The notes below the pieces were generated by a model. The model worked only from the letters and a program-made list of their open reading frames with translations. It was not told the origin of the DNA and did no database searches. A stretch of 64,000 nucleotides of DNA from contig CAZQFB010000002.1 of assembly GCA_964592525.1 (NCBI GenBank), positions 3,310 to 67,309 of the forward strand. The letters run 5' to 3'. Positions 1 to 64,000 of the stretch are shown here, in pieces (within the stretch, counting starts at the first letter, position 1; each line of letters starts with the position of its first letter). Source of the stretch: an uncultured Candidatus Saccharibacteria bacterium. GTDB taxonomy: Bacteria; Patescibacteriota; WWE3; CAZQFB01. The translations under genes were made by a program, and so were the position numbers.

Positions 1-144
1 CAAGATTACTGCCCAGATACTTGCGGTACTTCTTTCCGTCCAGGGAATAACAACCCGAAGCCAGCCAACACACCAACAGATTGTGAAAAAGGTAGTGAGC
101 GCCCAATACTCACCTTCGCCTACCGACCTTGAAGATTTAAGCAT
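1..144 (-). CDS. Possible 5' part of a gene running off the left window edge (hypothetical, hydrophobic N-terminus)
   Basis: ATG at 144 preceded by AGGAGA at 6-nt spacing; frame open to position 1; absent from ORF track because no stop in window; + strand frames near the edge are also open, so frame assignment is uncertain. Confidence 0.25.
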   Translation of the reverse strand, partial: MLKSSRSVGEGEYWALTTFFTICWCVGWLRVVIPWTERSTASIWAVIL

Positions 145-360
145 TTTATCTCTCCTGTAGGTGCGTTTGCGAACTTGTTTATGTATAGCACTAACAGCCT
201 TAAAATGCTACTTGTGCTAGCGGCAGTATGGATATCAACAGCGAAGAATGTGACTTGAGCGTCTTTGCTGAAAATAAAGGGTTGGTCAGTAGCTAACTGA
301 TCTGCGTGCTTTAATCTGGCTTAAGGGATTTTAATAACAAGAGTATTTTTTAGGAAGTTC

Positions 361-388
361 TTGACGAGGTTGGTTGGCAAGTTATAAT
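361..388 (+). promoter_or_regulatory. Sigma70-like promoter candidate upstream of rpsF (TTGACG-N16-TATAAT)
   Basis: TTGACG at 361-366, 16-nt spacer, TATAAT at 383-388, about 100 nt upstream of the rpsF start. Confidence 0.45.
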
Positions 389-486
389 GCGGCTGTAGGT
401 TAGCTAAGTCTAACGGTACTAAAAAGACTGTCTCCCGAGTTAAGCTGGGACAATTTCTTAATAACGTTTTTAAACGATTAAGACTG

Positions 487-786
487 ATGACCATGACAGA
501 AACATTATTAAACTATCGATTGTTATTATTAATTAAACCCGATGTTCCCGAAGCTGATTTTGAAGCAGCCGTTAATCAACTGCGCACGCAAATCGAAAAG
601 GATAAAGGAAGTGTGAAGGAGCAAGATATGTGGGGTCTTCGTGATTTAGCTTATCGGGTTAAGGGTTATGATAAAGGTTACTACGCCCATTTGCATTTTA
701 TTGCTACTCCCCAGGGATTGAAAAATATTAGTAGTGCTTTAGCTTTGCATGAGTCTTCGTTGCGTTACATGCTTACCCGAGAATAA
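487..786 (+). CDS. rpsF: 30S ribosomal protein S6
   Basis: 99-aa ORF with S6-like pattern (WGxRxLAY, Y-rich core); first gene of conserved rpsF-ssb-rpsR order. Confidence 0.9.
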   Translation: MTMTETLLNYRLLLLIKPDVPEADFEAAVNQLRTQIEKDKGSVKEQDMWGLRDLAYRVKGYDKGYYAHLHFIATPQGLKNISSALALHESSLRYMLTRE

Positions 787-805
787 TTACTTAAAGGAAG
801 GAACT

Positions 806-1288
806 ATGTCAAGATCAATCAACCAAGCAACAATTATCGGTAACCTCACCCGTGATCCGGAGATGAGATATACACCTAATGGGAATGCGGTAACGTCATT
901 TGGGGTGGCCACTAATCGTACCTATACCGTTAATGGCGAAAAGAGAGAAGATGTAGAGTTTCATAATGTAGTGGCTTGGAATAAATTAGCGGAATTGTGT
1001 AACCAGTTATTACGTAAAGGCAGAAGAGTTTATATCCAAGGCAGGTTACAGACTCGGAGCTGGGAAGGTAACGATGGTGTGAAAAGAACACGCACGGAAA
1101 TTATTGCTGATGATATGTTGATCTTGGATGATAAGTTTGTTGATGAGGAACCACCTGCAGCGGTTGAGTATTTAAGTGATGAGGAACCTCCCCGTGAAGA
1201 TGCCACGACTGACAGTGAGGCGGCTAAAACAAAAAAGGGTAAGAAAGCTACGGAAGCAGCTATTACTGAAGATGATATTCCTTTTTAA
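806..1288 (+). CDS. ssb: Single-stranded DNA-binding protein
   Basis: OB-fold N-terminal region, acidic C-terminal tail ending DDIPF; start moved to ATG at 806 (MSRSINQ) with AGGAAGG RBS upstream. Confidence 0.9.
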
Positions 1289-1290
1289 GG

Positions 1291-1548
1291 ATGATTATGC
1301 AAGCTAATAAAGACTTACCACCGCTACAAAGCACAAGTAACTTAAGAGACAGGACCTTTGATTATACTAATGTGGTTGAACTTAGAAGGTTTTTGACGGC
1401 TACCGGTAGAATCCGACCTCGGAAAATGACGGGTCTGTCCGCTAAGGGTCAAAGAAACCTAGCTCAAGCGGTAAAAAGGGCTAGAATAATGGCACTGTTG
1501 CCTTTTATTATCCGACCAAAAGCAAACTTTAACCACTTCTCAAAGTAA
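1291..1548 (+). CDS. rpsR: 30S ribosomal protein S18
   Basis: 85-aa ORF with S18-like segment [24 protein letters not shown]; conserved position after ssb. Confidence 0.9.
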
Positions 1549-1596
1549 TAAATCCTATTGCCCTGCTTGGTTGATCATGTCAAAATAACTAAGCCC

Positions 1597-2865
1597 ATGA
1601 AACAGATATTTACTAAAGCTTTGTTTATCCCCGCGGTTTTATTAGTTGGGGGTTCCTTATTTTTTGCTGGTATTCAAGTAGGGGAATCGGGGATTTTAGA
1701 TAACCTGACTTATGATCCTATTCCCGACACTCCTCCGGCAACTGTTCAAAATGCAGCACTACCAGAGACGGTTGCCCAAATTGATTTTAATAATTTTTGG
1801 CGGGTGTGGAATCTGGTGCACACAGAATACATTGATCGTGAAGAATTAGATGATCAACAACTACTTTATGGAGCTATTGAAGGTATGGTTTCAGCGGTTG
1901 GTGATCCGTATACTGCCTTTTTAGATCCCGAAAAAAATGAACAGTTTGCCGAAAGTTTAAGTGGGACTTATGAGGGTATTGGTGCTGAATTAGGGATGGT
2001 GGCGGAACAGTTGATTATTGTAGCGCCTTTGGTTGGTTCTCCGGCGGAAGCAGTTGGGATTTTACCTCAAGATAGAATATTAAAGATTAACGATGAAGAT
2101 ACTAGGGGTATTACTATCCCAGAAGCAGTAAGTAAAATCAGAGGTCCTGCCGGTGAGAAAGTGACTTTATCGTTAGGGCGCGGTGATGGGGATCCCTTTT
2201 CCGTAGAGATCGTGCGCGCGGAAATAACCCTAAAATCAGTAGCTTATGATGCTGCGGTTAACGAGAAATATTTGCAGCCGGATGAGGGTATTGCTTATGT
2301 GCAATTATCTCGGTTTGGCGATAATACTTTGAGTGATTGGGAACAATCGTTGCAACAGGTCCTGAAAGATGTTAACCCGCTTAAGGCCTTTATTCTAGAT
2401 TTAAGGAGTAATCCTGGTGGTTATTTAACCACTTCCGTGCAGTTGGCAGGTGATTTTTTACCGCCGAACACACCGGTGGTCTACCAGGAAACCAAAGCAG
2501 GTATTGAAGGACCGCTGCGGGCTAATGGTAAGGGTCGGTTGAACCAGGTACCCTTAGTGGTATTGGTTAATCAGGGGAGTGCTTCCGCTTCAGAAATATT
2601 AGCTTCCGCGTTAAGGAACAGTCGGCAAGACGTCACTATTGTGGGTATGAAAACTTATGGTAAGGGTACGGTACAAGAGAAAAAAGATCTGCCTGATGGC
2701 AGTGGTATTCAAGTTACGATAGCTAAGTGGTTAACTTCTTCTAAAGAATGGATCCAAGAAGATGGTATTCCCGTAGACATAGAGGTTGACATCACCAGTG
2801 AAGATATTGTGGCGGGAAAAGACCCCCAGTTAGAAAAAGCGCTGGAAATAGCCCGTTCCTATTAA
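1597..2865 (+). CDS. S41-family C-terminal processing peptidase (CtpA/Prc-like), membrane anchored
   Basis: N-terminal TM helix, PDZ-like region, motifs LRSNPGGYL and GSASASEI; start taken at ATG 1597. Confidence 0.85.
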   Translation: MKQIFTKALFIPAVLLVGGSLFFAGIQVGESGILDNLTYDPIPDTPPATVQNAALPETVAQIDFNNFWRVWNLVHTEYIDREELDDQQLLYGAIEGMVSAVGDPYTAFLDPEKNEQFAESLSGTYEGIGAELGMVAEQLIIVAPLVGSPAEAVGILPQDRILKINDEDTRGITIPEAVSKIRGPAGEKVTLSLGRGDGDPFSVEIVRAEITLKSVAYDAAVNEKYLQPDEGIAYVQLSRFGDNTLSDWEQSLQQVLKDVNPLKAFILDLRSNPGGYLTTSVQLAGDFLPPNTPVVYQETKAGIEGPLRANGKGRLNQVPLVVLVNQGSASASEILASALRNSRQDVTIVGMKTYGKGTVQEKKDLPDGSGIQVTIAKWLTSSKEWIQEDGIPVDIEVDITSEDIVAGKDPQLEKALEIARSY

Positions 2866-3141
2866 TTTTGTTATCTTTCATTATTGGAGATTAATATGTG
2901 AGCCTGGTTATCGTTTTATGGATAGCTTATTATTTGCGTTTCCTTTATGTTGCACAACAGAGAAAAATATATCACTAAGTACTTCAATGGCGGCTTTAAA
3001 ATACCGCTCCCAGCCTTTTTTCTGCTCAATTGTTGCTCTATATATTGGGGTTTAGCGCCAACTTAAAAAACGCCTTTTATGGAAAGCACCTTGTAGAGGT
3101 AGAGAATAAAATCGTGACATTAGGGGTTAAGAAATAGTAGG

Positions 3142-3441
3142 ATGTGGGTAATGCTCAAATTATCACAAAATATTATCTGGTTGCTACTTGGGCTTGGTTG
3201 CCTGGTTTTTTTGTTGGTTTTGTATATATATTTTACTTCCTCTGGTTCGGTAGTTAATTTACCACAGAAAACGCCGCAAGACTTATCAGAGCTAGATAAG
3301 ATAAGACTGGAGTGCTTTGACATAGTGGACTCTCTAGATTACAAAGACGATACTAAATTTAACGAATTCCGCTCTATTTATGATTATCGTCTTTATAAAT
3401 ACAACGAATGCCTTCGTGACAGAGGCGTAAAGCAATTTTAG
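3142..3441 (+). CDS. Hypothetical small membrane protein
   Basis: 99-aa ORF with one N-terminal hydrophobic helix; no recognisable motif. Confidence 0.3.
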   Translation: MWVMLKLSQNIIWLLLGLGCLVFLLVLYIYFTSSGSVVNLPQKTPQDLSELDKIRLECFDIVDSLDYKDDTKFNEFRSIYDYRLYKYNECLRDRGVKQF

Positions 3442-3477
3442 AGCTTCAAGGTAAAAAGGGGTTTCCCCCAATCTATC

Positions 3478-3846
3478 TTAATTAAGATAGATTGAGGGAA
3501 GCTGTGACCAAATCTGTTTGGCGTAATCATGGGCTAAGAGTAAAGCTCGTTCGGTGGCAAAGAGTAATTGGGTTGGTATTTCCGCCAACGTTTGAGGATG
3601 CACCTTTCGCTCAAGCTGCTCGTTAATACTGTGTGGAGAAGTCAAATTAAAGTGAACCCTTAATACCCTGCGCCCACTGTTTAAAACAGTGAGTAGCAGG
3701 TAATTCTCCCTTAGGGGAGACCAGCCGCCACTGTTAAGGACCTCAACAACGACTAACCAAGGCTTATCCTCCAAACGGATTACAACAGCCACCTGTTTGT
3801 CCATTTTGTCTCTCCTTTGAGCCCTAAGATTAGCTGGAAAAGCCAC
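3478..3846 (-). CDS. Hypothetical protein
   Basis: 122-aa ORF; likely start at internal MDKQ (about 3804); no recognisable family. Confidence 0.35.
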   Translation of the reverse strand: MAFPANLRAQRRDKMDKQVAVVIRLEDKPWLVVVEVLNSGGWSPLRENYLLLTVLNSGRRVLRVHFNLTSPHSINEQLERKVHPQTLAEIPTQLLFATERALLLAHDYAKQIWSQLPSIYLN

Positions 3847-4216
3847 CCCCGTAAACCCCCCAAAGAATAAATAATATAGGTTTATGTTATAGGGCTGCTA
3901 AGCCACTATGCTATTAAGACCTGTAGCAATGTTACTATTGGGGGTAAGCAGAGCAGGGACAATGTACTTATAGTATATCTATATTAAGCTGTTGTGGGGG
4001 GATGGTTGAGAGCTCTAAATTACTGCAGAAAGAGGTCTTTATAAACAAAAATACTTTGGATAAAGCTACTAAAAGAGTAAGTCATCGTTAAAGTAGTGAT
4101 ACCAGGGTTGCTCTGGTTGTTTATGGTAGTTCTTGGTTAGGTTTAACTAGCGATAAAAACTGAACATAGGATGTTGAAAAAGATATTGCAGTTGTAGCAT
4201 GATTATCGGCAGTAAT

Positions 4217-4762
4217 TTATTCGTGCTTTTCGCGCACGTGGGCGTTTTTCGGGCGGGTGGTATGTTTATCAGCAACGACAAAAGCCCCGTAAGCTTCAGG
4301 TTTAGTTTTACAGGTGTACCCAGAGCCATTAACCATACCGACTACTTCCTTAATCGTTTCTCGGGTTTGACCTACTTCACCCACATCAACATGAATTTCT
4401 AATTGATAATTATAGGAAGCAGGTGACAATAGCACCTTAATTTCTGGGACTAATACTTTAGCAACCTGTAAGGAAAGGGTAGTTTCTTTATAAATTTTAT
4501 CTCTAAGGTTATAGACACAAAGACCTTTGGTTTTATGCCAGAAATAACGTCCCCCCAGACCATGGCGGTGCAAAACGACAGCACTGATAAAATCAATCGC
4601 ACCAGTGTTACCTTTGCTGTCACTACCAATAATAAGGGTATACCGCTCTTTTGGTTGAGTGGTGACATAATCTACTATTTCCCTGATCACTTCCTTGTGA
4701 GATAATATGCCCTTGCTAGGGCTATTAAAAGCTAGTTCAGTCATAATTATTGGTTGCATCAT
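4217..4762 (-). CDS. DUF458/YkuK-like protein (RNase H-like fold family)
   Basis: Pattern IIGSDSK ... HVDVG ... EVVGMV.G.GY ... KPEAYGAFVVADKH resembles YkuK-family proteins; assignment from memory of the family signature. Confidence 0.5.
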   Translation of the reverse strand: MMQPIIMTELAFNSPSKGILSHKEVIREIVDYVTTQPKERYTLIIGSDSKGNTGAIDFISAVVLHRHGLGGRYFWHKTKGLCVYNLRDKIYKETTLSLQVAKVLVPEIKVLLSPASYNYQLEIHVDVGEVGQTRETIKEVVGMVNGSGYTCKTKPEAYGAFVVADKHTTRPKNAHVREKHE

Positions 4763-5282
4763 ACTCCTGGTTTACCGGGTAAGCAATAATTAACACCAGC
4801 GTTACTACATACTATGGGTTGCGTTTTTTATGAATATTTTGTAGTATCTTGAACAGGTTGAAGCACTAAACTTATGCGTAATCTTAACACTCACAAAGTA
4901 GTGACCAATAAAAGTATGCTGAAGAGGTGGTATTGGGCTTGTGTGCCTACCCCCTTGGTGGTACCTGATGGTATCTATGTACCATGTAAGGTTCGCATAC
5001 TGATGTGGCTTGGGTGGTTTGCTCTGTTGGGTTTTGTTTTCTATCGTGTCAAGGTGGCGGGGGATAAGTAACTCTGGAGTGACAGCGCTTCAGAAATTAG
5101 GTAAGATATTAGTATGGGTGAAGGTATGAGTAGGGAAAAACAAATACTGCTCCTTTTTGGCATCCTTGGTGCCTTTTTGTTGTTTATGGTATTTGTTACT
5201 ATTTTCTAAAGAACTAACAAATTTATATAACAAGAACCCTCAGCAAAAGGATCCTTGGTTCAGCCAAGCCTTAAGCCGAGGG

Positions 5283-5603
5283 TTATTTGGTGGGGATGGT
5301 TCCTTCAGTGTCTTTGTTGGCAAACTGATCGATGATTGGTTCTATGACCAGAAGCAACAAGAGTGAAGTCGCCACCCAGGTTACTAGCATGTTTATCCAA
5401 CTACCTTGTACGGCAAGAGCCCAGGGTATCGTGCAAATAAAGGCCAATTCGTTCCACCTCTTGATGTATTTCGTACCTTCTTGGTACTGACTGCTAGTTG
5501 GGGAGTGCTCACTCCGCCTTTGATACTGCCCGTACTTAGCCCAAACCCAAATACCGCACATTATTAAACTAGCTACGACTGCCATTACTCGCACCCAGTC
5601 CAT
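5283..5603 (-). CDS. Hypothetical membrane protein
   Basis: 106-aa ORF with 2-3 predicted TM helices. Confidence 0.3.
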   Translation of the reverse strand: MDWVRVMAVVASLIMCGIWVWAKYGQYQRRSEHSPTSSQYQEGTKYIKRWNELAFICTIPWALAVQGSWINMLVTWVATSLLLLLVIEPIIDQFANKDTEGTIPTK

Positions 5604-5856
5604 CTCACTACCTCCTTGGTTTGGTGAATGTTTGCCAAGATCTTACCACACACAAGGATTTTTTCCAGGCTTGGTAGGGGTTTGGAACCCCCGGGGTTGG
5701 GGGAGTTTGTTTAAAAACACATGACACTTCGGCATGAGTAGGAGCTCAAATTTCCAATTAGTTGGTAGTTCTCACGCCACGCCCACCTGTTGGCAGTTGG
5801 ATGATCTGGGTTATTAAAAATGCCCGTTGACTTTTCGGGTTGTATTCGGGTACGTT

Positions 5857-5996
5857 GTAAAAGACCCTTCGACAGGCTCCCCGCTATCACGTTGGGTACG
5901 GGGCAAGCAGGGTTAGTTCAATCAGCAACTCATTATGATAGTCATTGAGTTTAAAAGATCCTTCGGCAGGCTCAGGATAAGTTCAATCAGCAATTT
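5857..5996. repeat. Degenerate direct repeat (two copies) upstream of small ORF and Y-family polymerase
   Basis: aaaagacccttcgacaggctc ... ggttagttcaatcagcaact repeated as aaaagatccttcggcaggctc ... aagttcaatcagcaattt. Confidence 0.4.
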
Positions 5997-6022
5997 ATTA
6001 GAGCATTTATTGGATTTCACTT

Positions 6023-6265
6023 ATGCTAACCACCATTGATGAACCTATTACTGTAGCTGGAGTTTATGAAGGAACTTCGTTCCTTCCCGCTGTATTCAAG
6101 TGGAAAAACGGTAAGTTCAAGGTGGAGGAGATTACTTTGGTGAGTGACTTACAGGATGGTGGAGTGAGAAAGCGTGTGTACAGTGTGGTTTCAGGAGATA
6201 CCTTGTACCGGCTCTGTTTTGATAGGGAGCAGGAGAGTTGGCGATTGGTGGCGATTGCCAATTAG
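6023..6265 (+). CDS. Hypothetical small protein upstream of Y-family polymerase
   Basis: 80-aa ORF 48 nt upstream of polymerase gene, same strand; possible accessory subunit (inference only). Confidence 0.35.
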   Translation: MLTTIDEPITVAGVYEGTSFLPAVFKWKNGKFKVEEITLVSDLQDGGVRKRVYSVVSGDTLYRLCFDREQESWRLVAIAN

Positions 6266-6312
6266 TCTGCCCCTGTTGGTAGACAGTTTTTAGTGATCAG
6301 TTCAGATGTTAT

Positions 6313-7596
6313 TTGCTTCATATGTCATCATTCATGAGCCGACGGCGAATCTTACACATTGATATCAATTCTTATTTTGCCATTCTGCTTCAGCAGGAAA
6401 ACCCCAAACTACGTGGTAAACCTGTTGGGGTGGTTAAATCAGCTGGTCGCCACTTGATTATTGCTGCCAGTAAGGAAGCTAAAGAAAAGGGGGTCAAGAC
6501 TGGTATGGCTTTAAGGGAAGCACGCCAGCTGTGCCCAAGCCTTATCAGCGTACCGGCTGAATTTGATTTTTATCTCTCGGCCACGCGGAAATTTTACGAT
6601 CTGCTTAAAAAATTTACCCCTAATTTTTACCCTTTTTCTTTGGATGAAGCGTTTTTGGATATTACCAATATGGAGCGTATCTATCCGAGTGCTAAAGAGT
6701 TGGGCCACCAGATACAGGATAAGGTAAAGGAGGTGTTAGGAGAGTGGGTTACCTGTAATGTGGGTATTAGCCATACTTATCTTTTGGCTAAAATAGCGGG
6801 TGAGATTAGCCCTAAAGGTAGTGTGACCGAGATTACGGCAGAAACAAAAGACAATGTTCTCAAAAGGGTGGGGTTTGATGATGTTTGTGGGGTGGGTAGG
6901 GGGTTGAGTAATAAATTACATCAGTTGGGAGTGACTACTCCTTATCAAATCAGGTCATTGCCGGAGGAGGTGTTGGTTGGGGCAGTTGGTCCTTTTTGGG
7001 CTAAGGAACTTAGGTTTATCAGTCAGGGTGAAGACTCTTGTACCCTTCGGGCTTTAGATACTGGGAACTTGGTTTTTAAATCACAAATGAAAAGTGTCAG
7101 CCGATCGGTAACTGGCTACAGGTTGTGCGACTCTGAAACAGAGATTAGGAGTATTATTTACAATCTTACACAGGAGGTTTGCTTTAAAGCTAGAAGCATG
7201 AATCTTGCGGGCAGGCATCTTGCTTTGATGCTTCAGGGTTCTAACAGGTCTTATGGATCCAGCATGACTTATTATAATCACTGTACTTTAAAGAAGTATT
7301 TAAACCTTACTGATGATGTGTTTTTTGTTATTTATAATCAGCTGTATAAGAACTGGAAACGTTCGTTTAAGGTCATTCGTTATTTAGTTAGGTTATCGGA
7401 CTTGACGCTTATAGACCAGCAAAGTCTGCCTTTGTTTGAGGCGGACAGGAAAAAAGAAAAGGTCTATCAGGCGATGGATAAACTGGCAGAAAAATATGGT
7501 CTTTTTACGGTGCGCTCGGGAGTGCTTATTGATACGCCAGTGTTAAGACCCGAGGTAACAGGTTATTTTGGCGACAAAGGGTACTACCTGCAGTAG
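6313..7596 (+). CDS. Y-family DNA polymerase (DinB/UmuC-like translesion polymerase)
   Basis: N-terminal ILHIDINSYFA, GKPVGVV, SLDEAFLDIT motifs typical of Y-family polymerases. Confidence 0.8.
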   Translation: MLHMSSFMSRRRILHIDINSYFAILLQQENPKLRGKPVGVVKSAGRHLIIAASKEAKEKGVKTGMALREARQLCPSLISVPAEFDFYLSATRKFYDLLKKFTPNFYPFSLDEAFLDITNMERIYPSAKELGHQIQDKVKEVLGEWVTCNVGISHTYLLAKIAGEISPKGSVTEITAETKDNVLKRVGFDDVCGVGRGLSNKLHQLGVTTPYQIRSLPEEVLVGAVGPFWAKELRFISQGEDSCTLRALDTGNLVFKSQMKSVSRSVTGYRLCDSETEIRSIIYNLTQEVCFKARSMNLAGRHLALMLQGSNRSYGSSMTYYNHCTLKKYLNLTDDVFFVIYNQLYKNWKRSFKVIRYLVRLSDLTLIDQQSLPLFEADRKKEKVYQAMDKLAEKYGLFTVRSGVLIDTPVLRPEVTGYFGDKGYYLQ

Positions 7597-7612
7597 TATA
7601 AGTAGAAAGCAA

Positions 7613-7679
7613 GCACCCCCGGGGGTTGTATTGCCATTATTGACGGGTGTTTACAACCCCCGGGGGTGCTTTGTTTTTT
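7613..7679 (+). terminator. Rho-independent terminator after Y-family polymerase (18-bp perfect inverted repeat plus T-run)
   Basis: gcacccccgggggttgta / tacaacccccgggggtgc arms followed by tttgtttttt. Confidence 0.7.
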
Positions 7680-7772
7680 CATACCTTGCTATATCCGATA
7701 GTTTGACAAGTGGGGGATGTCTGGTGTATTTTTACTCCCAATCACCAGATCAGACACCCTTGGAGGTGGAGC

Positions 7773-8486
7773 GTGCTAACAGTAAAAGGGAAGTCTTGGT
7801 TGTCTTTGGTCTTGTTCTTTCTGTTTGTTTGTGGGTTCGCTTGGTCCTTTCAAGCTTGGCAGGAAGAACCGGCAATTCCGGTGGTAGGTGAAGCTGTGAT
7901 TACTGAGGAGGTGTATGGTGACGGTTCTGCATCGCTAGGGAAATGGGTGCTAACGTACTACCCACCGGAAGTCTTCACTGTTTCAGCAGATTGTGGAAGG
8001 TGGCAAATGGCAGCCACACAACCTTTTACCCTAACGTTCTTGGGGTATAGTGAAGAGCCAGGCACCTTCCTGTTTATGTCCGAAGAAAGGGAGTTGAAGT
8101 ATTATAACCGTTCCTGTTGGTACCAGGAACTTGATGATTGTACGGAAGCACCGGAGACGAAGGCATCTGTGGCATCTGTTCCAGAGCCTCTATCAGAGGA
8201 GGATATCGGAGGTTATTACTCCTTTGATTCTGACTTACTCGGTGGTACTTACAGGATAGATTCTGTAAGAAAACCCTGGGAAGCTGGTTGGCCTAAGATC
8301 AGAATTAGATCACAGGATCCGTTCAAGGTGTATGAGAGAACCACCAAACCAGAAGTGATACGAGCCTTCAAGATTGGCGAGGTTGCCGAGAGATTGATGT
8401 GGTGTGGTACTGCGCTTGTGATTGTGTGTCTTGTTCTTCTGACTGTAGCGGTTATAGTTCATAATGATTACCGCAAGAGGAGTTGA
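7773..8486 (+). CDS. Bitopic surface protein, paralog 1 of a tandem triplicated family
   Basis: GTG start after GGAGGTGGAG; N-terminal hydrophobic helix, conserved AATQPFTLTFLGY and GGTYRIDSVRKPWEAGWPKIRIRS..PFKVY blocks, C-terminal TM. Confidence 0.6.
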   Translation: MLTVKGKSWLSLVLFFLFVCGFAWSFQAWQEEPAIPVVGEAVITEEVYGDGSASLGKWVLTYYPPEVFTVSADCGRWQMAATQPFTLTFLGYSEEPGTFLFMSEERELKYYNRSCWYQELDDCTEAPETKASVASVPEPLSEEDIGGYYSFDSDLLGGTYRIDSVRKPWEAGWPKIRIRSQDPFKVYERTTKPEVIRAFKIGEVAERLMWCGTALVIVCLVLLTVAVIVHNDYRKRS

Positions 8487-8496
8487 CTTTGTGAGG

Positions 8497-8535
8497 GAGT
8501 GGGGGTGCTGTCTGCCCTCACTCTTTATTTTATTC
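8497..8535 (+). terminator. Rho-independent terminator (9-bp stem gagtggggg/ccctcactc plus T-run), copy 1
   Basis: Hairpin immediately after paralog 1 stop, followed by tttattttattc. Confidence 0.6.
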
Positions 8536-8866
8536 ATCTTACCTCGAGCAACTTATTTGACTGATTATATCCAGGTGTTAATTTTGATAATCTGTTTTCA
8601 CTAATGACCAGCTAACCTTTAGTTTGATAAGTCTACAAACCCCCAGGGTTGGGTTTGCTAGTTTGACAGTGTGGTTGAGCAGGAGTATTTTTCTCTTACG
8701 CTCTTGAATAACCAAATGGAGGTGGAGAGGTGAGAGTCCAGAAGCTGCTTTTGGATGTAGCCAAGGTTTTGGCGGTGCTTTTACTTATGGGTTTGGCTGT
8801 TTGGGTGTATCTGGGATGGCAGGTAGAGCCGAAGCTTCCGGTACTGGGTGAGGCGACATATATTGA
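8497..8866. repeat. Direct repeat copy 1 (terminator + promoter region + 5' coding region), about 365 bp
   Basis: Near-identical to 9545-9904 by reading; covers terminator, intergenic region and first ~45 codons. Confidence 0.7.
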
Positions 8867-9536
8867 TTCGCTGATGCCCTTGTCAGAAGATATGGAGGGA
8901 AGATGGTTCTATGAAGGCTACCCTTCGGAAGTGTTTACACTTTCGACCGAGTGGCCTCGAATGCAGATTACTGCTACCGAGCCTTTCATGCTCCCCTATT
9001 GGTCCCAAAAGCTGATTACTGCTACTGAGCCTTTCACGCCCACCTACTGGGTTCGTATGGAGATGGCTGCTACCCAGCCTTTCACGCTGACCTATCTGGG
9101 TTATACACAAGTACCCACGTCCTATCTTTTCCAGCCCCAAGAAGCAGATCCTGTATCAGAACCGCTGACTTGGGGTTGGGGTCAGGGGATCAATGAACCA
9201 AGTCCTGCCTATGAAAATGAACGTTTCGCCCATAACACCTTGCCTCCAGGAGAGGTAGGTAGTTATTACTGGTTTGATTTTGAAGCAATGGGTGGGACCT
9301 GGCAGATAAGCTCGGAAAGAAAACCCCTTGAAGATGGTTGGCCTAAGCTACGGCTTAGAAGTGATCTGCCCTTTAAGGTCTACTCCAGGGCCATTGATGA
9401 GCAAGTGATCACAGCCAATCTGATTGCATCGGTGACTTCGATAATGTGGGTAGTAGGCTATGTAGTGGTCATCTTAGCTATGCTAGCTTATATTGTCAAA
9501 GTTGTGACCGATCTGAGAAAAGAAACCCAGGCCTGA
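8730..9536 (+). CDS. Bitopic surface protein, paralog 2 (with internal 3x repeat expansion)
   Basis: N-terminus MRVQKLLLDVAKVLAVLLLMGLAVW identical to paralog 3; triple ATEPF/ATQPF repeat; C-terminal TM. Confidence 0.65.
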   Translation: MRVQKLLLDVAKVLAVLLLMGLAVWVYLGWQVEPKLPVLGEATYIDSLMPLSEDMEGRWFYEGYPSEVFTLSTEWPRMQITATEPFMLPYWSQKLITATEPFTPTYWVRMEMAATQPFTLTYLGYTQVPTSYLFQPQEADPVSEPLTWGWGQGINEPSPAYENERFAHNTLPPGEVGSYYWFDFEAMGGTWQISSERKPLEDGWPKLRLRSDLPFKVYSRAIDEQVITANLIASVTSIMWVVGYVVVILAMLAYIVKVVTDLRKETQA

Positions 9537-9544
9537 GCAAGAAA

Positions 9545-9583
9545 GAGTGGGGGTGCTGTCTGCCCTCACTCTTTATTTTATTC
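9545..9583 (+). terminator. Rho-independent terminator, copy 2
   Basis: Same hairpin gagtggggg-loop-ccctcactc plus T-run after paralog 2. Confidence 0.6.
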
Positions 9584-9904
9584 ATCTTACCTCGAGCAAC
9601 TTATTTGACTGATTATATCCAGGTGTTAATTTTGATAATCTGTTTTCACTAATGACCAGCTAACCTTTAGTTTGATAAGTCTACAAACCCCCAGGGTTGG
9701 GTTTGCTAGTTTGACAGTGTGGTTGAGCAGGAGTATTTTTCTCTTACGCTCTTGAATAACCAAATGGAGGTGGAGAGGTGAGAGTCCAGAAGCTGCTTTT
9801 GGATGTAGCCAAGGTTTTGGCGGTGCTTTTACTTATGGGTTTGGCTGTTTGGGTGTATCTGGGATGGCAGGTAGAGCCGAAGCTTCCGGTACTGGGTGAG
9901 GCGA
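9545..9904. repeat. Direct repeat copy 2 (terminator + promoter region + 5' coding region)
   Basis: Near-identical to 8497-8866. Confidence 0.7.
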
Positions 9905-10497
9905 TATATGTGGATGAGCTGAAGCCCCTGTCAGAAGAGAAGGGGGGAAACTGGCTCTATGAAGGTTACCCTTCGGAAGTGTTCACCGTTTCTGCCGACG
10001 TGGCACAAATGCAGATTGCTGCCACCCAACCTTTCACGCTCACCTATCTGGGTTATACCAAAGTACCTGCGTCTTATCTTTTCCAGTCTGAAGAAAGACA
10101 GCATGAGGCAGAATTAGTGTCTTGGGTTCAGGAGATAAACCAGCATACGCCTGCCTGGAAGTATGAAACCTCACCTCCCGAGCCATTAACGGTTGCAGAG
10201 GTGGGTAGTTTTTACTGCTTTGATTTTGAAACTCTTGGTGGTACTTGGCAGATAAGTTCGCAGAGAAAACCCCTTGAAGCTGGTTGGCCTAAGCTACGGC
10301 TTAGAAGTGACCAACCCTTTAAGGTCTACTCCCGGACCATTGATGCGCAAGTGATCAAAGCCTATCGGATTAACTCGGTTCTTCCGAGAATACTAGTAGT
10401 AGCTGTGGTAGGTATGATTTTGTCTTTGCTAGCGGTAATTGTCATTGTTGGTACCGATCATACGGGAAAAGAAAGCAGTCAGGGAAAAGAAAACTAG
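9778..10497 (+). CDS. Bitopic surface protein, paralog 3
   Basis: Same N-terminus and conserved blocks as paralogs 1-2; C-terminal TM and short basic tail. Confidence 0.65.
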   Translation: MRVQKLLLDVAKVLAVLLLMGLAVWVYLGWQVEPKLPVLGEAIYVDELKPLSEEKGGNWLYEGYPSEVFTVSADVAQMQIAATQPFTLTYLGYTKVPASYLFQSEERQHEAELVSWVQEINQHTPAWKYETSPPEPLTVAEVGSFYCFDFETLGGTWQISSQRKPLEAGWPKLRLRSDQPFKVYSRTIDAQVIKAYRINSVLPRILVVAVVGMILSLLAVIVIVGTDHTGKESSQGKEN

Positions 10498-10511
10498 CGC
10501 TAAGCAAGAAA

Positions 10512-10551
10512 GAGTGGGGGTGCCTGTCTGCCCTCACTCTTATGTTTAATT
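10512..10551. terminator. Hairpin terminator copy 3, shared by convergent genes
   Basis: gagtggggg-loop-ccctcactc followed by T-rich run; overlaps the stop of the minus-strand gene 10546-12411. Confidence 0.5.
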
Positions 10552-12411
10552 AGCACATTTAATAACAGGTGCGGGACCAACAGAGCCTAACTCGGAATCA
10601 TTAATCGCTGAAGGTACACCCCATTTTCGACCAATGCGGTCATAGTAATCTAAATAACCAATAGTACAATTACCAAACCGGTGTTTAATTAACGTGTAAC
10701 TGCCATAAGACTTATAATCAGTTTGCCGATAGCTATTATTTTGGATAATATTCTTTATTTCCAGGTACTTATTCCAAACTAGTTTGGCGCTGCCCGCTTC
10801 GTTAAACAAACCGAACTTATAAGCATTTGAGGCTTGGTCAATAGTTGTAAAGTAGCTAAGCACATTAATTTTTCGGTTATTGTGGTTGTAAGCGGCAGCT
10901 TCAACCGCCCAAATGGCTGCCATCGTGGCTTGATTGGTTTCATTTCTGGTCGTCCAAGTATCGGTAGGAGCACTGGCTCCCGTGCCTTCGGTAATCCATA
11001 TTTCAGTGTTGTTTAAGCCAAAACTATCAAGTAACTCTCTGACGTAATCAGCTTTTGTGCCAAGCCAAGTATTATTAGTTTTTACCCAACTACTGCGGAA
11101 ATCGTTATAAGCATGAATAGGCACCACTTCCAATAGTGACAGTTTGTTTTGTCGCTTAAGTTCGGTCAACACTTGCTTGAGGAAATCGCAATTAAATTTA
11201 CCGCTGCTGCCTGTTTTGACATTACGGTTGTCATTGAAAATGTAGCAATCATCCAAAGCCAAACCAGAAATGGCCACTTTAGTTTGGGGGTTTTGGGCTT
11301 TAATGGCTTCAGCGACGGCAATAAACACATTAGCGTAACCGCTGGGGTTGCTGCCATAGCATCCACCAGCATCACCAGAGGATTTGGTGAGATCAAAATC
11401 AGCCTCATTCATAATTTCCCACGTATCCACATAAGGATGGAGCGCGACTTTTTGTTTTGCCCAAGTAGAAAATTGTTGTATTGAGGGTTGATCAGTTTTG
11501 TTACACTGCTTGTCGCCAGGCATACTAAAAGAAGGGTGCAGCGTAACTGCTATTTTTTTACCGGCTTGATTTAATTCTTTAAACAAGGGTATTTCCTGCG
11601 AACCCCAGTCATAAGGTGGTGGCAGAATGCGTGGGTGCACCCTCTCAATTGGACTTTGTTTGATTTGCTCAAGTACCGAAGCCGGTTCAACACCTAATAA
11701 ACGTACACTAAATTCAGGCTGCCCTGTACTGATAGTTGGTGGTTGCTCTGGCGCGGGGGGGTTAGTTGCCGGCGGTGTTGGGGGGGTACTAGGTGGTGCA
11801 GGATTTGGCTCCTCTGGAGTACTAGCTACTTGGCAGTATTCGCTGGCATATTCGCGCCAATACTTTTCACTAAGGGCGGTTAATTGCTCTGGCTGGGAAG
11901 TAGCTTGGCAGGTGACGGTTGCTGAAGGATACACCTGGGTACCTTTGACGGTATAACCAGAGTTAAGATTAAGTTGGTAGGGACTGCTAGTGGTGGTAGA
12001 CTGACCTGCTGGTGCTGGGGGGGTCGGTGCGGGATCGCTTAGCGGAACGTCACATTCACAGTAGCCGTAAAGATATTCATTCCATTCCGCCTTAGTTAAA
12101 CCACTACGAACATAGGGGGTTGTTTTAGCGTAAATTGTTTGGTTTGAAGAGTATCGTGTGCAGTAAAAAGAGGCACTGGAATAAACGAGCTTGCCTGATT
12201 TGTAGTGACGTCCATAATAAGTGATGCTGTATGGACAAGTGGCTGATGCAGCTTGGCTACTTAGCCTGGTGGGTTGGTTGTTGAGAGGTATTACTATTAA
12301 AGCGGCTAGAAGGATAATAAAAAGACCCACAAATTGGGCATTTTTCTTAAGAGTTAAAACTATGGCAGGAAAGTCTAACATTTGATCTAGTTTTATAGCT
12401 ATTGTATCCAT
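10546..12411 (-). CDS. Secreted/membrane-anchored glycoside hydrolase-like protein (clan GH-A-like TIM barrel) with Cys-rich N-terminal repeats and Pro/Thr linkers
   Basis: N-terminal TM, repeated EWNEYLYGYCECD / YWREYASEYCQ modules, PT-rich linkers, candidate catalytic motifs WEIMNEAD and IWITEGTG. Confidence 0.5.
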   Translation of the reverse strand: MDTIAIKLDQMLDFPAIVLTLKKNAQFVGLFIILLAALIVIPLNNQPTRLSSQAASATCPYSITYYGRHYKSGKLVYSSASFYCTRYSSNQTIYAKTTPYVRSGLTKAEWNEYLYGYCECDVPLSDPAPTPPAPAGQSTTTSSPYQLNLNSGYTVKGTQVYPSATVTCQATSQPEQLTALSEKYWREYASEYCQVASTPEEPNPAPPSTPPTPPATNPPAPEQPPTISTGQPEFSVRLLGVEPASVLEQIKQSPIERVHPRILPPPYDWGSQEIPLFKELNQAGKKIAVTLHPSFSMPGDKQCNKTDQPSIQQFSTWAKQKVALHPYVDTWEIMNEADFDLTKSSGDAGGCYGSNPSGYANVFIAVAEAIKAQNPQTKVAISGLALDDCYIFNDNRNVKTGSSGKFNCDFLKQVLTELKRQNKLSLLEVVPIHAYNDFRSSWVKTNNTWLGTKADYVRELLDSFGLNNTEIWITEGTGASAPTDTWTTRNETNQATMAAIWAVEAAAYNHNNRKINVLSYFTTIDQASNAYKFGLFNEAGSAKLVWNKYLEIKNIIQNNSYRQTDYKSYGSYTLIKHRFGNCTIGYLDYYDRIGRKWGVPSAINDSELGSVGPAPVIKCAN

Positions 12412-12613
12412 AGATAAGTGTATTTTATTTTTAGTTGGTAAGCAACTTAGCAGGAGTAGGTCAGGTGGTTATGTCACCCTTCACACCAAAAGGTGGAATA
12501 GGTGCTGGGACGCTTTATGGTTGGTAGTAATTTAAAACTCTAATACCAAAACCCTAAGCTTGAGAAATGTTAAATGATGGGTACTTATTTGTCAAAATGA
12601 TAAAATAGATATC

Positions 12614-12988
12614 ATGCCCAAACATCGGTCTAAGTCCCAATTAATTGCCAGTACTTTTGTCTTGTTTATTGTCATCACCGGTTTTATTACGGCGCTAACT
12701 TACTACGTATTATTTGAAGCGGAATGGCTCATGCTTAGCGCACTGCTTGCTATCAATATGGCTAGTTTCATATGGATGGGGTTGGATAAGGGCAAAGCCG
12801 GTTGGGAGAGGGCACGGGTGCCGGAGCTGTTCTTTTATTTAGTGGCTCTCTTAGGTGGCGCTGGCGGTATCTTGGTTGGTGTTCGCTTTTTTCATCATAA
12901 AACACAAAAAAACACTTTCTTAGCTATGGTTGGTTTGATTGTGCTGATCCAGGTGCTGGGAAGTGCTTTATTTATTCTAACTAAATAG
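12614..12988 (+). CDS. DUF1294-like membrane protein
   Basis: Pattern GLDKGKAGWERARVPE ... LLGGAGGILVGVRFFHHKTQK resembles DUF1294. Confidence 0.55.
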   Translation: MPKHRSKSQLIASTFVLFIVITGFITALTYYVLFEAEWLMLSALLAINMASFIWMGLDKGKAGWERARVPELFFYLVALLGGAGGILVGVRFFHHKTQKNTFLAMVGLIVLIQVLGSALFILTK

Positions 12989-13002
12989 CTCAAGACAAAG
13001 TT

Positions 13003-13032
13003 GACCCCCCCCTCAATATTAGCAGGGGGGTC
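13003..13032. terminator. GC-rich hairpin between convergent genes (possible terminator)
   Basis: gacccccc-loop-ggggggtc, 8-bp stem; no strong T-run on either side. Confidence 0.3.
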
Positions 13033-13152
13033 TAGCTGCGAGTCACACCGCCGGCGCAGGTGTTTCTCGTGCTAAGTAACTATGAATATAAAACAGAATT
13101 CTTAATGGCACAAGTGGTCATAGCTGCTGCAAGCGCAGAGAGAAAACGCTGC

Positions 13153-13860
13153 TTAAAAATGCTTGAGGATGCGCTCTAGCTCACCATCCAGAACCCGCTC
13201 TAGTACCTGAAAAGACTTATTCAACCGGTGATCTGTTATTCTGTTTTGGGGAAAGTTATAAGTGCGGATTTTTTCATTTCGCTCACCTGTGCCTACTTGC
13301 TCTCGCCTTAAGTCATCAACCCTTTGTTTATTCTGATCTTGCATCATTTGGTATAACTTAGCTGATAAAGTATTTAAGGCTTTAAGTTTATTTTGGGCTT
13401 GAGACCGTTCATCTTGGCAGGTGACAACTACTCCGGTGGGAAGATGGGTTATTCTAACGGCTGTTTCTACTTTGTTAACATTTTGTCCACCTGCGCCAGT
13501 GGCGCGAAAAGTGTCGTATTTTAGATCTTTGGGGTTGATTTCTAGGGTGGTATTTTGGCTTTGAGGTAAGACGGCTACGGTTACGGTTGAAGTATGAATT
13601 CTTCCAGATGACTCGGTTTTGGGTACTCTCTGTACACGGTGGACACCACTTTCGTGGTTTAAGCTTTTAAAGGCATCAGCGCCAACAATTTGGGCGCTAA
13701 GCACGTTGCCAAGATGGGTATCTTGGTTTTGGAAAGCCCAGCCTTTTTTGAAGGCGTATTTTTGATACATGCGAAACAATTCACTAGCAAATAAGCTGGC
13801 TTCCTCGCCACCAGCGCCCGCTCTAATCTCTAAGATAATTGTGTCTTTACAGGGAGTCAC
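13153..13860 (-). CDS. prfA: Peptide chain release factor 1, N-terminally short (domain 1 not encoded in this ORF)
   Basis: GGQ motif ([11 protein letters not shown]), RF1-type PxT motif (PKT in [10 protein letters not shown]), ORF begins at the position equivalent to the start of domain 2. Confidence 0.8.
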
Positions 13861-13865
13861 GGTTT

Positions 13866-14252
13866 TTATTTATCGGGGGGTAAAGAAGCGGCTTTTTTGG
13901 CAGCCAGAGCAGCTAATTTCGCTAAGTCACTGGTACCGCGCTGGTGTAATTTGGCTTTTTCTTTTTCCACCATCTCTCTTAAGGTTTTAGGGGTGTCTTT
14001 TTCAATATTTTTCTTTGCCTTACGTGTGGCTCTTTCCCGCGCTGATTTTTTGGCTAACTCCTGTTTTTTCTGAAATCTTTCCACCCGACCTTCGGTGTCA
14101 ATTAATTTTTGCTGACCAGTATAAAAGGGATGACATTCCGAACATATCTCAACCTTAATTTCAGGTAAGGTTGAACCAGTGGTAAAAGTATGACCACAAG
14201 AACAAATGACTTTGGCTGCTGGATAATAGGTGGGATGTATTTCTGGTTTCAT
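13866..14252 (-). CDS. rpmE: 50S ribosomal protein L31 with unusual ~65-aa Lys/Ala/Glu-rich C-terminal extension
   Basis: [11 protein letters not shown] ... CSCGHTF ... [11 protein letters not shown]31 core; same frame continues to stop at 13866, directly abutting prfA. Confidence 0.8.
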
Positions 14253-14382
14253 GGTTGTGTTTTCTAAGCGGCGGTATTTTAGCATTGAGGTTAATGATAT
14301 GCAATGGGTGCGGTTTATCACTCCTTAATCTTGACATGATAAAAGGAAGGGGTTGATAATAAACTGTTCCTAATTAATAAAT

Positions 14383-15150
14383 ATGGCAGCAAAAAAAGCA
14401 CCACGTCAGTTTTACTCGCGCAAAAAAACTACCAAAGTAGTCCAACCAAGCACCACTTTAAAAAAGAAAACTATCCGTAAGGTTTCTTCTGCGCGGAGTA
14501 GTTCACTTGCTAGCAGTTCAAGAGGTCAAAACGTGTGGCAAAAATTGAGAGCGACCTCTGTATATCCAGATTTTAGCGATTTGGATGATTTGGTACGTTT
14601 TGCGGCTTATTTTTACTTATTAGCTTTAACGCCCTTGTTGACGGTGTTGATCCAATCGGTTAATACAGCATACTCTCCGGGCAACGAGGTTAAGATTCAG
14701 TTAGCTGATAAATCCCTAAAACCGGAAGCAGCTGTGTTGGGGCAGCAGTACCCACCAGAACAGCTAATTAGAGAGCAAAGTACCCCAAGCTATCCTTTAT
14801 GGCAGGTGGAGTACTCGGGCTATACTGGCTTAGCAGATTCAACAGCAGCTGATTTGATTGAAGCTGAAGTATTGGAATATCGTTTTGATGAACAACCTTT
14901 AGTGACCGTACCGATGGGGGTGAGTTGGCGGACGCTCTTGCCCGTAGAAACTGCGGATCTTTATACTTTTTATGTGGCTGCTCCCGCTACGGCTCGGGTT
15001 TATGTTGATGGGTTGTTGCTAGTTGAAAAAATTAATCCTGACGTACCAAGTGCATATAATTCCGTGCAATTAGAAGTGGGTAAACATGAAGTTAGGGTGG
15101 AGCTTGATGCTACCCCGCAAGTTGCCTCTTTCCAGTTCTTATTTTATTAA
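14383..15150 (+). CDS. Hypothetical membrane-anchored protein with C-terminal beta-sandwich-like region
   Basis: Basic N-terminus, one TM helix, C-terminal segment with PA14-like alternating pattern (inference). Confidence 0.4.
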   Translation: MAAKKAPRQFYSRKKTTKVVQPSTTLKKKTIRKVSSARSSSLASSSRGQNVWQKLRATSVYPDFSDLDDLVRFAAYFYLLALTPLLTVLIQSVNTAYSPGNEVKIQLADKSLKPEAAVLGQQYPPEQLIREQSTPSYPLWQVEYSGYTGLADSTAADLIEAEVLEYRFDEQPLVTVPMGVSWRTLLPVETADLYTFYVAAPATARVYVDGLLLVEKINPDVPSAYNSVQLEVGKHEVRVELDATPQVASFQFLFY

Positions 15151-15154
15151 CCTT

Positions 15155-16138
15155 TTACTTTAATATTTTACTGTGTCGGAGAGTTTTTCGTTGGTTGCTG
15201 GAACCTTGGTTATGTATTAGTACTCCCAGCGCAATAATTAAACCTCCTAGTATGAAATACCTGTTAGGGATTTCAGCTAAGAGATAGAAAGCAATAGGTA
15301 TGGTAAAGAGAGGGGAAAGGTAAGAAAAAATACTGGCTTCAGAGGCTTCAGTAGATTTTAAACCATACTCATATAAGCCATAAGCTAAAACAGAGCTAAA
15401 CAAGCCCATAAACAAAATCCCTGGTGCGGCTAAACCGACGTTGACTATTTGGTGACCAGTAGTAATGGTACTTTGCTCCCAAAGCGCTAACGGAAAAAAT
15501 ATTATCAGGCAGACGAACATGATCATGGCAGTAACGGTAAGTGGATTGTATTTATCCAATAATTCTTTGGATAAAATAACAAAAGCGGTACCCACCAGAC
15601 CCGCACTGATAATGAGCAGATTACCAATTAAAGTATTGGTGGCACCCTGCTGCAAGTTGGATAGGGAGGGAATAAAAGTAAAAGTTGTGCCAAAGAGGAT
15701 GATCGCTAGTCCTATTTTTTCCAAAGTTGTTATTTTATCGTGCAAAAATATTACTCCGGCGATAACGGTGAATACTGGGCTGATTGACGAGATCAGCGCT
15801 CCTTCTAAAGAGCTGGTTTTAGCAAAGCCCCAGAAGACAAAGGTGAAATGTATGGTTGCCAGTAAGCCTAGCAGAATTAAACGAGACACATCTTCCTTTT
15901 TCACAATATGGTTGTGGGTGTTACGGAAAAAGAAGGGTAGAATAAATAGACTAGCTACCACGAAGCGCCAGAAGAGGAAGGTGAATGTGGGTACATATTG
16001 CAGGGTTAATCTAATAATCGGTACCGCTGCTCCCCAGATAACAGCGGTACAGGTTAAAGCTAGTAAAGCTAAATTCCTTTTGCTCATGGTCATTATTTTG
16101 TCTTGTTTAAGTGTGGGTGCTGGCGTTTTCGCTGTCAA
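15155..16138 (-). CDS. DMT-superfamily (EamA-like) transporter
   Basis: About 10 TM helices, two EamA-like halves, FWRF motif; exact start uncertain. Confidence 0.7.
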   Translation of the reverse strand: MTAKTPAPTLKQDKIMTMSKRNLALLALTCTAVIWGAAVPIIRLTLQYVPTFTFLFWRFVVASLFILPFFFRNTHNHIVKKEDVSRLILLGLLATIHFTFVFWGFAKTSSLEGALISSISPVFTVIAGVIFLHDKITTLEKIGLAIILFGTTFTFIPSLSNLQQGATNTLIGNLLIISAGLVGTAFVILSKELLDKYNPLTVTAMIMFVCLIIFFPLALWEQSTITTGHQIVNVGLAAPGILFMGLFSSVLAYGLYEYGLKSTEASEASIFSYLSPLFTIPIAFYLLAEIPNRYFILGGLIIALGVLIHNQGSSNQRKTLRHSKILK

Positions 16139-16246
16139 GTAAAACGTTTATCTGATGGGTGCTTTTTGAGATCTGCTGGAGCAATAACCCAATTGATTTT
16201 TTTCGCGGACATGCTACTATGCTCTCAAGTTTACTCGAATTATTAC

Positions 16247-16831
16247 ATGAACACGAAATTATTTAATACTATTTACGGTTTAGCTCTGCTCATTGTGGTT
16301 CCTTTAGCGGCTTTAATGTTCTTTTCCAATCGTAATTTAGCTAATAAGCATAGCGACCAAGTGGAAAAAATAACCCAACTTGAGAGTAAGGTGGGTGAAA
16401 TTGAAAGTACTAACCGAGTACTAAGAAGTGAGCTGGAAGTTATAGCGCAAGGGCAGGATACAGCTAAGCCCAAAGAAGTGCCAGTAGTAACCAAAAAGGA
16501 GGCTACTGCTGATTTAGAGACGACAGATGAGGTGGATACTGTTCCTAGTGATACTGATGCTGTGTCCGTTTCGGTTTTAAATGCCCGTGGGGTGCAAGGA
16601 ATTGCCGCCGAAGTTAAAGAGACCCTTGAAGAAGATGAGCGGTTTGTCATTGATAATGTTGATAACACCTCTTGGCAGGTGAACTCTTCTTTACGGGTGC
16701 GTGAGGGTTTTGAAGCAGAAGCGCAAGATATTAAAGACCTCTTAAGCGAAGACTATACTTTTGATGAGGATGCCGTTTTAACTGATGAAGATGGTGACTA
16801 CGATATTATTGTCATTATCGGTCAAAACTAA
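16247..16831 (+). CDS. Membrane-anchored LytR_C domain protein
   Basis: N-terminal TM, coiled-coil, C-terminal VSVLNARGVQGIAAEV ... IIVIIGQN resembling LytR_C; start taken at ATG 16247. Confidence 0.5.
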   Translation: MNTKLFNTIYGLALLIVVPLAALMFFSNRNLANKHSDQVEKITQLESKVGEIESTNRVLRSELEVIAQGQDTAKPKEVPVVTKKEATADLETTDEVDTVPSDTDAVSVSVLNARGVQGIAAEVKETLEEDERFVIDNVDNTSWQVNSSLRVREGFEAEAQDIKDLLSEDYTFDEDAVLTDEDGDYDIIVIIGQN

Positions 16832-16866
16832 AATAAGCGTTGGTGCTATTTCCCCCTGTGTTTCTA

Positions 16867-18153
16867 TTAATCAGTTGCGGTGTTTTTTAATGAGCAGGTT
16901 AAAGCTTCTTTGGCAGTTGCTAAAAACGAGGTGATATCAGCAGGTTTAACTGTTTGTTGTTCCCCCGAGAGCATATTTCTAACGGTAACTTGACCAGCGG
17001 TGGCTTCCTTTTCTCCAATGATAATGACATTGGCGATTTGTTTTTTGTGGGCGTAAGTTAGTTGTTTGACTAGAGAGGTATTGTCTTTTAAGTAAAGTTC
17101 AGTATTTATTCCTTGTTCTCTAAGGAAGCAGGCTGTAGTAATGGCTATTTGTTCATACGTGGGGGAAGTTACGGTCACTAATACTTGGGTTTTTGCTTGT
17201 TGCGTGTGTGCTAGGTGTCTTTCTTCCAGTACATCGCATAGCCTGTCTAAACCAAAAGAAATGCCTGTGGCAGGGGTAGCTGTACCAGTGTATTGCTCTA
17301 TTAAACTGTCATAGCGACCGCCTCCAGCAATGCTGCCCATTTTTGGCCATTCCACCACAACCTCAAAGATTGCACCTGTGTAATAATCCAAGCCTCGAGC
17401 TAAAGTGGGTGTAAAAACCACTGCTTTCTTGTCCACGCCAAACTGCTCTAAATAATTAATAATCATGTTGATATTGTCATTGGGTTGAGTCTGCTGGAGT
17501 AGGGTAAAAATCTTATTAATGGTATCTGTGGTTAAACCTTTGTGATTAAGTTCTGCTTGGACGGCAGTGGTTGAGGTTTTATCTAACTTGTCCAAGGTTT
17601 GCATGACTTTAGAAAAATCAGCTTCAGTTACGCCACTGTGGGAGAGGAGCTCTTTGATAATATTTCGATCGTTAATTTTGATGGTGATGTTGGTTAGGTC
17701 AAGTTGGTTTAGAACTTGAAAGACTATTGTTAATATCTCGGCGTCAGCTAGGGGTGAAGAAACACCAAAAATATCAAAATCACACTGTGTGATTTCTCGA
17801 TACCTGCCTTTTTGTGGTTTATCGGCACGCCATACGCGCTGTATCTGATATCTTTTGAAGGGTTTAATGATATTGGGATTCATAGCCATAAAACGGGCTG
17901 TGGGTACGGTTAAATCGTAGATTAAACCAATTTGCCGACCACCTTGGTCGGCAAATTTATAAATTAGTTTCTCGGCTTCTGCTCCAGATTTGCCGGTTAA
18001 CACTTCTTGGTATTCAAGAGAAGGGGTTTGTAGGTTAACATAACCAAATCGCTCAAAAGTACTAGTAAGTATCGTTAAGACCTTATTTCTAATGGTCATT
18101 AATTCGGGAGGATAATCTCGAAAACCCTTGAGGATTTGTGGCTTGGCTGACAT
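16867..18153 (-). CDS. hisS: Histidine--tRNA ligase
   Basis: 428 aa, class II aaRS motifs, N-terminal KGFRDYPPE, C-terminal anticodon-binding domain. Confidence 0.9.
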   Translation of the reverse strand: MSAKPQILKGFRDYPPELMTIRNKVLTILTSTFERFGYVNLQTPSLEYQEVLTGKSGAEAEKLIYKFADQGGRQIGLIYDLTVPTARFMAMNPNIIKPFKRYQIQRVWRADKPQKGRYREITQCDFDIFGVSSPLADAEILTIVFQVLNQLDLTNITIKINDRNIIKELLSHSGVTEADFSKVMQTLDKLDKTSTTAVQAELNHKGLTTDTINKIFTLLQQTQPNDNINMIINYLEQFGVDKKAVVFTPTLARGLDYYTGAIFEVVVEWPKMGSIAGGGRYDSLIEQYTGTATPATGISFGLDRLCDVLEERHLAHTQQAKTQVLVTVTSPTYEQIAITTACFLREQGINTELYLKDNTSLVKQLTYAHKKQIANVIIIGEKEATAGQVTVRNMLSGEQQTVKPADITSFLATAKEALTCSLKNTATD

Positions 18154-18294
18154 AAAGTTATTGTAACAAGTTACATGAGTTTGAGCATTAGTCAGCTTAT
18201 CTTTTTGGTTATAGTTTGCAGACTCTATACTTTCTTGGTGAATAATATTATGCAGCTTCTGAAAAGTGATTCTCTATGGTACGATAGGTGAACA

Positions 18295-18864
18295 ATGAAT
18301 ATCACTCGTTTAGACCAATACACCTTAGTGATCAAGAGTAAAACAGGTACCATAGCCTTTGATCCTAGTAGCAAAGAATTGGCTAAAGGTAATTATCAGG
18401 TTAGTGTAATAACCCGTGATTTAGAACCAGCTTCTCGGACGCTAATAAACCAGGAAGAGGGGTACCTTGTCTTTGGACCTGGTGAGTATGAAGTCAGTGG
18501 CATGGCCATTGCTGGTTGGCGAGTTGCTATGGCGACTGTCTATGTTTGTGAAATTGAAGGACTTAACATCTGTCATTTGGGTACCTTAACAGCTAAGTTA
18601 CCTTCTGCTATCTTGGAAGAGCTGGGCGCCATTGATCTCTTAATTTTGCCCCTTAATGGTAGTAAGGGTTTAGAGCCTAAAGTGGCGGTGGAAGTGATGA
18701 ATCAATTGGAGCCTTGGATTGTCATTCCTTTGTATGATCAAGAAAGTGTGTTGGCTAAATTAGCGAAGGAAATAGGTGATGAGAGTTTTGCGAAAGAATC
18801 TAAACTGACGATTTCGCGTGCCACACTGCCCCAGGAAACAGAAATTCGCGTAATATCTTCATAA
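18295..18864 (+). CDS. Hypothetical protein, possibly MBL-fold-like (no canonical HxHxDH seen)
   Basis: C-terminal pattern ICHLGTL ... DLLILPLNG ... PWIVIPLY resembles MBL-fold hydrolases, but the metal-binding motif is not evident. Confidence 0.35.
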   Translation: MNITRLDQYTLVIKSKTGTIAFDPSSKELAKGNYQVSVITRDLEPASRTLINQEEGYLVFGPGEYEVSGMAIAGWRVAMATVYVCEIEGLNICHLGTLTAKLPSAILEELGAIDLLILPLNGSKGLEPKVAVEVMNQLEPWIVIPLYDQESVLAKLAKEIGDESFAKESKLTISRATLPQETEIRVISS

Positions 18865-18898
18865 TTATTGCTTGAAGCAATATCAAGAGGTCTAAAAA

Positions 18899-20209
18899 AT
18901 GACGCACAAGCTACCACCGCAAGATATTGAGGCAGAAAAGTCCATTTTAGGAGCTTTGTTAATTGATAGTAACGCTATTGTTAAAATCGCTGACTACTTG
19001 TTTTCCGAACACTTTTACAAAGAAGCCCATGGCTCTATCTATAAAGCGATGGTGAAATTGTATGAAGATCGTCAACCAACCGATTTAATTACGGTGCGTA
19101 GTAAATTGGAAGACATGGGGGTTTTAAAGCAAGTAGGTGGTGCTGGTTATTTAGCGGAGTTGGTTAATACTGTTCCCACTGCAGCGCATGTGGAAAATTA
19201 TGCCCAGATTGTTCGCGATTGCTTTGTGAAAAGGAGTTTGATTGAGGCTTCGGTTAGGATTTCGGAAATGAGTTTTGAAAAACGAGAGGTGAAATCAGAT
19301 GAGCTGCTTGATCAAGCTGAACAATTAGTTTTTTCAATCTCCCAAAAACATGGTCTTCAACAATTCCAACCGATTAGTCGGACTTTAGAGATTTCTTTTG
19401 ATCGGTTGGATGAGTTGGTCAAGAATCCTGGTGAATTGAGGGGGATTTCCACTGGTTTTAAATCGATAGACCGTTATTTAAGTGGTTTACAAGAAGGTAA
19501 CATGTTGATTTTGGCAGCCCGCCCGAGTGTTGGTAAAACTAGTTTGATGTTGAATATTGCTCAATACGCCGCGGTGGTAAAAAAAGTGCCCATTGGCATT
19601 TTTTCTCTGGAAACTAGTAGTGAGCAACTTGCCAACCGTTTACTATCAGCGCAGGCGGATGTGGATGGCTGGCGAATCACCACTGGTCAATTAGAAGGCG
19701 ATGATTTTAAAAGGATTGGGGAGGCGATGGGACAGTTAGCAGAATCGCCCATATATATTGATGACACTCCAGGACAAGGCGTGATGTCTATTCGTACTAA
19801 AGCCAGGCGTTTGCATATGGAGTATGGGGTTAAAGTATTTATGGTGGATTACTTACAACTGTCTCATGCCCGTAATCTAGAAAGCCGAGTTCAAGAAGTC
19901 TCGGAAATATCTATGGCTCTTAAGTCTTTAGCCAGAGAGTTGAATGTGCCGATATTAGTGTTGTCGCAGCTATCTCGAGCGATTGAACAACGAGGAGATC
20001 ACCGACCCCAGTTATCTGATTTACGCGATTCGGGGTCAATAGAGCAAGATGCTGATGTGGTGATGTTTTTGTACCGACCGGATTCAGAGGAACGGGAAAA
20101 TCTCAAACTACTAATTGCCAAACACCGCAATGGTCCAACAGGTGAGGTTGATTTGTACTTTAAGAGTGAACAGACGAGGTTTTTTGAGATGGATTCAGCT
20201 AGGGAGTAA
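18899..20209 (+). CDS. dnaB: Replicative DNA helicase DnaB
   Basis: 436 aa, N-terminal DnaB domain, Walker A ARPSVGKTS, RecA-like C-terminal domain. Confidence 0.92.
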   Translation: MTHKLPPQDIEAEKSILGALLIDSNAIVKIADYLFSEHFYKEAHGSIYKAMVKLYEDRQPTDLITVRSKLEDMGVLKQVGGAGYLAELVNTVPTAAHVENYAQIVRDCFVKRSLIEASVRISEMSFEKREVKSDELLDQAEQLVFSISQKHGLQQFQPISRTLEISFDRLDELVKNPGELRGISTGFKSIDRYLSGLQEGNMLILAARPSVGKTSLMLNIAQYAAVVKKVPIGIFSLETSSEQLANRLLSAQADVDGWRITTGQLEGDDFKRIGEAMGQLAESPIYIDDTPGQGVMSIRTKARRLHMEYGVKVFMVDYLQLSHARNLESRVQEVSEISMALKSLARELNVPILVLSQLSRAIEQRGDHRPQLSDLRDSGSIEQDADVVMFLYRPDSEERENLKLLIAKHRNGPTGEVDLYFKSEQTRFFEMDSARE

Positions 20210-20246
20210 GGCAGCTGGTATCAAGGTACCAGCTGCCAGGGATGAC

Positions 20247-20447
20247 TTAATAACCCATACCACTAAGTACTTGAATGGCTTGCTGCAGTGTCAGCTTATC
20301 TCCGTTTTGGTGGGTGAAGCGGACGTTGTCTCGACCATACTCTTTGACCAATTGTCGCGCGTGTTCTCCGCTTTCAACTTGGACGACGGAAGTTGTTCTG
20401 CCAGAGGTGACTCGGGCTGACACTCTCATCACATTCATCCAGCACAC
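20247..20447 (-). CDS. Hypothetical small protein
   Basis: 66-aa ORF between dnaB and tRNA-Leu; no recognisable motif. Confidence 0.2.
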   Translation of the reverse strand: MCWMNVMRVSARVTSGRTTSVVQVESGEHARQLVKEYGRDNVRFTHQNGDKLTLQQAIQVLSGMGY

Positions 20448-20540
20448 TCCTTGGGTGGTAAGAGTTAGACGAGGTGATCATAGTAGTTACTGCTGTGGCT
20501 GTCAATTTTAGGTTCTGTTTGGGGTGCTCAACTTGGTTGG

Positions 20541-20624
20541 GTGCCGAGAGAGGGAGTCGAACCCTCATGCTCTTAACGAGCACACGATTTTGAGTCGTGC
20601 GTGTCTGCCATTCCACCACCTCGG
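20541..20624 (-). tRNA. tRNA-Leu (anticodon CAA), long variable arm
   Basis: Cloverleaf readable on minus strand: acceptor GCCGAGG/TCTCGGC, anticodon stem CACGA/TCGTG with loop CUCAAAA, variable stem GCTC/GAGC, T-arm GAGGG-TTCGACT-CCCTC. Confidence 0.85.
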
Positions 20625-20907
20625 CTTAATAATTAAAGGTAGGCTTCTCTGGTTTGCATATTTAGTGCGGTCTTATTTTAACAGATCAGCTTGTTAAATA
20701 AAGCTTGTGGGCAAAAGGGAAAAAGAGAAAAATGGTTAGAGTGTAGCCTAACTAGTGAGCAAACTAACTGGGTAGGAATAACTTAGAAGACACCATCTGG
20801 TCTAGACTGGTCTAAAGCACCGAGAGTTTAACGAAAACAAGAAAGCCGGGGGATAGTGTAATTAATAGGTGGTCACCACAATACATATTTGCTAATATCC
20901 ACATGCA

Positions 20908-21471
20908 ATGGCGATAAATGTTACCGATTTAAGACAAGGGGCGGTATACCAAGAGAACGGTGTACCGCTGCAAGTTAAAAAATATACTCATACTAAAATG
21001 GGTAGAGGTATGGCGACCATTAAGGTCAAGGTTAAAAATCTCATCACTGGATCTTTGGTTGAAAAAACCTATTCTTCTGGTAGTAAGGTGGCTGAAGCGG
21101 AAGTAATTAGACAAAAATTACAGTACCTTTATTCTGATGCCCAGAAGTCTTTTTTTATGGATAACGCTAGTTATGAGCAATTTGAGCTGCCAAGAACTTA
21201 TATTGCTGAAGAAGTCTGGTACTTAACCCCGGGGACGGAAGTAAGCGTCATCATGTTTCAGGGAGAACCATTGGGGGTTGAATTACCGCTGAAAGTAGCG
21301 CTGCGTGTTACTTATGCCGAACCCAGTATTAAAGGTAATACTGCCAACACGGCACTGATGAAGGTACAATTAGAAACTGGTTTAGAAGTGATGACGCCAA
21401 TGTTTGTTAAAACTGGCGATTTGGTCAAAGTTGATACCAGAACCGGGGAATATGTGGAAAGGGTGGCTTAG
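20908..21471 (+). CDS. efp: Elongation factor P (Arg at the loop-tip modification position)
   Basis: 187 aa, three-domain EF-P pattern; loop HTKMGRGMA aligns to E. coli KPGKGQA with R in place of K34. Confidence 0.9.
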   Translation: MAINVTDLRQGAVYQENGVPLQVKKYTHTKMGRGMATIKVKVKNLITGSLVEKTYSSGSKVAEAEVIRQKLQYLYSDAQKSFFMDNASYEQFELPRTYIAEEVWYLTPGTEVSVIMFQGEPLGVELPLKVALRVTYAEPSIKGNTANTALMKVQLETGLEVMTPMFVKTGDLVKVDTRTGEYVERVA

Positions 21472-22580
21472 TGATTTATTCAGTGTTGGTGTTTCTAGTT
21501 TTGCTTATGGGTTTATTTCTGATTTGGCGAGAAGCAGGCAAGGCTAGTTTTTCACAAGAGAAAATATTTGATCTGGTTTTTGTTATTGGTCTGGGAGTAC
21601 TTATTATTTCTCATCTGCTCTATGTTTGGTGGGTAGGACCTTTCTCGGTAGTTAATCTGATTTATTTTTGGCACACGGGTCATTTGTTTTTTTCTGGTCT
21701 AATTGGGGGTTTAATTATTTGGTGGCTTTTAATTAGGAGAGTAGCCTGGACGTTTGCTGAAAGCGGTGACTCCTTAGTTCCGGGTATATTGTTTATTCAT
21801 GCGCTGGTGCCTTTGGTTGGGGTAATGGTTGATCAAGACCACGACACCTCAATAATGGAAGGCTTCTTTTGGTTGTTGACTTTTTACTTAGTGGTTAATC
21901 GGCAAAGGTACTTGCCCAGCTTTGTTCATATTAAGGGGCTCTTACTGCCTGGGTACTTAATCCTGGTTAGTTCTTTTTATTTAATCCTAAACAGACTAGA
22001 AGGATTTCTTATTAAGCAGGAAAAAGGACTGGCAGTTGCTGTTTTAGTTCTTGGCGTGGTAGGATTTGGGCAGCGCGTTGTTACAATCAGGTCAAGAAAA
22101 ACAACCGAATTAACATTAGACCTGACTTTTAAGAGAAGACAACGCCGGAGAGCACTTGTAATGAAATCATTACCAAAAATGCCAACTGTTCTACCCCGTC
22201 AATTTATTAAACGGATGCATCTAAAACTTATTAGGCGGGAGAAAAAGATACAAGAAGAACTAAAGTTATTAGAACGGGAAGACCCGGCACAGGATGTTGA
22301 TCGTGCTGACAATCGGGCCGAGATTGCTTCGGCAGCGAGTACGGAAGCTTTAATAAATATTATCGACTGGCAAAAAAAGTTCTTGCGTAAATCTTTGAAA
22401 AAAATCCATGGTGCTTTGAAGAGGATTAAAGAGGGAACCTATGGTTTATCAATTAAATCGGGTTTACCCATACCCCGTGAACGCTTGGAAGCTAACCCCG
22501 ACGCTGATTTGACGGTAGAAGAAGCAGCCCAAGCCGAAACAACAGAAACCAACATTCCTCCTCTGGAGAGAATCAGTTAA
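21471..22580 (+). CDS. Polytopic membrane domain fused to a cysteine-less DksA/TraR-like C-terminal domain
   Basis: Residues 1-190 hydrophobic with Lgt-like WHTGHLFFSGLIGG segment; C-terminus ALKRIKEGTYGLSIKSGLPIPRERLEANPDADLTVEE matches the DksA zinc-finger region with all four Cys replaced. Confidence 0.5.
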   Translation: MIYSVLVFLVLLMGLFLIWREAGKASFSQEKIFDLVFVIGLGVLIISHLLYVWWVGPFSVVNLIYFWHTGHLFFSGLIGGLIIWWLLIRRVAWTFAESGDSLVPGILFIHALVPLVGVMVDQDHDTSIMEGFFWLLTFYLVVNRQRYLPSFVHIKGLLLPGYLILVSSFYLILNRLEGFLIKQEKGLAVAVLVLGVVGFGQRVVTIRSRKTTELTLDLTFKRRQRRRALVMKSLPKMPTVLPRQFIKRMHLKLIRREKKIQEELKLLEREDPAQDVDRADNRAEIASAASTEALINIIDWQKKFLRKSLKKIHGALKRIKEGTYGLSIKSGLPIPRERLEANPDADLTVEEAAQAETTETNIPPLERIS

Positions 22581-22629
22581 CGCCAGTTTAGCTTTCAGCT
22601 GACGTACCGAGAGGGGGAACACTCCTATT

Positions 22630-23385
22630 ATGTCAATAACTAATAAAGCGACCAACACACTTTTGTCACTGGTGTATGAGGACGAAGAACTGCTGGTGAT
22701 TAATAAACCAGCTGGGTTGGTGGTTAATACTACCGATACCAATAAAGCTATTAGTCTGCAGAATATGCTGGAAGCGCGTTTGGGAATTAGCCAACCCCTG
22801 CTGGGTATTGGTGGTCGGGCTGGCATAGTCCACCGGTTGGATAAGGAGACTTCCGGTTTAGTGCTGGTGGCCAAAAACCAAGAAGTCTTTGCTTTTCTAC
22901 AACAACAATTTAAAGCAAGACAGGTAGTAAAAAAATACCTGGCTTTGGTGCATTCAGAACCACCCAGCCAAAAGGGTATAATTGATGCGCCTCTGGCTCG
23001 TAACCCCAAAGTGCGGCATAAGTTTGCGGTAGTGGTGGGAGGAAAAGAAGCCCAAACCTATTTTGAGGTGATGGCTTCTTTTCGGAGACCGCAAACGCAA
23101 GAGAAATTTACTTTGCTGTTAATTACCCCCCATACTGGTCGAACACACCAAATAAGAGTCCATTTAACCGCCATGAATACACCCATCGTTGGTGATTCTT
23201 TGTATGTGGGCAGAAAAAGATTGAAAACTGACCACGACTTTTGCCCCCGATTATTTTTACATGCTCAAGAGATAACGCTTAAGCTACCCAGTCAAACAAA
23301 GACCACCTTTCTCGCACCTCTGCCGACGGAGCTTCAGCTAGTACTGGACCGGTTAGATAAATTACCGGTAGTGATAACCCCATAA
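22630..23385 (+). CDS. RluA-family pseudouridine synthase
   Basis: Catalytic motif HRLDKETSGLVLVAKN; no S4 domain. Confidence 0.85.
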   Translation: MSITNKATNTLLSLVYEDEELLVINKPAGLVVNTTDTNKAISLQNMLEARLGISQPLLGIGGRAGIVHRLDKETSGLVLVAKNQEVFAFLQQQFKARQVVKKYLALVHSEPPSQKGIIDAPLARNPKVRHKFAVVVGGKEAQTYFEVMASFRRPQTQEKFTLLLITPHTGRTHQIRVHLTAMNTPIVGDSLYVGRKRLKTDHDFCPRLFLHAQEITLKLPSQTKTTFLAPLPTELQLVLDRLDKLPVVITP

Positions 23386-23714
23386 TGACGGTTAAAAGAA
23401 AACGGTTTATTAAAATTAATACCGGTTTTAAGTGTGAACAGTGCGGGTTTCAGGTAACTCCTCATCCGGCGGGTTCTTGCCGGAATCATTGTCCGGTTTG
23501 TTTATACTCTAAACATTTAGATGGCACTATTCCTGGTGATAGGCTTAACGTTTGTGGTGGGTTGATGGTACCAGTAGAGGTGGTGACCCAAGGGGATAAG
23601 GTTATTATTGTGCATCGTTGCAACAGTTGTGGTTGGAAAAGAAAAAACAAAAGCGCTCCGGATGATAATGAGGCGGTGTTAATTGAGTTGGTTAAACAGA
23701 GCTTAAGGGCTTAA
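23385..23714 (+). CDS. RNHCP domain protein (Cys-rich)
   Basis: Contains RNHCP signature and CxxC pairs; start overlaps the upstream stop. Confidence 0.55.
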   Translation: MTVKRKRFIKINTGFKCEQCGFQVTPHPAGSCRNHCPVCLYSKHLDGTIPGDRLNVCGGLMVPVEVVTQGDKVIIVHRCNSCGWKRKNKSAPDDNEAVLIELVKQSLRA

Positions 23715-24298
23715 ATTATTAAGATACTTGCTCTCAAAACGGTACTTACCAGTTGGGTTGGGGGGCTTAAGACTCTAATGTTAATATGGGTAGCTACTGG
23801 CTTGGCTGCAGGAAATAAACAGACTTCACTTACAAGGGGAGGGTGGTAAATGGCTATCTAGCTAGTGATCTGGATTCACTCATCAAGAAGCTAAGGCGGC
23901 TGGGTTTGTCGAGCAGGAGCAAGCTGATGCTGGAGTGCTAGTGGCAACCTCGCCAAATGAGGCGCGAAAATTGGTGGAAGTGACTGTTTTGGCGCAGATG
24001 GCTATGCTTAATGACGAACCGGGTCCGTACAGGCATACGAGCAGAGGTTTTTGGTATCGTTTGTTGTCACCAGAGGAACGGTTAGTAATTATGCCTATCC
24101 ACCCAGAAAAATAATACCGTGACTTGATGAGGGCACGAGACTTGCTACCGCTTGTCCTTAGAAGACACTATGTGGCGGCGTTAGCTTAAAGTCACCAAGC
24201 AGCTCACGTGGGCAGGCAGGTACTGCCTACCCACCAGATCCTCCCGAAAAATATTAACTGGTGGACAATCCAATAGTAATTCCGCTATTATTAAATTA

Positions 24299-25429
24299 AT
24301 GCCCAAACCAAAAACCTATAGGCGTAATAGTCGTGCTAAAAAGCGCGTTTCTTTAGCGACTCCCTACCGAAGTAGTAAAAAAAACCACATTCTTAAGCAA
24401 TTGCAGCGTCGGTTTCGTAATTTTGCCTTGGGTTTAATTGTCGTTATTGCCACCTTGTTTTTATTTGTTTTACTTTCGGTATGGCAGTTTTTACGAACTC
24501 CTTTAGTGGAAGCGAGTGAGGTTATTTTGCCAGAGGGCAGGTTTGATCAAGAAAATCGTTATACCGTCATGCTGTTGATGCTAGATGACTTATCAGCGCA
24601 AGTACCTAGAGTTGAATCCATAAACCTCTTGAGTATTAATCCCGTAAATGCTACCGCGGCGATGGTTAGTATTCCTAATGATCTAGACATGTCTGAACTA
24701 ACTGATTTGGGAGAGATTAAGCTGTCCTCGCTTTATGCTTTGGGTGGTATGACAAGAGAGCAGCAAAATGGCTCTATTCCTTTCATGGCAGAGACACTTA
24801 GTAAAGCCTTAGCAGTGCCAATAGATAAATACCTAATGACTGACCAGTCGGGGATGAAGGCTTTTAGCCAGGTGCTTGAGCAGAAATTAGACTGGGGATC
24901 TTTTGATGAGTTATTTTCTTTGTTTAATCTCTCTTCTGTTTGGTCGGTTGCTGGTGTTTTTCGTGAATACGTGAAGTCCGATTTTACTACGGCGCAAACA
25001 ATCACTTTGGTTAAATTCTTATTTAATGTTAGAGAAGATAAAATTCAGAAGATAGAATTATCGGCTGGCGATATTGATAATCATTTGACCTTGGCCAGTC
25101 TTTTTGGGGATCACTTGGTGGATACCCGTTTATACGAAGAGCGTTTATCAGTTCAGGTTCTGAATGGTACGGTGGTTAGTGGCGTAGCTGGGTTGGTTAG
25201 TCGTTATATTGAAAATATGGGTGGTCGGGTAGTGGGTATGGGCAATACCAGGGAACAGGATAGTGAAAATAGCTATATCTTAGCCAGAAATCCGGAAGCT
25301 TATTCCGTGCGCCGACTGTCTTGGTTGTTTAATATACCAGAAATACGAGAATACAGTGATACTTATGGCATTCGTGATCGGGCTGATATTACTATTGTGA
25401 TTGGTCTTGACTTGGCTCGTGAGTTGTGA
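24299..25429 (+). CDS. LytR-CpsA-Psr (LCP) family protein
   Basis: Basic N-terminus, TM helix, LCP-like core (LLMLDD ... SIPNDL), C-terminal LytR_C-like segment VQVLNGTVVSGVAGLV. Confidence 0.7.
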   Translation: MPKPKTYRRNSRAKKRVSLATPYRSSKKNHILKQLQRRFRNFALGLIVVIATLFLFVLLSVWQFLRTPLVEASEVILPEGRFDQENRYTVMLLMLDDLSAQVPRVESINLLSINPVNATAAMVSIPNDLDMSELTDLGEIKLSSLYALGGMTREQQNGSIPFMAETLSKALAVPIDKYLMTDQSGMKAFSQVLEQKLDWGSFDELFSLFNLSSVWSVAGVFREYVKSDFTTAQTITLVKFLFNVREDKIQKIELSAGDIDNHLTLASLFGDHLVDTRLYEERLSVQVLNGTVVSGVAGLVSRYIENMGGRVVGMGNTREQDSENSYILARNPEAYSVRRLSWLFNIPEIREYSDTYGIRDRADITIVIGLDLAREL

Positions 25430-25575
25430 TAAAAAGGAATCCGTCTCTCTCTCTCCTTTCAAGGGGCAGTTCAATGAACTAACCCTTGCGAAAACACCTC
25501 GCTTTTGGCGGGGAGTTTTCGTTATTAAGGTTTTTCCTTTAATGTTCGTGGTTTATCTTTGATACAATTCCTATT

Positions 25576-28032
25576 ATGGTAGAACAATTACCTCTTTTGG
25601 TCTTGTTTGTAATCTTACTTTCTTTTTACTTAGCAGTTCGTGCGGCAAGGATAAAAATGGAAGAGAAGAACCCTTCTACGTTTGAAGTAACCTTCTTCAA
25701 AATTCGTGTACCTAAAGGTAATACTAAACAGTCATTATCGGCGGAACAGATGTTTGCTTCACTTCACGGTTTGTTGCGGGAAAAAGATAGCATTCAAGAG
25801 CATATCAGCTTTGAAATTGAGTCTAGTGAAAACGGCATTAATTTTTATGTGGTGGCACCCAATGTGGTGAAAGAATTTGTGCTTGGTCAGATCTATGCTC
25901 AATACCCGGACGCCGAAATTAAAGAAGAAAAAGATTATGCGCAATTAGCTTCTGCGGAAGGAGTAGCTATTAGTGGAGCACGGATAACACAAGCTAAAGA
26001 CTATTATTTTCCTATTCGGACCTTCCGAGATTTTGATGTGGATCCTTTGGCAGCAATTACCGGATCTTTTGCGGAGATGAGTCGCGGGGGTCGGGTGTGG
26101 TGGCAGATTATCGCTAGACCTCTTCCAGATAAGTGGCAGGAGGCGGGTCATGAATATGTGGCTGTGCAGAGAGGCGAGAAGAAACCTGCCGTCAAGTTAA
26201 GCCTCAAAATCTTAATGGAAGAAGTGCGTAAAGAGATAGTGGTTATCTTCTCTTTCATCGTGAAAAATATTTTGTATGGACCACAAACGAAAGAAGAGGA
26301 AAAAAAGAAAGAAGAAAAAACCATAGAGGGGATGAAAAAAGACACACTCTCGTTAATAGAGCAAAAACTGACTAAATTAGGTTTTGAAGTGCATATGCGG
26401 GTGGTGGCTATTCATCCAGATGAACTAACAGCCAAAGATTATGTGAAAAGGGTTAATGCGGCTTTGCGTCAATATGCAGCAGCCAATGTGAATAGTTTTA
26501 AAGCAGAATTTGCCGAGGATACCACGAAGTTTTTAGAACATTACCGCCAACGCCAATTTCCAGCCACATCAAAATTGATATTAAATACCGAAGAATTAGC
26601 ATCCATCTACCATTTCCCAAATGAAACGGTGGAAACCCCAGCGATCTCGTGGGCTCCCGCTAGACATGCAGAACCACCCCTCAATTTACCTATTAGAGAA
26701 TGCACTTACTTTGGCAAAACAACTTACCGTGATAAGTTGATTACCTTTGGGATCAGAAGGGAAGATCGACGGCGTCACATGTACCTAATAGGGAAAACGG
26801 GTACGGGTAAAACGACGGTATTTAAAGCGATGATTAAACAGGATATGGATAACGGTGCGGGTTTTGCCGTGATTGATCCCCATGGACAATTGATTGATGA
26901 GTTGTTGGAGATGGTACCTGACCATCGTTTGGAGGATGTGGTTATTTTTGATCCGTCTGATACCACTAAACCGGTAGCCTTGAATTTGTTAGAAGCAAAC
27001 ACTGAAGATGTGGGACAGAAAAATTTGTTGGCTTCGGGGTTACTGATGGCTTTTAAAAAGAACTTTGAGTATTCATGGGGACCTAGACTAGAGTATTTGT
27101 TGAATAATGCCATTTTAACTCTGGTGGGGGTAGATAAAACGACACTGCTGGGTATCACGCGCTTGTTAAGTGATAAAAACTACCGCAAGTATATTACTTA
27201 TAAGGTGAAGGACCCAATATTAGCTGATTTTTGGGATAATGAGTACACTGAATTTCAACAGTCGCGTATTGCTACCGAAGCGGTAGCACCAATTCAAAAT
27301 AAAGTGGGTCGGTTTTTAGCTTCTTCAACGATTAGAAACATTTTAGGTCAAGCTCATTCCACGATTGATTTTGACGACATTATGAATAGTGGCAAAATGT
27401 TATTTATCACCTTATCTAAAGGCAGAATCGGTGAGGACAATGCTAATTTACTAGGTAGTTTATTGGTTTCACGTTTAAACTTTTCTGCAATGCGTCGGGT
27501 AGATATACCCGAAGAGCAGCGTCGGGATTTTAATCTTTATGTGGATGAGTTTCAAAACTTTGCTTCCGGTGATTTTGCTTCCATATTATCAGAAGCACGA
27601 AAATATAGATTGAACCTACATCTTACTCATCAGTATACCAAACAACTACCCGAGGAAATATTAGATGCTGTGGTCGGTAACGTGGGTACTTTAGTGGCTT
27701 TAACCCTAGGCGCTCCGGATGCATTAGCGCTGGAAAAAGAATTTGAACCTGTCTTCACGGCTAATGATCTTATCAACTTGGAAAAGTACCAGTTTTATAC
27801 TAAATTAATGATTGATCAGACCTCTTCTTTGCCTTTTTCAGGGATTACTATTCCTCCGCAAGAGTTTGAAGTGTTAACCGGAAACAGAGATAAAGCGGTG
27901 CAAAAGAGTCGAGAAAAGTATGGTCGTGAGAGAGAACAGGTGGAAGAAATTATTAAGCGCTGGCGAGTGCGCAACTTTGATTTGGGCATGGCCAAAGCGG
28001 AAGAAATAGTAGCTAATAGAGAAGGGAATTAG
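25576..28032 (+). CDS. Membrane-anchored P-loop NTPase, HerA/VirB4/TraC-like
   Basis: N-terminal TM, ~380-aa N-domain, Walker A LIGKTGTGKTT, IDPHGQL motif, Walker B LYVDEFQNF. Confidence 0.5.
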   Translation: MVEQLPLLVLFVILLSFYLAVRAARIKMEEKNPSTFEVTFFKIRVPKGNTKQSLSAEQMFASLHGLLREKDSIQEHISFEIESSENGINFYVVAPNVVKEFVLGQIYAQYPDAEIKEEKDYAQLASAEGVAISGARITQAKDYYFPIRTFRDFDVDPLAAITGSFAEMSRGGRVWWQIIARPLPDKWQEAGHEYVAVQRGEKKPAVKLSLKILMEEVRKEIVVIFSFIVKNILYGPQTKEEEKKKEEKTIEGMKKDTLSLIEQKLTKLGFEVHMRVVAIHPDELTAKDYVKRVNAALRQYAAANVNSFKAEFAEDTTKFLEHYRQRQFPATSKLILNTEELASIYHFPNETVETPAISWAPARHAEPPLNLPIRECTYFGKTTYRDKLITFGIRREDRRRHMYLIGKTGTGKTTVFKAMIKQDMDNGAGFAVIDPHGQLIDELLEMVPDHRLEDVVIFDPSDTTKPVALNLLEANTEDVGQKNLLASGLLMAFKKNFEYSWGPRLEYLLNNAILTLVGVDKTTLLGITRLLSDKNYRKYITYKVKDPILADFWDNEYTEFQQSRIATEAVAPIQNKVGRFLASSTIRNILGQAHSTIDFDDIMNSGKMLFITLSKGRIGEDNANLLGSLLVSRLNFSAMRRVDIPEEQRRDFNLYVDEFQNFASGDFASILSEARKYRLNLHLTHQYTKQLPEEILDAVVGNVGTLVALTLGAPDALALEKEFEPVFTANDLINLEKYQFYTKLMIDQTSSLPFSGITIPPQEFEVLTGNRDKAVQKSREKYGREREQVEEIIKRWRVRNFDLGMAKAEEIVANREGN

Positions 28033-28679
28033 TGATGAAGGATACGCAAGTTAATGAGATTTTATCTTTAATAGAAGAAGCGGAGAAAGCTTTAAAAAAA
28101 TCAAAAATGCTGATGACTTCGGATAGTCAAAAAATAAGTGGTGCTACAACTAAAGAGGCACCAAGCCAAGAAGCCAGCACGGAAGGTGTGTTTATGGGTG
28201 ATTATGTTTTGCTATCTACGGGGAATAAATTGAAAATTGCCGAGTCTTATGCAGCGCGTACTAATTTGGTGGTAGGGGACATTTTGGTATTGGAATCTCG
28301 TGAAGGAGAGCAGGGGAGGTTTAATTTAAAAGAGCGGGTTCAGAGAACATCAGCCAAAGCGACTTATACGTCTAAAGGAGGTCAACCTATTGCTAAAATA
28401 GGAGCGAAGGAGTATAAAGTACCCCAAATCTCGGTAGAGCATTTTAATTTAAAGGAAGGGGACGCTATTACCATATTATTACCAGTTGCCGGTCAAACTA
28501 ATTACGCCCCAATTGAAAGTAAAATAAACGTTTCAGTTAAAGAAGCTGTCTCTCCTCCCAAAGAACCCAGCAGCGCACCCGCAGGAGAGAAAAGAGGTGC
28601 GGAAAAAATGGTTGACGAACCCCAAGTAGTCAATTCAGATGATCCGGGGAGAGTTTTAGAATATTATGATTTAAGGTAA
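28032..28679 (+). CDS. Hypothetical protein translationally coupled to the NTPase
   Basis: Start overlaps the NTPase stop; 215 aa, no recognisable motif. Confidence 0.45.
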   Translation: MMKDTQVNEILSLIEEAEKALKKSKMLMTSDSQKISGATTKEAPSQEASTEGVFMGDYVLLSTGNKLKIAESYAARTNLVVGDILVLESREGEQGRFNLKERVQRTSAKATYTSKGGQPIAKIGAKEYKVPQISVEHFNLKEGDAITILLPVAGQTNYAPIESKINVSVKEAVSPPKEPSSAPAGEKRGAEKMVDEPQVVNSDDPGRVLEYYDLR

Positions 28680-28713
28680 CCAGGCTTTAAAGTAATAAAG
28701 GTTAGGAACGGTT

Positions 28714-29244
28714 ATGAGTGGACATTCAAAATGGTCAACGATTAAAAGAAAAAAAGAAGCAAAGGATGCCAAAAAAGGGGTGGCTTTTACTAAGGTCGCT
28801 CGTTTACTTACCGTGGCAGCGCGTGATGGTGGCGCTGATGCTTCTAGTAATGCTTCTTTGCGTTTGGCTCTGGAAAAAGCCAAAGCGGTTAATATGCCTA
28901 AAGACGTGGTGAAAAGAGCTATTGATAAAGGGGCTGGTGGAGAAGCAGCCGCGCTTCAAGAAATTACTTTTGAAGGTTATGGTCCGGGAGGAGTGGCGAT
29001 CTTGGTGGAAGTGGTTACGGATAACCGTAATCGTTGTGTGGCCGAGGTGAGATCTGTTTTTAATAAGTTTAGTGGTTCTTTGGGGGAGACTGGTTCAGCA
29101 GCTTATATCTTTCCTAGTAAAGATAAACCTACTTTTAGAATACCGCTTCAGGATAACGAACAAGCTTCTTTAAGCCGATTATTAAATACATTAGAAGAGT
29201 TGGATGATGTTCAGGAAATTTATACTAATCAGGCGATAGAATGA
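28714..29244 (+). CDS. yebC: YebC/PmpR-family protein, shortened variant
   Basis: N-terminus MSGHSKWSTIKRKK, NMPKD, GYGPGG, DNRNR motifs; about 65 residues shorter than typical YebC. Confidence 0.8.
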   Translation: MSGHSKWSTIKRKKEAKDAKKGVAFTKVARLLTVAARDGGADASSNASLRLALEKAKAVNMPKDVVKRAIDKGAGGEAAALQEITFEGYGPGGVAILVEVVTDNRNRCVAEVRSVFNKFSGSLGETGSAAYIFPSKDKPTFRIPLQDNEQASLSRLLNTLEELDDVQEIYTNQAIE

Positions 29245-30023
29245 AGCTGGGGTTTTGGAATAAACGACAGCAATTTATTATCGTGGTCTTGTTAGAGTGG
29301 TTTTCCTTTTATCTCTGGCGTCAGGTTAACCCCGAAGTTTATTTCTCCTACGGTGGGTTATTTATTCTCGGTGCTCTTATCTTAATTGTATTTGCCTTGC
29401 GGGAGAATATGCAAGGGATGAGGCGCTTTATGTTACCGGCGTTACCTTTAAGCTTATATGTGGCAACATTATGCTTATTAACAACTTTAAGTATTGGCTC
29501 ACCGCTGTGGTACTTGGTGTGGGTAATATATTTACCCTTTTCCTATATTGCTTTATTATCTGTTAATATTTTTGGGGTGGCTTCTAGGAGGGAAGAACGT
29601 TCTATTCCTTTATTAAGAGCGGCGCACACGACTGCCTTTATTGATACTGTGGTAGTGGGCTTTATTTTTTACAGTTTTATTTATAACTTACCTTTACTAC
29701 TGTTTACGCAATTAAGTTTAGTTTTTGGCGTAACTGTGCTTTTAGTGTTTAATTATTTCTGGACGTTAAGCTTAGAAGAAAATGTAAGATGGACCTACCT
29801 CGCATTAGCTATTATCGCTGCTCTGCTCTTAACCCAAGCAGCTTTAGTGGCTAGCTTTTTTCCGCTTAAGTTTTCAACTCGTGGTTTATTACTTAGTACC
29901 ATTCTTTATTCCTTGGTGGGTGTGGTGCGCTATCGAATCATAGGGGAGCTGACGAGTAGAATTATGTTGGAATATGGCGTGGTGATTTTGCTTGTATTGG
30001 GGTTGATTGCGGCTTTTGATTAA
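29241..30023 (+). CDS. Hypothetical polytopic membrane protein
   Basis: 260 aa, about 7 hydrophobic helices; start overlaps yebC stop. Confidence 0.45.
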   Translation: MKLGFWNKRQQFIIVVLLEWFSFYLWRQVNPEVYFSYGGLFILGALILIVFALRENMQGMRRFMLPALPLSLYVATLCLLTTLSIGSPLWYLVWVIYLPFSYIALLSVNIFGVASRREERSIPLLRAAHTTAFIDTVVVGFIFYSFIYNLPLLLFTQLSLVFGVTVLLVFNYFWTLSLEENVRWTYLALAIIAALLLTQAALVASFFPLKFSTRGLLLSTILYSLVGVVRYRIIGELTSRIMLEYGVVILLVLGLIAAFD

Positions 30024-31185
30024 GGGTGAAGATCAAAGTAGCTTAGCAAGCAAAACCGTTGTACGACATATGGGGTCTGATACTATGTGGGGGGAGAGAG
30101 CAGTATAAATCTTTATTTTTAAAACAACCTTCCGATATTAATACGTATTTACTTGACTTAAGTGAAAAATGGGGTGGGGGAGTGGGGGGGGGAAGGGGTT
30201 TTGTCCAAGATTGCGGACAAATATAGCAAAATGGTAGGGTGAGTGATAATAGTCCTGTAGTACTAAATAAATACTATGGGTTATACGACGTGTGCTCAAC
30301 ACTGTGGATAAATAAAACCCGAAGCTCTTTTTTGCGCTGTCCTTATCATTAGTAAAATATAAGTGTGTTATATATACTCTGTGTTCTTTCTCCCTTCTTT
30401 AAATAATATGTTTTTGCCTTTTTACTTATCCAATAAAAATATATTTTTTGTAAACTCCCCTTTTGCTCAAATTTTATAGTGGCAGCAGATGTTTAAATTA
30501 ACGGCATACACTAATTACCTTGTCGCTGCGGTCATTAAGCAACACGAGCTCGCTAGACGCGTTTTAAGCGACTTTATATAAAAAGTAATATATTCAATCA
30601 GCGCTTGTTTGATATTTATGTACCCCAAACGGTGTGCAGCTTTGGTAGTGTTAAGTTTATCTCGGTTGGTTTGTTTGCTGTTAGTTTTGCTTAATATATT
30701 TTAGCAGCTGCGACTTAAACAACAGAAACGATTTTGACTTAGCAGATTATTGATGTTTAAACCAAACATAAATGTCTCGTTATTGTGTCGTACAACCAGG
30801 TGTGGTTTGGGGGTTTGCCATAAATAGTAAATTACTTAAGAGGATGTAGCCTTTCTAAACCTTACCAGGCAATTATCCGACCTTTAGCCAACGCCCACCT
30901 CTTTTTTCATAACCACCTTGGGATTATTAACTTGGTAGTCTTAAACCCCACATGGGTCGTATAATATACATTGCACGACGTAATATTGGGGTTTGTTTTG
31001 GGCTGCCCTTTATATTACTGCAACTGTAACTAATAATACCCTTTTCATGTAGCGTAAATATCAAAATGAAAAATAAATCTGAAAATAGGTAATATTTAAA
31101 TGGATATGGGAGAACCATGAACAAATATGATAAGAAATCAGTTAAATTAGAGTAATTACATTTACGCTCCCCTATTCTCTTGTCT

Positions 31186-31236
31186 GGAATTAAAAAAGAT
31201 TAGGCTCGCTACGAGCAATCGCAACTTAGCGAGCCT
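31186..31236 (-). terminator. Rho-independent terminator of pentapeptide gene A
   Basis: 9-bp perfect stem aggctcgct/agcgagcct overlapping the stop codon, followed on minus strand by a U-run. Confidence 0.55.
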
Positions 31237-31735
31237 ATTTATTGGGCCTTCTCCTGGTGCTTTGACCGAATCGGTAAAGTTGGTTGGGATCTATTAAGGC
31301 ACTTTGCCAGTTTTGCACCTTTTTGAGAATGGCGCCGTATAGCCTGGCTTCTCTAAGATCAGCTTGATCAAGATCTGCCCCGGTCAAGTCCACCCAGCAC
31401 AATTCTGTTTGGATACACAGGGCACCGATGAGAGTTGCCTTTATCAGATCGGCCCCACCTAGCATAGCTTGGCTAAGGTCCGCTCCAGTAAGGTTGGCTT
31501 GGGTGAGGTTAGCTCCGTTTAACCTTGCCTTACGGAGATTGGCCCCAGTTAGATTTGCACCAACTAGGCTAGCCTGACAAAGGTCAGCCTCGTGCAGGTC
31601 AGCCTCGCTCAAGTCAGCCCCCCGCAGGTCAATTACTTCGTCTGGGTGCTTCTGCCTCCAAGCTTGGATCAGAGGTGCTAAGGGTTCCCCTCTAGCGTGT
31701 GCCTCGCGAAGAATATCCTTCAGTGACTCTGCCAC
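31235..31735 (-). CDS. Pentapeptide-repeat protein A
   Basis: Tandem A(D/N)LxX pentapeptides; N-terminal 31 aa identical to gene B; GTG start after GGAGAAGG. Confidence 0.8.
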   Translation of the reverse strand: MAESLKDILREAHARGEPLAPLIQAWRQKHPDEVIDLRGADLSEADLHEADLCQASLVGANLTGANLRKARLNGANLTQANLTGADLSQAMLGGADLIKATLIGALCIQTELCWVDLTGADLDQADLREARLYGAILKKVQNWQSALIDPNQLYRFGQSTRRRPNK

Positions 31736-31775
31736 CTTCTCCCCCCTGTGGTTTTATTCAGCGGATAATGGTGGG

Positions 31776-31804
31776 ATTGTAGCACTAGGCTAACACGAGG
31801 GCAA
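31776..31804 (-). promoter_or_regulatory. Promoter candidate TTGCCC-N17-TACAAT for pentapeptide gene A (module repeated at ~32296 and ~32904)
   Basis: Read on minus strand about 40 nt upstream of the GTG start; same module precedes genes B and C. Confidence 0.4.
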
Positions 31805-31811
31805 TTTGGGG

Positions 31812-31846
31812 TAAGTAAAAAGCCCGTCGGTTGCTAGCCAACGGAC
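31812..31846 (-). terminator. Rho-independent terminator of pentapeptide gene B
   Basis: On minus strand gtccgttgg-ctagcaa-ccgacgggc followed by ttttacttac; 10 nt after the gene B stop. Confidence 0.6.
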
Positions 31847-31855
31847 CTTGCTCTC

Positions 31856-32257
31856 TCACTCTGAATTAGCTTCTTGGAAACGCTTGCGGTTGGTTCTGCC
31901 CATTTGGGCTACTTCCCACCCGCTAAACCCTGCCAACAGGGATCCGCCCATCTTGGCACCGGTGAAGATGGTGTCCTCATCACCCCTCGCCCCCCACAGG
32001 TCAGCCCCGGTCAGGTCAGCCCCGGTCAGGTCAGCCCCGGTCAGGTCAGCCCCGCTCAGGTTAGCTCTCCACAGGTCAGCCCCGGTCAGGTCAGACCACC
32101 TCAGGTCAGCCCCACTCAGGTCAGCCCCGGTCAGGTCAGCCCCGCTCAGGTTGACTATTGCTTCAGGATGCTTCTGCCTCCAGGCTTGGATCAGAGGTGC
32201 TAAGGGTTCCCCTCTAGCGTGTGCCTCGCGAAGAATATCCTTCAGTGACTCTGCCAC
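31856..32257 (-). CDS. Pentapeptide-repeat protein B
   Basis: Tandem GADLT/GADLS pentapeptides; N-terminus shared with A, C-terminal ~40 aa shared with C. Confidence 0.8.
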   Translation of the reverse strand: MAESLKDILREAHARGEPLAPLIQAWRQKHPEAIVNLSGADLTGADLSGADLRWSDLTGADLWRANLSGADLTGADLTGADLTGADLWGARGDEDTIFTGAKMGGSLLAGFSGWEVAQMGRTNRKRFQEANSE

Positions 32258-32500
32258 CTTCTCCCCCCTGTGGTTTTATTCAGCGGATAATGGTGGGATT
32301 GTAGCACTAGGCTAACACGAGGGCAATTTGGGGTAAGTAAAAAGCCCGTCGGTTGCTAGCCAACGGACCTTGCTCTCTCACTCTGAATTAGCTTCTTGGA
32401 AACGCTTGCGGTTGGTTCTGCCCATTTGGGCTACTTCCCACCCGCTAAACCCTGCCAACAGGGCTCTGCCCATCTTGGCACCGGTGAAGATGGTGCCCTC
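32165..32500. repeat. Direct repeat copy 2 (5' coding region of gene B + promoter + terminator + 3' coding region of gene C)
   Basis: Near-identical to 31643-31978. Confidence 0.7.
32334..32368 (-). terminator. Rho-independent terminator of pentapeptide gene C
   Basis: Same hairpin as 31812-31846 with U-run. Confidence 0.6.
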
Positions 32501-32863
32501 ATTACCCCGCGCCCACCTCAGGTCAGCCCCCCTTAAGTCAGCCTTGCTCAGGTTAGCCCAGCTCAGGTCAGCCTGCCTCAAATCAGCCCAGCTCAGGTCA
32601 GCCTGCCTCAAATCAGCCCCGCTCAGGTTAGCCCAGCTCAGATCAGCCCAGCTCAGGTCAGCCCCGCTCAGGTTAGCTTTCCACAGGTTAGCCCACCTCA
32701 GGTCAGCCTCCCACAGGTCAGCCTTGCTCAGGTTAGCCCTCCGCAGGTAAGCTCCAGTCAGATCAAGCGGTACTTCTGGGTGTTCCACTTCCCAGGTTTG
32801 ACGAGCCTTTGCCCAGGTATCAGCTCCCTGTAGTAGTGCTTGCACCAACCCAGTATCAGCCAC
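32378..32863 (-). CDS. Pentapeptide-repeat protein C
   Basis: Repeats ANLS/ADLS/ADLR x about 14; distinct N-terminus; C-terminus shared with B. Confidence 0.8.
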   Translation of the reverse strand: MADTGLVQALLQGADTWAKARQTWEVEHPEVPLDLTGAYLRRANLSKADLWEADLRWANLWKANLSGADLSWADLSWANLSGADLRQADLSWADLRQADLSWANLSKADLRGADLRWARGNEGTIFTGAKMGRALLAGFSGWEVAQMGRTNRKRFQEANSE

Positions 32864-32939
32864 TTTCTCCCCCTTGTGGGTATAGCCAACGGATAATGGT
32901 GGGATTGTAGCACTAGGTTAACACGAGGGCAATTTGGGG

Positions 32940-32974
32940 TAAGTAAAAAGCCCGTCGGTTGCTAGCCAACGGGC
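32940..32974 (-). terminator. Rho-independent terminator of small membrane-protein gene (third copy of the same hairpin module)
   Basis: gcccgtcgg-ttgctag-ccaacgggc; on minus strand followed by U-run; promoter module for gene C adjacent. Confidence 0.55.
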
Positions 32975-32981
32975 TCATAGG

Positions 32982-33302
32982 CTAGGGTTTGTTCGCGTTT
33001 ATCAGCTTGAAGATTACTACACCAAGCCAAGAGCTGAAAATAAGTAGTAGGGCTAGCAGTGTAATCATGCTAAGGAGAGATACTTCCACCAACCCTAAGC
33101 TGTTGATAAGTATCTCCACCAGCCCACCAACAAGCAGTTCCAGCAACCCTAGGGTGAAAATGAATGCCATTCCTGCAAAAAAAAGATAGCGCTTGAGGCT
33201 GTACGTTCTATAATCAGCCCAATAGGCGTTCAGCACCGCACCTAAAAGACAGCATACCGTAAGCCAAGACTGTGAGCTTTCGCCTCTGCCTAGTGGCAAC
33301 AT
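32982..33302 (-). CDS. Hypothetical small membrane protein
   Basis: 106 aa, 3 hydrophobic helices. Confidence 0.35.
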   Translation of the reverse strand: MLPLGRGESSQSWLTVCCLLGAVLNAYWADYRTYSLKRYLFFAGMAFIFTLGLLELLVGGLVEILINSLGLVEVSLLSMITLLALLLIFSSWLGVVIFKLINANKP

Positions 33303-33506
33303 CCCCTTCTCCTTTGCTTGTTATTAGCACTTGCTTACACGTTGACTTTAGTTTTGTGTTTGTGCTGTTACCCTAGTTAGCTTCGTGTTTGCCATTTTAC
33401 TCTTTTTTAGTGGACTTTGCTTTTAAGCGATAGCGGATATTGGAAAATGATTGCATCTCTACCTCCTGACCTTTATACTTAGTATGTCGCACATTATAAC
33501 CTGCCT

Positions 33507-34439
33507 ATGGATATTGCGGAACTAGTTACTGACTATCTTGAATATTTGGAGCTGGAACGTAACCGCTCTAAAAAGACCCTGATCAACTATGATCATTACT
33601 TGCGCCGCTTTAGTGCCTTTTGTGCTACCCGACAGGTTAAAGCTTTAGCCGAGATTGATCTAGAGTTGGTACGCGCTTATCGCCTTTATCTAAACGAAGC
33701 GGATGAGCAAGGCGAACCAAGGCTTAAAAAAATCACCCAAAACTACCACCTGATCGCGCTACGCAATTACCTTAAATATTTAGCCAAAAAAGACATCCCC
33801 ACCCTTTCGCCCGAGAAAATTGAATTAATGGAGCCGGAAGCGAGAGAAATAAGCATTCTTAGACTAGATCAATTAGAGGATCTGTTAACCAAACCCGACC
33901 GCACGACTCTAAATGGCAAAAGAGATAAAGCGATTTTGGAAGTACTCTTTTCTACTGGTTTGCGGGTTAGCGAATTGGTTGGCTTGAACCGTAGTAGTAT
34001 TGACTTGGAAAGACGTGAGTTTAGCGTGGTGGGTAAACGGAGGAAGCGCCGAGTGGTGTTTTTGAGTCGGCGTGCTGCCGAGTACCTCACCGAGTGGCTG
34101 GAGGCACGAAAGGATAATTTTGAGCCCTTGTTTATTCGTCTTAAAGGTAAAAGAACCAAAGCCGACCCTTTGGGTTCTGACTTACGTCTTACCCCACGGA
34201 CAATCCAAAGAATTGTGCGCAGATATGCCACTATGGCGGGGATTGTCTCTCCGGTCACGCCTCATACTTTAAGGCATTCTTTTGCCACCGATTTGTTGCT
34301 AGGTGGAGCGGATGTTCGAGCGGTGCAGGAGCTTTTGGGGCACGAAAGTATTACTACTACGCAAATTTACACCCATTTTACCAACAAAGAATTACGCGAA
34401 GCCCACGAAAAGTACCACGCGACACGGCAAACCACTTAA
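33507..34439 (+). CDS. Tyrosine site-specific recombinase (XerC/XerD-like)
   Basis: N-terminal SAM-like domain; C-terminal RxxR...LRHSFAT...LGHESITTTQIYTH with catalytic Tyr. Confidence 0.85.
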   Translation: MDIAELVTDYLEYLELERNRSKKTLINYDHYLRRFSAFCATRQVKALAEIDLELVRAYRLYLNEADEQGEPRLKKITQNYHLIALRNYLKYLAKKDIPTLSPEKIELMEPEAREISILRLDQLEDLLTKPDRTTLNGKRDKAILEVLFSTGLRVSELVGLNRSSIDLERREFSVVGKRRKRRVVFLSRRAAEYLTEWLEARKDNFEPLFIRLKGKRTKADPLGSDLRLTPRTIQRIVRRYATMAGIVSPVTPHTLRHSFATDLLLGGADVRAVQELLGHESITTTQIYTHFTNKELREAHEKYHATRQTT

Positions 34440-34448
34440 ACTCTATTT

Positions 34449-34949
34449 TTGTTATCCTTATTAATCTGTGCTAACATGTGTCCACCGCTTTTCCCAACTA
34501 GGAGACCCAGCATGGCATATGTCTATTGTTTAGCGGTGTCGCAGACTGAAAGACCTCCAAGCTGGATCAACATCCGCAACAATTCTCGGATTGCCTTAGC
34601 TAAGAACTACTCGGAGCTCTTACATTTACAGGCGATATTGTCGCCGGTACGGGATTTCCAGTTGGCTTACTATGATGAGTCTGGTAATCAGCTTAAGGGA
34701 GATCCGGGATCTTTTGCCAACCGGGTAGTGCAAGTAGATAGGGATGATGGTGCTCATTGGTATTCAACGATCGCGACTTGCCTTAAAGGTTTAAGGCGCT
34801 TGTATCCTCAAGCTTCACATCAACAGATTGGGCAAGACCCAGCCGTGAAGCTGTATCTTGCGGTTATGGATCTAACGGTAGGTCTAACGGAAGCCACCTA
34901 TCAGGAAGCTTACTTATGGTTAGGTGGTTGTTACGATAGCTCTATCTAA
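34449..34949 (+). CDS. Hypothetical protein
   Basis: 166-aa ORF directly after recombinase; likely start at internal MAYVY (about 34512). Confidence 0.35.
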   Translation: MLSLLICANMCPPLFPTRRPSMAYVYCLAVSQTERPPSWINIRNNSRIALAKNYSELLHLQAILSPVRDFQLAYYDESGNQLKGDPGSFANRVVQVDRDDGAHWYSTIATCLKGLRRLYPQASHQQIGQDPAVKLYLAVMDLTVGLTEATYQEAYLWLGGCYDSSI

Positions 34950-34964
34950 GCGAGAAACCGGTAC

Positions 34965-35004
34965 ACAAAAACCCCCACGCTAAAAGCGTGGGGGTTCTTA
35001 TATT
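34965..35004. terminator. Bidirectional Rho-independent terminator
   Basis: A-run, 9-bp stem cccccacgc/gcgtggggg, T-run; between convergent genes. Confidence 0.6.
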
Positions 35005-35018
35005 ATCACCTGACTCTG

Positions 35019-35180
35019 TTAACTAAGTTCATCTTCATCGTCGTCTAGGTCGTTGTCAGAGTCGTCATCTTCAAAATCAATGTCATCATCATCATCATCT
35101 TCTGGGTCTTCAGCTGTGTCAGTCTCTTCGCCGTCTGCTTCTAGTTCGTCATCCTCACTTTCAAACATCTCATCATCCAT
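35019..35180 (-). CDS. Small highly acidic protein (53 aa, Asp/Glu-rich)
   Basis: ATG after AAGGGGG RBS; about 60 percent D/E residues. Confidence 0.45.
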   Translation of the reverse strand: MDDEMFESEDDELEADGEETDTAEDPEDDDDDDIDFEDDDSDNDLDDDEDELS

Positions 35181-35302
35181 TAAAACACACCCCCTTTCAG
35201 GAGTAATATTATTTAATGTGTGAAAGGTAATAAAAAAAAGTCTTTTGGTCAAGTTTTTTGTGGGGGTAATAATAAGTTACTACCCCCACGAAGACAACAA
35301 GT

Positions 35303-35542
35303 TCAAGGTGGTGCCTGCAGACCTCTTTTAATGCGGTGCGCACAAGGTCCACACAAATGTATTTCATGCTTACTCTCCCCTAAACCACATTGATTGGGGC
35401 AGCGTGTGAGGACTCCTCTACCCTGGTGGCGGATCTGCCCCTCACATCGGTGGGGACAAGTGCTGCTTGAAGGTCGGAAGGTCCTTTCTTTTAATGCTCG
35501 TGCTTCCCTTTGCCAATGATCCAGGCTGTAGCGATCACTCAT
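35303..35542 (-). CDS. Small Cys-rich protein (three CxxC/CxxxC pairs)
   Basis: 79-aa ORF; start ATG overlaps the stop of the upstream zinc-ribbon ORF (ATGA). Confidence 0.4.
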   Translation of the reverse strand: MSDRYSLDHWQREARALKERTFRPSSSTCPHRCEGQIRHQGRGVLTRCPNQCGLGESKHEIHLCGPCAHRIKRGLQAPP

Positions 35543-35712
35543 TTCCTACTCCTTTTTGGATTGGGAAAATGGAAAGTTAGACCACACTTACAACATTGAT
35601 AACTAATGAGCCTTTCACCCCGGTAGTTTTTGATTGAGGTTGGTTTAACGAGGAATCTTTTACCACCACAATAACAGACCCGTTGCTGCTCCTCTGACAG
35701 TTGCTTTAGCAC
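35539..35712 (-). CDS. Small zinc-ribbon protein (57 aa, below ORF-track threshold)
   Basis: GTG start 6 nt after AGGAGG; CYCGG ... CCKCG; 87 nt downstream of gyrA stop, same strand. Confidence 0.4.
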   Translation of the reverse strand: MLKQLSEEQQRVCYCGGKRFLVKPTSIKNYRGERLISYQCCKCGLTFHFPNPKRSRK

Positions 35713-35798
35713 AACCCACCTCCTACAGTGTTGTCGGTTGCGGCTATTATATACTAAAACATGCTAATTAAAAAAGTAGTCCCCCTAGTGGTGAGGGT

Positions 35799-38375
35799 TT
35801 ACGCAGCAATGGTCGCGGCATTGATGGTTTCTGCAAGCTCGCCATCTTCTTGATCAATGATAGTAATAGCGGCAAGGTTATCTCTGGCACTTAGATTAAT
35901 CAGTTTCACGCCTTGCGTGGCGCGACCAAGAATGGAGACCTGTTTGATTGGTACCCGTACTACCTGACCTTCACTGGAGGTCATCAAGACGTCAGCCTTT
36001 AAGTTAGTGACCATCCGGGCAGACACCAAAGAGCCAGTTTTGTCATTGATTCTAGCAGTTAAAATCCCCGTACCTCCCCTCTTTTGTAGCGTATATTCTG
36101 TTAATTTGGTTAACTTACCATAACCCTTTTTACTCACCACCAATAAGTGGGCAGCCAGATCAACCACCGCCATGCCAACGACCAGGTCTTCGTGTTTTAG
36201 TCTAATACCACGTACCCCGCTAGCACTGCGCCCCATGGGGCGTAAGTCCTTTTCCCCAAAACGGATGGACATACCTTTAGCGGTGGTTAGTATTATTTCA
36301 TTACTACCACTGCTCCAGTGTACCCAGCTTAACTCATCATCAGCTTTCAGGCGGATGGCGATTTTGCCACTTTTTCTGATGTTGTCAAATTCGGCTAAAG
36401 CCGTCCGTTTAACATTGCCTTTTTTCGTAGCAAAGATCAGGTATTTAGCAGTGTCGCCTTTTTGCATCTTCACAATACTTTGCGGTCGTTCGCTGGAGAG
36501 GATGTCAATCACATTAACCAGCGCGGTGCCTTTAGCGGTGCGAGAAGCTTCGGGTATTTCATGAACAGAGATGGAATATACCTTGCCACGATTGGTGAAA
36601 AAGAGCAATTTATCATGGGTGTTAGCATAGACAATGCGTGAGACCACGTCTTCTTCTTTGGTTTTCATACCCTTAACCCCTTTACCCCCCCTCCCCTGGG
36701 TTTTGTAGGTGGAGACATTTAACCTTTTGATATAACCACTTTCGGTCAAGGTAACAATTACATCTTCTTCTGGTACCAAGTCTTCATCACTTAACGTTTT
36801 CAGACCCCTTTTATAAACTTTCGTTCTTCGCTCGTCACCATATTTATCTTTTAATGCCGCTAACTCTTTGCTAATCGTGTCTAATATTTGTTGCGGAGAG
36901 CCTAACAGTGCTTGGTAGTTGGCAATTTTGTTTTTGATGTCAGCCAATTCGTCCTTAATCTTTTGTTGCTCAAGCGCGGCTAATTTTCTAAGCTGCATAT
37001 CTAAGATCGCTTGGGCCTGGATCTCGGTGAGCTTAAACTTGGTCATCAAATTAGTTTTGGCTGTTTCCGCGTCTGGACTCTTTTTAATAGTGTCAATCAC
37101 CGCATCCAAATGATTGAGTGCGATCATTAAACCTTCTAAAATATGTTCGCGTTCTTTAGCTTTCTTTAGTAAATATAACGTTCGTCTGATGGTGACTATT
37201 TGCCGATGTTTGACAAATTCAGTCAAAATCTGCTTGAGGGTTAAGATCTTTGGTTCGCCATTGACTAGGGCAACAAGATTGGCATTAAAACTTTTTTCCA
37301 AATCCGTGTGTTTATAAAGTTGGTTAAGGATTCTTTGCGGGCGAATGTCACGTTTTAGCTCTATTACCATTCTAATGCCGTCACGATTAGACTCATCTCG
37401 TAAATCAGAAATGCCTTTGATTTTCTCTCTTTTAACCAAATCAGCAATCTTCATGACCAAGTTAGCTTTATTAACTTGATACGGTAGCTGTGTGACCACA
37501 ATTTGCATCTTCCCCCCTTTAATTTCTTCGGTTTCCGCAATACCCCGGATGATGATACGACCCTTACCAGTAGTGTAAGTGTGAACAATTTCATTAACAT
37601 CGTAAATATTTCCCCCAGTGGGGAAATCGGGTCCTTCCAGGTGTGCCATTAGCTCTTCAATGGTGATTTCCGAGCTGAAAGATATCTCGGGAGCAACTCC
37701 TTCCGCCAAAGGTTCACTAGTCTCTCCGTTAGCAGGTAAAATTGCCTTTCCTTTCTTGATTAAAGCGATAGTGGCATTAATGATCTCATTTAAATTGTGG
37801 GGAGGAATGTTCGTGGCCATACCCACAGCGATGCCAGACGAGCCGTTGACAAGCAGGTTTGGAAACAACGCTGGTAGAATTGTTGGCTCTTCGGCTTCAC
37901 CGGAATAATTACTTCTAAAATCAACGGTATCTTGGTTAATGTCTGCCAACATCTCGGAAGCTATTGGGGCTAAGCGACATTCGGTATAACGCATGGCGGC
38001 GGGGCTGTCACCATCAATGGAACCAAAGTTGCCCTGACCGTCAATGAGCGGAATGCGTAAAGAAAATTCTTGGGCCATGCGCACCAAAGTGTGATAAATG
38101 GCCAAGTCGCCGTGAGGGTGGAATTCTTTCATCACCTCACCCACAACAGCAGCGCATTTTTTATAAGAGGTACCTGGGTTCATGCCTTGACGGTGCATGG
38201 CATAAATAATGCGTCTTTGCACTGGTTTAAGACCGTCCCGCACATCCGGCAGCGCTCTAGCCACAATAACACTCATAGCATAGTCCAGATAGGACTTCTG
38301 CATTTGTTGGGAAATAGACACACCGGAAACGGTGGGGTGTGGTGTTGTTGTTTTTGGTTTAGTACCAGTTGCCAT
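35799..38375 (-). CDS. gyrA: DNA gyrase subunit A
   Basis: 858 aa; N-terminal catalytic region with AMRYTECRL and active-site Tyr context; C-terminal beta-pinwheel repeats. Confidence 0.95.
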   Translation of the reverse strand: MATGTKPKTTTPHPTVSGVSISQQMQKSYLDYAMSVIVARALPDVRDGLKPVQRRIIYAMHRQGMNPGTSYKKCAAVVGEVMKEFHPHGDLAIYHTLVRMAQEFSLRIPLIDGQGNFGSIDGDSPAAMRYTECRLAPIASEMLADINQDTVDFRSNYSGEAEEPTILPALFPNLLVNGSSGIAVGMATNIPPHNLNEIINATIALIKKGKAILPANGETSEPLAEGVAPEISFSSEITIEELMAHLEGPDFPTGGNIYDVNEIVHTYTTGKGRIIIRGIAETEEIKGGKMQIVVTQLPYQVNKANLVMKIADLVKREKIKGISDLRDESNRDGIRMVIELKRDIRPQRILNQLYKHTDLEKSFNANLVALVNGEPKILTLKQILTEFVKHRQIVTIRRTLYLLKKAKEREHILEGLMIALNHLDAVIDTIKKSPDAETAKTNLMTKFKLTEIQAQAILDMQLRKLAALEQQKIKDELADIKNKIANYQALLGSPQQILDTISKELAALKDKYGDERRTKVYKRGLKTLSDEDLVPEEDVIVTLTESGYIKRLNVSTYKTQGRGGKGVKGMKTKEEDVVSRIVYANTHDKLLFFTNRGKVYSISVHEIPEASRTAKGTALVNVIDILSSERPQSIVKMQKGDTAKYLIFATKKGNVKRTALAEFDNIRKSGKIAIRLKADDELSWVHWSSGSNEIILTTAKGMSIRFGEKDLRPMGRSASGVRGIRLKHEDLVVGMAVVDLAAHLLVVSKKGYGKLTKLTEYTLQKRGGTGILTARINDKTGSLVSARMVTNLKADVLMTSSEGQVVRVPIKQVSILGRATQGVKLINLSARDNLAAITIIDQEDGELAETINAATIAA

Positions 38376-38459
38376 GAAAGCTAATTATACTCATTTGTGG
38401 CTGTAACGACAATGGTTTTGGCTTTTGAAGTAGAATAATACTGGCCCCGATTGTGCTGT

Positions 38460-38825
38460 TTAGGGGCCAGGGTCTCTCTGTCTATTGGTGATTCGTTTTC
38501 TAGCCAGGTAGCAACCGTGCAGGAGCAGTAAGGCAAGTGATTGGCAAGAGAAGGCGAGCAAGCAGAAGCTGAACTTGTGAATAATGCTCGTGATTATACA
38601 AGCCATCACTGCGGTAACCACCCAAGTTGTTATCAGGGCCGCTGCCCAAGTTAAGCCGGTCTCAACTAAGATAAGACAGGTAATAATTGCCAACCACATG
38701 GTTACTAGGAGGATAAGCCCACCCAACACAAGACCTAAGTCTTTAGTGATTACCACCACTACTACCAATACTAATGAGGCTGACAGTAGTACTGCCGCTA
38801 AGGCGATACGGGTAGGATTGCCCAT
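38460..38825 (-). CDS. Hypothetical membrane protein
   Basis: 121 aa, strongly hydrophobic; in the gyrB-gyrA intergenic insert. Confidence 0.3.
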   Translation of the reverse strand: MGNPTRIALAAVLLSASLVLVVVVVITKDLGLVLGGLILLVTMWLAIITCLILVETGLTWAAALITTWVVTAVMACIITSIIHKFSFCLLAFSCQSLALLLLHGCYLARKRITNRQRDPGP

Positions 38826-39217
38826 CTTCTCCCCCTTGGCTAAAAATTAGGCTTGTCTTTAATAATAAAGCATTGGTTAAAAAATTAAAAAGAGTTTTCT
38901 GTTGATGAAGTATTTTTAACGAGGGCTATTGACCGTAGTGTAAGTCTAATGGTTGTTCTTTCCTGACTTAGCAAGCAGTTAAACCATTGTGGTTATGAGT
39001 TAAAACCGTAAGCTCTGTAAGGCTATTTGGTTGCGCAGAAATAAATGAGCAGTTTTAAACTAGCTGTTGTAAAACTTTCTTATAAGAGCAACTATCTTGT
39101 GCTTACTATCACCGCCAAGGGTTGGGGGTAAGTTAGTCTGCTTAGGCTTATGGCGCTAGCTGGTGAAGCCCGGCGGGTTAATAAAACCCGCCGGGCTGTT
39201 GCAGTGAGTTGGGCAGA

Positions 39218-39613
39218 CTACGAAAGCTCTTGAGACAACTTGTCTTTGTATGCTAGCCAGTTGTCCCACCAGGCTTGGACAGCCTCCTCTGTCTCTTGGA
39301 TATGCTCTGTTCTCTTCCAGTACTGCACATCAACGTGTGGTTGTTTAGGGCTGAATTGGAAACGGATGGCTGCCCGAATCAGCTCCACGGTTGAACCGGG
39401 CCAGTTTCCGGTTCGGTGGGATTTAGATCCTACCAAAATCTCTGCATCCACAACAACAGCTCTCTCCTCCTTGTTTTCTGCAGGAAATATGAGGAAACAA
39501 AAAGAGCCGGGGTAAATCCCCTTGTCCATCAAGAAAGCAGCAAATCTACCCGGCGACAGCTCCACTACACTGCTCACTCCTTCCTCCTTGTATGGTGAAT
39601 CGGATATAATCAC
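39218..39613 (-). CDS. Hypothetical protein
   Basis: 131-aa ORF between gyrB and gyrA; no recognisable motif. Confidence 0.35.
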   Translation of the reverse strand: MIISDSPYKEEGVSSVVELSPGRFAAFLMDKGIYPGSFCFLIFPAENKEERAVVVDAEILVGSKSHRTGNWPGSTVELIRAAIRFQFSPKQPHVDVQYWKRTEHIQETEEAVQAWWDNWLAYKDKLSQELS

Positions 39614-39811
39614 TTAGTTATCACACCAGTTACGAGCCGTCAACCTAGTGGTTGGATATAATCCCTTTAGTGTGCCGGTTAATCGGGAGAAGAAAATTGC
39701 CTGTGTTTCTATCAAACCTTATTCAAATAAAAAAGTGACCCGGTTTACGTAAACAAGGTAAGCCAAGTGTAAGTCTAAAAACTGGTGCTTGCTCTGGATA
39801 TAGTTAGCTAT

Positions 39812-42554
<2,743 letters not shown>

Positions 42555-42611
42555 CGGGGGTATTTTAACACTCTCTTTCAGGTAAGGTAATGAGCTTTGC
42601 TTTGAGGTGTT

Positions 42612-43019
42612 ATGATGGTGACAAGACGCGAGAAAGGTTGGGTGTTGAACACACAGCAAAAGCGCTACTGGAGCTTTTTGTACAACTGTTACCGTTTGGC
42701 TAAGGAGAGCCAAAGAGTATTTTTGGGTTTGTTTCTCTGGTGGGGTTTTTGGTTGCTGCTTTCATTATTGCCTGGAGAGAGTGGCGTTTGGCTGCTCGTG
42801 GACACTGTCGCCTTTTTGGTCTTACTGGTTGTGTCCGTAGTGGGTGTATTAGCTATGAAGTTGTTGGCTGGTTTAGCCACAAGGGCTTACCAGAGAGATC
42901 TTGCGCCTTTGGTGCGACAAGAACGCTGGTTGGCAGAACAGGCGTTTGTGAGAACATGCCAGGCTAATTCCAAGAGGCTGATGGAAAATCGCTGGTGGCG
43001 GCAACCAAAACGAGCTTGA
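42612..43019 (+). CDS. Hypothetical membrane protein
   Basis: 135 aa, two hydrophobic helices; followed by GC hairpin gaggggaggg/cctcccct. Confidence 0.35.
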   Translation: MMVTRREKGWVLNTQQKRYWSFLYNCYRLAKESQRVFLGLFLWWGFWLLLSLLPGESGVWLLVDTVAFLVLLVVSVVGVLAMKLLAGLATRAYQRDLAPLVRQERWLAEQAFVRTCQANSKRLMENRWWRQPKRA

Positions 43020-43091
43020 GAGGGCAAGCGAGGGGAGGGCGCGTCTCCTCCCCTACTTTCTTATAGCTTCAGATTTATATACAATTAGACT

Positions 43092-44846
43092 ATGCCTGCC
43101 CCTGAACCTAATACCACTTCTGCGACCAGTAATTTGGCTGAGTCGTTCACCTCACCCGAGGAGTTGTTGCTCCAGCAAGGTTTATTAACCCCCGAGCAAT
43201 ATGAAGAAATAAAGCAAGAACACATTAATACTGGTCAAGCCATTGAAGATCTTATCTTAGCTCGTGGGTATGTTAATCCTTTGACCTTTAACCAAGCTAA
43301 AGCGAAAGTGTTGGATTTAGCTTATGTGGAAGTTAATGGTTTAGAGGTGCCTTCGTTTATTTTAAATTTTATCCCGGAAACACTAGCCGCTAAGTACCTG
43401 GTACTGCCTTTTAAGGAAGAGGGTGCCAGCTTGCATGTTGCCATGGCGGATCCGCTTGATCTTCAGGTCATCGCTATTGTGGAGAAAAAATCTGGGATGC
43501 GGGTTAAACCCTACTTAGCGGATAAAACTAATCTGGGCTATGCAATCCAACAACAATATAGTAAAGCTTTTGGTTCAGAAGTATCTGAAGCTCTTAAGGA
43601 AGTTGGTCAGCTCACCCTGAAACCAACGAAACTGGATACCTTAGAAGGTACGGAATTGAAGTCTTTGGAGAATGCTCCCGTGGCGAGGATTGTGGGTCAG
43701 ATACTCCAGTATGCGGTTCGCTCTGGTGCTTCTGATGTCCACATTGAACCCGGTGAAGATAAAACGAGAGTACGCTACCGGGTGGATGGTGTGATGTCAG
43801 AGAAGTTAAGTTTACCGCTCACTGTCCATGCTAACTTGGTTTCGCGCGTTAAGATCTTGTCCAATTTGAAGATTGATGAAAAACGGTTACCTCAAGATGG
43901 GCGGTTTAAGGTGCAAGTTGGCACTACGATTATTGACTTAAGGGTGTCAACCTTACCTACAGTCTACGGGGAAAAAGTGGTCATGCGTTTGTTGGAAGGT
44001 GCTGGGCGGGTGATGGGTATTCAGGAATTAGGCATGCGTGGTAGTGCCCTGAAAAGATTTGAGGCTAGTTTATCTAAAACTTTAGGTATGATTTTGGTTA
44101 CTGGTCCGACGGGGAGTGGTAAAACTAACACTTTAGCTTCGGGTTTGGCGAGAGTGAACACGATTAAGGTCAATGTTATTACCTTAGAGGATCCAGTGGA
44201 AATACGTATTCCTGGGGCTAACCAGGTGCAAATCAACCACACTGCCGGTTTAACTTTTGCTTCGGGTTTGCGTTCTATCTTACGACAAGACCCTGATATT
44301 ATTATGGTGGGTGAGATCAGGGATCAAGAAACAGCTGAATTAGCGGTGCATGCTTCCTTAACGGGTCATTTGGTCTTTTCCACCCTGCATACCAAGTCAG
44401 CCGCGGGAGCTCTGCCGCGGTTGTATGACATGAAAGTTGAACCTTTTTTATTGGCTTCTACGGTAAATCTAGTTATGGCGCAGCGTTTGGTGAGAACCCT
44501 GTGTAATAAGTGTAAACAACCTTACGTGCCCAGTGATGAGGTTAAAGCTGATATCAGCACAGTACTTGGTGCTTATCTTTCTCTGGATCTATCTAAGCTG
44601 CAGCTTTATAAACCAGTAGGTTGTAGTGAGTGTGGGTCGGAGGGTTATGCTGGTCGGACGGGAATTTTTGAGGTTTTAGAAGTTACCCCTCGGATTGGTC
44701 GGGCGATCATCCAACGCCAGCCCGAAGGAGAACTCCAAAAGATTGCCGTTGAGGAAGGCATGTTGCCCTTACTACTTGATGGTTATTTGAAAGTGGTTGA
44801 TGGTACAACGACCATTGAGGAAGTCTTAAGAGTAGCCAAGGATTAA
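43092..44846 (+). CDS. pilB: Type IV pilus assembly ATPase PilB (GspE family)
   Basis: N-terminal GspE_N domain, Walker A TGPTGSGKT, tetracysteine motif. Confidence 0.9.
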   Translation: MPAPEPNTTSATSNLAESFTSPEELLLQQGLLTPEQYEEIKQEHINTGQAIEDLILARGYVNPLTFNQAKAKVLDLAYVEVNGLEVPSFILNFIPETLAAKYLVLPFKEEGASLHVAMADPLDLQVIAIVEKKSGMRVKPYLADKTNLGYAIQQQYSKAFGSEVSEALKEVGQLTLKPTKLDTLEGTELKSLENAPVARIVGQILQYAVRSGASDVHIEPGEDKTRVRYRVDGVMSEKLSLPLTVHANLVSRVKILSNLKIDEKRLPQDGRFKVQVGTTIIDLRVSTLPTVYGEKVVMRLLEGAGRVMGIQELGMRGSALKRFEASLSKTLGMILVTGPTGSGKTNTLASGLARVNTIKVNVITLEDPVEIRIPGANQVQINHTAGLTFASGLRSILRQDPDIIMVGEIRDQETAELAVHASLTGHLVFSTLHTKSAAGALPRLYDMKVEPFLLASTVNLVMAQRLVRTLCNKCKQPYVPSDEVKADISTVLGAYLSLDLSKLQLYKPVGCSECGSEGYAGRTGIFEVLEVTPRIGRAIIQRQPEGELQKIAVEEGMLPLLLDGYLKVVDGTTTIEEVLRVAKD

Positions 44847-44849
44847 AAG

Positions 44850-45917
44850 ATGCAGACAAACCCAACCTTAGACGAAATATTAAAAGCGGTTATCAATCTC
44901 CGGGCATCGGATTTACATTTAACGGCGAATCTTCCTCCGATTGTACGGGTGGATGGTACGCTTAAGCCTTTAGAAGGCTTTGCCAGTTTAACTGATGAGC
45001 TGGTTAATGGCTTGGTTTTGGCGATGTTGGGAAAAGAAAAAACCGAACAGCTAAAGCAGAATCTAGAAGTGGATACTTCCTACGCACACGAACAACTGGC
45101 GCGTTTTAGAGTGAATGCCTATTTTCAGCGTTCCCATATAAGTGCTGCTTTGCGGTTGATTCCAGCCAAGATACCCTCTTTGCGGGAATTAGGTATGCCG
45201 GATATTATTGCCACTTTCTGCTCTTTACCTTATGGTTTGGTGCTGGTAACGGGACCAACCGGTCAGGGTAAATCAACCACCATTGCTGCCATGATCCAGT
45301 TGATTAATGAAACCCGTAATGTCCATATTGTCACCATTGAAGATCCGATTGAGTATGTGTTTACCCCCCAAAAAGCGTTAATAACCCAGCGGGAAATGCA
45401 TCATGATACCCATTCTTGGGAGGTGGCTTTGCGCAGTTCACTGCGGGAAGATCCTAATGTTGTTTTGGTGGGAGAGATGCGTGATTTTGAAACCATTGCC
45501 GCAGCGATAACCATTGCCGAAACTGGTCATTTGGTTTTTGCCACCCTGCACACGAGTAGTGCTTCCCAGTCAATTGACCGGATTATTGATGTTTTCCCGG
45601 AAAACCAGCAACAGCAAGTTCGGGTCCAGTTATCGGCGATGCTGGAAGCGGTCATCTCGCAACGGCTGTTACCAAGACTCAACGGTGGGCGGGTGGCAGC
45701 CGTTGAAGTGATGACGGCGACTCCGGCGGTGCGGAATATTATTCGTGAAGGCAAAACGCATCAGGTGGATAATGTCATTGCCACTTCGGCTGATGTGGGG
45801 ATGTTGTCGTATGAATATTCGCTGGCTAATTTAGTAAAAAGCCGGGTTATTGCTGAAGAGGCAGCACTGGCGGCTACCACCAGACCGGAAGAATTAACAC
45901 GCTTACTTAAGAGGTAA
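44850..45917 (+). CDS. pilT: Type IV pilus retraction ATPase PilT
   Basis: 355 aa, Walker A TGPTGQGKSTT, PilT-size without N-terminal GspE_N domain. Confidence 0.88.
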   Translation: MQTNPTLDEILKAVINLRASDLHLTANLPPIVRVDGTLKPLEGFASLTDELVNGLVLAMLGKEKTEQLKQNLEVDTSYAHEQLARFRVNAYFQRSHISAALRLIPAKIPSLRELGMPDIIATFCSLPYGLVLVTGPTGQGKSTTIAAMIQLINETRNVHIVTIEDPIEYVFTPQKALITQREMHHDTHSWEVALRSSLREDPNVVLVGEMRDFETIAAAITIAETGHLVFATLHTSSASQSIDRIIDVFPENQQQQVRVQLSAMLEAVISQRLLPRLNGGRVAAVEVMTATPAVRNIIREGKTHQVDNVIATSADVGMLSYEYSLANLVKSRVIAEEAALAATTRPEELTRLLKR

Positions 45918-45924
45918 AATTGCC

Positions 45925-47127
45925 ATGCCTGTATTAACTTATACTGCTAAAGACCAACAAGGACAGCTTAAAAAAGGAACGGTAGAAGCTCTAGACCCCA
46001 AGAAGGCGGCGGAAGTATTAGCGGGGAGTGAGCTAACCCCGATTACCATTAAAGAACAAAAAACCCGGTTTAGTCTGCGGGAGAAATTGGGTGGTGGTGT
46101 CTCGGGTAAACAGCTGGTAGCTTTCACTCGGCAGTTAGCCACGATGGTGTCTGCTGGTTTGCCCCTGCCCCAATCACTCCAAACACTGGAAACGCAAACC
46201 GACAGTGAGCGCTTGCGTGAAGTTATTGCCGATTTGGTACGTGCGGTTGAAGGCGGTTCCCCACTGTCGCTGGGTATGGAAAAGCATAGTAAAGTCTTCA
46301 GTCCGGTCTATGTAAATTTGGTGAAGGTGGGTGAAGCTTCGGGTAAGCTTGATACGGTGCTTCTTAACTTAGCCGATACGGTCGAAAAATCATACGATTT
46401 TAAGTCAAAAGTACGCACGGCGATGGTTTACCCAACCATGATCATGTTAACAATGCTGGTGGTGTTTACTTTTCTTTTTGTGTTTGTGGTGCCCCAATTA
46501 GCGCAGATTTACGAAAATTTTGAGCGTGAACTGCCCATACAAACCAAATTAGTGATTGCTATTTCTGATTTGTTGACCCAACGGGGTTGGTTGGTCATTC
46601 TGTTATTAATTATGGGCGTAGTGTCGTTTGTGCAGTTTAAAAAGACAGAGCTGGGCAAATATTTTTTGGCACGTTTGGGGTTGAAGTTTCCCATTATTGG
46701 TCATCTGCGTCAAAACGTGGAGATCACCGAATTTACCCGTACTTTAGGTTTACTGGTGCAAAGTGGCGTGCCTATTTTGCAGGCTATGGAGATTGCCACG
46801 CAAAGTATGAACAATCTCTTATTTCGTGAGGGGGTACTAAATGCGACAAAGCAAGTTGAAAGAGGCGTGTCTATAGCAGTTGCCTTAAGCAACACCACCA
46901 CCTTTCCGCCGATGGTGACCCAGATGATCGGGGTAGGTGAACGAACTGGAAAGCTGGATGAGGTTTTGCGCCGGTTATCTGAATTTCTACAAAAGGAAAC
47001 CAACGCTTCCGTAGATAATTTAGCTACAGCTCTGGAACCGATAATACTGGTGGTGTTAGGAGCGATGGTGGGTTTCTTGGTGATGAGTATTATTTTGCCA
47101 ATATATGATTTAACTAGTAGTTTTTAA
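45925..47127 (+). CDS. pilC: Type IV pilus platform protein PilC (GspF family)
   Basis: 400 aa, two GspF repeats, three TM helices. Confidence 0.88.
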   Translation: MPVLTYTAKDQQGQLKKGTVEALDPKKAAEVLAGSELTPITIKEQKTRFSLREKLGGGVSGKQLVAFTRQLATMVSAGLPLPQSLQTLETQTDSERLREVIADLVRAVEGGSPLSLGMEKHSKVFSPVYVNLVKVGEASGKLDTVLLNLADTVEKSYDFKSKVRTAMVYPTMIMLTMLVVFTFLFVFVVPQLAQIYENFERELPIQTKLVIAISDLLTQRGWLVILLLIMGVVSFVQFKKTELGKYFLARLGLKFPIIGHLRQNVEITEFTRTLGLLVQSGVPILQAMEIATQSMNNLLFREGVLNATKQVERGVSIAVALSNTTTFPPMVTQMIGVGERTGKLDEVLRRLSEFLQKETNASVDNLATALEPIILVVLGAMVGFLVMSIILPIYDLTSSF

Positions 47128-47209
47128 GGAGCGTTTGACCGATGCCAAAAGCAGTGTGCTATACTTTTGATGATATGAATAATCTTGCCCAGAGAGGGGG
47201 TGAATCTTA

Positions 47210-47689
47210 ATGATTAAAAATCAAACTGGTTTTACGCTGATTGAGATGTTGATTGTCATGGGGGTGATTGCGATTTTGGCGGTGGCGATTTTAAGTGCTA
47301 TTGACCCAGTTGAACAAATGCGCAAAGCGGAAGATTCCAGGATGAGGTCGGATACAGCGGAACTACTTAATGCCCTTGAGCGTTACTACACCACCTTTAG
47401 GGAATATCCATGGTCTACAGCACCTGATGCGGATTGTCCGCAGTTTGATGGTTCTCCTGCAACTTGTGATTTACCCTTGGATGACTTAATTGACACCAAT
47501 GAACTCAAACCACAGTTTGCTAACCGTGAGCTGGAGAATTATTACATCACCCAAGATAGTAACGATTCAGTACATATCTGTTTTAGACCCCAATCTAAAT
47601 CTTGGGATATGGAGGCTACTACTAAGGCTTATACCCAAACAGGCACAACCGGTTGCACTGCTGATTGTTATGTCTGTGTGCCCGAGTAG
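47210..47689 (+). CDS. pilA: Type IV major pilin
   Basis: Class III signal: KNQTG/FTLIEMLIV with Glu at +5; C-terminal Cys pairs. Confidence 0.85.
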   Translation: MIKNQTGFTLIEMLIVMGVIAILAVAILSAIDPVEQMRKAEDSRMRSDTAELLNALERYYTTFREYPWSTAPDADCPQFDGSPATCDLPLDDLIDTNELKPQFANRELENYYITQDSNDSVHICFRPQSKSWDMEATTKAYTQTGTTGCTADCYVCVPE

Positions 47690-47828
47690 GCTCTTGGTAA
47701 GCTAGCCTGTTGGCTAAAGAGAATGACATTATTAGGGAAAAGCTCCTTAAATGGGGTTTTTTCCTTTTTCTGAAGGTTTTTATCTTTTCAGGCAGGGCGG
47801 AAAATATGGCGCGTGTTACTATTTAATC

Positions 47829-48557
47829 ATGCTCGTTTGCTGGCTATTTCTATTTGGTTTGGTGGTGGGGTCGTTTCTTAATGTGGTTATTGATCGGGTA
47901 CCCCGCCAAGAAAAAATTACCGGACGCTCTCACTGTGATTTTTGCCAGCGGCAATTGAGCTGGCGTGAGCTGCTGCCCCTTATTAGTTTTGTTTGCCAAA
48001 AAGCGCAGAGTAAATGTTGCCACCACCGACTCTCCTGGCAATACCCTCTGGTAGAAGTGGCGACGGGGATTTTGTTTGTCGTGCTTTGGCGCCAAGCAGA
48101 TCTGCTACTCCTGCCTTTGGCAGCTGGGTTGTTGGCGCTCTTAGTGATTGATCTGAAAACAATGCTTTTGCCCCAGACCCTCACCTATCCCCTATTGATA
48201 TTGGCACTTGTGCGCTTAGTTATTCTTCCTGACTTAAATCTGGGCTTAACCTTGTTAGGGGCTTTGGGTGTGGGTCTGTTTTTTTACAGTATTATTGTCA
48301 TCACTAAAGGGAGGGGAATGGGTCAGGGGGATGTGACTTTGGGTGTTTTGGTTAGCCTGATTGCCTCTTGGCCTTATCTGGTAACCTCGCTTTTTGTAGC
48401 CAATCTCTTAGGTGGGGTGGTTGCTTGGCTGCTGCTTCTTTTGGGTGTGAAAAAAAAGAGCGACAAACTACCTTTTGGTCCTTTTTTGATTATCGGGTTA
48501 GCATTAACCCTCCTTAATGGTGAGTGGTTAATGGCGCTGCTCTTTCCGCTCTGGTAG
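47829..48557 (+). CDS. pilD: Prepilin peptidase (A24 family)
   Basis: N-terminal CxxC...CxxC zinc motif, catalytic-type GQGD; start taken at internal ATG. Confidence 0.85.
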   Translation: MLVCWLFLFGLVVGSFLNVVIDRVPRQEKITGRSHCDFCQRQLSWRELLPLISFVCQKAQSKCCHHRLSWQYPLVEVATGILFVVLWRQADLLLLPLAAGLLALLVIDLKTMLLPQTLTYPLLILALVRLVILPDLNLGLTLLGALGVGLFFYSIIVITKGRGMGQGDVTLGVLVSLIASWPYLVTSLFVANLLGGVVAWLLLLLGVKKKSDKLPFGPFLIIGLALTLLNGEWLMALLFPLW

Positions 48558-48601
48558 GGTTTGCCAATGACCTTGAGTATCATGCTAAACTGATAAGGTG
48601 T

Positions 48602-49198
48602 ATGAAAAACTGCTCTGTCACTAACCAAACCGGGTTCACCTTAGTGGAACTGATTATTGCCATGACGCTAATGTCACTGATTGCGTTTGGGTTTCCTTCC
48701 TTTGGCGCCTATAACAATAGACAAGCTATCCAACTCGCTGCCAAACAACTTAAGACAGATCTTAGGGACAGTCAGTCAAGATCGCTTCATGGTACGAAAG
48801 CCAAGGCAACTGGTGATGAGGCTGCTATTTGGGGTTTAAGGTTGACTTTAGCTTCAGATGTTTACCAGCGCTATTATTGTGACGCCACACAAACTTCTCT
48901 GAACGATTATTGCTACAATCAGTGTGTGGCTGATCGGGAGTTCCGTTTACCAAAAGGCGTACAATTTAAAGAGATCACTGCTTACCCGGCTACTGGTGGT
49001 TTGAATGTGGTATTTACACCAGCCACCAACAGTACGGTGTTGTTTCACACTGATGATGGTGCCCCAGTGCAAGTTGGTGGTACCCCAATCACCAGTGTTT
49101 CAGTGGAGTTGGGCATACCCGGTTTTGGTGAGGGAATGACAGAATCTCGCTATGTGGTAATTGATAAAAACGGTAATATTGAAGATCTTAAACTATGA
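48602..49198 (+). CDS. Minor pilin / pseudopilin
   Basis: Prepilin motif TNQTG/FTLVELIIAM with Glu at +5. Confidence 0.7.
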   Translation: MKNCSVTNQTGFTLVELIIAMTLMSLIAFGFPSFGAYNNRQAIQLAAKQLKTDLRDSQSRSLHGTKAKATGDEAAIWGLRLTLASDVYQRYYCDATQTSLNDYCYNQCVADREFRLPKGVQFKEITAYPATGGLNVVFTPATNSTVLFHTDDGAPVQVGGTPITSVSVELGIPGFGEGMTESRYVVIDKNGNIEDLKL

Positions 49199-49812
49199 CC
49201 TGTCCCGCTAATAATCATCAAGACCTAACCAACTCCCCTGCTTCTGGTCAGGGTTTAATTGAAGCCATGCTGGCAGTAGCAGTTGTCATGGTCGTGATGT
49301 ATTCATTGCTCAATTTAGGGGCGCTGGGGTTAAGAAACTCTAGATTGGCTAGTGATCGGGTGGTGGCGACCAGATACCTACAGCAAGGGATTGAGCTTTT
49401 ACGGGCACAGCGTGACCAGAGTGGTGGTTGGAGTCAGCTAAGCGCGCTGCCGAAAGATACGGTCTTATGTTTAAATCCGCAAACGGGTGTAATTAGTGCG
49501 GGTGAACCTAATTGTTATTACGAAGACGGCGGTTTGAGGGAAGAATACCTTTTAAACCAGGTGTTTGAGCGGACGCTATTGGTGTCAAAGGTCTATCGTG
49601 CGGCAGCAGAAGCTTGTCCTAATGATTGTAGTGCCTGTGGTGAGATTACCAGTGCTGTGGGTGGTCATGTGGATGATTGTTCTCTGAAAATCACTGTGCA
49701 ATTGGCTTGGCCGGGGGTGAGCGCGAATTGCGAAGACCACCCGGTTTTAGGCGTGGTTGGTAATAAATATTGCTTGCGAACCAGCACCATACTGACTAAT
49801 TGGCGGCAATGA
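49195..49812 (+). CDS. Minor pilin-like protein
   Basis: GQGLIEAMLAV prepilin-like N-terminus; start overlaps upstream stop. Confidence 0.6.
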   Translation: MTCPANNHQDLTNSPASGQGLIEAMLAVAVVMVVMYSLLNLGALGLRNSRLASDRVVATRYLQQGIELLRAQRDQSGGWSQLSALPKDTVLCLNPQTGVISAGEPNCYYEDGGLREEYLLNQVFERTLLVSKVYRAAAEACPNDCSACGEITSAVGGHVDDCSLKITVQLAWPGVSANCEDHPVLGVVGNKYCLRTSTILTNWRQ

Positions 49813-50468
49813 TAAAACAAAAAGGTTTTACCATGATTGAGGTGTTGTTGACCTTGGGGGTCTTGTCCCTTATTTCAACCGTAGCCTTAACCATCTTTCA
49901 AGAAACAATGGCGACTTACCAAAAAGCTAATAATATGTTGGAGCTGGAAAGCAACGGTGGTTACGTGCTTAGCCTGCTAGAGGAAAAAATTAGGTCCGCG
50001 CAGGCAGTGTTAGCTTATAAGGATTATGACAGTTGTACGGAAGGGTGTGCGAGTAGTTGGCTTTTGTTAGTTCCGGCTCATAAAACAGTTTCAGTGGCGT
50101 GCATTTATCTGGGCCATGTTCATGACTCTGGGGGCGATCCTGACCTGTGGCCGAATAATGGGTATGTTTTTCTGCAGGAAGGGACGTCTGCCCAATGTAC
50201 TGCGCTTAACCCTGCGGAGGATCTGGATGGCAGTCTGCTTGATAGTTGGCAGACAGCAGCGCTGTCCAATCGCAACCAAGACGATCCCTTTAATGGTGTT
50301 AATGTGTCCTCGTTAGTATTTATGATTGCGCAACAGGTGGGTAATGACCCAGCCACAGTGGGGATTGCTTTGGATTTAAAGCAAGGCGTGAGTGGCAATC
50401 CGCTAACCGTGGTACCAGAAAATAAAAAAGCCTCTTTGCACCTAGAAACTACTGTTTCTCTGCGCTAA
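49800..50468 (+). CDS. Minor pilin-like protein
   Basis: KG/FTMIEVLLTLGV prepilin motif. Confidence 0.7.
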   Translation: MAAMIKQKGFTMIEVLLTLGVLSLISTVALTIFQETMATYQKANNMLELESNGGYVLSLLEEKIRSAQAVLAYKDYDSCTEGCASSWLLLVPAHKTVSVACIYLGHVHDSGGDPDLWPNNGYVFLQEGTSAQCTALNPAEDLDGSLLDSWQTAALSNRNQDDPFNGVNVSSLVFMIAQQVGNDPATVGIALDLKQGVSGNPLTVVPENKKASLHLETTVSLR

Positions 50469-50480
50469 AATAAAGAAAGT

Positions 50481-52907
50481 ATGCTGCCCCAAAAGAGTCT
50501 GCTTAAATTAACTACTTCTTTAATTTTCACCTTGGCTTGGCTGGTTAGTTATCCCTCTGTGGCGCAAGCGGAGGATCAGTGGCAGGTGGTGGGTGATTAT
50601 CCAGGCACTATTAATAATTCTTTTAATGAGGTTTTAGATGAAAAAGCTCCTAATTGTACCGATGGTAGTATTTACTCCTTAAACGGTCATTTGTATGTAA
50701 TTATAGATGGACCTTATTATCGCACAACTGTTTATCGGCTGGATGGCAATTCATGGGTAAATATTGGAGAAATTACTAAAAGTAGCGGTTCAAGTAATCC
50801 TGGAAAAGCTATGACATACTACCAAGATAATCTTTATGCTATTAGCCGTGCCTACACTAGAGAATACATTTTTCCTGATGGTGATATTACTACTCAATGG
50901 GATAGTACGGGAGTTGATCATTACACTGAGGTAGATGAAGACGTACTAGCTCCCATAGCGGGAGATACCAACGATCACATTTATGGTCGTATGAATGATG
51001 TCGATCAATTCAGCCTGAGTGATCCCACCAAAAATGAGACTGCTAATCGAATAGATATTCATTTTTACGGTAGGGGGATCCATGACAAACCCGATAACAC
51101 TGATTGGGCCCCTGTATTGGTGGAACTTATGCTTGATGGCGTGGCAATATCCGATGATACTTTAAGTTTGCCCAATAACAACTGGGGTTGGTTTACCACT
51201 AATCACGCGAATAATGTTGAATTAACACCTTCAGAGTTAAACAGGTTAGAGCTCAAATTAACACCCAACCATGTACAAGACATGACAACTTATTATATTG
51301 CTGCTGTCGTCGTGGAGGTATCATATGATTCAGCACTAACGGCAGCGAAATATATTTCTGATAATAATTGGCAACCCTTAGGCAATACCTCCCTAGATTG
51401 TGATGATACAGGCAGTGCTTATTTTAGCTGCAATACTACTGGTGTGACTGGTTTTTGGGGTTATAACAATAAACTGTATGTAGGTACTGGTGCTTCTACT
51501 GGTCCGAAAGTGTTTGAGTGGAATGGTTCTACTTGGTCTTTAGTGGGATCATCTGGGCTGGGTGATCGTGCGGGGGGAACCGATCGGGGTAGTCTTGATT
51601 TACTTACTCATGACTCAAGCCTGGTGGCGGGAGGTATGCAGAACACAACCTGCACAGTATGCCTTTCACCCGGTAATTGTGTGCCTGGGGTTTCATGTTC
51701 CTTAGCTTCAATATATAAATTTAATTCTGCTAATAATTGGAGTTATCTTGCTTATGATAATGACACCACTATGACCGCTGTTGCTGACACTAATGCTCGT
51801 TCTTTAGTGGAAATTGCCAGTACTTTATACACGCATGATGTAAATAGTGTTTATAAATACATTCCTGATGCGGGGCATCCTGACCCCGATATTATGGGTT
51901 TAGTGGGGAGTCGGAGGTTTAATTCTCCTGCGCAAAATGTAGGTATGACCTCTTGTGATAATTATTTATACACCCATGCTTCTAGGTCTAGCTTTGGCAC
52001 CTGGGATGAGGTTTATCGCTTTGATACTACTAGTGGTACTCAATGGGACATGGTCGGTGATTATTTTGCACTGGGTGAAAAGCATCTGTACCACGGGGTG
52101 CACAGCATCACCACCTTAAATGATAAGGTTTATGTTCTTACTAAACAGTCATTGGATGATCTTGAGTTTCATATTTTAGTTAGTTACAAAGGATTGCTGT
52201 CTAATTTTGAACCATATCCTGCTGTGCAAGTGTGGGAGTATACCGGCGCGGCGGGCAGTTGCGGTGCCGTCAATGGCACTATCAGCGGCGTGGTGTTTGA
52301 GGATGAGGATCTGGATGGTCTTTATGATACGGGCGAAAGTTATAAGTCTGGGGTGGTCGTAAGCCTTAATCCCGGAGGTCTTTCCGTCAATTCCTTAGCA
52401 GCGGACCCAAGCTATACTTTCACCGAGCTAGACCCTAGTCCCACGTACTCCCTAGCGATTACGTTGCCCAGTGGCTGGGTGGCCACCACACCCTACCAGG
52501 TTGGTAACATTGTCTTTAATGAAACCACTCCCTCTTACACCATCAACTTTGGTTTGATCCAAGGCGGTACCCTTCAAGGTACGGTTTGGGAAGATGAGGA
52601 CAAGCAATGCGACATTGATCCCGGTGAGCAAAATTACACTGGTGCAGTGGTTGATCTTCAGTTTGACCACAGCTTGTCCACCTCAAACCCTCAACTAAAA
52701 TATGATGTAGCCACCTCATCGGAGATCACCACGGGTACTAATTTTTCTTGGCTGGTGGCGCCTGGTAGTTATACCGTCAGCGTGGACTCTAGTCCTTGGG
52801 CACCTTCGGGGTACGATGCTACTACTGACACCAGTGTTAGTGGGGTGGTGGTTACTAAAGGCGGCACAACCACTACGTCAGCAGCAAGTTGTCTTAACTT
52901 GGAGTGA
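50481..52907 (+). CDS. Large secreted protein with C-terminal SdrD-B/Cna-B-like repeats (candidate pilus-associated adhesin)
   Basis: Signal peptide; repeated G.V.EDED.DG.YD.GE motifs near C-terminus; embedded in pilus operon. Confidence 0.5.
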   Translation: MLPQKSLLKLTTSLIFTLAWLVSYPSVAQAEDQWQVVGDYPGTINNSFNEVLDEKAPNCTDGSIYSLNGHLYVIIDGPYYRTTVYRLDGNSWVNIGEITKSSGSSNPGKAMTYYQDNLYAISRAYTREYIFPDGDITTQWDSTGVDHYTEVDEDVLAPIAGDTNDHIYGRMNDVDQFSLSDPTKNETANRIDIHFYGRGIHDKPDNTDWAPVLVELMLDGVAISDDTLSLPNNNWGWFTTNHANNVELTPSELNRLELKLTPNHVQDMTTYYIAAVVVEVSYDSALTAAKYISDNNWQPLGNTSLDCDDTGSAYFSCNTTGVTGFWGYNNKLYVGTGASTGPKVFEWNGSTWSLVGSSGLGDRAGGTDRGSLDLLTHDSSLVAGGMQNTTCTVCLSPGNCVPGVSCSLASIYKFNSANNWSYLAYDNDTTMTAVADTNARSLVEIASTLYTHDVNSVYKYIPDAGHPDPDIMGLVGSRRFNSPAQNVGMTSCDNYLYTHASRSSFGTWDEVYRFDTTSGTQWDMVGDYFALGEKHLYHGVHSITTLNDKVYVLTKQSLDDLEFHILVSYKGLLSNFEPYPAVQVWEYTGAAGSCGAVNGTISGVVFEDEDLDGLYDTGESYKSGVVVSLNPGGLSVNSLAADPSYTFTELDPSPTYSLAITLPSGWVATTPYQVGNIVFNETTPSYTINFGLIQGGTLQGTVWEDEDKQCDIDPGEQNYTGAVVDLQFDHSLSTSNPQLKYDVATSSEITTGTNFSWLVAPGSYTVSVDSSPWAPSGYDATTDTSVSGVVVTKGGTTTTSAASCLNLE

Positions 52908-52930
52908 GCTAAAAATAATATGGAGGTAAC

Positions 52931-53482
52931 ATGAACAAAAAAGCAGTCATCTTAATAGGATCCTTAATCGTGCTTATATTTTTGGGTTTAGCGACTTGGT
53001 ATATCAATCATAACCCAAAAAACACTTCCGAGGCTGCTCAAATAGCAGTGCCTTTTGGCAGCCATGAAAGTGGCGCGCAAAATAGCCAAGCAAATTTAGC
53101 CAACGATCCTCGTTATAAGGACTACCGTACGGAACCAGTACCACCCTCCTCTGACTTTAGTGTGTTTTTAACTGATGCTTTTGGTACCGAGATAGCCAAC
53201 GATTCGGTGATTACCGTTGATGACTCCAGTTATATCACTAATTATGACCTGCACTTTCCTAATTTAGGTCAGCTGGAAAGTGGAGAGAGTTACACCTTAT
53301 GGTTACAAACGGACGAGGGTGCCCGCACACTGCTAGGTCAACTTGAGGTGGCGGAAGGTGTGGGTGTCTATCAGGCAGCAGGGTCAAGAGTGAAAGCGGG
53401 CTGGAGCATTTTGGTGATATATGAAAATAGCGCTAATGAAGAAAACCTGATTTACCGAGGCAGATTAATACCTAAGCCATAA
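52931..53482 (+). CDS. Hypothetical membrane-anchored protein
   Basis: 183 aa, N-terminal TM. Confidence 0.4.
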   Translation: MNKKAVILIGSLIVLIFLGLATWYINHNPKNTSEAAQIAVPFGSHESGAQNSQANLANDPRYKDYRTEPVPPSSDFSVFLTDAFGTEIANDSVITVDDSSYITNYDLHFPNLGQLESGESYTLWLQTDEGARTLLGQLEVAEGVGVYQAAGSRVKAGWSILVIYENSANEENLIYRGRLIPKP

Positions 53483-55776
53483 TGAAAAACCACCCTCCCC
53501 TACTTGGCTTAGTCACCATTATGACCTTACTGGGAGTGGGTTGGTTAGTGGTGCGTGAGGTCCAGGCCAGTTTTGGTGTTTATCCCAAGAATGGCACTTT
53601 TACTGGCTATGTGTTTGAGGATTTAGATAGTGATGGGGTGAGAGATGTCGGCGAACCCAACTATAACTTTACCCTCAACCCTTATTACTCTATTACATAC
53701 CAGGGTCCCGAGAATGGTAACTTGTTGGTTAACGGTGCTGTATCTCCTACTAAAAATCTGGTTTCCAATGAGGTGCGGCCTGGTTTGTATACGGTTAATT
53801 TTGGTACCCTGCCCGCGGGTTTTATGTTAACCACTTCACCAAGCCAGCAGGTTAATGTACCACCAGGGGGAGTGGCTCCGGAGGTTTTGTCTTTTGGCAT
53901 TAAAGTTGGCCCCCCACGGATAGAGGGCGTGGTGTGTGATGATTCAAATAATAATAATAGTTGTGACGCGGGGGAAGAATTAAGCGGAATAACTGTGGGT
54001 TACACCACACCCACTTTAGGCAGTAACTTTGTGACCACACCCACCACTCAAATTGCGAGCTGCTCTGGTTGTAACTACACGACCATGGAGAACACGCCCT
54101 CACTTTACCCAGGCACTAATCTAGTAGCAGTCACTATTCCGCTGGGGAAAATACTTAAGTCACCTACACAACCACAACAGAAAGAGTTAGTGCTGGGAGA
54201 ACATTGGCAGGTTGATTTTGTTTTTGGTGGTGAAACGGATGGTCGGATTGGTGGCTATCTGTGGAATGACTATAACCAAAATAGCTTATATGATGAGGAA
54301 GAAGACGAAACGATATTAAATGACCAGCGATTTACGATTTCTGTTTGGGAAGGTGGTCATGAGTACTTCTCTGCTCCTCCTCATCCGGCGGCTGGTACTT
54401 ACCTGACTGACCTTCTGACCCCTGCTTCCGATTACAATGTTAACTTAGAGCTGCCTTGGGGATATTGTTTGGGTGATCTGGGGGTGGCGGAGGTAGGTTG
54501 GAATGATAATGAGTCTGTTTATGAATATGCAGTTAAAGAGTCTCCTCTGGAGACCGGTTCAGTGATTGAAGTGACTGGTGGTGCGGTGTCTACCGTTAAT
54601 TTAGGTGTGTTGTCTGATTATGATCTCTCGCAAGACCCACCAACGGATGTTATTTTAACGCCTCCTGATGAGGCTACCGTCCGGCTGATTATTGATGATG
54701 TGGGAGATGCTACTCCCTGTTGGGGGGGTGGTGATGTCTCTGTTGCTTTTGACGACAGTGGCTGGCCACCAGGATTAACTTTCAGCACAACTCCGCCTGT
54801 ACCGGCTCTTCTTGATCCCAACTCTAAACCGGATTTTTATCTGACAATTTCTGCTGATAGCACAGTGCATGATGGTATTTATCCATATGAATATATAGCT
54901 ACTAATCCTTTCCGCGGTAAAGTGCTGGGGGGGTACAATGTGGTCGTTGGTTTGCGTAGCTGGCTTCAGCTGGTTGACTTAGATGTGTTTTCAGCCTACA
55001 CCGGTATTGAACCACCCATTAATTTTGTGCTGCCCCAGACTCCTTGTTGTGGATACTCTCCCTATTTAGTGACGAGAAGCACGTCGGCTTGGGGGGGTGG
55101 TGATTTAGGTGGGATGGCCGTGGCGGTGGGCCAAATAGACATTGCGGTGACCACTACGGCTGGAGATCCCGCGGCTAGCAGCCGGAGTTGGGTCTTGAAT
55201 CAGTATACAGGTGATCTTGGTTTGCCCCTTAGTGAGTTGGCGCTTGGTTTGGTGAGTACAGAGTGTGATTTTGACCAGCTGGTACCGGGGGGTGCTTGCC
55301 AGTACGAAGGTAAGTACCTGCCAGATGGTTATGACCTTACCGGAGTGGGCGTGGCGGTGGTTTATGTGCCAGATGATTTGTTTATTAATACAGATTTTAG
55401 ATCGGACGCGGTTAATGAACGGGTGATCATTGTCGTTGCTGGTGAGATTAAGATTGCAGGGTCAGTGGGCGTGCCCTACAACCCCCCCTCCACGTACGCT
55501 AATATTGAAGCGGTGCTGATTACTTTAGACGGCTGGGATATTATTCTGGATAGTAATGATAATTTAAGTGAACAACTGCGCCTGACTGGTGGCTTGTATG
55601 CTTCCGGGCATCTGGAAAATATGCGTGAGGTCCAGGAAAGTGGTGGTCAGGTTAATACCTTCCCGTCTTTGGTGGTGAGCAGGGATCCGTTCTATTACCA
55701 TACGCCTATCTATCAGTTTTCAAAAGTAAAATTGCACTGGCGAGAAGTTAATTTTATGCCAACTAACTATGACTAA
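53482..55776 (+). CDS. Large secreted protein with SdrD-B-like repeats (second candidate pilus-associated adhesin)
   Basis: N-terminal anchor; GYVFEDLDSDGVRDVGEP and GGYLWNDYNQNSLYDEEED motifs. Confidence 0.5.
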   Translation: MKNHPPLLGLVTIMTLLGVGWLVVREVQASFGVYPKNGTFTGYVFEDLDSDGVRDVGEPNYNFTLNPYYSITYQGPENGNLLVNGAVSPTKNLVSNEVRPGLYTVNFGTLPAGFMLTTSPSQQVNVPPGGVAPEVLSFGIKVGPPRIEGVVCDDSNNNNSCDAGEELSGITVGYTTPTLGSNFVTTPTTQIASCSGCNYTTMENTPSLYPGTNLVAVTIPLGKILKSPTQPQQKELVLGEHWQVDFVFGGETDGRIGGYLWNDYNQNSLYDEEEDETILNDQRFTISVWEGGHEYFSAPPHPAAGTYLTDLLTPASDYNVNLELPWGYCLGDLGVAEVGWNDNESVYEYAVKESPLETGSVIEVTGGAVSTVNLGVLSDYDLSQDPPTDVILTPPDEATVRLIIDDVGDATPCWGGGDVSVAFDDSGWPPGLTFSTTPPVPALLDPNSKPDFYLTISADSTVHDGIYPYEYIATNPFRGKVLGGYNVVVGLRSWLQLVDLDVFSAYTGIEPPINFVLPQTPCCGYSPYLVTRSTSAWGGGDLGGMAVAVGQIDIAVTTTAGDPAASSRSWVLNQYTGDLGLPLSELALGLVSTECDFDQLVPGGACQYEGKYLPDGYDLTGVGVAVVYVPDDLFINTDFRSDAVNERVIIVVAGEIKIAGSVGVPYNPPSTYANIEAVLITLDGWDIILDSNDNLSEQLRLTGGLYASGHLENMREVQESGGQVNTFPSLVVSRDPFYYHTPIYQFSKVKLHWREVNFMPTNYD

Positions 55777-56764
55777 ACTAAAGTCACCGACCATTCAAAT
55801 CTTTAATCAAGAACCACCGGAAGGTCAGGTGCTGTTATTGATTTTGTTAGTGATGGGAGTGGCCCTTAGTGTTGGTTTGGCTGTCTCTTCCAGGTCTTTG
55901 GGTTCTCTCAAGCAAACCTCCGATGCAACGGAAGCGGTTATTTGTTTAGATGCAGCCGAGGCTGGCATTGAAGATGTTCTGCAGGCTTTAAGTGATCCTA
56001 GCCAAGCATTGCAGTATGAGCTGTGTAACAGTGATAACTTAGCAGATGATAGCTGGGATGATGTGGCGGCTCCCGATGATAATATTATTGTGTGTGATTT
56101 GGATAATAATGTTTGTGGTGGGAAAGAGAAGATAGCTGATCCGGGGTATGATGTAGCTTACTGTCTCTGGCAAAACGACGGTCAATACCACACTGTTAAC
56201 GTACCCCAAGACGACCCCTTGGAAGTGATCTTAACCAAAACAGGCTATACACCCCGCCCAAGCAGTATTGATCTGCACTGGTCTGGGGGTGCTGCTGTGC
56301 CTTATTTTTCGCTGGAAGGATTGAACACGTCTAATTGGACGGCAGCCACTTTAGATAAAGGTATTCATGACTTGAGTGCTGCGGATGGGTGTGGTTTGGC
56401 TGATACTAGAGACAACGACCCTAATACCAGTAGTAGTTCGGCGTTAATTGCTGGTGGTCAAAAAATTAATCTGCTAGTCCCGCCGTTAGATGGGGGCTAT
56501 CCTTCTGACGTAGTTAAACTACGGTTGCGTTTTTTGTGTGAGGATGTAGCTGAAATATATGTAGTGGGCAAAGATTGTGCGGGGTTGGATTGTTCTGGCG
56601 GCGAAGTCGCCTTGCCACCCAATGCGTACACAATCCGTTCCACTTGCCTTAACCAGAAAGTCAGTCGGACTTTGGAGGTGGTTAAAAGCCAGGCGGTTCT
56701 ACCAGCACTATTTGATTTTGGGGTTTATTCGGGTTCAACCACCTTACCTTTAGAAGAGGAGTAA
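55769..56764 (+). CDS. Hypothetical membrane-anchored protein in pilus operon
   Basis: N-terminal hydrophobic helix; no canonical prepilin motif. Confidence 0.4.
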   Translation: MTKLKSPTIQIFNQEPPEGQVLLLILLVMGVALSVGLAVSSRSLGSLKQTSDATEAVICLDAAEAGIEDVLQALSDPSQALQYELCNSDNLADDSWDDVAAPDDNIIVCDLDNNVCGGKEKIADPGYDVAYCLWQNDGQYHTVNVPQDDPLEVILTKTGYTPRPSSIDLHWSGGAAVPYFSLEGLNTSNWTAATLDKGIHDLSAADGCGLADTRDNDPNTSSSSALIAGGQKINLLVPPLDGGYPSDVVKLRLRFLCEDVAEIYVVGKDCAGLDCSGGEVALPPNAYTIRSTCLNQKVSRTLEVVKSQAVLPALFDFGVYSGSTTLPLEEE

Positions 56765-57826
56765 TTGATAAACATGTCTGCCACTTATGAATTTTTTGGT
56801 TTGGATATCGGCTCGTACTGGATTAAAGGAGTGCAGTTACATCCTAATAAAGAAGGCACTTTTTCGCTGGTTTCTTTTGGCGTAATCCCCTCCCCGGTTA
56901 ATCTGGCTTTAAGCGATCATGAGGGAGATCTGCGTACCATGTCGGAAGGTCTCAAGGAACTGGTACGCGCCTACAAGCTACCCCCAGCCGTAGTAACCAC
57001 TCTCCCGGAAGGGTTACTGTTTAGTTTTGTGATTGATTTTCCGCGCATGAGTGAGAAGGAGTTAGCCAAATCTTTGCAATGGGAAGCCGAGCAATACCTA
57101 CCCATGCCACTGGAGGAGGTATCTTTGGATTACACAATTTTGGAGCCAACGGGACGGTTGAAAAATCAAGAACGGATGGAGGTGGCTTTTATCGCGGCAC
57201 CGAAAAAATTAGTTAATAAATACCTGCGCGTTATTGAACAAGCAGGTCTTGAAGTACTGGCGGTGGAAAACCAAACAACAGCAGTGGTGCGGTCTTTAGC
57301 AGTGGGAGCAGTTGATACCCCCACGACGATCTACATCTCCTTAGGCGCTTTAGCGACTGATTTTGCCATTGTGCGCACGGGGGCGGTCCGCTTTACCCGT
57401 AGTATCCCCACCGGTGGTGGGGTGATGACCCGCGCTGTCGCGGAAAAGTTGGGTTTTGACAGCCAACGCGCTGAAGAATACAAGAAAAGTCAGGGTGTAA
57501 CCGAGGAAGGCGTGGAAGGTAAGATGCGGGAAGCTTTGGCTCCGGTGGTTGATTTGTTGGTTTCCGAAGTACGACGAGCGATGACCTTTTATGCCTCTCG
57601 CTATCACCCTGATTCCATTAAACGAGCGGTGTTGTTTGGTGGTTCGGCCTTGTTGCCGGGTTTGCTGCCTTACCTGGCGGGGCATCTTGACTTAGAGATT
57701 GAGTTGGCTAATTCAACCCGACTGATTACCTACCCCCCTGAAAGTAGCAGTTTAAAAGAACAGTTTATTCAATTATCACCAATCACTACTGTGGCGATTG
57801 GTTTAGCCATGAAAAGAATAGCCTAA
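56765..57826 (+). CDS. pilM: Type IV pilus assembly protein PilM
   Basis: Actin-like ATPase fold signature FFGLDIGS; position before pilN-pilO. Confidence 0.8.
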   Translation: MINMSATYEFFGLDIGSYWIKGVQLHPNKEGTFSLVSFGVIPSPVNLALSDHEGDLRTMSEGLKELVRAYKLPPAVVTTLPEGLLFSFVIDFPRMSEKELAKSLQWEAEQYLPMPLEEVSLDYTILEPTGRLKNQERMEVAFIAAPKKLVNKYLRVIEQAGLEVLAVENQTTAVVRSLAVGAVDTPTTIYISLGALATDFAIVRTGAVRFTRSIPTGGGVMTRAVAEKLGFDSQRAEEYKKSQGVTEEGVEGKMREALAPVVDLLVSEVRRAMTFYASRYHPDSIKRAVLFGGSALLPGLLPYLAGHLDLEIELANSTRLITYPPESSSLKEQFIQLSPITTVAIGLAMKRIA

Positions 57827-57857
57827 AAAATGCTACAATTTAAACGAGGATCTGCCC

Positions 57858-58424
57858 ATGCCCACAAGTGATATTAACCTAGTCCCAAAAGAAGTTCAGC
57901 TCCAGAAAAAAAAGCGCAATTACCAGCGAGCTTGGTTAATTGGTGGCGTGGTTCAATTTGTGTTGGTGTTGGCGGTGACAGTGGCGTTGATACTCATTAA
58001 CTTATCACAAAACCGAGCGATTACTTCAGCCCAGAAAGATATTGACCGGGATTTGAAAATAATCAGTTCACAACTAGCAACTTTGGGTGTGGTTAAAGAT
58101 ATTGAAAACAGAACCAATTATGTGCGGCAGGTTTTTTCCACCCGTAATTATTATTCCAAGTTACTATCCCTTATGCCCACCCTTTTGCCCCAAGGAGCAA
58201 CCGTGCAACAGTTATCGGTGACTGGGGATACCCTTAAACTAGTTGGTACTGCTCTTAGTACGGTTGATGTGGCTAAGTTTTTAAAAGTGGCAGTTGCTCC
58301 GGATCAAGGCGGTCAATATTTTAAGAGCGTCCAATTACGGTCTGTGTCACTTAATCAGGGTAGCGGTACGGTTCAGTTTTTAATTCACTTAGATTTAATT
58401 AAAGGAGTATTGGGTAAAGAATGA
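57858..58424 (+). CDS. pilN: Type IV pilus assembly protein PilN
   Basis: N-terminal INLVP motif, single TM. Confidence 0.75.
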   Translation: MPTSDINLVPKEVQLQKKKRNYQRAWLIGGVVQFVLVLAVTVALILINLSQNRAITSAQKDIDRDLKIISSQLATLGVVKDIENRTNYVRQVFSTRNYYSKLLSLMPTLLPQGATVQQLSVTGDTLKLVGTALSTVDVAKFLKVAVAPDQGGQYFKSVQLRSVSLNQGSGTVQFLIHLDLIKGVLGKE

Positions 58425-59287
58425 GACCGTTTAAAAACCCCCAACTGAAGGTAAAACTAAAAGATTTAGCACCAGTGGTGTTACTCTTACTTTCTTGCCT
58501 ACTTTTATTTCTGGTTATCATGCCACAGTTTCGGCGGGTTCGTGAGCTAAATGAGCAGAGAAAAGCCATCCAGCTCAAACGGGATGAGCTGGCACAAAGG
58601 GTTAACCTGATTAGAAGTTATACGGTGTCTCTGAATTTATTAACGGCCGACCAGACTTTACTAACGCGTGCTCTGCCAGCTAAAGAAGAAATACCAACCT
58701 TGATGGGTCAGGTTCAGCAAATCGCTCGTGAGGCGGGGGTGACTTTAGGCACCTTGAATTATTCAGGTCGGGTCGTGGGAGCAGGAGACGCAGTGGGTAA
58801 GGTGACCGTGCAAGCAGGAATTAATGGTAATTTTAAAACCATCACGCGCTTTTTGGAGTTGTTGGAACAATCGTCACGGCTGCTGGATACCATGAGTCTT
58901 AATTTGAGCGGTCAGGGTGTTGGTTTGTCCCTGTCCATGCCTCTTGATGCTTATTATTACCCTGCTGAAGAGGTCACCGAGCCTAATGTGGTAATCACTT
59001 TAAACACTTCTTCTCCAGAATACATTACTACTTTAGCTAAAGTGAAAGCTCTTAAATATTATGATATTCCGGTGGATACCGGTCGGGGTATTGGCAAAGA
59101 CGATCCTTTTAGCGCTGTTGGTACCACTCCTAAGGTGGAAGAAGTACCTAAGCCCTCACCACAGCAAGAGCAACCCCCGACTGACGCCACAAACCAGTCA
59201 ACTGACCAAGTGCCACTACCTCCAGCTACCTCTCCCACCCAACCAAGTGGGTTGGTGCCTGTTCCCCCATCACCGGTTGCGCAATAA
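58421..59287 (+). CDS. pilO: Type IV pilus assembly protein PilO-like with Pro-rich C-terminus
   Basis: Single TM, coiled-coil, position after pilN. Confidence 0.65.
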   Translation: MRPFKNPQLKVKLKDLAPVVLLLLSCLLLFLVIMPQFRRVRELNEQRKAIQLKRDELAQRVNLIRSYTVSLNLLTADQTLLTRALPAKEEIPTLMGQVQQIAREAGVTLGTLNYSGRVVGAGDAVGKVTVQAGINGNFKTITRFLELLEQSSRLLDTMSLNLSGQGVGLSLSMPLDAYYYPAEEVTEPNVVITLNTSSPEYITTLAKVKALKYYDIPVDTGRGIGKDDPFSAVGTTPKVEEVPKPSPQQEQPPTDATNQSTDQVPLPPATSPTQPSGLVPVPPSPVAQ

Positions 59288-59965
59288 CTCTGGGCGCTGC
59301 TTCTGGGTTTTGCCCAGAGCTTGCTGCTGTCGCCAGTGGGTGATGGCTTGATGGTTACCCGATAACAGTACCTCTGGGACCTTTAATCCCTGAAACTCAC
59401 GTGGCTTTGTGTATTGTGGGTATTCAAGTATCGGTTGACCCTGCTCATTTTTGAGGTTAAAGGATTCTTCCAGGAAAGAAGCGCTGCTGCCTAAGATGCC
59501 TGGTCTTAATCGGGCGGTGGCTTCAATTAAGACTAGGGCCGGTAGCTCACCACCCATGAGTACATAATTGCCAATGGAGATTTCCTCATCAATTAAGTGC
59601 GTGCGCACTCTTTCATCAACTCCTTCATAGTGACCACAAATTAAGAGCAGGTGGTCTTGTTGGCTTAGCGCTTGTGCCTTTTCTTGATTTAGCAGTTGAC
59701 CTTGGGGACTTAGTAAAATAAGCCGGGCTTGGTGGTTTGGGTCAATGGCTCTGACAGCATTAAAGATCGGCTCTACTCTTAAAATCATGCCCGCTCCCCC
59801 ACCAAAAGGTTTATCATCCACCGTGCCTCTTTGGTCTATGCTCCACTGGCGTAGTTGGTATAGATCAATTTTTATTTTCTGTTCTTGTTGTGCTCGTTTG
59901 AGAATGGAAGTGTTAAGAGTGCTCGTAAAAGCTTCCGGAAAAAGAGTTAAGACCGAGTAAGTCAT
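59270..59965 (-). CDS. trmD: tRNA (guanine37-N1)-methyltransferase
   Basis: 231 aa, SPOUT-fold TrmD pattern (LTLFPE ... GGGAGM ... CGHYEGVDERV). Confidence 0.9.
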   Translation of the reverse strand: MTYSVLTLFPEAFTSTLNTSILKRAQQEQKIKIDLYQLRQWSIDQRGTVDDKPFGGGAGMILRVEPIFNAVRAIDPNHQARLILLSPQGQLLNQEKAQALSQQDHLLLICGHYEGVDERVRTHLIDEEISIGNYVLMGGELPALVLIEATARLRPGILGSSASFLEESFNLKNEQGQPILEYPQYTKPREFQGLKVPEVLLSGNHQAITHWRQQQALGKTQKQRPELLRNR

Positions 59966-59966
59966 G

Positions 59967-60242
59967 CTACACGCGTGGGCTGTCCTCTAGAGCTAGTGGT
60001 TCAGGCTCGTCTTCTACCAGCTCAACGCGGACTTGACGATTTTCCTTGAGCGCTTTTAGACGGATTAGGGTGCGGATGGAGCGAATCGTTCGCCCGGCCT
60101 TGCCAATCACCATGCCTTTATCTTCTGGGGATACCTGGATAAGGTACTGCTCCAGCTCCCCTTCTTGTGGTTCTTTTTTGATCATCACTTCCTTCGGGTT
60201 TTGCACAATAGAGGTGACCAGATACTCAAGCAGTTTCTGCAT
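59967..60242 (-). CDS. KH-domain RNA-binding protein (YlqC-like)
   Basis: VIGKAGRTIRSIRTL KH motif; between rpsP and trmD; start taken at internal ATG. Confidence 0.75.
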   Translation of the reverse strand: MQKLLEYLVTSIVQNPKEVMIKKEPQEGELEQYLIQVSPEDKGMVIGKAGRTIRSIRTLIRLKALKENRQVRVELVEDEPEPLALEDSPRV

Positions 60243-60594
60243 CTGGTGGTTCCTCGGTTTCTGGGGGCGTTGGGGTTGCTGTTTCGGCAACAGGCTCGGC
60301 TTGCTCGCTTACTGTCTCATCATTTACCGATTTTTTATTTGCTTCGTAGGGTATATAGACATAGGTACCCTCAAGCAGTTTTTTAATAGCTGTGGTTGGT
60401 TGGGCTCCCGCTTTAAGCCAGTGCTGGTAACGTTGTTCATCAATTTTAAATTCGGGGCTGGGTAGGCTGGGGTTGTAATAACCCAAGATCTCAATAAACT
60501 TGCCATCTCTGGGTGCTAAGGCATCAGCCACCACCACTCTAAACGAGGGCTTATTTTTTTTACCGGTTCTGGTTAATCTTATTCTTGTGGCCAT
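60226..60594 (-). CDS. rpsP: 30S ribosomal protein S16 with C-terminal extension
   Basis: MATRIRLTRTGKKNKPSFRVVVAD N-terminus. Confidence 0.9.
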   Translation of the reverse strand: MATRIRLTRTGKKNKPSFRVVVADALAPRDGKFIEILGYYNPSLPSPEFKIDEQRYQHWLKAGAQPTTAIKKLLEGTYVYIPYEANKKSVNDETVSEQAEPVAETATPTPPETEEPPDAETA

Positions 60595-61286
60595 AGCTTG
60601 TGGATGGCTTTTTTAGCAGCATCTTGCTCCGCTTTTTGTTTACTTTTGCCGTTGCCGGTACATATATTTTTGCCATTGATATTTACCGCTACGGAAAATT
60701 GCTTGTCGTGGTCAGGTCCCCACTCTTTAACGACCTCGTAAGTGGGAGTAGCACTATGGGTTTCCTGCGCTTTTTCTTGAAACAGACTTTTAAAATCCTT
60801 AAAGGTCTGATTTTCAATAATACTGTTAAGCTTGGGAAATAGTACCCGTTCTAGCAGTTTCTGGCAAGAGTCTATCCCTTGTTCTAAGAATAGCGCTCCC
60901 AGAAAAGCTTCAAAGGTATTGGCGAGGATGTATTCTCTATCCCGACCACCACTAGCCTCTTCACCTTTAGCAAGGTATAGATACTGACCTAATTGTAGTT
61001 GTTTGGCTGTCTCGGCTAAGGATACGGTGTTAACCAAAGCGGAACGGTAGTTGGTTAACAACCCCTCATCCTCTGTAAATTGGGTATATAAATAAAAACT
61101 GGTGAGAAACTGTAACACCGCATCACCTAAAAACTCTAAACGTTCGTTGGAAGGTAGTGAAAAATCTTGGTTTTCGTTGAGGTAGGAGCGATGGACAAAA
61201 GCATTACGAATTAAGGCCGAGCTGGTAAAATCCACTGTTAATATGTCTCTTAATTCTGGGGACAGATTTTCACTCGTCAATTTCAT
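60579..61286 (-). CDS. rnc: Ribonuclease III
   Basis: ERLEFLGDAVL signature, C-terminal dsRBD. Confidence 0.9.
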   Translation of the reverse strand: MKLTSENLSPELRDILTVDFTSSALIRNAFVHRSYLNENQDFSLPSNERLEFLGDAVLQFLTSFYLYTQFTEDEGLLTNYRSALVNTVSLAETAKQLQLGQYLYLAKGEEASGGRDREYILANTFEAFLGALFLEQGIDSCQKLLERVLFPKLNSIIENQTFKDFKSLFQEKAQETHSATPTYEVVKEWGPDHDKQFSVAVNINGKNICTGNGKSKQKAEQDAAKKAIHKLWPQE

Positions 61287-61521
61287 CTAAATGATCCTTA
61301 ATTAAATCAATCATATTTTGGACGGTAATTATTTCTTTAAGTTCTTTCTTGGTAATAGTGATACCAAATAGTTCTTCAATTTTTATGACAATATGTTCAA
61401 AATCTTCAGGGGCGGCGTTGAGGTCATTTTTTAGTTCGCTGCTGGGTACAATTTCCTCAATTTCTACGCCCAGACTTTCTGAAATAATGGCGATGACTTG
61501 GTCAGTTGTTGATGGGTTCAT
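61270..61521 (-). CDS. Acyl carrier protein-like protein lacking the phosphopantetheine-attachment Ser
   Basis: ACP-like helix pattern; DLNAAPEDFEHIV aligns to DLGADSLDTVELV with Pro at the Ser position; acp-rnc synteny. Confidence 0.6.
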   Translation of the reverse strand: MNPSTTDQVIAIISESLGVEIEEIVPSSELKNDLNAAPEDFEHIVIKIEELFGITITKKELKEIITVQNMIDLIKDHLDEIDE

Positions 61522-61946
61522 TGTGCCTCCTGATGTTCTTCTCTAACAAAAGACCCCAGAACGCCATTGATGAAGCTGCTTGATTGCTCGCCTCCATATT
61601 CCTTGGCTAATTCTACCCCCTCATCAATAGCCACCTTTAAAGGTGCTGGGTTATCTTGATCAAAGTGTAATTCAAACAAAGCAATTCTTAAACAAGTCAG
61701 ATCAATCGGGTCAATCTGGTCTACCTCCCAATCGGGAGCATATTTAGTGATGATTTGATCAATTTCCGCTTGGTGCTGGTGGACGCCCGTGATGATCTTA
61801 TTATAAAGTGTGGTTTCATAATTAGTGATGTTATTAACTTCGGCGAAAGCACTGACCGCTTCAGGCGTATCATCCTGATGAAAGGTTTCAGTGTAAAGAT
61901 GAGCGAGCGCAATTCTTCTGGAGTTGTGACGAATATCGGTGGGCAT
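61518..61946 (-). CDS. nusB: Transcription antitermination factor NusB
   Basis: RRIALAHLY and FINGVLG motifs; start taken at ATG right after rpmF stop. Confidence 0.85.
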   Translation of the reverse strand: MPTDIRHNSRRIALAHLYTETFHQDDTPEAVSAFAEVNNITNYETTLYNKIITGVHQHQAEIDQIITKYAPDWEVDQIDPIDLTCLRIALFELHFDQDNPAPLKVAIDEGVELAKEYGGEQSSSFINGVLGSFVREEHQEAQ

Positions 61947-61947
61947 G

Positions 61948-62112
61948 TTATTTATTTCTTTGACACTTACATTCGCGATGGGCAAGAACATACTCACCGC
62001 AAGCAGGGCATTTGCGAGCAGCGGTTAATTTGAGCACGACTTGTTTGAGCGCGTGGTGCGAACGTCCTGCTCGGGTTCGGGCTTTTGATTTTCGTTTTTT
62101 TGGTACAGCCAT
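61948..62112 (-). CDS. rpmF: 50S ribosomal protein L32 (54 aa, below ORF-track threshold)
   Basis: Manual translation MAVPKKRKSKARTRAGRSHHALK ... CPACGEYVLAHRECKC. Confidence 0.8.
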   Translation of the reverse strand: MAVPKKRKSKARTRAGRSHHALKQVVLKLTAARKCPACGEYVLAHRECKCQRNK

Positions 62113-62284
62113 TTGTTTAGTATAAACTTTCTGCGACCCTTTTTAAAAGGAGCTTTTAGTGATTACTTGGGGATTATAGGGAATTACCTCTACTTGTCAA
62201 CTGAAACGTTTTTTTGGCATCTGCGTTTGTTAAACAAGGCAATAACTTGAGGTTTTTTCTTGTTACAATCTATGAAGACTGTTT

Positions 62285-64000
62285 ATGATTAATAAGTATT
62301 TTTTTACATTAAGCCTCGGGATCTTGGTCACGCTGATTGTCAGTAGTCCTTGGCTGGAAAGCTCACTGGAAACCACTGCACTGGTATTTGTTTTTATTTT
62401 GCTCATGTCGCTAGCTTTTATTTTCTGCTTGCTAAGTAAGCAGCTCGTATTACCAAGAGCAGTTGTCATAAATTTTATTATTCTTTGTCTGCTCTTAACT
62501 GTTTCGGTCAGTCTGTCGGTGGTTATGCAACCCAGTTTAAGCGAAGCGCTGCGTTGGTATCTTGTGGCTTTAATTGTGTTAGTTAGCGCTTTAGTAGCTA
62601 GCAAAGACTACGCTCAAGAGGTGCTCATTAAGGCGCTGTTATTGAGTAGTTTGCTGGCAGTGGTCTGGTCTTTTTATCTTTACCAGCAAATGGATCCGGT
62701 CGTTACTCTCCGGCGCATGAGCGGGCTTTTAGCCAGTAGCAATGCTTGGGGTGGTTTTGTACTACTGTTTGTTCCGCTGGTCTTAGACAGAGCTTTAAAG
62801 GGTAAAGGTTGGCGCGGGCTTTGCTACTCCTTATTTCTGGGTGGTTTGGTGAGCACGGTGATTCTGTCACAAGCGCGCGCGTCTTGGTTGGCGATGGTGG
62901 TGGGTGTGAGTGTGGTCTTGTTTTGCCACCGCTTTCAGTGGCGCAGGATCGTGGTGGTTGGTGGCTATCTAATGGTTACTTGCTTGGCTTTGCTGGCTTT
63001 GTTTTATGCTCCCCGGTTGCTAGTGAGTAGGGTTTTTTCACAACCGCTATTAGAGTCAGAAACTGCAGCGACCAGCGAGGAAATGACTAGGGTTGATACG
63101 GCTTTTGTGCATCGGTACTCGCTTTGGCGCAATTCCTGGCGTTTAATCAAAGACTACCCCCTATTTGGGATTGGTTTGGGTAACTTTGGTCGGGTTTACC
63201 ACCAGTACCAGTCGGAAGCTTGGCTTTTTGCTACTGATCCGCATAATGATTACCTTGCGCTGTTAACTCAATTGGGTTCGGGGGGAGCAGTTTTTGTTGT
63301 GGTGGGGGGGGTGTATTGCTTACGTCGCTTAAAAAAAGTTACGCACACAGGTGAGGAAAACGCGATTGCCTTTTGGGGTATTTTGCTAGCTGTGGCGACA
63401 CACATGTTACTGGAGAACAGTACAGCGGTGTTGAGTAGTTTGGTGATACTAGCGGTGCTGGGGGGTATTATCTTGGCGAACTCGGCAAGTGTGCCTGCTA
63501 AATTGCCGCTCAAGCGAGGCTGTTTGCTGTTAGTCATATTTATGTTGGGGTTAAGTAGTTGGCACTATTTAGCAGTGCGGTTTTTTCAGAAAGCGGAGCG
63601 AGCTAGGGCAGCAGGTAATTTACAGGTGGCAGCGGAGTATTATCAAAGGTCAATCAATCTCAACCCGTATCAAGCCTATAATTATGAGCGTTTAGGTACG
63701 CTTGCCTTTAGCCAGCAAGAATATCAGGTAGCCAAACATCTTTTCACCCGCTCGCTGGCAGTGGATCCCACGATCTCGGAGGTTCATGGTCAGTTGGCAG
63801 TAACACATTATGCTTTAGGGGAAAGTGACAGCGCGGAAGCGGCGTTTTTAGAAGCCATTACAAGATCACCTTATGCTACGCCTCGCTATTATAATGCCTT
63901 GGCAAGATTTTATCTGGAACAAGGTCGGGCGGATAAAGCTTTAGTGGTCTATGAACAGGCAGTGGCTAATTTTCCTCTCAATGACATTTGGTTTACTTAC
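62285..64000 (+). CDS. O-antigen ligase-like (Wzy_C-type) polytopic membrane protein with C-terminal TPR repeats; 3' end outside window
   Basis: Manual translation from ATG 62285 stays open to the window end (frame checked at five positions); GIGLGNFG ... DPHNDYL motif; TPR-like C-terminus; absent from ORF track because no stop in window. Confidence 0.65.
   Translation, partial: MINKYFFTLSLGILVTLIVSSPWLESSLETTALVFVFILLMSLAFIFCLLSKQLVLPRAVVINFIILCLLLTVSVSLSVVMQPSLSEALRWYLVALIVLVSALVASKDYAQEVLIKALLLSSLLAVVWSFYLYQQMDPVVTLRRMSGLLASSNAWGGFVLLFVPLVLDRALKGKGWRGLCYSLFLGGLVSTVILSQARASWLAMVVGVSVVLFCHRFQWRRIVVVGGYLMVTCLALLALFYAPRLLVSRVFSQPLLESETAATSEEMTRVDTAFVHRYSLWRNSWRLIKDYPLFGIGLGNFGRVYHQYQSEAWLFATDPHNDYLALLTQLGSGGAVFVVVGGVYCLRRLKKVTHTGEENAIAFWGILLAVATHMLLENSTAVLSSLVILAVLGGIILANSASVPAKLPLKRGCLLLVIFMLGLSSWHYLAVRFFQKAERARAAGNLQVAAEYYQRSINLNPYQAYNYERLGTLAFSQQEYQVAKHLFTRSLAVDPTISEVHGQLAVTHYALGESDSAEAAFLEAITRSPYATPRYYNALARFYLEQGRADKALVVYEQAVANFPLNDIWFTY

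Follow-up and report, generated by a model that had tools for sequence, protein, structure and literature searches.

A tandem array of pentapeptide-repeat genes near gyrA in a divergent Patescibacteria genome is probably a lineage-specific accessory block

The three tandem pentapeptide-repeat protein (PRP) genes described here, named A, B and C, are an ordinary fast-evolving accessory gene family of known PRP type. They probably belong to a lineage-specific accessory block of a divergent Patescibacteria (CPR) genome that was diversified by a conversion tract and by slippage and has no dedicated link to gyrase. In the reading that we favour, this block, composed of a small membrane ORF and the three paralogous genes, would have been inserted in a variable slot between an Xer recombinase gene and the DUF5656-YebC genes. 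Each gene would be a transcription unit of its own, with a predicted extended -10 promoter-like site, RBS, GTG start and hairpin terminator, and each product would be a small cytosolic protein in which a two-helix N-terminal cap is followed by a short right-handed quadrilateral beta-helix (about 4-5.5 coils). The array would owe its 'modular' look to two sources. The first would be a single recent gene-conversion or segmental-duplication tract, running from the 3′ end of one gene through the intergenic module to the 5′ end of the next, over paralogues that are 75-92% identical; the second would be 15-nt units that slip or are exchanged unequally, so that the beta-helix changes in length. The block may stem from horizontal acquisition, with phages or another pool of mobile-element genes as a possible source, and its proteins may be small surface-binding or macromolecule-mimicking modules with an accessory or conflict role. 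All coordinates are those of the window, that is, the whole stretch of 64,000 nucleotides that was analysed.

The ORFs and their matches to Pfam PF00805 (E values of 1.6e-30 for A, 2.3e-24 for B and 6.8e-32 for C; 85-109 bits against a cut-off of 20.2) confirm the preliminary description of three minus-strand genes of A(D/N)LxX pentapeptides, all of which start with GTG behind a strong RBS. Gene A (31235-31735) encodes a 166-aa protein with an N-terminal two-helix cap, about 21 pentapeptides (about 5.3 coils) and a C-terminus of its own. Gene B (31856-32257; 133 aa) has the N-terminus of A, a tail close to that of C, and its own linker and (GADLT/S)n array. Gene C (32378-32863; 161 aa) has a diverged N-terminal cap, about 17 canonical and about 4 degenerate pentapeptides, 11 Trp and an orphan C-terminal tail. 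[quoted passage not shown] B is acidic (pI 4.8), and the net charge of the beta-helix is -5 in A, -8 in B and 0 in C. Protein comparison reproduced the identical 31-aa N-terminus reported for A and B, and the common C-terminus of B and C, put at about 40 residues, extends over 38 residues, of which 2 differ, and about the last 27 are identical. The linkers do not match (EAIVNLSG in B, DEVIDLRG in A, EVPLDLTG in C), and the linker and array of B are unlike those of both A and C. The ORFs on the plus strand that overlap the arrays (31848-32315, 32370-32750 and others) arise as mirror frames of the repeats, giving SAPVR... strings, and were rejected as genes.

A structure check for a beta-helix had been proposed in the preliminary description, and the models of A (pLDDT 91) and of C (AF2, pLDDT 87) are both right-handed quadrilateral beta-helices. 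In C the helix comprises residues 33-120 and the tail is of low confidence; its best Foldseek matches are NP275-NP276, HetL and the synthetic beta1. By homology to these two models, B would have the same two-helix cap and short beta-helix. Helix size is about 4-5.5 coils in the three proteins, the 5-residue register runs through the sequences without interruption, and the models of A and C contain no loops. C-terminal helices are predicted at low confidence (pLDDT 44-74 in C, 50-82 in A).

At the DNA level, comparison at an offset of 522 bp recovered the direct repeats of about 335 bp reported at that period. They contain 280 perfect nucleotides (31662-31941 = 32184-32463) within about 335-360 near-perfect ones, and a chance origin is impossible. 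Copy 1 (31662-31941, minus strand) covers the last 86 nt of B, the intergenic hairpin, promoter and RBS, and the first 74 nt of A; copy 2 (32184-32463, minus strand) comprises the terminal 86 nt of C, then the intergenic module, then 74 nt from the start of B. The tract spans the C-terminal tail, hairpin terminator, promoter-like site, RBS and N-terminus, and identity drops to 75-92% in its flanks. The two modules distinguished earlier, one common to A and B and the other to B and C, are indeed shared, but they are not separate, being the halves of one contiguous duplicated tract. A third copy of the hairpin, promoter and RBS, 92% identical (32856-32972, minus strand; repeat family D4), lies 5′ of C and 3′ of a 106-aa ORF. 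Likewise, the promoter-like module is present as described but is not restricted to A and B: identical TTGCCC-N17-TACAAT sites, with TG before the -10, precede A (31776-31804), B (32298-32326) and C (32904-32932) on the minus strand.

Given their 8-12-bp GC stems and the T-run that follows, we consider the hairpins to be intrinsic terminators; all lie on the minus strand. Those after B (31819-31849; -16.7 kcal/mol, then a T-run) and C (32341-32371) are identical, in agreement with the preliminary description; a related hairpin (32948-32976; -19.1 kcal/mol) also serves the 106-aa ORF, and a different one follows A at the end of the array (31201-31237; -21.4 kcal/mol, z = -5.3). The number of 15-nt coding repeats differs between the genes, as had been stated: 3.4 copies in A (31581-31631), 10.9 in B (31989-32151) and 17, with a 45-nt super-period, in C (32511-32765), all on the minus strand. 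Perfect 15-nt and 30-nt DNA repeats occur within B and C.

The perfect repeat of 280 nt is longer than usual k-mer and read lengths, and the C-B-A order or copy number could be wrong through misassembly or strain mixture, B being the allele of a co-existing strain in a graph loop, or the B unit having a copy number of 0, 1 or more. Two runs gave Logan contigs that end inside the repeat module (L001 at 31820, L025 at about 32943), L001 (SRR11845623) crosses the A/B branch point at 31661/31662 unbroken from A, and complete B and C proteins are found in a single NCBI contig (107,887 bp) only. We nevertheless judge such an artefact unlikely. About 180 nt of B (linker, array and start of the tail) occur in neither A nor C, and both ends of this sequence enter the repeat, so that a B-type gene exists in at least part of the population. 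Moreover, the end of L001 at 31820 is exactly where 31-mers become common with the copy upstream of C, which fits a real multi-copy module. Exact-protein look-up returned B and C without recorded gene positions and A only on a 1.6-kb Logan contig; there is hence no second full assembly of the locus, and the C-B-A copy number and order rest on one assembly. The bypass of B in L001 hints that B is absent or rare in the SRR11845623 read set.

A perfect tract of 280 nt in paralogues that are 75-92% identical, together with perfect 15- and 30-nt repeats and a varying repeat number, bears out the earlier suggestion of a recombination-prone, diversifying locus. This pattern is consistent with older paralogues that recently underwent gene conversion or segmental duplication, with 15-nt slippage in addition, a reading that we adopt because the tract is single and contiguous and because the linker and array of B match neither A nor C. 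Conversion and a two-step duplication followed by divergence cannot be separated from the sequence pattern. A different origin for B would be a single unequal crossover between the C and A arrays, giving a fresh chimera with the 5′ half of A and the 3′ half of C. B does carry the N-terminus of A and the tail of C, and the shared segments are contiguous at the same 522-bp offset. However, identity falls sharply at 31661, before the arrays, with 30/100 positions differing from there, the B linker matches that of neither parent, and the B array is only about 75% identical to that of C. With zero substitutions in 280 nt the parents should match throughout, and they do not. A fresh chimera is therefore improbable, and a simple single-crossover origin was rejected.

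The surroundings of the array point to an insertion. The 106-aa hydrophobic ORF (32982-33302, minus strand) belongs to no family, has a GC3 of 0.52 against a background of 0.41, shares the hairpin module, is not found in relatives and is probably part of the same inserted block. Further on lie an Xer-like tyrosine recombinase (33507-34439, plus strand), which is a conserved backbone gene outside the array, gyrA (35799-38375, minus strand; NF004043, 1130.6 bits against a cut-off of 902) and gyrB (39812-41788). Both the tyrosine recombinase and a gyrA at about 3 kb had been pointed out before, and both hold: the gyrA stop lies 2.9 kb from the start of C, and gyrA and gyrB are within 9 kb of the array. 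The neighbours of the array are the 106-aa ORF, the Xer recombinase, a family-less ORF, DUF5656 and YebC; Rfam and ORF searches of the 1.2-kb gap at 30024-31234 found nothing. The window also has type IV pilus genes, DUF5656 and a TrwB-like gene.

The host is a CPR bacterium, as judged from these genes and from the GyrA matches, of which the best has only 65% identity and the named ones are Patescibacteria, WWE3, Saccharibacteria and Curtissbacteria. Four CPR relatives (L026, L027, L030 and L031; GyrA 57-65% identical) keep the gyrA-Xer-DUF5656-YebC order, with an Xer orthologue at the same position (69.5% identity in L026), and PRP genes and the 106-aa ORF are absent from this locus in 4/4 of them. 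The Xer-DUF5656 slot itself varies, holding DinB in L026 and about 0.6-1.1 kb in the others. A PRP gene was found in the gyrA flanks in 0/27 gyrA loci from other organisms, and a GyrA scan of the genome collection gave no close relative (at most 52% identity) and no PRP near any gyrA. A tie between the array and the gyrase genes is unsupported across genomes, in view of the relatives that keep the gyrA synteny without PRPs and of the other gyrA loci. The array probably lies near gyrA only because the block was inserted there.

The composition of the block also differs from that of its background (GC 0.49-0.58 against about 0.43; GC3 0.51-0.65 against 0.41; CTG 82% of Leu codons in B against 16%), a contrast that is partly confounded because amplifying one 15-nt unit alone raises GC3 and CTG. 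The proteins most closely related to A (identity 50%, coverage 68-72%) come from phage-like contigs, where their neighbours are SSB, ERF, NinG, RecU and methyltransferase genes, and PHROG families match A, B and C with E values down to 5e-33, PRP families only. No orthologues came up, and the best matches to B and A cover the repeats only. The phage proteins resemble A mostly at the repeat level, and a phage is possibly a donor, as a candidate only. The B/C tail (49 aa) appears as an orphan module, B itself being the sole match in a HMMER search of 1.84e9 representatives. PADLOC gave no defence-system match for the locus, none of the homologues points to a function, metagenome scans with the hairpin-promoter module and with an A-specific 45-mer found nothing, and a literature search on pentapeptide repeats in Patescibacteria found nothing relevant. 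At the speculative end, with little weight, the array could be a 'contingency' locus that a CPR episymbiont gained horizontally, in which module exchange through gene conversion and gain or loss of 15-nt units would keep yielding different beta-helix lengths and surfaces (acidic in B, Trp/Arg-rich in C), acting as nucleic-acid or protein mimics against phages, restriction systems or the host cell, with copy number varying between cells of a population, as the bypass of B in L001 hints.

Gyrase-type PRPs (MfpA, Qnr, EfsQnr and AlbG) form a head-to-head dimer through a C-terminal alpha-helix, a long electronegative rod. The preliminary description had proposed that A, B and C are likewise gyrase-directed DNA mimics of the Qnr, MfpA, McbG or AlbG kind, which would bind the gyrase whose genes lie 3-9 kb away and either protect this enzyme or regulate it. 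The acidity of B, with its helix charge of -8, the presence of gyrA and gyrB within 9 kb and the low-confidence C-terminal helix predicted in C and B speak for this reading, which we nonetheless find unsupported and highly unlikely. Proximity to gyrA is its sole specific argument, and it failed against the relatives. Scores fall below the family cut-offs, roughly 7-20-fold in bits, both for Qnr (NF033086; A 36.4, B 21.0 and C 32.5 against 240) and for MfpA (NF000349; A 36.3, B 36.5 and C 35.0 against 360), and cyanobacterial and synthetic PRPs match better, at 36-54% identity against 17-25% for MfpA, Qnr and AlbG. Qnr proteins have eight to nine coils and two loops, A and B, that project from the helix (PMC8145042). 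Coils number 8-9 in gyrase-type PRPs generally (PMC8145042) but about 4-5.5 in the window proteins, whose unbroken 5-residue register means that both loops are absent; the helix of C is uncharged overall and rich in Trp (11). MfpA is encoded together with the small GTPase MfpB in the mfp conservon (PMC10886550); no GTPase/Roadblock genes were found near the array, and no gyrase-poison biosynthesis or export cluster, the context of McbG and AlbG, among the annotated window ORFs.

An integron-like array, in which the divergent tyrosine recombinase would capture or shuffle genes at the hairpins, is scarcely credible: the recombinase is divergent to same-strand small genes that each end in the same inverted repeat, but integrons have an integrase (TIGR02249, cut-off 265 bits) adjoining promoterless cassettes with attC ends, whereas here XerC/XerD score best (about 230 bits, against 112.9 for the integron integrase), and the identity was rejected on this score, on the syntenic orthologues in relatives without the array and on hairpins of terminator type, each gene having, unlike cassettes, its own promoter-like site. 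The same data leave the earlier idea of diversification through this recombinase without support for a mechanism.

The main value of the accessory-block reading is a correction: annotating A, B and C as Qnr/MfpA-like gyrase protectors, or counting them among resistance determinants, should be avoided, because the gyrA proximity failed the comparison with relatives. The locus also shows cleanly how members of a pentapeptide-repeat family evolve in concert and change in repeat length. The genome is a reduced one of CPR type, with few accessory genes, and these probably matter for a symbiotic or phage-exposed lifestyle. If copy number truly varies within the population, the array would offer tractable contingency-type variation in an uncultivated lineage.

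Among known systems, the topoisomerase-interacting PRPs (MfpA, Qnr A/B/S, EfsQnr, AlbG and McbG) share the superfamily and fold, and A and B resemble them in being acidic overall. The window proteins differ in having half the coils, no Qnr loops and low-confidence C-terminal helices that seem not to be homologous to the dimerising one, in scores far below the family cut-offs, and in lacking a conservon or toxin-cluster context and a conserved gyrA neighbourhood (PMC8145042; PMC10886550). Phage PRPs (phrog_7713 and others, of PRP + DUF5758 type) include P0243 and P0244 (50% identity), which score highest among the full-length relatives of A, and have a similar N-terminal start, 'KDIL..H..W.RGEP'. 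Their genes sit among phage replication and recombination genes, whereas the window PRPs have no flanking phage genes and no DUF5758 or other C-terminal domain, and the likeness is mainly in the repeats. The closest known systems are the cyanobacterial-type PRPs (Np275/Np276, HetL, Alr5209 and Rfr23/Rfr32) and the synthetic 'beta1', which give the best PDB sequence matches (E 1e-30 to 1e-22, 36-54% identity); like the window proteins, these are short beta-helices, of 4-8 coils, that carry a helical cap at the N-terminus. The window proteins differ from them in their CPR host, in the orphan B/C tail and in scores below the cut-offs for HetL (A 75, B 56 and C 86 bits against 260) and Alr5209 (A 92.6, B 54.5 and C 105.1 against 125). 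Np275 and Np276 are also adjacent genes (PMC8145042); the array here is predicted to be three transcription units, separate from each other and bearing a recent conversion tract, and not a single gene that was split in two.

The array consists of three pentapeptide-repeat (PRP) genes called on the minus strand, each with a GTG start preceded by a strong GGGGGAGAA-type ribosome-binding site (RBS): A (31235-31735, 166 aa), B (31856-32257, 133 aa) and C (32378-32863, 161 aa). All match the Pfam Pentapeptide family PF00805 (E = 1.6e-30, 2.3e-24 and 6.8e-32 for A, B and C, respectively), with ~21, ~11 and ~17 canonical pentapeptides in register and ~4 more degenerate ones each in B and C. AlphaFold models based on alignments of database homologues reached a mean pLDDT of 91 for A and 87 for C (>90 for residues 1-120 of C). 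In both, a pair of N-terminal helices precedes a region with one short strand per five residues (36-141 in A, 33-120 in C), and the right-handed quadrilateral beta-helix that the preliminary description had suggested checking is thus predicted for these two proteins. The Foldseek neighbours of C are NP275-NP276, HetL and synthetic beta1 solenoids. C contains 11 tryptophans (7%), many of them ending repeated ADLSW/ADLRW units, where they face outwards, and its surface (helix net charge 0, Trp) is very unlike that of the acidic B. Plus-strand ORFs overlapping B and C (31848-32315, 31874-32203 and 32370-32750) translate into SAPVRSAPVR-type strings, and were rejected as mirror-frame artefacts of the 15-nt repeats.

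B has the N-terminus of A and shares its tail with C. The two shared modules noted previously are real: the N-terminal 31 aa of A and B are identical, and the last 38 residues of B and C show two differences. Self-comparison at a 522-bp offset yields a single contiguous tract, not two separate modules, of which 280 nt are perfect (31662-31941 = 32184-32463) and ~335-360 nt near-perfect. It contains, in order, the 3′-terminal 86 nt of the upstream gene, a hairpin terminator (-16.7 kcal/mol, then a T-run), a promoter-like site (TTGCCC-N17-TACAAT with a TG extension), the RBS and the 5′-terminal 74 nt of the downstream gene. A third hairpin-promoter-RBS module, 92% identical, lies upstream of C (32856-32972, minus strand), directly after a hydrophobic 106-aa ORF (32982-33302, minus strand), while the terminator of A is a different, stronger hairpin. 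Since every gene has a predicted terminator, a promoter-like site and an RBS, with A using its own hairpin, A, B and C are each predicted to be self-contained transcription units.

Had two adjacent genes undergone one unequal crossover between their arrays, the product would be exactly B, that is, a gene with the 5′ end of A and the 3′ end of C. However, identity falls off sharply at 31661, ahead of the arrays, with 30 of 100 positions differing from there; the linker of B (EAIVNLSG) equals neither that of A nor that of C; its array is only ~75% identical to that of C, and its tail start ~92%; and the 280-nt core has no substitutions, in contrast to its diverged flanks. The identity drop, the private linker and the array divergence led us to reject a fresh single-crossover origin. 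The mosaic is best read as a recent gene-conversion or segmental-duplication tract that would have been laid over three older paralogues. B also holds three perfect consecutive copies of GGGGCTGACCTGACC, C a perfect 30-nt duplication, and TRF reports 15-nt units in 10.9 (B) and 17 (C) copies; together, these show recent slippage altering helix length in both genes. The distal repeats of A have varied codons and an older look. The conversion or duplication tract and the 15-nt slippage support the view of the family as recombination-prone and diversifying, the part of the original interpretation that stands.

Only a single NCBI contig (107,887 bp) contains complete copies of B and C, and Logan assemblies of two runs break within the repeat module. 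One Logan contig (L025) ends ~39 nt beyond the 106-aa ORF. Another (L001, from SRR11845623) corresponds to 30176-31820 and carries gene A, with one base different from the window; its end is the exact point where 31-mers become common with the copy upstream of C. A k-mer contig would not cross the A/B branch point (31661/31662) were B present at equal coverage. As L001 crosses this point and stops at 31820, there is a hint that the SRR11845623 sample lacks B or has it at low abundance. With ~180 nt of private sequence, B is not a pure assembly artefact; its copy number and its presence in every cell are provisional.

The window encodes gyrA (35799-38375), gyrB (39812-41788), holB, dnaB, type IV pilus genes (pilB/T/C, prepilin peptidase), a TrwB-like ATPase, YebC and DUF5656. 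Among 5.8 billion proteins, none exceeds 65% identity to its GyrA, and the named matches belong to Patescibacteria, WWE3, Saccharibacteria, Curtissbacteria and Parcubacteria, so the host is a divergent CPR bacterium. We compared the region around gyrA in four of the closer relatives, with GyrA identities of 65% (L026), 60% (L027), 59% (L030) and 57% (L031). They have in common a backbone of gyrA, an opposite-strand Xer-like recombinase and then DUF5656-YebC, with holB-gyrB and pilus genes on the other side of gyrA in L026 and L031; neither a PRP gene nor the 106-aa ORF occurs in any of the four. The recombinase has orthologues there (69.5% identity to the L026 copy), and the slot between it and DUF5656 varies, containing DinB along with small ORFs in L026 and spanning only 0.6-1.1 kb in the other three. 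In the window this slot spans 3.5 kb, comprising 1.2 kb of featureless AT-rich sequence, A, B, C and the 106-aa ORF. Nor was any pentapeptide-repeat ORF found in the gyrA flanks of 27 loci from other organisms. Given the PRP-free backbone, the variable slot and these 27 loci, the 2.9 kb separating the PRP genes from gyrA simply reflect where the block was inserted, in a variable slot within a conserved backbone. Judging by its scores (~230 bits on XerC/XerD; 112.9 on integron integrase, cut-off 265), the recombinase is a housekeeping-type Xer.

This CPR-clade backbone is long, covering, at 25576-48557 of the window and in all four relatives, the TrwB-like ATPase, a 215-aa ORF, YebC, DUF5656, Xer and gyrA; gyrB-holB and pilB/pilT/pilC continue it in L026, L031 and the window itself. 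The intervals adjoining the Xer gene act as hot spots, holding DinB (L026), an IS200-type Y1 transposase (L031), a permease and an epimerase (L027) or several other genes (L030). The DinB/ImpB-type polymerase gene of the window is 25 kb away (6313-7596); in L026, the nearest relative, DinB occupies the Xer-DUF5656 slot. The AT-rich stretch between DUF5656 and A (30024-31234, GC ~0.37) has no ORF >65 aa and no Rfam match, and includes a G-run (ggggtgggggagtggggggggga) near 30170-30195. Its 1.2 kb of non-coding DNA is an unusual length in a compact CPR genome, and the stretch may be a remnant of the insertion. The YebC/TACO1-like ORF (28714-29244) has only 176 aa, its second Pfam domain being matched in two pieces; such a length appears usual in the clade, with 169-189 aa in the relatives. 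Cumulative GC skew increases as far as ~31 kb, levels off or declines until ~42 kb and then climbs again, the middle part coinciding with the minus-strand block of PRPs, gyrA, gyrB and holB (~30000-42000). Two large proteins after the pilus genes (50481-52907, 808 aa; 53482-55776, 764 aa), with an SdrD B-like domain as sole Pfam match (below cut-off in the 764-aa one), may be pilus-associated adhesins.

The PRP block differs in composition from its background in GC (0.49-0.58 vs ~0.43), GC3 (0.51-0.65 vs 0.41) and the share of Leu codons that are CTG (82% in B vs 16%), in part because one 15-nt unit was amplified. The 49-aa B/C tail had no other match among 1.84 billion representatives, and neither A nor B has an end-to-end database homologue. 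The relatives that score highest with A (50% identity over 68-72%, with a common 'KDIL..H..W.RGEP' start) sit in phage-like contigs adjoining SSB, ERF, NinG, RecU and DNA methyltransferase genes. They are 278-281-aa pentapeptide proteins (L028, 5204-6049; L029, 2927-3763), one with a DUF5758 C-terminal domain; the surroundings are an early replication/recombination region with N6/N4 methyltransferase genes. PHROG pentapeptide families of unknown function match A, B and C, and PADLOC gave no match for any of them. We consider our structural and evolutionary account of the block quite probable: a horizontally acquired accessory family, possibly donated by a phage or mobile-element pool, would have evolved through conversion and slippage. 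Its members would be small cytosolic beta-helix proteins, whose binding or mimicry surfaces might serve an accessory or conflict role. The block illustrates concerted evolution neatly in a CPR genome, and its main value lies in correcting the gyrase inference.

Indeed, the proposal that these proteins are gyrase-directed DNA mimics did not hold up, given the PRP-free gyrA loci of relatives, scores far below the Qnr and MfpA cut-offs and short helices. A, B and C all failed the thresholds for Qnr (21-36 bits, cut-off 240), MfpA (35-36.5, cut-off 360), HetL (56-86, cut-off 260) and Alr5209 (54-105, cut-off 125). Sequence matches to solved structures are strongest for synthetic beta1, HetL and NP275-NP276 (E = 1e-30 to 1e-22); those to Qnr, AlbG and MfpA reach only E = 1e-7 to 1e-5. 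A-B-C have no mfp conservon or toxin cluster around them, and the net charges of their helical parts are -5 (A), -8 (B) and 0 (C). A dedicated gyrase function is very improbable. Gyrase-type PRPs have eight to nine coils and form a head-to-head dimer via a C-terminal helix, and Qnr has two projecting loops besides (PMC8145042, PMC10886550). C-terminal helices are predicted in the A and C models as well, at low confidence, and such a dimer neither gains nor loses support from them. In contrast to the gyrase-type coil number, the helices of A, B and C have ~5.3, 4.0 and 5.5 coils, respectively, and, unlike in Qnr, their five-residue register is unbroken.

Follow-up and report, generated by a model that had tools for sequence, protein, structure and literature searches.

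Two large secreted proteins are encoded in the middle of a type IV pilus locus within a 64,000-nucleotide stretch of DNA (the window) whose nearest relatives are WWE3 (Patescibacteria) genomes. Their position raises the question of what such proteins do in a pilus operon, and whether they might be displayed on the pilus itself.

Operon layout and pilus machinery

The region from 43092 to 59287 is a single, tightly packed plus-strand operon. Neighbouring genes are spaced at -13 to +82 nt, with a stop codon overlapping the next start at several junctions, among them small gene/Big2, Big2/PilX and PilX/PilM. The genes occur in the following order:

43092..44846, plus strand: PilB extension ATPase, 584 aa (Pfam T2SSE 2.5e-130, MshEN 1.9e-15)
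44850..45917, plus strand: PilT retraction ATPase, 355 aa (Pfam T2SSE 2.3e-44)
45925..47127, plus strand: PilC platform protein, 400 aa (Pfam T2SSF 9.3e-63, two stretches)
47210..47689, plus strand: major pilin, 159 aa, N-terminal motif GFTLIE (N_methyl 2.6e-8)
47734..47765, plus strand: 13-bp stem-loop followed by a T-run, terminator-like by consensus match only
47751..48557, plus strand: PilD prepilin peptidase, 268-aa ORF (A24_N_bact 1.7e-28, Peptidase_A24 6.7e-13)
48602..49198 (ORF opens at 48524), plus strand: minor pilin 1, motif GFTLVE (N_methyl 1.7e-6)
49195..49812, plus strand: minor pilin 2, 205 aa, motif SG↓QGLIE (N_methyl sub-threshold, E 0.018)
49800..50468, plus strand: minor pilin 3, 222 aa, motif GFTMIE (N_methyl 7.9e-6)
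50481..52907, plus strand: Big1, 808 aa, secreted protein with putative propeller and SdrD-B-like repeats (orthologues, Pfam, repeat comparison)
52931..53482, plus strand: small protein, 183 aa, N-terminal transmembrane helix and conserved domain of ~107 aa (orthologues)
53482..55776, plus strand: Big2, 764 aa, secreted SdrD-B-repeat protein with conserved C-terminal module (orthology)
55769..56764, plus strand: PilX-type fourth minor pilin, 331 aa, G↓Q site, without Glu5 (orthology to L003 gene)
56774..57826 (ORF opens at 56765), plus strand: PilM, 350 aa from the ATG (PilM_2 1.8e-42)
57858..58424, plus strand: PilN, 188 aa (Pfam PilN 1.9e-8)
58421..59287, plus strand: PilO, 288 aa (Pfam PilO 4e-8, T2SSM_b 3e-4)

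The Pfam families agree with a preliminary description of this DNA that had placed the core pilus genes on one strand. The genes listed there are real, but two had been overlooked, the 183-aa membrane protein (52931-53482) and the 331-aa PilX-type fourth minor pilin (55769-56764), and both bear on the mechanism. PilT shares 55-60% identity with its counterparts in other Patescibacteria loci, and the major pilin shares 58% with the pilin of lineage L002 and 39% with that of L003. The stem-loop lies directly 3' of the pilin gene, where it may possibly act as an attenuator, and overlaps the annotated start of PilD. Orthologues of PilD have 245-247 aa, and its real start is probably Met27. PilM has the same length as its record copy P0010 (350 aa), and PilO ends in a tail of ~60 aa that reads as rich in Pro, Thr and Gln.

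A Pfam scan of all ORFs of at least 300 aa in the 64-kb window found neither a secretin nor a PilP family, as had been claimed for PilQ and PilP. Wall-linked LCP enzymes are encoded within the window, which fits a monoderm-type envelope. The best explanation is that this is the only T4aP-type pilus operon of a WWE3-like cell with such an envelope; judged from its sequence, the locus is a complete secretin-less T4aP-type pilus operon of an ultrasmall WWE3-like Patescibacteria bacterium.

The interval between pilD and pilM

Each of the seven genes that separate pilD from pilM is present, in unchanged order, in L002 and in WWE3 L003/L085, the sole related lineages found. PilM is 68% identical in L002 and 50% in L003/L085; the large proteins share only 28-34%. 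A comparison of loci, which the preliminary description had called for, showed that in each of the two related lineages the large genes keep their place within the minor-pilin module, and they are therefore not a chance insertion.

Minor pilins 1 to 3 are canonical, with Glu5, and occupy the FimU/GspH, PilV/GspI and PilW/GspJ positions. Minor pilin 1, whose NCBIfam matches are N-terminal only, has orthologues in L002 (37% identity) and L003 (32%), as does minor pilin 3 (41% and 36%). For minor pilin 2 the orthologues are conserved as well, the 195-aa gene at the same position in L003 being 42% identical. The PilX-type gene overlaps the Big2 stop by 8 nt, adjoins pilM and shares 36% identity with a 319-aa gene of L003 (E 1e-68). 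A first pass matched 70 ORFs across Patescibacteria loci, and a PilX-type N-terminus was present in 57 of the 62 loci having at least 6 kb upstream of pilM. Pfam PilX_N is matched by 22 of 30 family members (best 1.9e-7) and not by the window's own copy.

The 183-aa protein, encoded between Big1 and Big2 with its stop overlapping the Big2 start codon (ATGA), was seen only in the window, L002 and L003/L085. It has a weak RskA_C match (E 0.027) and is possibly a membrane-anchored assembly helper. We interpret the interval as a seven-gene tip module that comprises three Glu5 minor pilins, Big1, the 183-aa protein, Big2 and a PilX/GspK-type pilin.

Domains of Big1 and Big2

The two large proteins were divided into the following parts:

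50481..50570, plus strand: Big1 Sec-type signal peptide, residues 1-30, AQA↓ED (read from sequence)
50571..52271, plus strand: Big1 putative seven-bladed Kelch-like beta-propeller, residues 31-597 (repeats, hhalign, relatives)
50862..51368, plus strand: Big1 domain inserted in blade 2, ~170 aa, residues ~128-296 (window-specific)
52272..52904, plus strand: Big1 two SdrD-B-like repeats with DxDxDG-type acidic loops, residues 598-808 (Pfam SdrD_B)
53482..53568, plus strand: Big2 Sec-type signal peptide, residues 1-29, VQA↓SF (read from sequence)
53590..54621, plus strand: Big2 three SdrD-B-like repeats, residues ~37-380 (Pfam, BLASTP, HMM domains)
54622..54948, plus strand: Big2 clade-specific middle region with invariant PCWGG motif, residues ~381-489 (alignment A5)
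54949..55761, plus strand: Big2 C-terminal (CT) module, ~270 aa, residues ~490-760, ending W-R-E-V (iterated HMM)

Orthologues of Big1 at the same position have 612 aa in L002 and 618 aa in L003. A word-indexed search found no close homologue and a search of 1.84 billion representatives returned only 25 matches; by these database searches Big1 is clade-restricted. Residues 31-597 putatively form a seven-bladed Kelch-like propeller: seven xLYv...V(Y/F)xW/D...W..vG repeats were found in a three-sequence alignment, with inter-repeat hhalign P values of 6.5e-5, 2.2e-4 and 2.9e-3. Relatives contain 5-12 repeated stretches and match Pfam beta-propeller families, with Rax2 at E 2.5e-7 (over its cutoff) and KIB1-4 at E 7.7e-7, every individual stretch being below threshold, and a PDB search gave a weak match to the Kelch protein 5a10 (E 0.079). 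The blade-2 insert is missing from the L002 and L003 orthologues; it has stand-alone relatives of 170-200 aa, one of them fused to Laminin_G_3. Since Big1 has no C-terminal module, gene position is its only identifiable tie to the pilus.

Big2 is a singleton at 90% identity and shares 30% identity with the 546-aa gene at the same position in L003 (E 4.5e-71), in which a single SdrD-B-like repeat is left. The signal-peptide site (V)(Q/H)A↓S is kept in its orthologues. That both proteins are secreted and carry SdrD-B-like repeats, as described earlier, holds: both have Sec-type signals, Big1 scores 37.3 bits with SdrD_B (3.6e-9, two stretches) against a cutoff of 29.7, and the repeats of Big2, at 27.1 bits below that cutoff, are homologous to those of Big1 by BLASTP (2e-7) and HMM comparison. 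The repeats probably form a rigid Ca-dependent stalk. Reading of the sequences revealed no prepilin motif in Big1 or Big2, and no LPXTG, transmembrane, lipobox or sortase anchor.

The CT module of Big2 was sought within 10 kb of pilM with an HMM iterated on the same small database; in that search it formed the extreme C-terminus of 27 ORFs (335-1119 aa, otherwise unrelated proteins) from 25 of 83 Patescibacteria pilus loci. Profile-profile comparison of the window clade with the rest gave a probability of 99% (E 3.9e-18 over 230 columns). Thirteen of these genes abut the PilX-type gene, two lie within 500 nt of it and four more lie no more than 400 nt upstream of pilM. A CT-module protein is present in 21 of the 62 well-covered loci, about a third, and is therefore accessory. 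The N-terminal parts of the family are variable and of binding type, with carbohydrate-binding or Ig-like domains (CBM_4_9, CBM60, fn3, SpaA_4, SdrD_B). The module has weak matches to the beta-helix/solenoid families DUF7305 (5 of 22 members, 11-15 bits) and Beta-sol_PIC and to FwdC chain 5t5i.

Big1 and the CT-module-family proteins are acidic (pI 4.1-4.7), as are Big2 and each of its parts (pI 4.05-4.6; 92 Asp+Glu vs 31 Lys+Arg). The Sec signals, stalk repeats bearing Ca motifs and acidic pI do not point to an enzyme, the possibility raised earlier. Single-sequence AlphaFold models of the two proteins had mean pLDDT values of 29.7 and 33.6, too low to be of use. A likeness to PilY1/PilC by homology was not borne out: the large proteins have no such match in Pfam, NCBIfam or PDB, nor could they be linked by sequence to PilY1/PilC, ComZ or a solved structure.

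Possible roles at the pilus

In the T4aP of Pseudomonas aeruginosa and Myxococcus xanthus, PilY1 serves as tip adhesin and priming factor. It, too, is a Sec-exported non-pilin whose gene lies among those of the minor pilins next to pilX; its C-terminal part is conserved and its N-terminal part variable, and a seven-bladed propeller (here that of Big1, putative) and a FimU/V/W/X-type set of four minor pilins, on which it depends, are further common points. It differs in that no sequence relationship is detectable (Pfam, NCBIfam, PDB), the conserved CT module of Big2 is no recognisable propeller, the putative propeller of Big1 is N-terminal and Kelch-like, two proteins plus a small membrane protein are present, and the host here is of monoderm type without a secretin. 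In Streptococcus sanguinis, PilB and PilC are reportedly modular minor pilins of a monoderm T4P with adhesive modules (vWA, lectin); there too a monoderm pilus shows adhesive modules through minor components, but there the proteins are genuine pilins, bearing a class III signal peptide, unlike Big1 and Big2. Thermus thermophilus ComZ, reportedly a large beta-solenoid, DNA-binding protein thought to be located at the tip, is likewise atypical and has its gene between minor pilin genes; it binds DNA, whereas Big1 and Big2 are very acidic and no sequence similarity was found. Gram-positive SdrD/Cna-type MSCRAMM adhesins share the SdrD_B (Cna-B-like) repeats with acidic DxDxDG-type loops, but Big1 and Big2 lack an LPXTG sorting signal, a C-terminal membrane anchor and an A-domain, and are encoded within a type IV pilus operon.

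Set beside the window by description, PilX1 and PilX2 of the Saccharibacteria TM7x (PMC11623550; PMC12206443) also belong to a Patescibacteria T4aP; they carry large lectin-like or seven-bladed-propeller modules, are encoded with minor pilins, have a PilX-type N-terminus without a canonical PilD signal and are proposed to be host-binding tip adhesins. PilX2 of Nanosynbacter lyticus TM7x has a seven-bladed propeller, its deletion halves host binding, and its authors liken it to PilY1 (PMC11623550). TM7x has module and PilX-type pilin fused in one protein; in the window PilX is a separate 331-aa protein and the modules lie on Sec-exported non-pilins, one of them with a distinct conserved CT module. 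As plausible pilus-tip adhesins, the large proteins would be a variation on this recently described theme, not a new kind of system.

Big1 and Big2 might instead be cargo, exported by Sec and then driven across the wall or S-layer by the pilus machine to be released or displayed, as known for TcpF with the Vibrio toxin-coregulated pilus and for T2SS substrates, and not be filament parts. Ordinary Sec signals, the lack of a pilin N-terminus or anchor and genes within the pilus operon suit this; but without an outer membrane no obvious barrier needs a piston, the conserved CT module beside pilX in many loci resembles a docking element more than a secretion substrate, and the SdrD-B stalks point to a protein that is tethered and projects, making cargo unlikely. 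Such repeats are also typical of wall-anchored adhesins, and in the compact genomes of Patescibacteria, with Big1 lacking a pilus-linking domain, both could be ordinary surface adhesins or wall proteins that share the operon through co-regulation or genome compaction. This is decidedly unlikely, given that gene order is conserved across three lineages at 28-34% identity, CT-module proteins repeatedly adjoin pilX, and the two proteins have no LPXTG, transmembrane or lipobox anchor to hold them on the cell.

A role for Big2 as a DNA receptor at the tip in natural transformation, by analogy with ComZ, is highly improbable: the strong acidity of Big2 (pI 4.05-4.6), the lack of a PDB sequence match to ComZ and the carbohydrate-binding modules on related proteins outweigh the weak beta-helix/solenoid matches and the DNA uptake long proposed for Patescibacteria pili (PMC3812714). 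It is very unlikely that the proteins serve assembly and not adhesion, for example as a wall-spanning conduit or collar replacing secretin and PilP. They are encoded immediately before pilM, priming in Myxococcus requires PilY1 according to work cited in PMC11623550, and the small membrane protein (183 aa) could be a component of the alignment type; yet a core component would be universal, whereas the CT-module protein occurs in only 21 of 62 loci and Big1 with the small protein in only three lineages, and variable N-terminal binding modules do not suit a conduit.

We consider it somewhat better than an even chance (roughly 0.55) that Big1 and Big2, themselves no pilins, act in the manner of PilY1 and dock on the minor-pilin tip of a WWE3-like secretin-less T4aP; by analogy, the system would function like PilY1 without membership of that family. 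A role as pilus-tip adhesins is plausible because both large genes lie inside the conserved minor-pilin module. The four pilin-like proteins would form a priming complex whose final place is the pilus tip, and Big2 would dock on it via the ~270-aa CT module, with PilX as the likely partner since its gene is usually adjacent to the CT-module gene, and project its SdrD-B-like stalk outward. Big1, with propeller and stalk, may be a second, clade-specific cargo, attached either to this complex or to Big2. Extension of the pilus would then show these domains to a surface or a host cell, and PilT-driven retraction would draw the cell toward the surface or host it has bound.

The pilus operon and its minor pilins

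According to the preliminary description, two large proteins are encoded within a type IV pilus locus on one strand. Listing of the open reading frames combined with Pfam searches bore this out and showed a single operon on the plus strand. All genes named there are present; the list had overlooked a 183-aa gene and a 331-aa gene, both located among the seven genes between pilD and pilM. The T4aP machinery is complete, with PilB, PilT, PilC, PilD, PilM, PilN, PilO and a prepilin carrying the N-methylation motif scoring above the Pfam cutoffs.

Features of the pilus operon (Pfam matches where they identify the gene)
43092-59287, plus strand: complete pilus operon
PilB: T2SSE (2.5e-130) and MshEN
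PilC: T2SSF (9e-63)
Pilin, 159 aa: N_methyl
PilD: A24_N_bact and Peptidase_A24
50481-52907, plus strand: Big1, large protein of 808 aa
52931-53482, plus strand: 183-aa gene between the Big1 and Big2 genes
53482-55776, plus strand: Big2, large protein of 764 aa
55769-56764, plus strand: 331-aa gene directly before pilM
PilM: PilM_2 (1.8e-42)
58421-59287, plus strand: PilO

Intergenic distances in the operon range from -13 to +82 nt, and stop and start codons overlap or abut between the 183-aa gene and Big2, between Big2 and the 331-aa gene and between the latter and pilM. A scan for promoters and terminators yielded counts at or below the shuffled expectation, except for a stem-loop after the pilin gene. 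This element (47734-47765) has a 13-bp stem and a T-run, follows the major pilin gene directly and overlaps with the PilD start as annotated, Met27 being the probable true start; as a possible attenuator, it would raise pilin transcript levels over those of the downstream genes. The last ~60 residues of PilO are Pro/Thr/Gln-rich and of low complexity, a tail that is missing in shorter orthologues (243 aa in the WWE3 locus L003) and might span the wall. The 183-aa protein was considered as a PilP equivalent, for which Pfam gave no support. No template/variable repeat pair of a diversity-generating retroelement aimed at the large genes involves the locus.

Pfam families detected neither a secretin nor PilP in the locus itself or in any ORF of at least 300 aa across the 64-kb window. 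Because of the affiliation with the Patescibacteria and the LytR-CpsA-Psr (LCP) enzymes that Pfam identifies in the window, we infer a monoderm-type envelope. The closest PilM relatives are encoded in L002, an ENA contig (68% identity), and in candidate division WWE3 bacterium RIFCSPLOWO2_01_FULL_42_11 (50%); the remaining ones show ~40-44%, and those with names are nearly all Patescibacteria. TrmD, RNase III and PilC likewise have their best match in the WWE3 locus. Type IV pili have been known in WWE3 and relatives since 2013 (PMC3812714).

The operon is flanked by housekeeping genes (holB, gyrB and gyrA upstream; trmD, RNase III and others downstream). Elsewhere in the window, three tandem paralogues (258, 268 and 239 aa), hydrophobic at both termini, are located at 7710-10497; Pfam matched nothing in the first, the one that was scanned. 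Recent duplication or gene conversion is suggested by the repeats in these genes, one of 300 nt at 100% identity (8497-8796 and 9545-9844) and intragenic ones of 48 nt. At 10546-12411 (minus strand) lies the gene for a secreted protein of 621 aa that has a Pro/Thr-rich linker and matches no Pfam family. The class-I release factor at 13153-13860 (minus strand) has just 235 aa and lacks N-terminal domain 1, its PCRF match starting at model position 101; there is no space for the rest because the L31 gene abuts upstream. At 25576-28032, an 818-aa membrane-anchored P-loop ATPase matches TrwB/VirD4-type coupling proteins (1.2e-8) and HerA-like proteins (1.4e-7); no other conjugation genes were recognised nearby. 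The GC peak of the window (0.50 vs ~0.44) holds three tandem ORFs of pentapeptide-repeat-like type (31235-32972), with repeats at a period of 15 nt.

Upstream of Big1, three pilin-like proteins with Glu5 carry the motifs GFTLVE, SG↓QGLIE and GFTMIE; N_methyl is clear in two of them and below threshold in the third, which carries SG↓QGLIE. The 331-aa protein, in which a G↓Q site is conserved and Glu5 is missing, is by its sequence features a predicted PilX-type pilin: 22 of the 30 members of its family match Pfam PilX_N (PF14341, best 1.9e-7), in contrast to the window copy, which does not. Comparison with PDB at the sequence and profile level gave nothing significant for this protein. Of 80 Patescibacteria loci retrieved by a PilM profile, most have a homologue right next to pilM on its upstream side, and a gene with a PilX-type N-terminus is found in 57 of the 62 loci that have at least 6 kb upstream of pilM. 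With three Glu5 proteins and one PilX-type protein, the locus contains the usual four-member core minor pilin set (FimU/GspH, PilV/GspI, PilW/GspJ, PilX/GspK), the assignment to H, I and J following from gene order alone.

Architecture and conservation of the two large proteins

SdrD_B is the sole Pfam family detected in Big1 and Big2 at E values up to 10, and neither protein matched NCBIfam or PDB sequences. At its N-terminus, Big1 has a Sec signal peptide (AQA↓ED), followed over ~570 residues by seven repeats of the form xLYv...V(Y/F)xWD...W..vG, as defined by a three-sequence alignment; profile comparison between the repeats (hhalign) yielded P values of 6.5e-5, 2.2e-4 and 2.9e-3. The C-terminal part contains two SdrD-B repeats, with SdrD_B (PF17210) at 37.3 bits above the gathering score of 29.7. 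Big2 likewise has a Sec signal peptide (VQA↓SF), which is conserved in orthologues, and continues with three SdrD-B-like repeats, a clade-specific stretch in which the motif PCWGG is invariant, and a C-terminal module of ~270 aa (CT module). Its SdrD_B score of 27.1 bits is just under the 29.7 cutoff; the repeats are homologous to those of Big1 (BLASTP 2e-7; HMM domains).

When 1.84 billion representative proteins were searched exhaustively with Big1, only 25 matches at E <=0.001 were returned, which fall into two groups. The first is matched over 5-12 repeated stretches and includes proteins with type IX secretion tails or DUF11; in the second, the match is confined to residues ~127-290. Some proteins of the first group match the Rax2 and KIB1-4 beta-propeller families, Rax2 above the whole-protein cutoff with no single stretch being significant. 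A six-sequence profile of the Big1 family matched the Kelch-type propeller structure 5a10 weakly in PDB (E 0.079), and the Pfam Kelch family has no match in Big1. We read the N-terminal region as a putative seven-bladed Kelch-like propeller. AlphaFold2 run without alignments gave mean pLDDT values of 33.6 for Big1 and 29.7 for Big2, so low that a fold comparison is unjustified and any match would be meaningless.

Within putative blade 2, Big1 of this genome alone contains an inserted domain of ~170 aa (50862-51368, residues ~128-296), which is missing from the orthologues and covered by no Pfam family. Relatives of the insert, which form the second group of matches above, are stand-alone proteins of 170-200 aa and, in addition, one protein with a fusion to a Laminin_G_3 lectin-fold domain. 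A cysteine 3-5 residues from the C-terminus (...A-x-C-L/I..., 52890-52904 in the window) is conserved in Big1 orthologues and might form a disulfide link to a partner.

The gene order of the window is the same in L002 and in the WWE3 loci L003/L004 (and L085/L086, metagenomes): PilD is followed by three pilin-like genes, an SdrD_B protein of 612/618 aa, a gene of 163-173 aa, the Big2 orthologue, a 319-aa gene and PilM-N-O, with trmD on the opposite strand. The Big2 orthologue has 546 aa in WWE3 and is split into 609 + 385 aa in L002, where coverage is low and the assembly contains frameshifts. Comparison with L002 and L003 assigned a positional orthologue to each window gene, at 34% and 28% identity for Big1, 30% for Big2 (E 4.5e-71) and 36% for the 331-aa protein (E 1e-68). 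That the order is retained despite such divergence speaks against a chance insertion of the large genes. A metagenome scan with the Big2 clade alignment detected two contigs only, both with the gene lengths and scores of L003 and evidently from the same WWE3 lineage. A genome scan with Big2 alone as query found zero relatives, and a word-indexed homology search returned none for Big1 and only the self-match for Big2. The locus proteins looked up are singletons at 90% identity, except for Big1 with an odd 50-aa cluster-mate.

The preliminary description had taken the large proteins for candidate pilus-tip or pilus-associated adhesins and had named PilY1/PilC-like proteins as known tip adhesins. 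For membership of that family, Pfam, NCBIfam and PDB gave no evidence: the C-terminal propeller of PilY1 and Neisseria PilC has no match. The proposed likeness to PilY1 is a functional one, namely a Sec-exported non-pilin with conserved C-terminus and variable N-terminus that is encoded among minor pilins beside pilX. Sortase-anchored MSCRAMM adhesins were rejected, the C-termini ...SAASCLNLE and ...HWREVNFMPTNYD having neither an LPXTG motif nor a hydrophobic tail, and so were modular type IV pilins, since N_methyl and PilX_N do not match and the N-termini are of the Sec type with AxA cleavage sites. PilX2 of TM7x bears a propeller of seven blades, and host binding drops by half when it is deleted (PMC11623550); the mode of action proposed for Big1 and Big2 is reminiscent of this case.

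A C-terminal module encoded beside pilX

A local iterated HMM search seeded with the last 204 residues of Big2 detected the CT module in 27 ORFs of 335-1119 aa, where it forms the very C-terminus. These ORFs come from 25 of 83 loci, some of which bear the labels Gottesmanbacteria, Woesebacteria, WWE3, Dojkabacteria, Paceibacterota and Microgenomates. To control for profile drift, three clade members were compared with a separate alignment of 19 others, resulting in 99% probability and E 3.9e-18 over 230 columns; profile-profile comparison extends the module to residues ~490-760. Most members terminate in W-x-E-(V/I/L)-x-P. Almost half of the genes (13/27) abut or overlap a PilX-type gene, 2 more are at most 500 nt away from one, and another 4, for which no PilX was detected, are located at most 400 nt upstream of pilM.

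The N-terminal parts of these proteins are mutually unrelated and contain CBM_4_9, CBM60, fn3, SpaA-like or SdrD_B domains, or none that is recognisable. DUF7305 (PF23981, gathering score 27 bits) matches 5 of 22 members weakly (best E 1.2e-3, 11-15 bits) and does not match Big2 of the window; no mention of it was found in the literature. Comparison of the module with PDB at the sequence and profile level gave nothing significant.

Seven other loci (L015, L023, L025, L028, L029, L035 and L053) encode proteins of ~600 aa with a PilX-type N-terminal helix between pilX and pilM. Unlike the window, these loci have PilX_N fused to the large protein, and the family is apparently the pilin-fused counterpart of the non-pilin CT-module proteins. 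One or the other type is present in 26 of the 62 well-covered loci. Type IV pili of Patescibacteria, missing secretins and large accessory tip proteins have all been described previously. The CT module was not found described anywhere; the non-pilin architecture and the seven-gene module of the rare WWE3-like clade are also new.

A possible role in attachment

The best-supported reading of these comparisons is that the four pilin-like proteins would form the priming and tip complex, onto which Big2 would dock via its conserved CT module, with Big1 as an additional cargo particular to the clade. The domains of Big1 and Big2 that face outward would then serve attachment as the pilus extends and is retracted by PilT. 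The main rival explanations take the two proteins for secreted cargo of the pilus machine, for co-located adhesins unrelated to the pilus, or for structural or priming parts of the machine. A ComZ-like DNA receptor is argued against by the acidic nature of all parts (pI 4.05-4.7) and by the carbohydrate-binding modules in the relatives.

Beyond the roles of Big2 and Big1 proposed here, the CT module may define an undescribed, Patescibacteria-wide family of Sec-exported non-pilin proteins encoded beside pilX, in which a universal plug for the tip complex would be combined with freely swapped N-termini (SdrD-B, CBM, fn3, SpaA-like or unknown folds). Such a family would be an exchangeable cassette for host or surface recognition and a main determinant of partner range in these episymbionts. 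We consider this tentative, with a probability of roughly one in three. If true, the family would run parallel to the PilX-fused modules of Saccharibacteria.

Much of bacterial diversity belongs to the Patescibacteria. To our knowledge, all cultivated members are attached to host cells, and host binding has so far been tied only to pilin-fused modules, PilX1 and PilX2 of TM7x. The window itself is the more modest result, a well-resolved example of such a locus from a rare WWE3-like lineage. If variable binding domains can also be loaded onto the pilus by a second route that needs no pilin fusion, this would yield candidate host-range determinants flagged by a conserved CT module beside pilX. 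Metagenomes could be screened for them, and the few strains amenable to genetics could serve to test them.

Follow-up and report, generated by a model that had tools for sequence, protein, structure and literature searches.

Acyl carrier proteins (ACPs) are among the most conserved and most highly connected of bacterial proteins, and the serine that carries their phosphopantetheine (Ppant) group is treated as strictly invariant. In established ACP and AcpS biochemistry the only Ppant acceptor known to us is a serine at the N-terminus of helix II, which is also the ACP 'recognition helix'. The mitochondrial ACP (mACP) of Plasmodium falciparum (PF3D7_1208300) has a phenylalanine at the serine position, carries no Ppant and is essential, docking via Phe113 onto the LYR protein Isd11 of the Nfs1 Fe-S complex; no Ser-less ACPs were found in that study outside Apicomplexa and Vitrella (PMC8547962). 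The literature searched, coverage of which was incomplete, held no description of Ser-less ACPs in CPR, Patescibacteria or Saccharibacteria, and such proteins are apparently undescribed in bacteria.

The protein described here is encoded within a window of 64 kb (the whole stretch of DNA that was analysed) by a minus-strand CDS at 61270–61521 with an ATG start and an 83-aa product (MNPSTTDQVIAIISESLGVEIEEIVPSSELKNDLNAAPEDFEHIVIKIEELFGITITKKELKEIITVQNMIDLIKDHLDEIDE). The product is highly acidic, with a pI of about 4.2 and 20 Asp and Glu residues versus 6 Lys and Arg, an acidity that matches that of AcpP. An AGGAGG Shine-Dalgarno sequence (61526–61531, minus strand) lies within the 3′ end of nusB, 4 nt 5′ of the start codon; the start codon itself overlaps the nusB stop codon as ATGA, and the stop codon is situated 17 nt inside rnc. 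The preliminary description of this DNA, made from the sequence alone, had reported an 83-aa ORF in the acp-rnc position, and these overlaps with nusB and rnc confirm it.

The gene belongs to a tightly packed minus-strand series with the order rpmF-nusB-ACP-like ORF-rnc-rpsP-khpA-trmD. The first gene of the unit, rpmF (ribosomal protein L32; 61948–62112, minus strand like the genes that follow), has upstream of it a promoter (TTGACA—16 nt—TATAAT; 62173–62200, minus strand) that matches the sigma-70 consensus at 12 of 12 positions. It is followed by nusB (61518–61946), the likely start of which is the Met of MPTDIRH, with the longest ORF reaching a GTG at 61997. To the other side of the ACP-like gene are rnc (60579–61286; RNase III of 235 aa, with AAGGA upstream of the start), rpsP (60226–60594; ribosomal protein S16, assigned from its sequence and from the Pfam Ribosomal_S16 label on syntenic genes of related loci), a gene for a KhpA-type KH-domain protein (59967–60290; the longest ORF overlaps rpsP and the true start is probably further downstream), and trmD (59270–59965; tRNA (m1G37) methyltransferase). 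No terminator-like site was found on the minus strand from the rpmF promoter region down to position 59000. The Shine-Dalgarno sequence, the ATGA coupling and the 12/12 promoter together predict expression of the ACP-like gene from within a ribosome and RNA-processing operon. A gene for a Wzy_C/TPR membrane protein is transcribed divergently and extends past the window edge.

Codons 33–41 (61399–61425, minus strand) encode D-L-N-A-A-P-E-D-F in place of the canonical D-L-G-A-D-S-L-D-x Ppant-attachment motif, and Pro38 is specified by CCT at 61408–61410. The preliminary description had placed this proline at the position of the attachment serine, had proposed a profile alignment as the check on register, and had named a serine at 'S28 or S29' (actually S27 and S28) as the alternative. 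The protein passes the Pfam PP-binding model (PF00550) narrowly (22.5 bits versus a gathering score of 20.8; E 1.4e-4), and its matches to NCBIfam ACP models are full-length at 56.2 and 49.4 bits (cutoffs 71 and 70.45); it falls under every curated NCBIfam ACP cutoff. A phmmer search against all PDB sequences gave ungapped alignments with 109 ACP chains, in which NDLNAAPEDF lies over EDLGADSLDV. An hhalign comparison of a Ser-less profile (30 relatives) with a canonical ACP profile (25 ACPs including E. coli AcpP) extends over 80 columns with no gap at 99.7% probability, placing DLNAAPEDF over DLGADSLDT and Pro38 on the serine column.

An AlphaFold2 model computed from the 30-member Ser-less alignment has a pLDDT of 93.4 and a pTM of 0.81, with helices at residues 5–17, 38–52, 58–62 and 67–82; Pro38 opens helix II at the site of E. 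coli AcpP Ser36. The best 39 Foldseek matches in the PDB are all AcpP-type ACPs (type II FAS or mitochondrial), with TM scores of 0.8–0.9 and rmsd values that are mostly 0.6–1.0 Å, and identity between the window protein and solved ACPs is 28–39%. Ala37-Pro38-Glu39 thus occupies the place of Asp-Ser-Leu in sequence, profile and structural alignments alike, and with phmmer, hhalign, AlphaFold2 and Foldseek in agreement Pro38 sits at the Ppant serine position with a secure register. A misregister that would bring S27 or S28 to the attachment site is ruled out, since the alignments are all ungapped and both residues belong to loop I; the E. coli AcpP counterpart of S28 is S27 (mature numbering), a serine that is not modified.

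In its four-helix fold, length and acidity the window protein resembles type II FAS ACPs (AcpP/AcpA; PF00550, TIGR00517), and the equivalents of their G16, D31, L32, F50 and T64-V65 are conserved; its chromosomal position adjoining rnc is that of acp in Bacillota. It differs from AcpP/AcpA in having Ala-Pro-Glu for Asp-Ser-Leu, in lacking conserved equivalents of M44, D56 and Y71, in possessing an acidic extension of helix IV (codons 75–83, KDHLDEIDE; 61273–61299, minus strand; family consensus D-x-L-[ND]-E-[VI]), and in having no fab, plsX or acpS neighbours.

A word-indexed protein search with the single sequence returned the self-match alone. An exhaustive HMMER search of 1.84 billion representatives returned 704 proteins at E<1e-3; among the 150 matches listed there are 104 short proteins, 67 with Ser at the site and 37 that lack it (14 Pro, 7 Asp, 7 Glu, 3 Gln, and others). 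Further Ser-less members were recovered by profile search, and the combined searches yielded 51 sequences (cluster representatives) with a signature of Asn35 and no Ser38. The site residue is highly variable across this family and includes E, P, D, R, K, Q, L and others. Multi-domain proteins among the top matches (P0003–P0009 and others) were considered as informative fusions and rejected, being tandem canonical ACPs or unrelated architectures.

Comparison by column of the 51 Ser-less sequences with 151 Ser-containing ACPs recovered alongside them reveals differences at several positions besides S36, which is Ser in 100% of the canonical set and in 0% of the family (E. coli numbering here and for the next four residues). 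D35 is Asp in 92% of canonical ACPs versus 15% of the family, M44 (80% Met) and D56 (84% Asp) are variable in the family, and the Tyr/Phe at Y71 is replaced by Leu. The fold determinants G18, D33, L34, F52, T66 and V67 (window numbering) are kept in both sets. Position 40 (window numbering) is Asp in 88% of canonical ACPs and Glu in 86% of the family, in which the acidic helix II positions 40, 43 and 49 are conserved, and about half of the family (~55%) carries the C-terminal D-x-L-[ND]-E-[VI] extension of helix IV, which most canonical ACPs lack. The two sets remain distinct when columns 35–40 are masked, with median HMM score differences of +23.8 bits for the family versus −27.7 for the canonical ACPs, a partly circular comparison in that the HMMs were trained on these same sets; no more than three Ser-containing sequences are family-like by these masked scores, and many family-like sequences have a Ser at the preceding position (e.g. 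DFNVSSIEI and DLNASELEL). Loss of the serine is a property of a whole conserved family and not a one-off, and the family has also shed the other carrier-specific residues D35, M44, D56 and Y71. Asn35 is more likely a substitute for Gly33 (E. coli numbering) in the same turn conformation; its gain as a functional residue is disfavoured, with Asn also found at that column in 15% of canonical ACPs.

The window protein carries N35, P38 and D40 and lies between nusB and rnc, and it thereby shows the signature of the Ser-less family. Its subgroup contains six distant members (P0001, P0002, P0010, P0045, P0066 and P0151), and D-L-N-A-A-P-E-D is invariant in a 5-member alignment of the subgroup despite overall identities of 35–45%. 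Scans of genome contigs and metagenome contigs with the peptide DLNAAPED gave no confirmed relatives.

The genomic location is shared across the family. All 15 members with a readable context (8 looked up individually and 7 loci from GTDB) have the order nusB-X-rnc, where X is the ACP-like gene, and the start and stop codons at these loci usually overlap or abut. P0156, on a 179-kb JGI contig, lies in the arrangement recG…rsmD-rpmF-nusB-X-rnc-rpsP-KH; P0045, P0151, P0167, P0095 and P0146 are each situated between nusB and rnc, as is P0153 on four contigs. In the DLNAAPED subgroup the overlap with rnc is again 17 nt.

A scan of genome contigs with the RNase III of the window identified 56 loci. 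The closest relatives, at 52–57% identity, are from candidate division WWE3 MAGs (57%, 56% and 54%) and other Patescibacteria, and the host would on this basis be a Patescibacteria (CPR) lineage close to WWE3. When the ACP HMM was applied to all six-frame ORFs of the RNase III-matched loci, seven CPR loci (L008, L009, L010, L011, L012, L014 and L035) proved to have an ACP-like gene upstream of rnc; their motifs (DLNIGEMEL, DLNISELEL and DLNLGTLEV) have no Ser at the site. The same HMM found no ACP-like gene or remnant in loci of Peribacteria, Peregrinibacteria, Paceibacteria, Gracilibacteria and other CPR, where rnc starts at the nusB end or within about 150 nt of it. The non-CPR controls show other arrangements: in a Bacillota MAG the gene directly upstream of rnc encodes a canonical DSL ACP, the order in a Hyphomicrobiales MAG is plsX…acp-fabF-rnc, and a Christensenella MAG has plsX-rnc. 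The distribution suggests that the ACP-like gene was deleted repeatedly in sister CPR lineages; because many CPR lineages lost it, its job would be dispensable in these relatives.

Such losses are compatible with the gene being a decaying relic, an acp made useless by the loss of FAS II and awaiting deletion in a compact operon, possibly tolerated as a translational coupler of nusB to rnc. Sister lineages with rpmF-nusB-rnc and no ACP-like gene are what a relic would leave behind, family members differ widely in the residue that took the place of the serine, and these Ser-less ACPs have no known function. The pattern of substitution speaks against decay, however. In Nei-Gojobori counts for pairs from the WWE3-type subgroup of the family, the closest informative pair (L012 and L014) has a pN of 0.043 versus a pS of 0.625, and L010 and L035, with identical proteins, have a pN of 0 versus a pS of 0.045; in the remaining pairs pS is saturated (0.70–0.87) and pN is 0.16–0.30. 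Purifying selection where the gene is kept is computed for the WWE3-type subgroup, and for the DLNAAPED subgroup it is suggested by the invariance of the motif. ORFs of ~80 aa are intact across the family and retain a high-confidence ACP fold at 25–45% identity, a new conserved C-terminal motif has arisen, and a coupling spacer alone would not require conserved fold-determining residues. Given the purifying selection, the intact ORFs, the fold and the invariant DLNAAPED, the gene is neither a decaying pseudogene nor a mere coupling spacer in our reading, and we regard the relic explanation as unlikely. A chance ORF or pseudogene is likewise rejected on fold confidence, family conservation and a pN far below pS. 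The earlier suggestion that the protein is retained for another role draws support from this selection, from the DLNAAPED invariance and from the conserved operon placement, and the ACP-like protein is probably kept for some non-carrier job.

Genes for lipid synthesis and phosphopantetheinylation are absent from the surroundings. A Pfam scan of about 55 ORFs across the window revealed no ketosynthase, acyltransferase, PlsX, ACPS or Sfp. Searches of all ORFs by phmmer, seeded with FabF and PlsX from control loci and with an E. coli AcpS sequence, found no fabF, plsX or acpS in the window or in ~60 related loci with flanks of roughly 5–10 kb; over all 68 loci the FabF, PlsX and AcpS matches were confined to the non-CPR controls. 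The AcpS seed recovered an acpS beside rnc in a Kordiimonadales genome, so it is effective. Lipid biosynthesis is not identifiable in complete WWE3, SR1, TM7 and OD1 genomes (PMC3812714), and Patescibacteria are described as without fatty-acid synthesis and as recycling host lipids (PMC12455944). The reduced genome lacking fatty-acid synthesis that was proposed earlier fits the 64-kb window, the sampled flanks and the published genomes of the group. Because Patescibacteria are reported occasionally to acquire acpP horizontally (PMC12455944), a second, canonical ACP may be encoded elsewhere in the genome.

The protein could still act as a carrier if a non-canonical residue were modified or a different prosthetic group were used. 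Ser is present at the site in three family-like sequences and one position earlier in many, and modification is conceivable in some of these Ser-bearing relatives. The window protein itself offers little for such a mechanism: its only serines are S4, S14, S16, S27 and S28, inspection of the sequence shows no Ser, Thr or Cys at residues 29–54, the 8 residues on either side of Pro38 include no Ser or Thr, and there is no Cys anywhere in the protein. The preceding Asp and the AcpS-contact residues are also lost, and no PPTase is encoded in the 64-kb window or the sampled flanks. Continued carrier function is highly improbable. In the absence of the serine, phosphopantetheinylation at the canonical site and acyl carriage would be impossible, and the protein is presumably unmodified in vivo. 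The apo-only state that the preliminary description had proposed is supported by the proline at the site, the secure register and the lack of an alternative Ser or Thr nearby.

The operon itself raises another possibility, that the protein is a dedicated partner of the co-expressed RNA machinery and binds or regulates NusB, RNase III, or a basic ribosomal protein or assembly intermediate (L32, S16 or KhpA). All 15 of 15 loci place the gene between nusB and rnc, with codons mostly overlapping or abutting, the 17-nt rnc overlap is conserved in the DLNAAPED subgroup, the unit has a single promoter and no internal terminator, and the protein is highly acidic (pI 4.2). A parallel exists in mitochondria, where ACP sits in the MALSU1-L0R8F8-ACP ribosome-assembly module. 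Operon position nevertheless argues only weakly for a link with RNA processing, since acp adjoined rnc before the serine was lost (the Bacillota and alphaproteobacterial controls have a canonical ACP beside rnc) and since lineages without the gene keep nusB-rnc. A dedicated partnership of this kind is rather unlikely. In its most specific form the proposal would give Patescibacteria a lineage-specific subunit or regulator of ribosome assembly, or of the transcription or processing of rRNA, in the shape of the Ser-less ACP. Translated together with NusB and RNase III, it would bind one of the two or a basic ribosomal protein via the acidic helix II face and the extended helix IV, an idea we offer as speculative and unlikely. 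If true, the protein would correspond in bacteria, though free of a prosthetic group, to the mitochondrial ACP of mitoribosome assembly modules.

The explanation that we favour, with a probability of roughly three in four, is that the gene is a positional orthologue of acpP/acpA that ceased to be a carrier once FAS II was gone and survives as an acidic, apo-only binding module. The fatty-acid synthesis genes would have been lost from an ancestral rpmF…plsX-fab-acp-rnc neighbourhood, carrier constraints on the ACP would then have relaxed with loss of the serine, and in many lineages the ACP-like gene itself would finally have disappeared. Where it survived, it may have done so through a protein-binding role that is independent of the prosthetic group. 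Candidate binding surfaces are the acidic face of helices II and III, the invariant DLNAAPED turn where helix II begins, and the family-specific acidic extension of helix IV.

Use of an ACP surface as a protein-binding module outside lipid synthesis has, by analogy, a counterpart in E. coli AcpP with MukB, IscS and SpoT among its partners, and the MukBEF-AcpP structure 9gm6 is among the Foldseek matches of the window model. Unlike the window protein, the AcpP of those complexes is a canonical holo-ACP that also serves FAS, and several of the non-lipid interactions of E. coli AcpP need the prosthetic group. The closer parallel is the Plasmodium mACP, in which an ACP fold is also kept after FAS II loss with a non-modifiable residue in place of the serine; the window protein combines the ACP fold with a non-modifiable site residue in a family under selection, as in mACP-type Ppant-free ACPs, and its retention would by analogy imply a carrier-independent role. 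The two differ in that one is encoded in a free bacterial genome and the other belongs to a eukaryotic organelle, and in that the site residue of the bacterial family is Pro or variable and not Phe. The Pfam scan of window ORFs gave no LYR-family match; proteins of this family are eukaryotic and are not known from bacteria. The serine was likely lost independently of the apicomplexan mACP, because the best matches of the window protein are bacterial ACPs and its acp-rnc position is bacterial.

The window protein is best described as a bacterial Ppant-free ACP, in all likelihood independently evolved; the defining serine was looked for and is absent, and classing the protein as a functional acyl carrier should therefore be avoided. 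Databases nonetheless label Ser-less genes 'acyl carrier protein' or PP-binding (JGI names), and metabolic reconstructions would then take them as signs that CPR genomes encode lipid or polyketide metabolism, a use that should be avoided. The family suggests that, where lipid synthesis has been outsourced, an ACP can be retained for a role that does not depend on acyl carriage, for which the only characterised comparable case is in apicomplexan mitochondria; it offers a clean natural system for studying apo-ACP surfaces and could bring to light a function that ultra-small episymbiotic bacteria perform independently of their hosts.

Rfam and tRNA scans of the window identified nothing relevant to the ACP-like locus. 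The Pfam scan of about 55 ORFs shows that the window also contains replication, translation and repair genes, together with a DUF5656 protein, LytR-type proteins and an EamA transporter, and a type IV pilus cluster is located at 43–59 kb.

Among the related loci L013–L056, the gene order rpmF-nusB-rnc is kept in many classes of Patescibacteria (CPR), including Peribacteria, Paceibacteria, Gracilibacteria and others, and the distance from the end of nusB to the start of rnc in the loci with this order is 0–150 nt, a spacing that marks where the ACP-like gene has been deleted with no gene left in its place. The NusB protein of locus L016 has a long acidic C-terminal tail. Locus L037 lies on a 615 kb chromosome (OZ246397.1) with the record title ‘uncultured Gammaproteobacteria bacterium’. 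This is probably a mislabelled Patescibacteria genome, because the chromosome is so small, the RNase III of the locus shares 46% identity with that of the window, and the locus clusters with those of CPR bacteria.

Serine-less ACP-like domains also occur outside the Patescibacterial family encoded between nusB and rnc, as seen in four HMMER matches to the ACP-like protein (P0057, P0006, P0081 and P0096). In P0057 an N-terminal domain is followed by the motif DLNADPFDL, such that here too the serine is replaced by proline. P0006 contains two repeats (DLGAKPADL and DLKAKAADL) following a signal-like N-terminus, and P0081 and P0096 are tandem ACPs in which the first copy is degenerate and the second is canonical.

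Divergently from the rpmF operon, a rightwards-transcribed gene (62276–64000, continuing past the end of the window) codes for a membrane protein with Wzy_C (O-antigen ligase-like) and TPR domains; the same neighbor is present at the related locus L003. The strong G/T skew at 62.2–63.8 kb is simply this gene. A large rightwards-transcribed type IV pilus cluster (43092–59287) contains genes for PilB-like and PilT-like ATPases, PilC, a prepilin peptidase, several N-methyl pilins and PilM/N/O, as well as two proteins of 764–808 aa with SdrD_B-like domains. The same cluster adjoins the operon in the related loci L002 and L004; large type IV pilus clusters are typical of episymbiotic CPR bacteria.

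No Pfam family matches any of the four consecutive ORFs at 7710–12411 (258, 268, 239 and 621 aa) at E<1e-3. Two leftwards-transcribed ORFs encode a class-I peptide release factor (13153–13860; 235 aa) and ribosomal protein L31 (13866–14321; 151 aa), the latter with an L31 domain at residues 24–86 followed by a C-terminal extension of ~65 residues. The release factor has a full RF-1 domain, and since its Pfam PCRF match starts only at profile position 101 it apparently lacks the N-terminal domain 1, for which there is no space upstream because the L31 gene abuts at 13866. This ORF may represent a truncated release factor, a pseudogene or an unusual arrangement. A rightwards-transcribed gene (25576–28032) encodes an 818 aa ATPase that resembles TrwB/VirD4 or HerA and is type IV coupling protein-like. 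Together with nearby genes for a pentapeptide-repeat protein (31235–31735) and a tyrosine recombinase (33507–34439), it may constitute the remnant of a mobile element.
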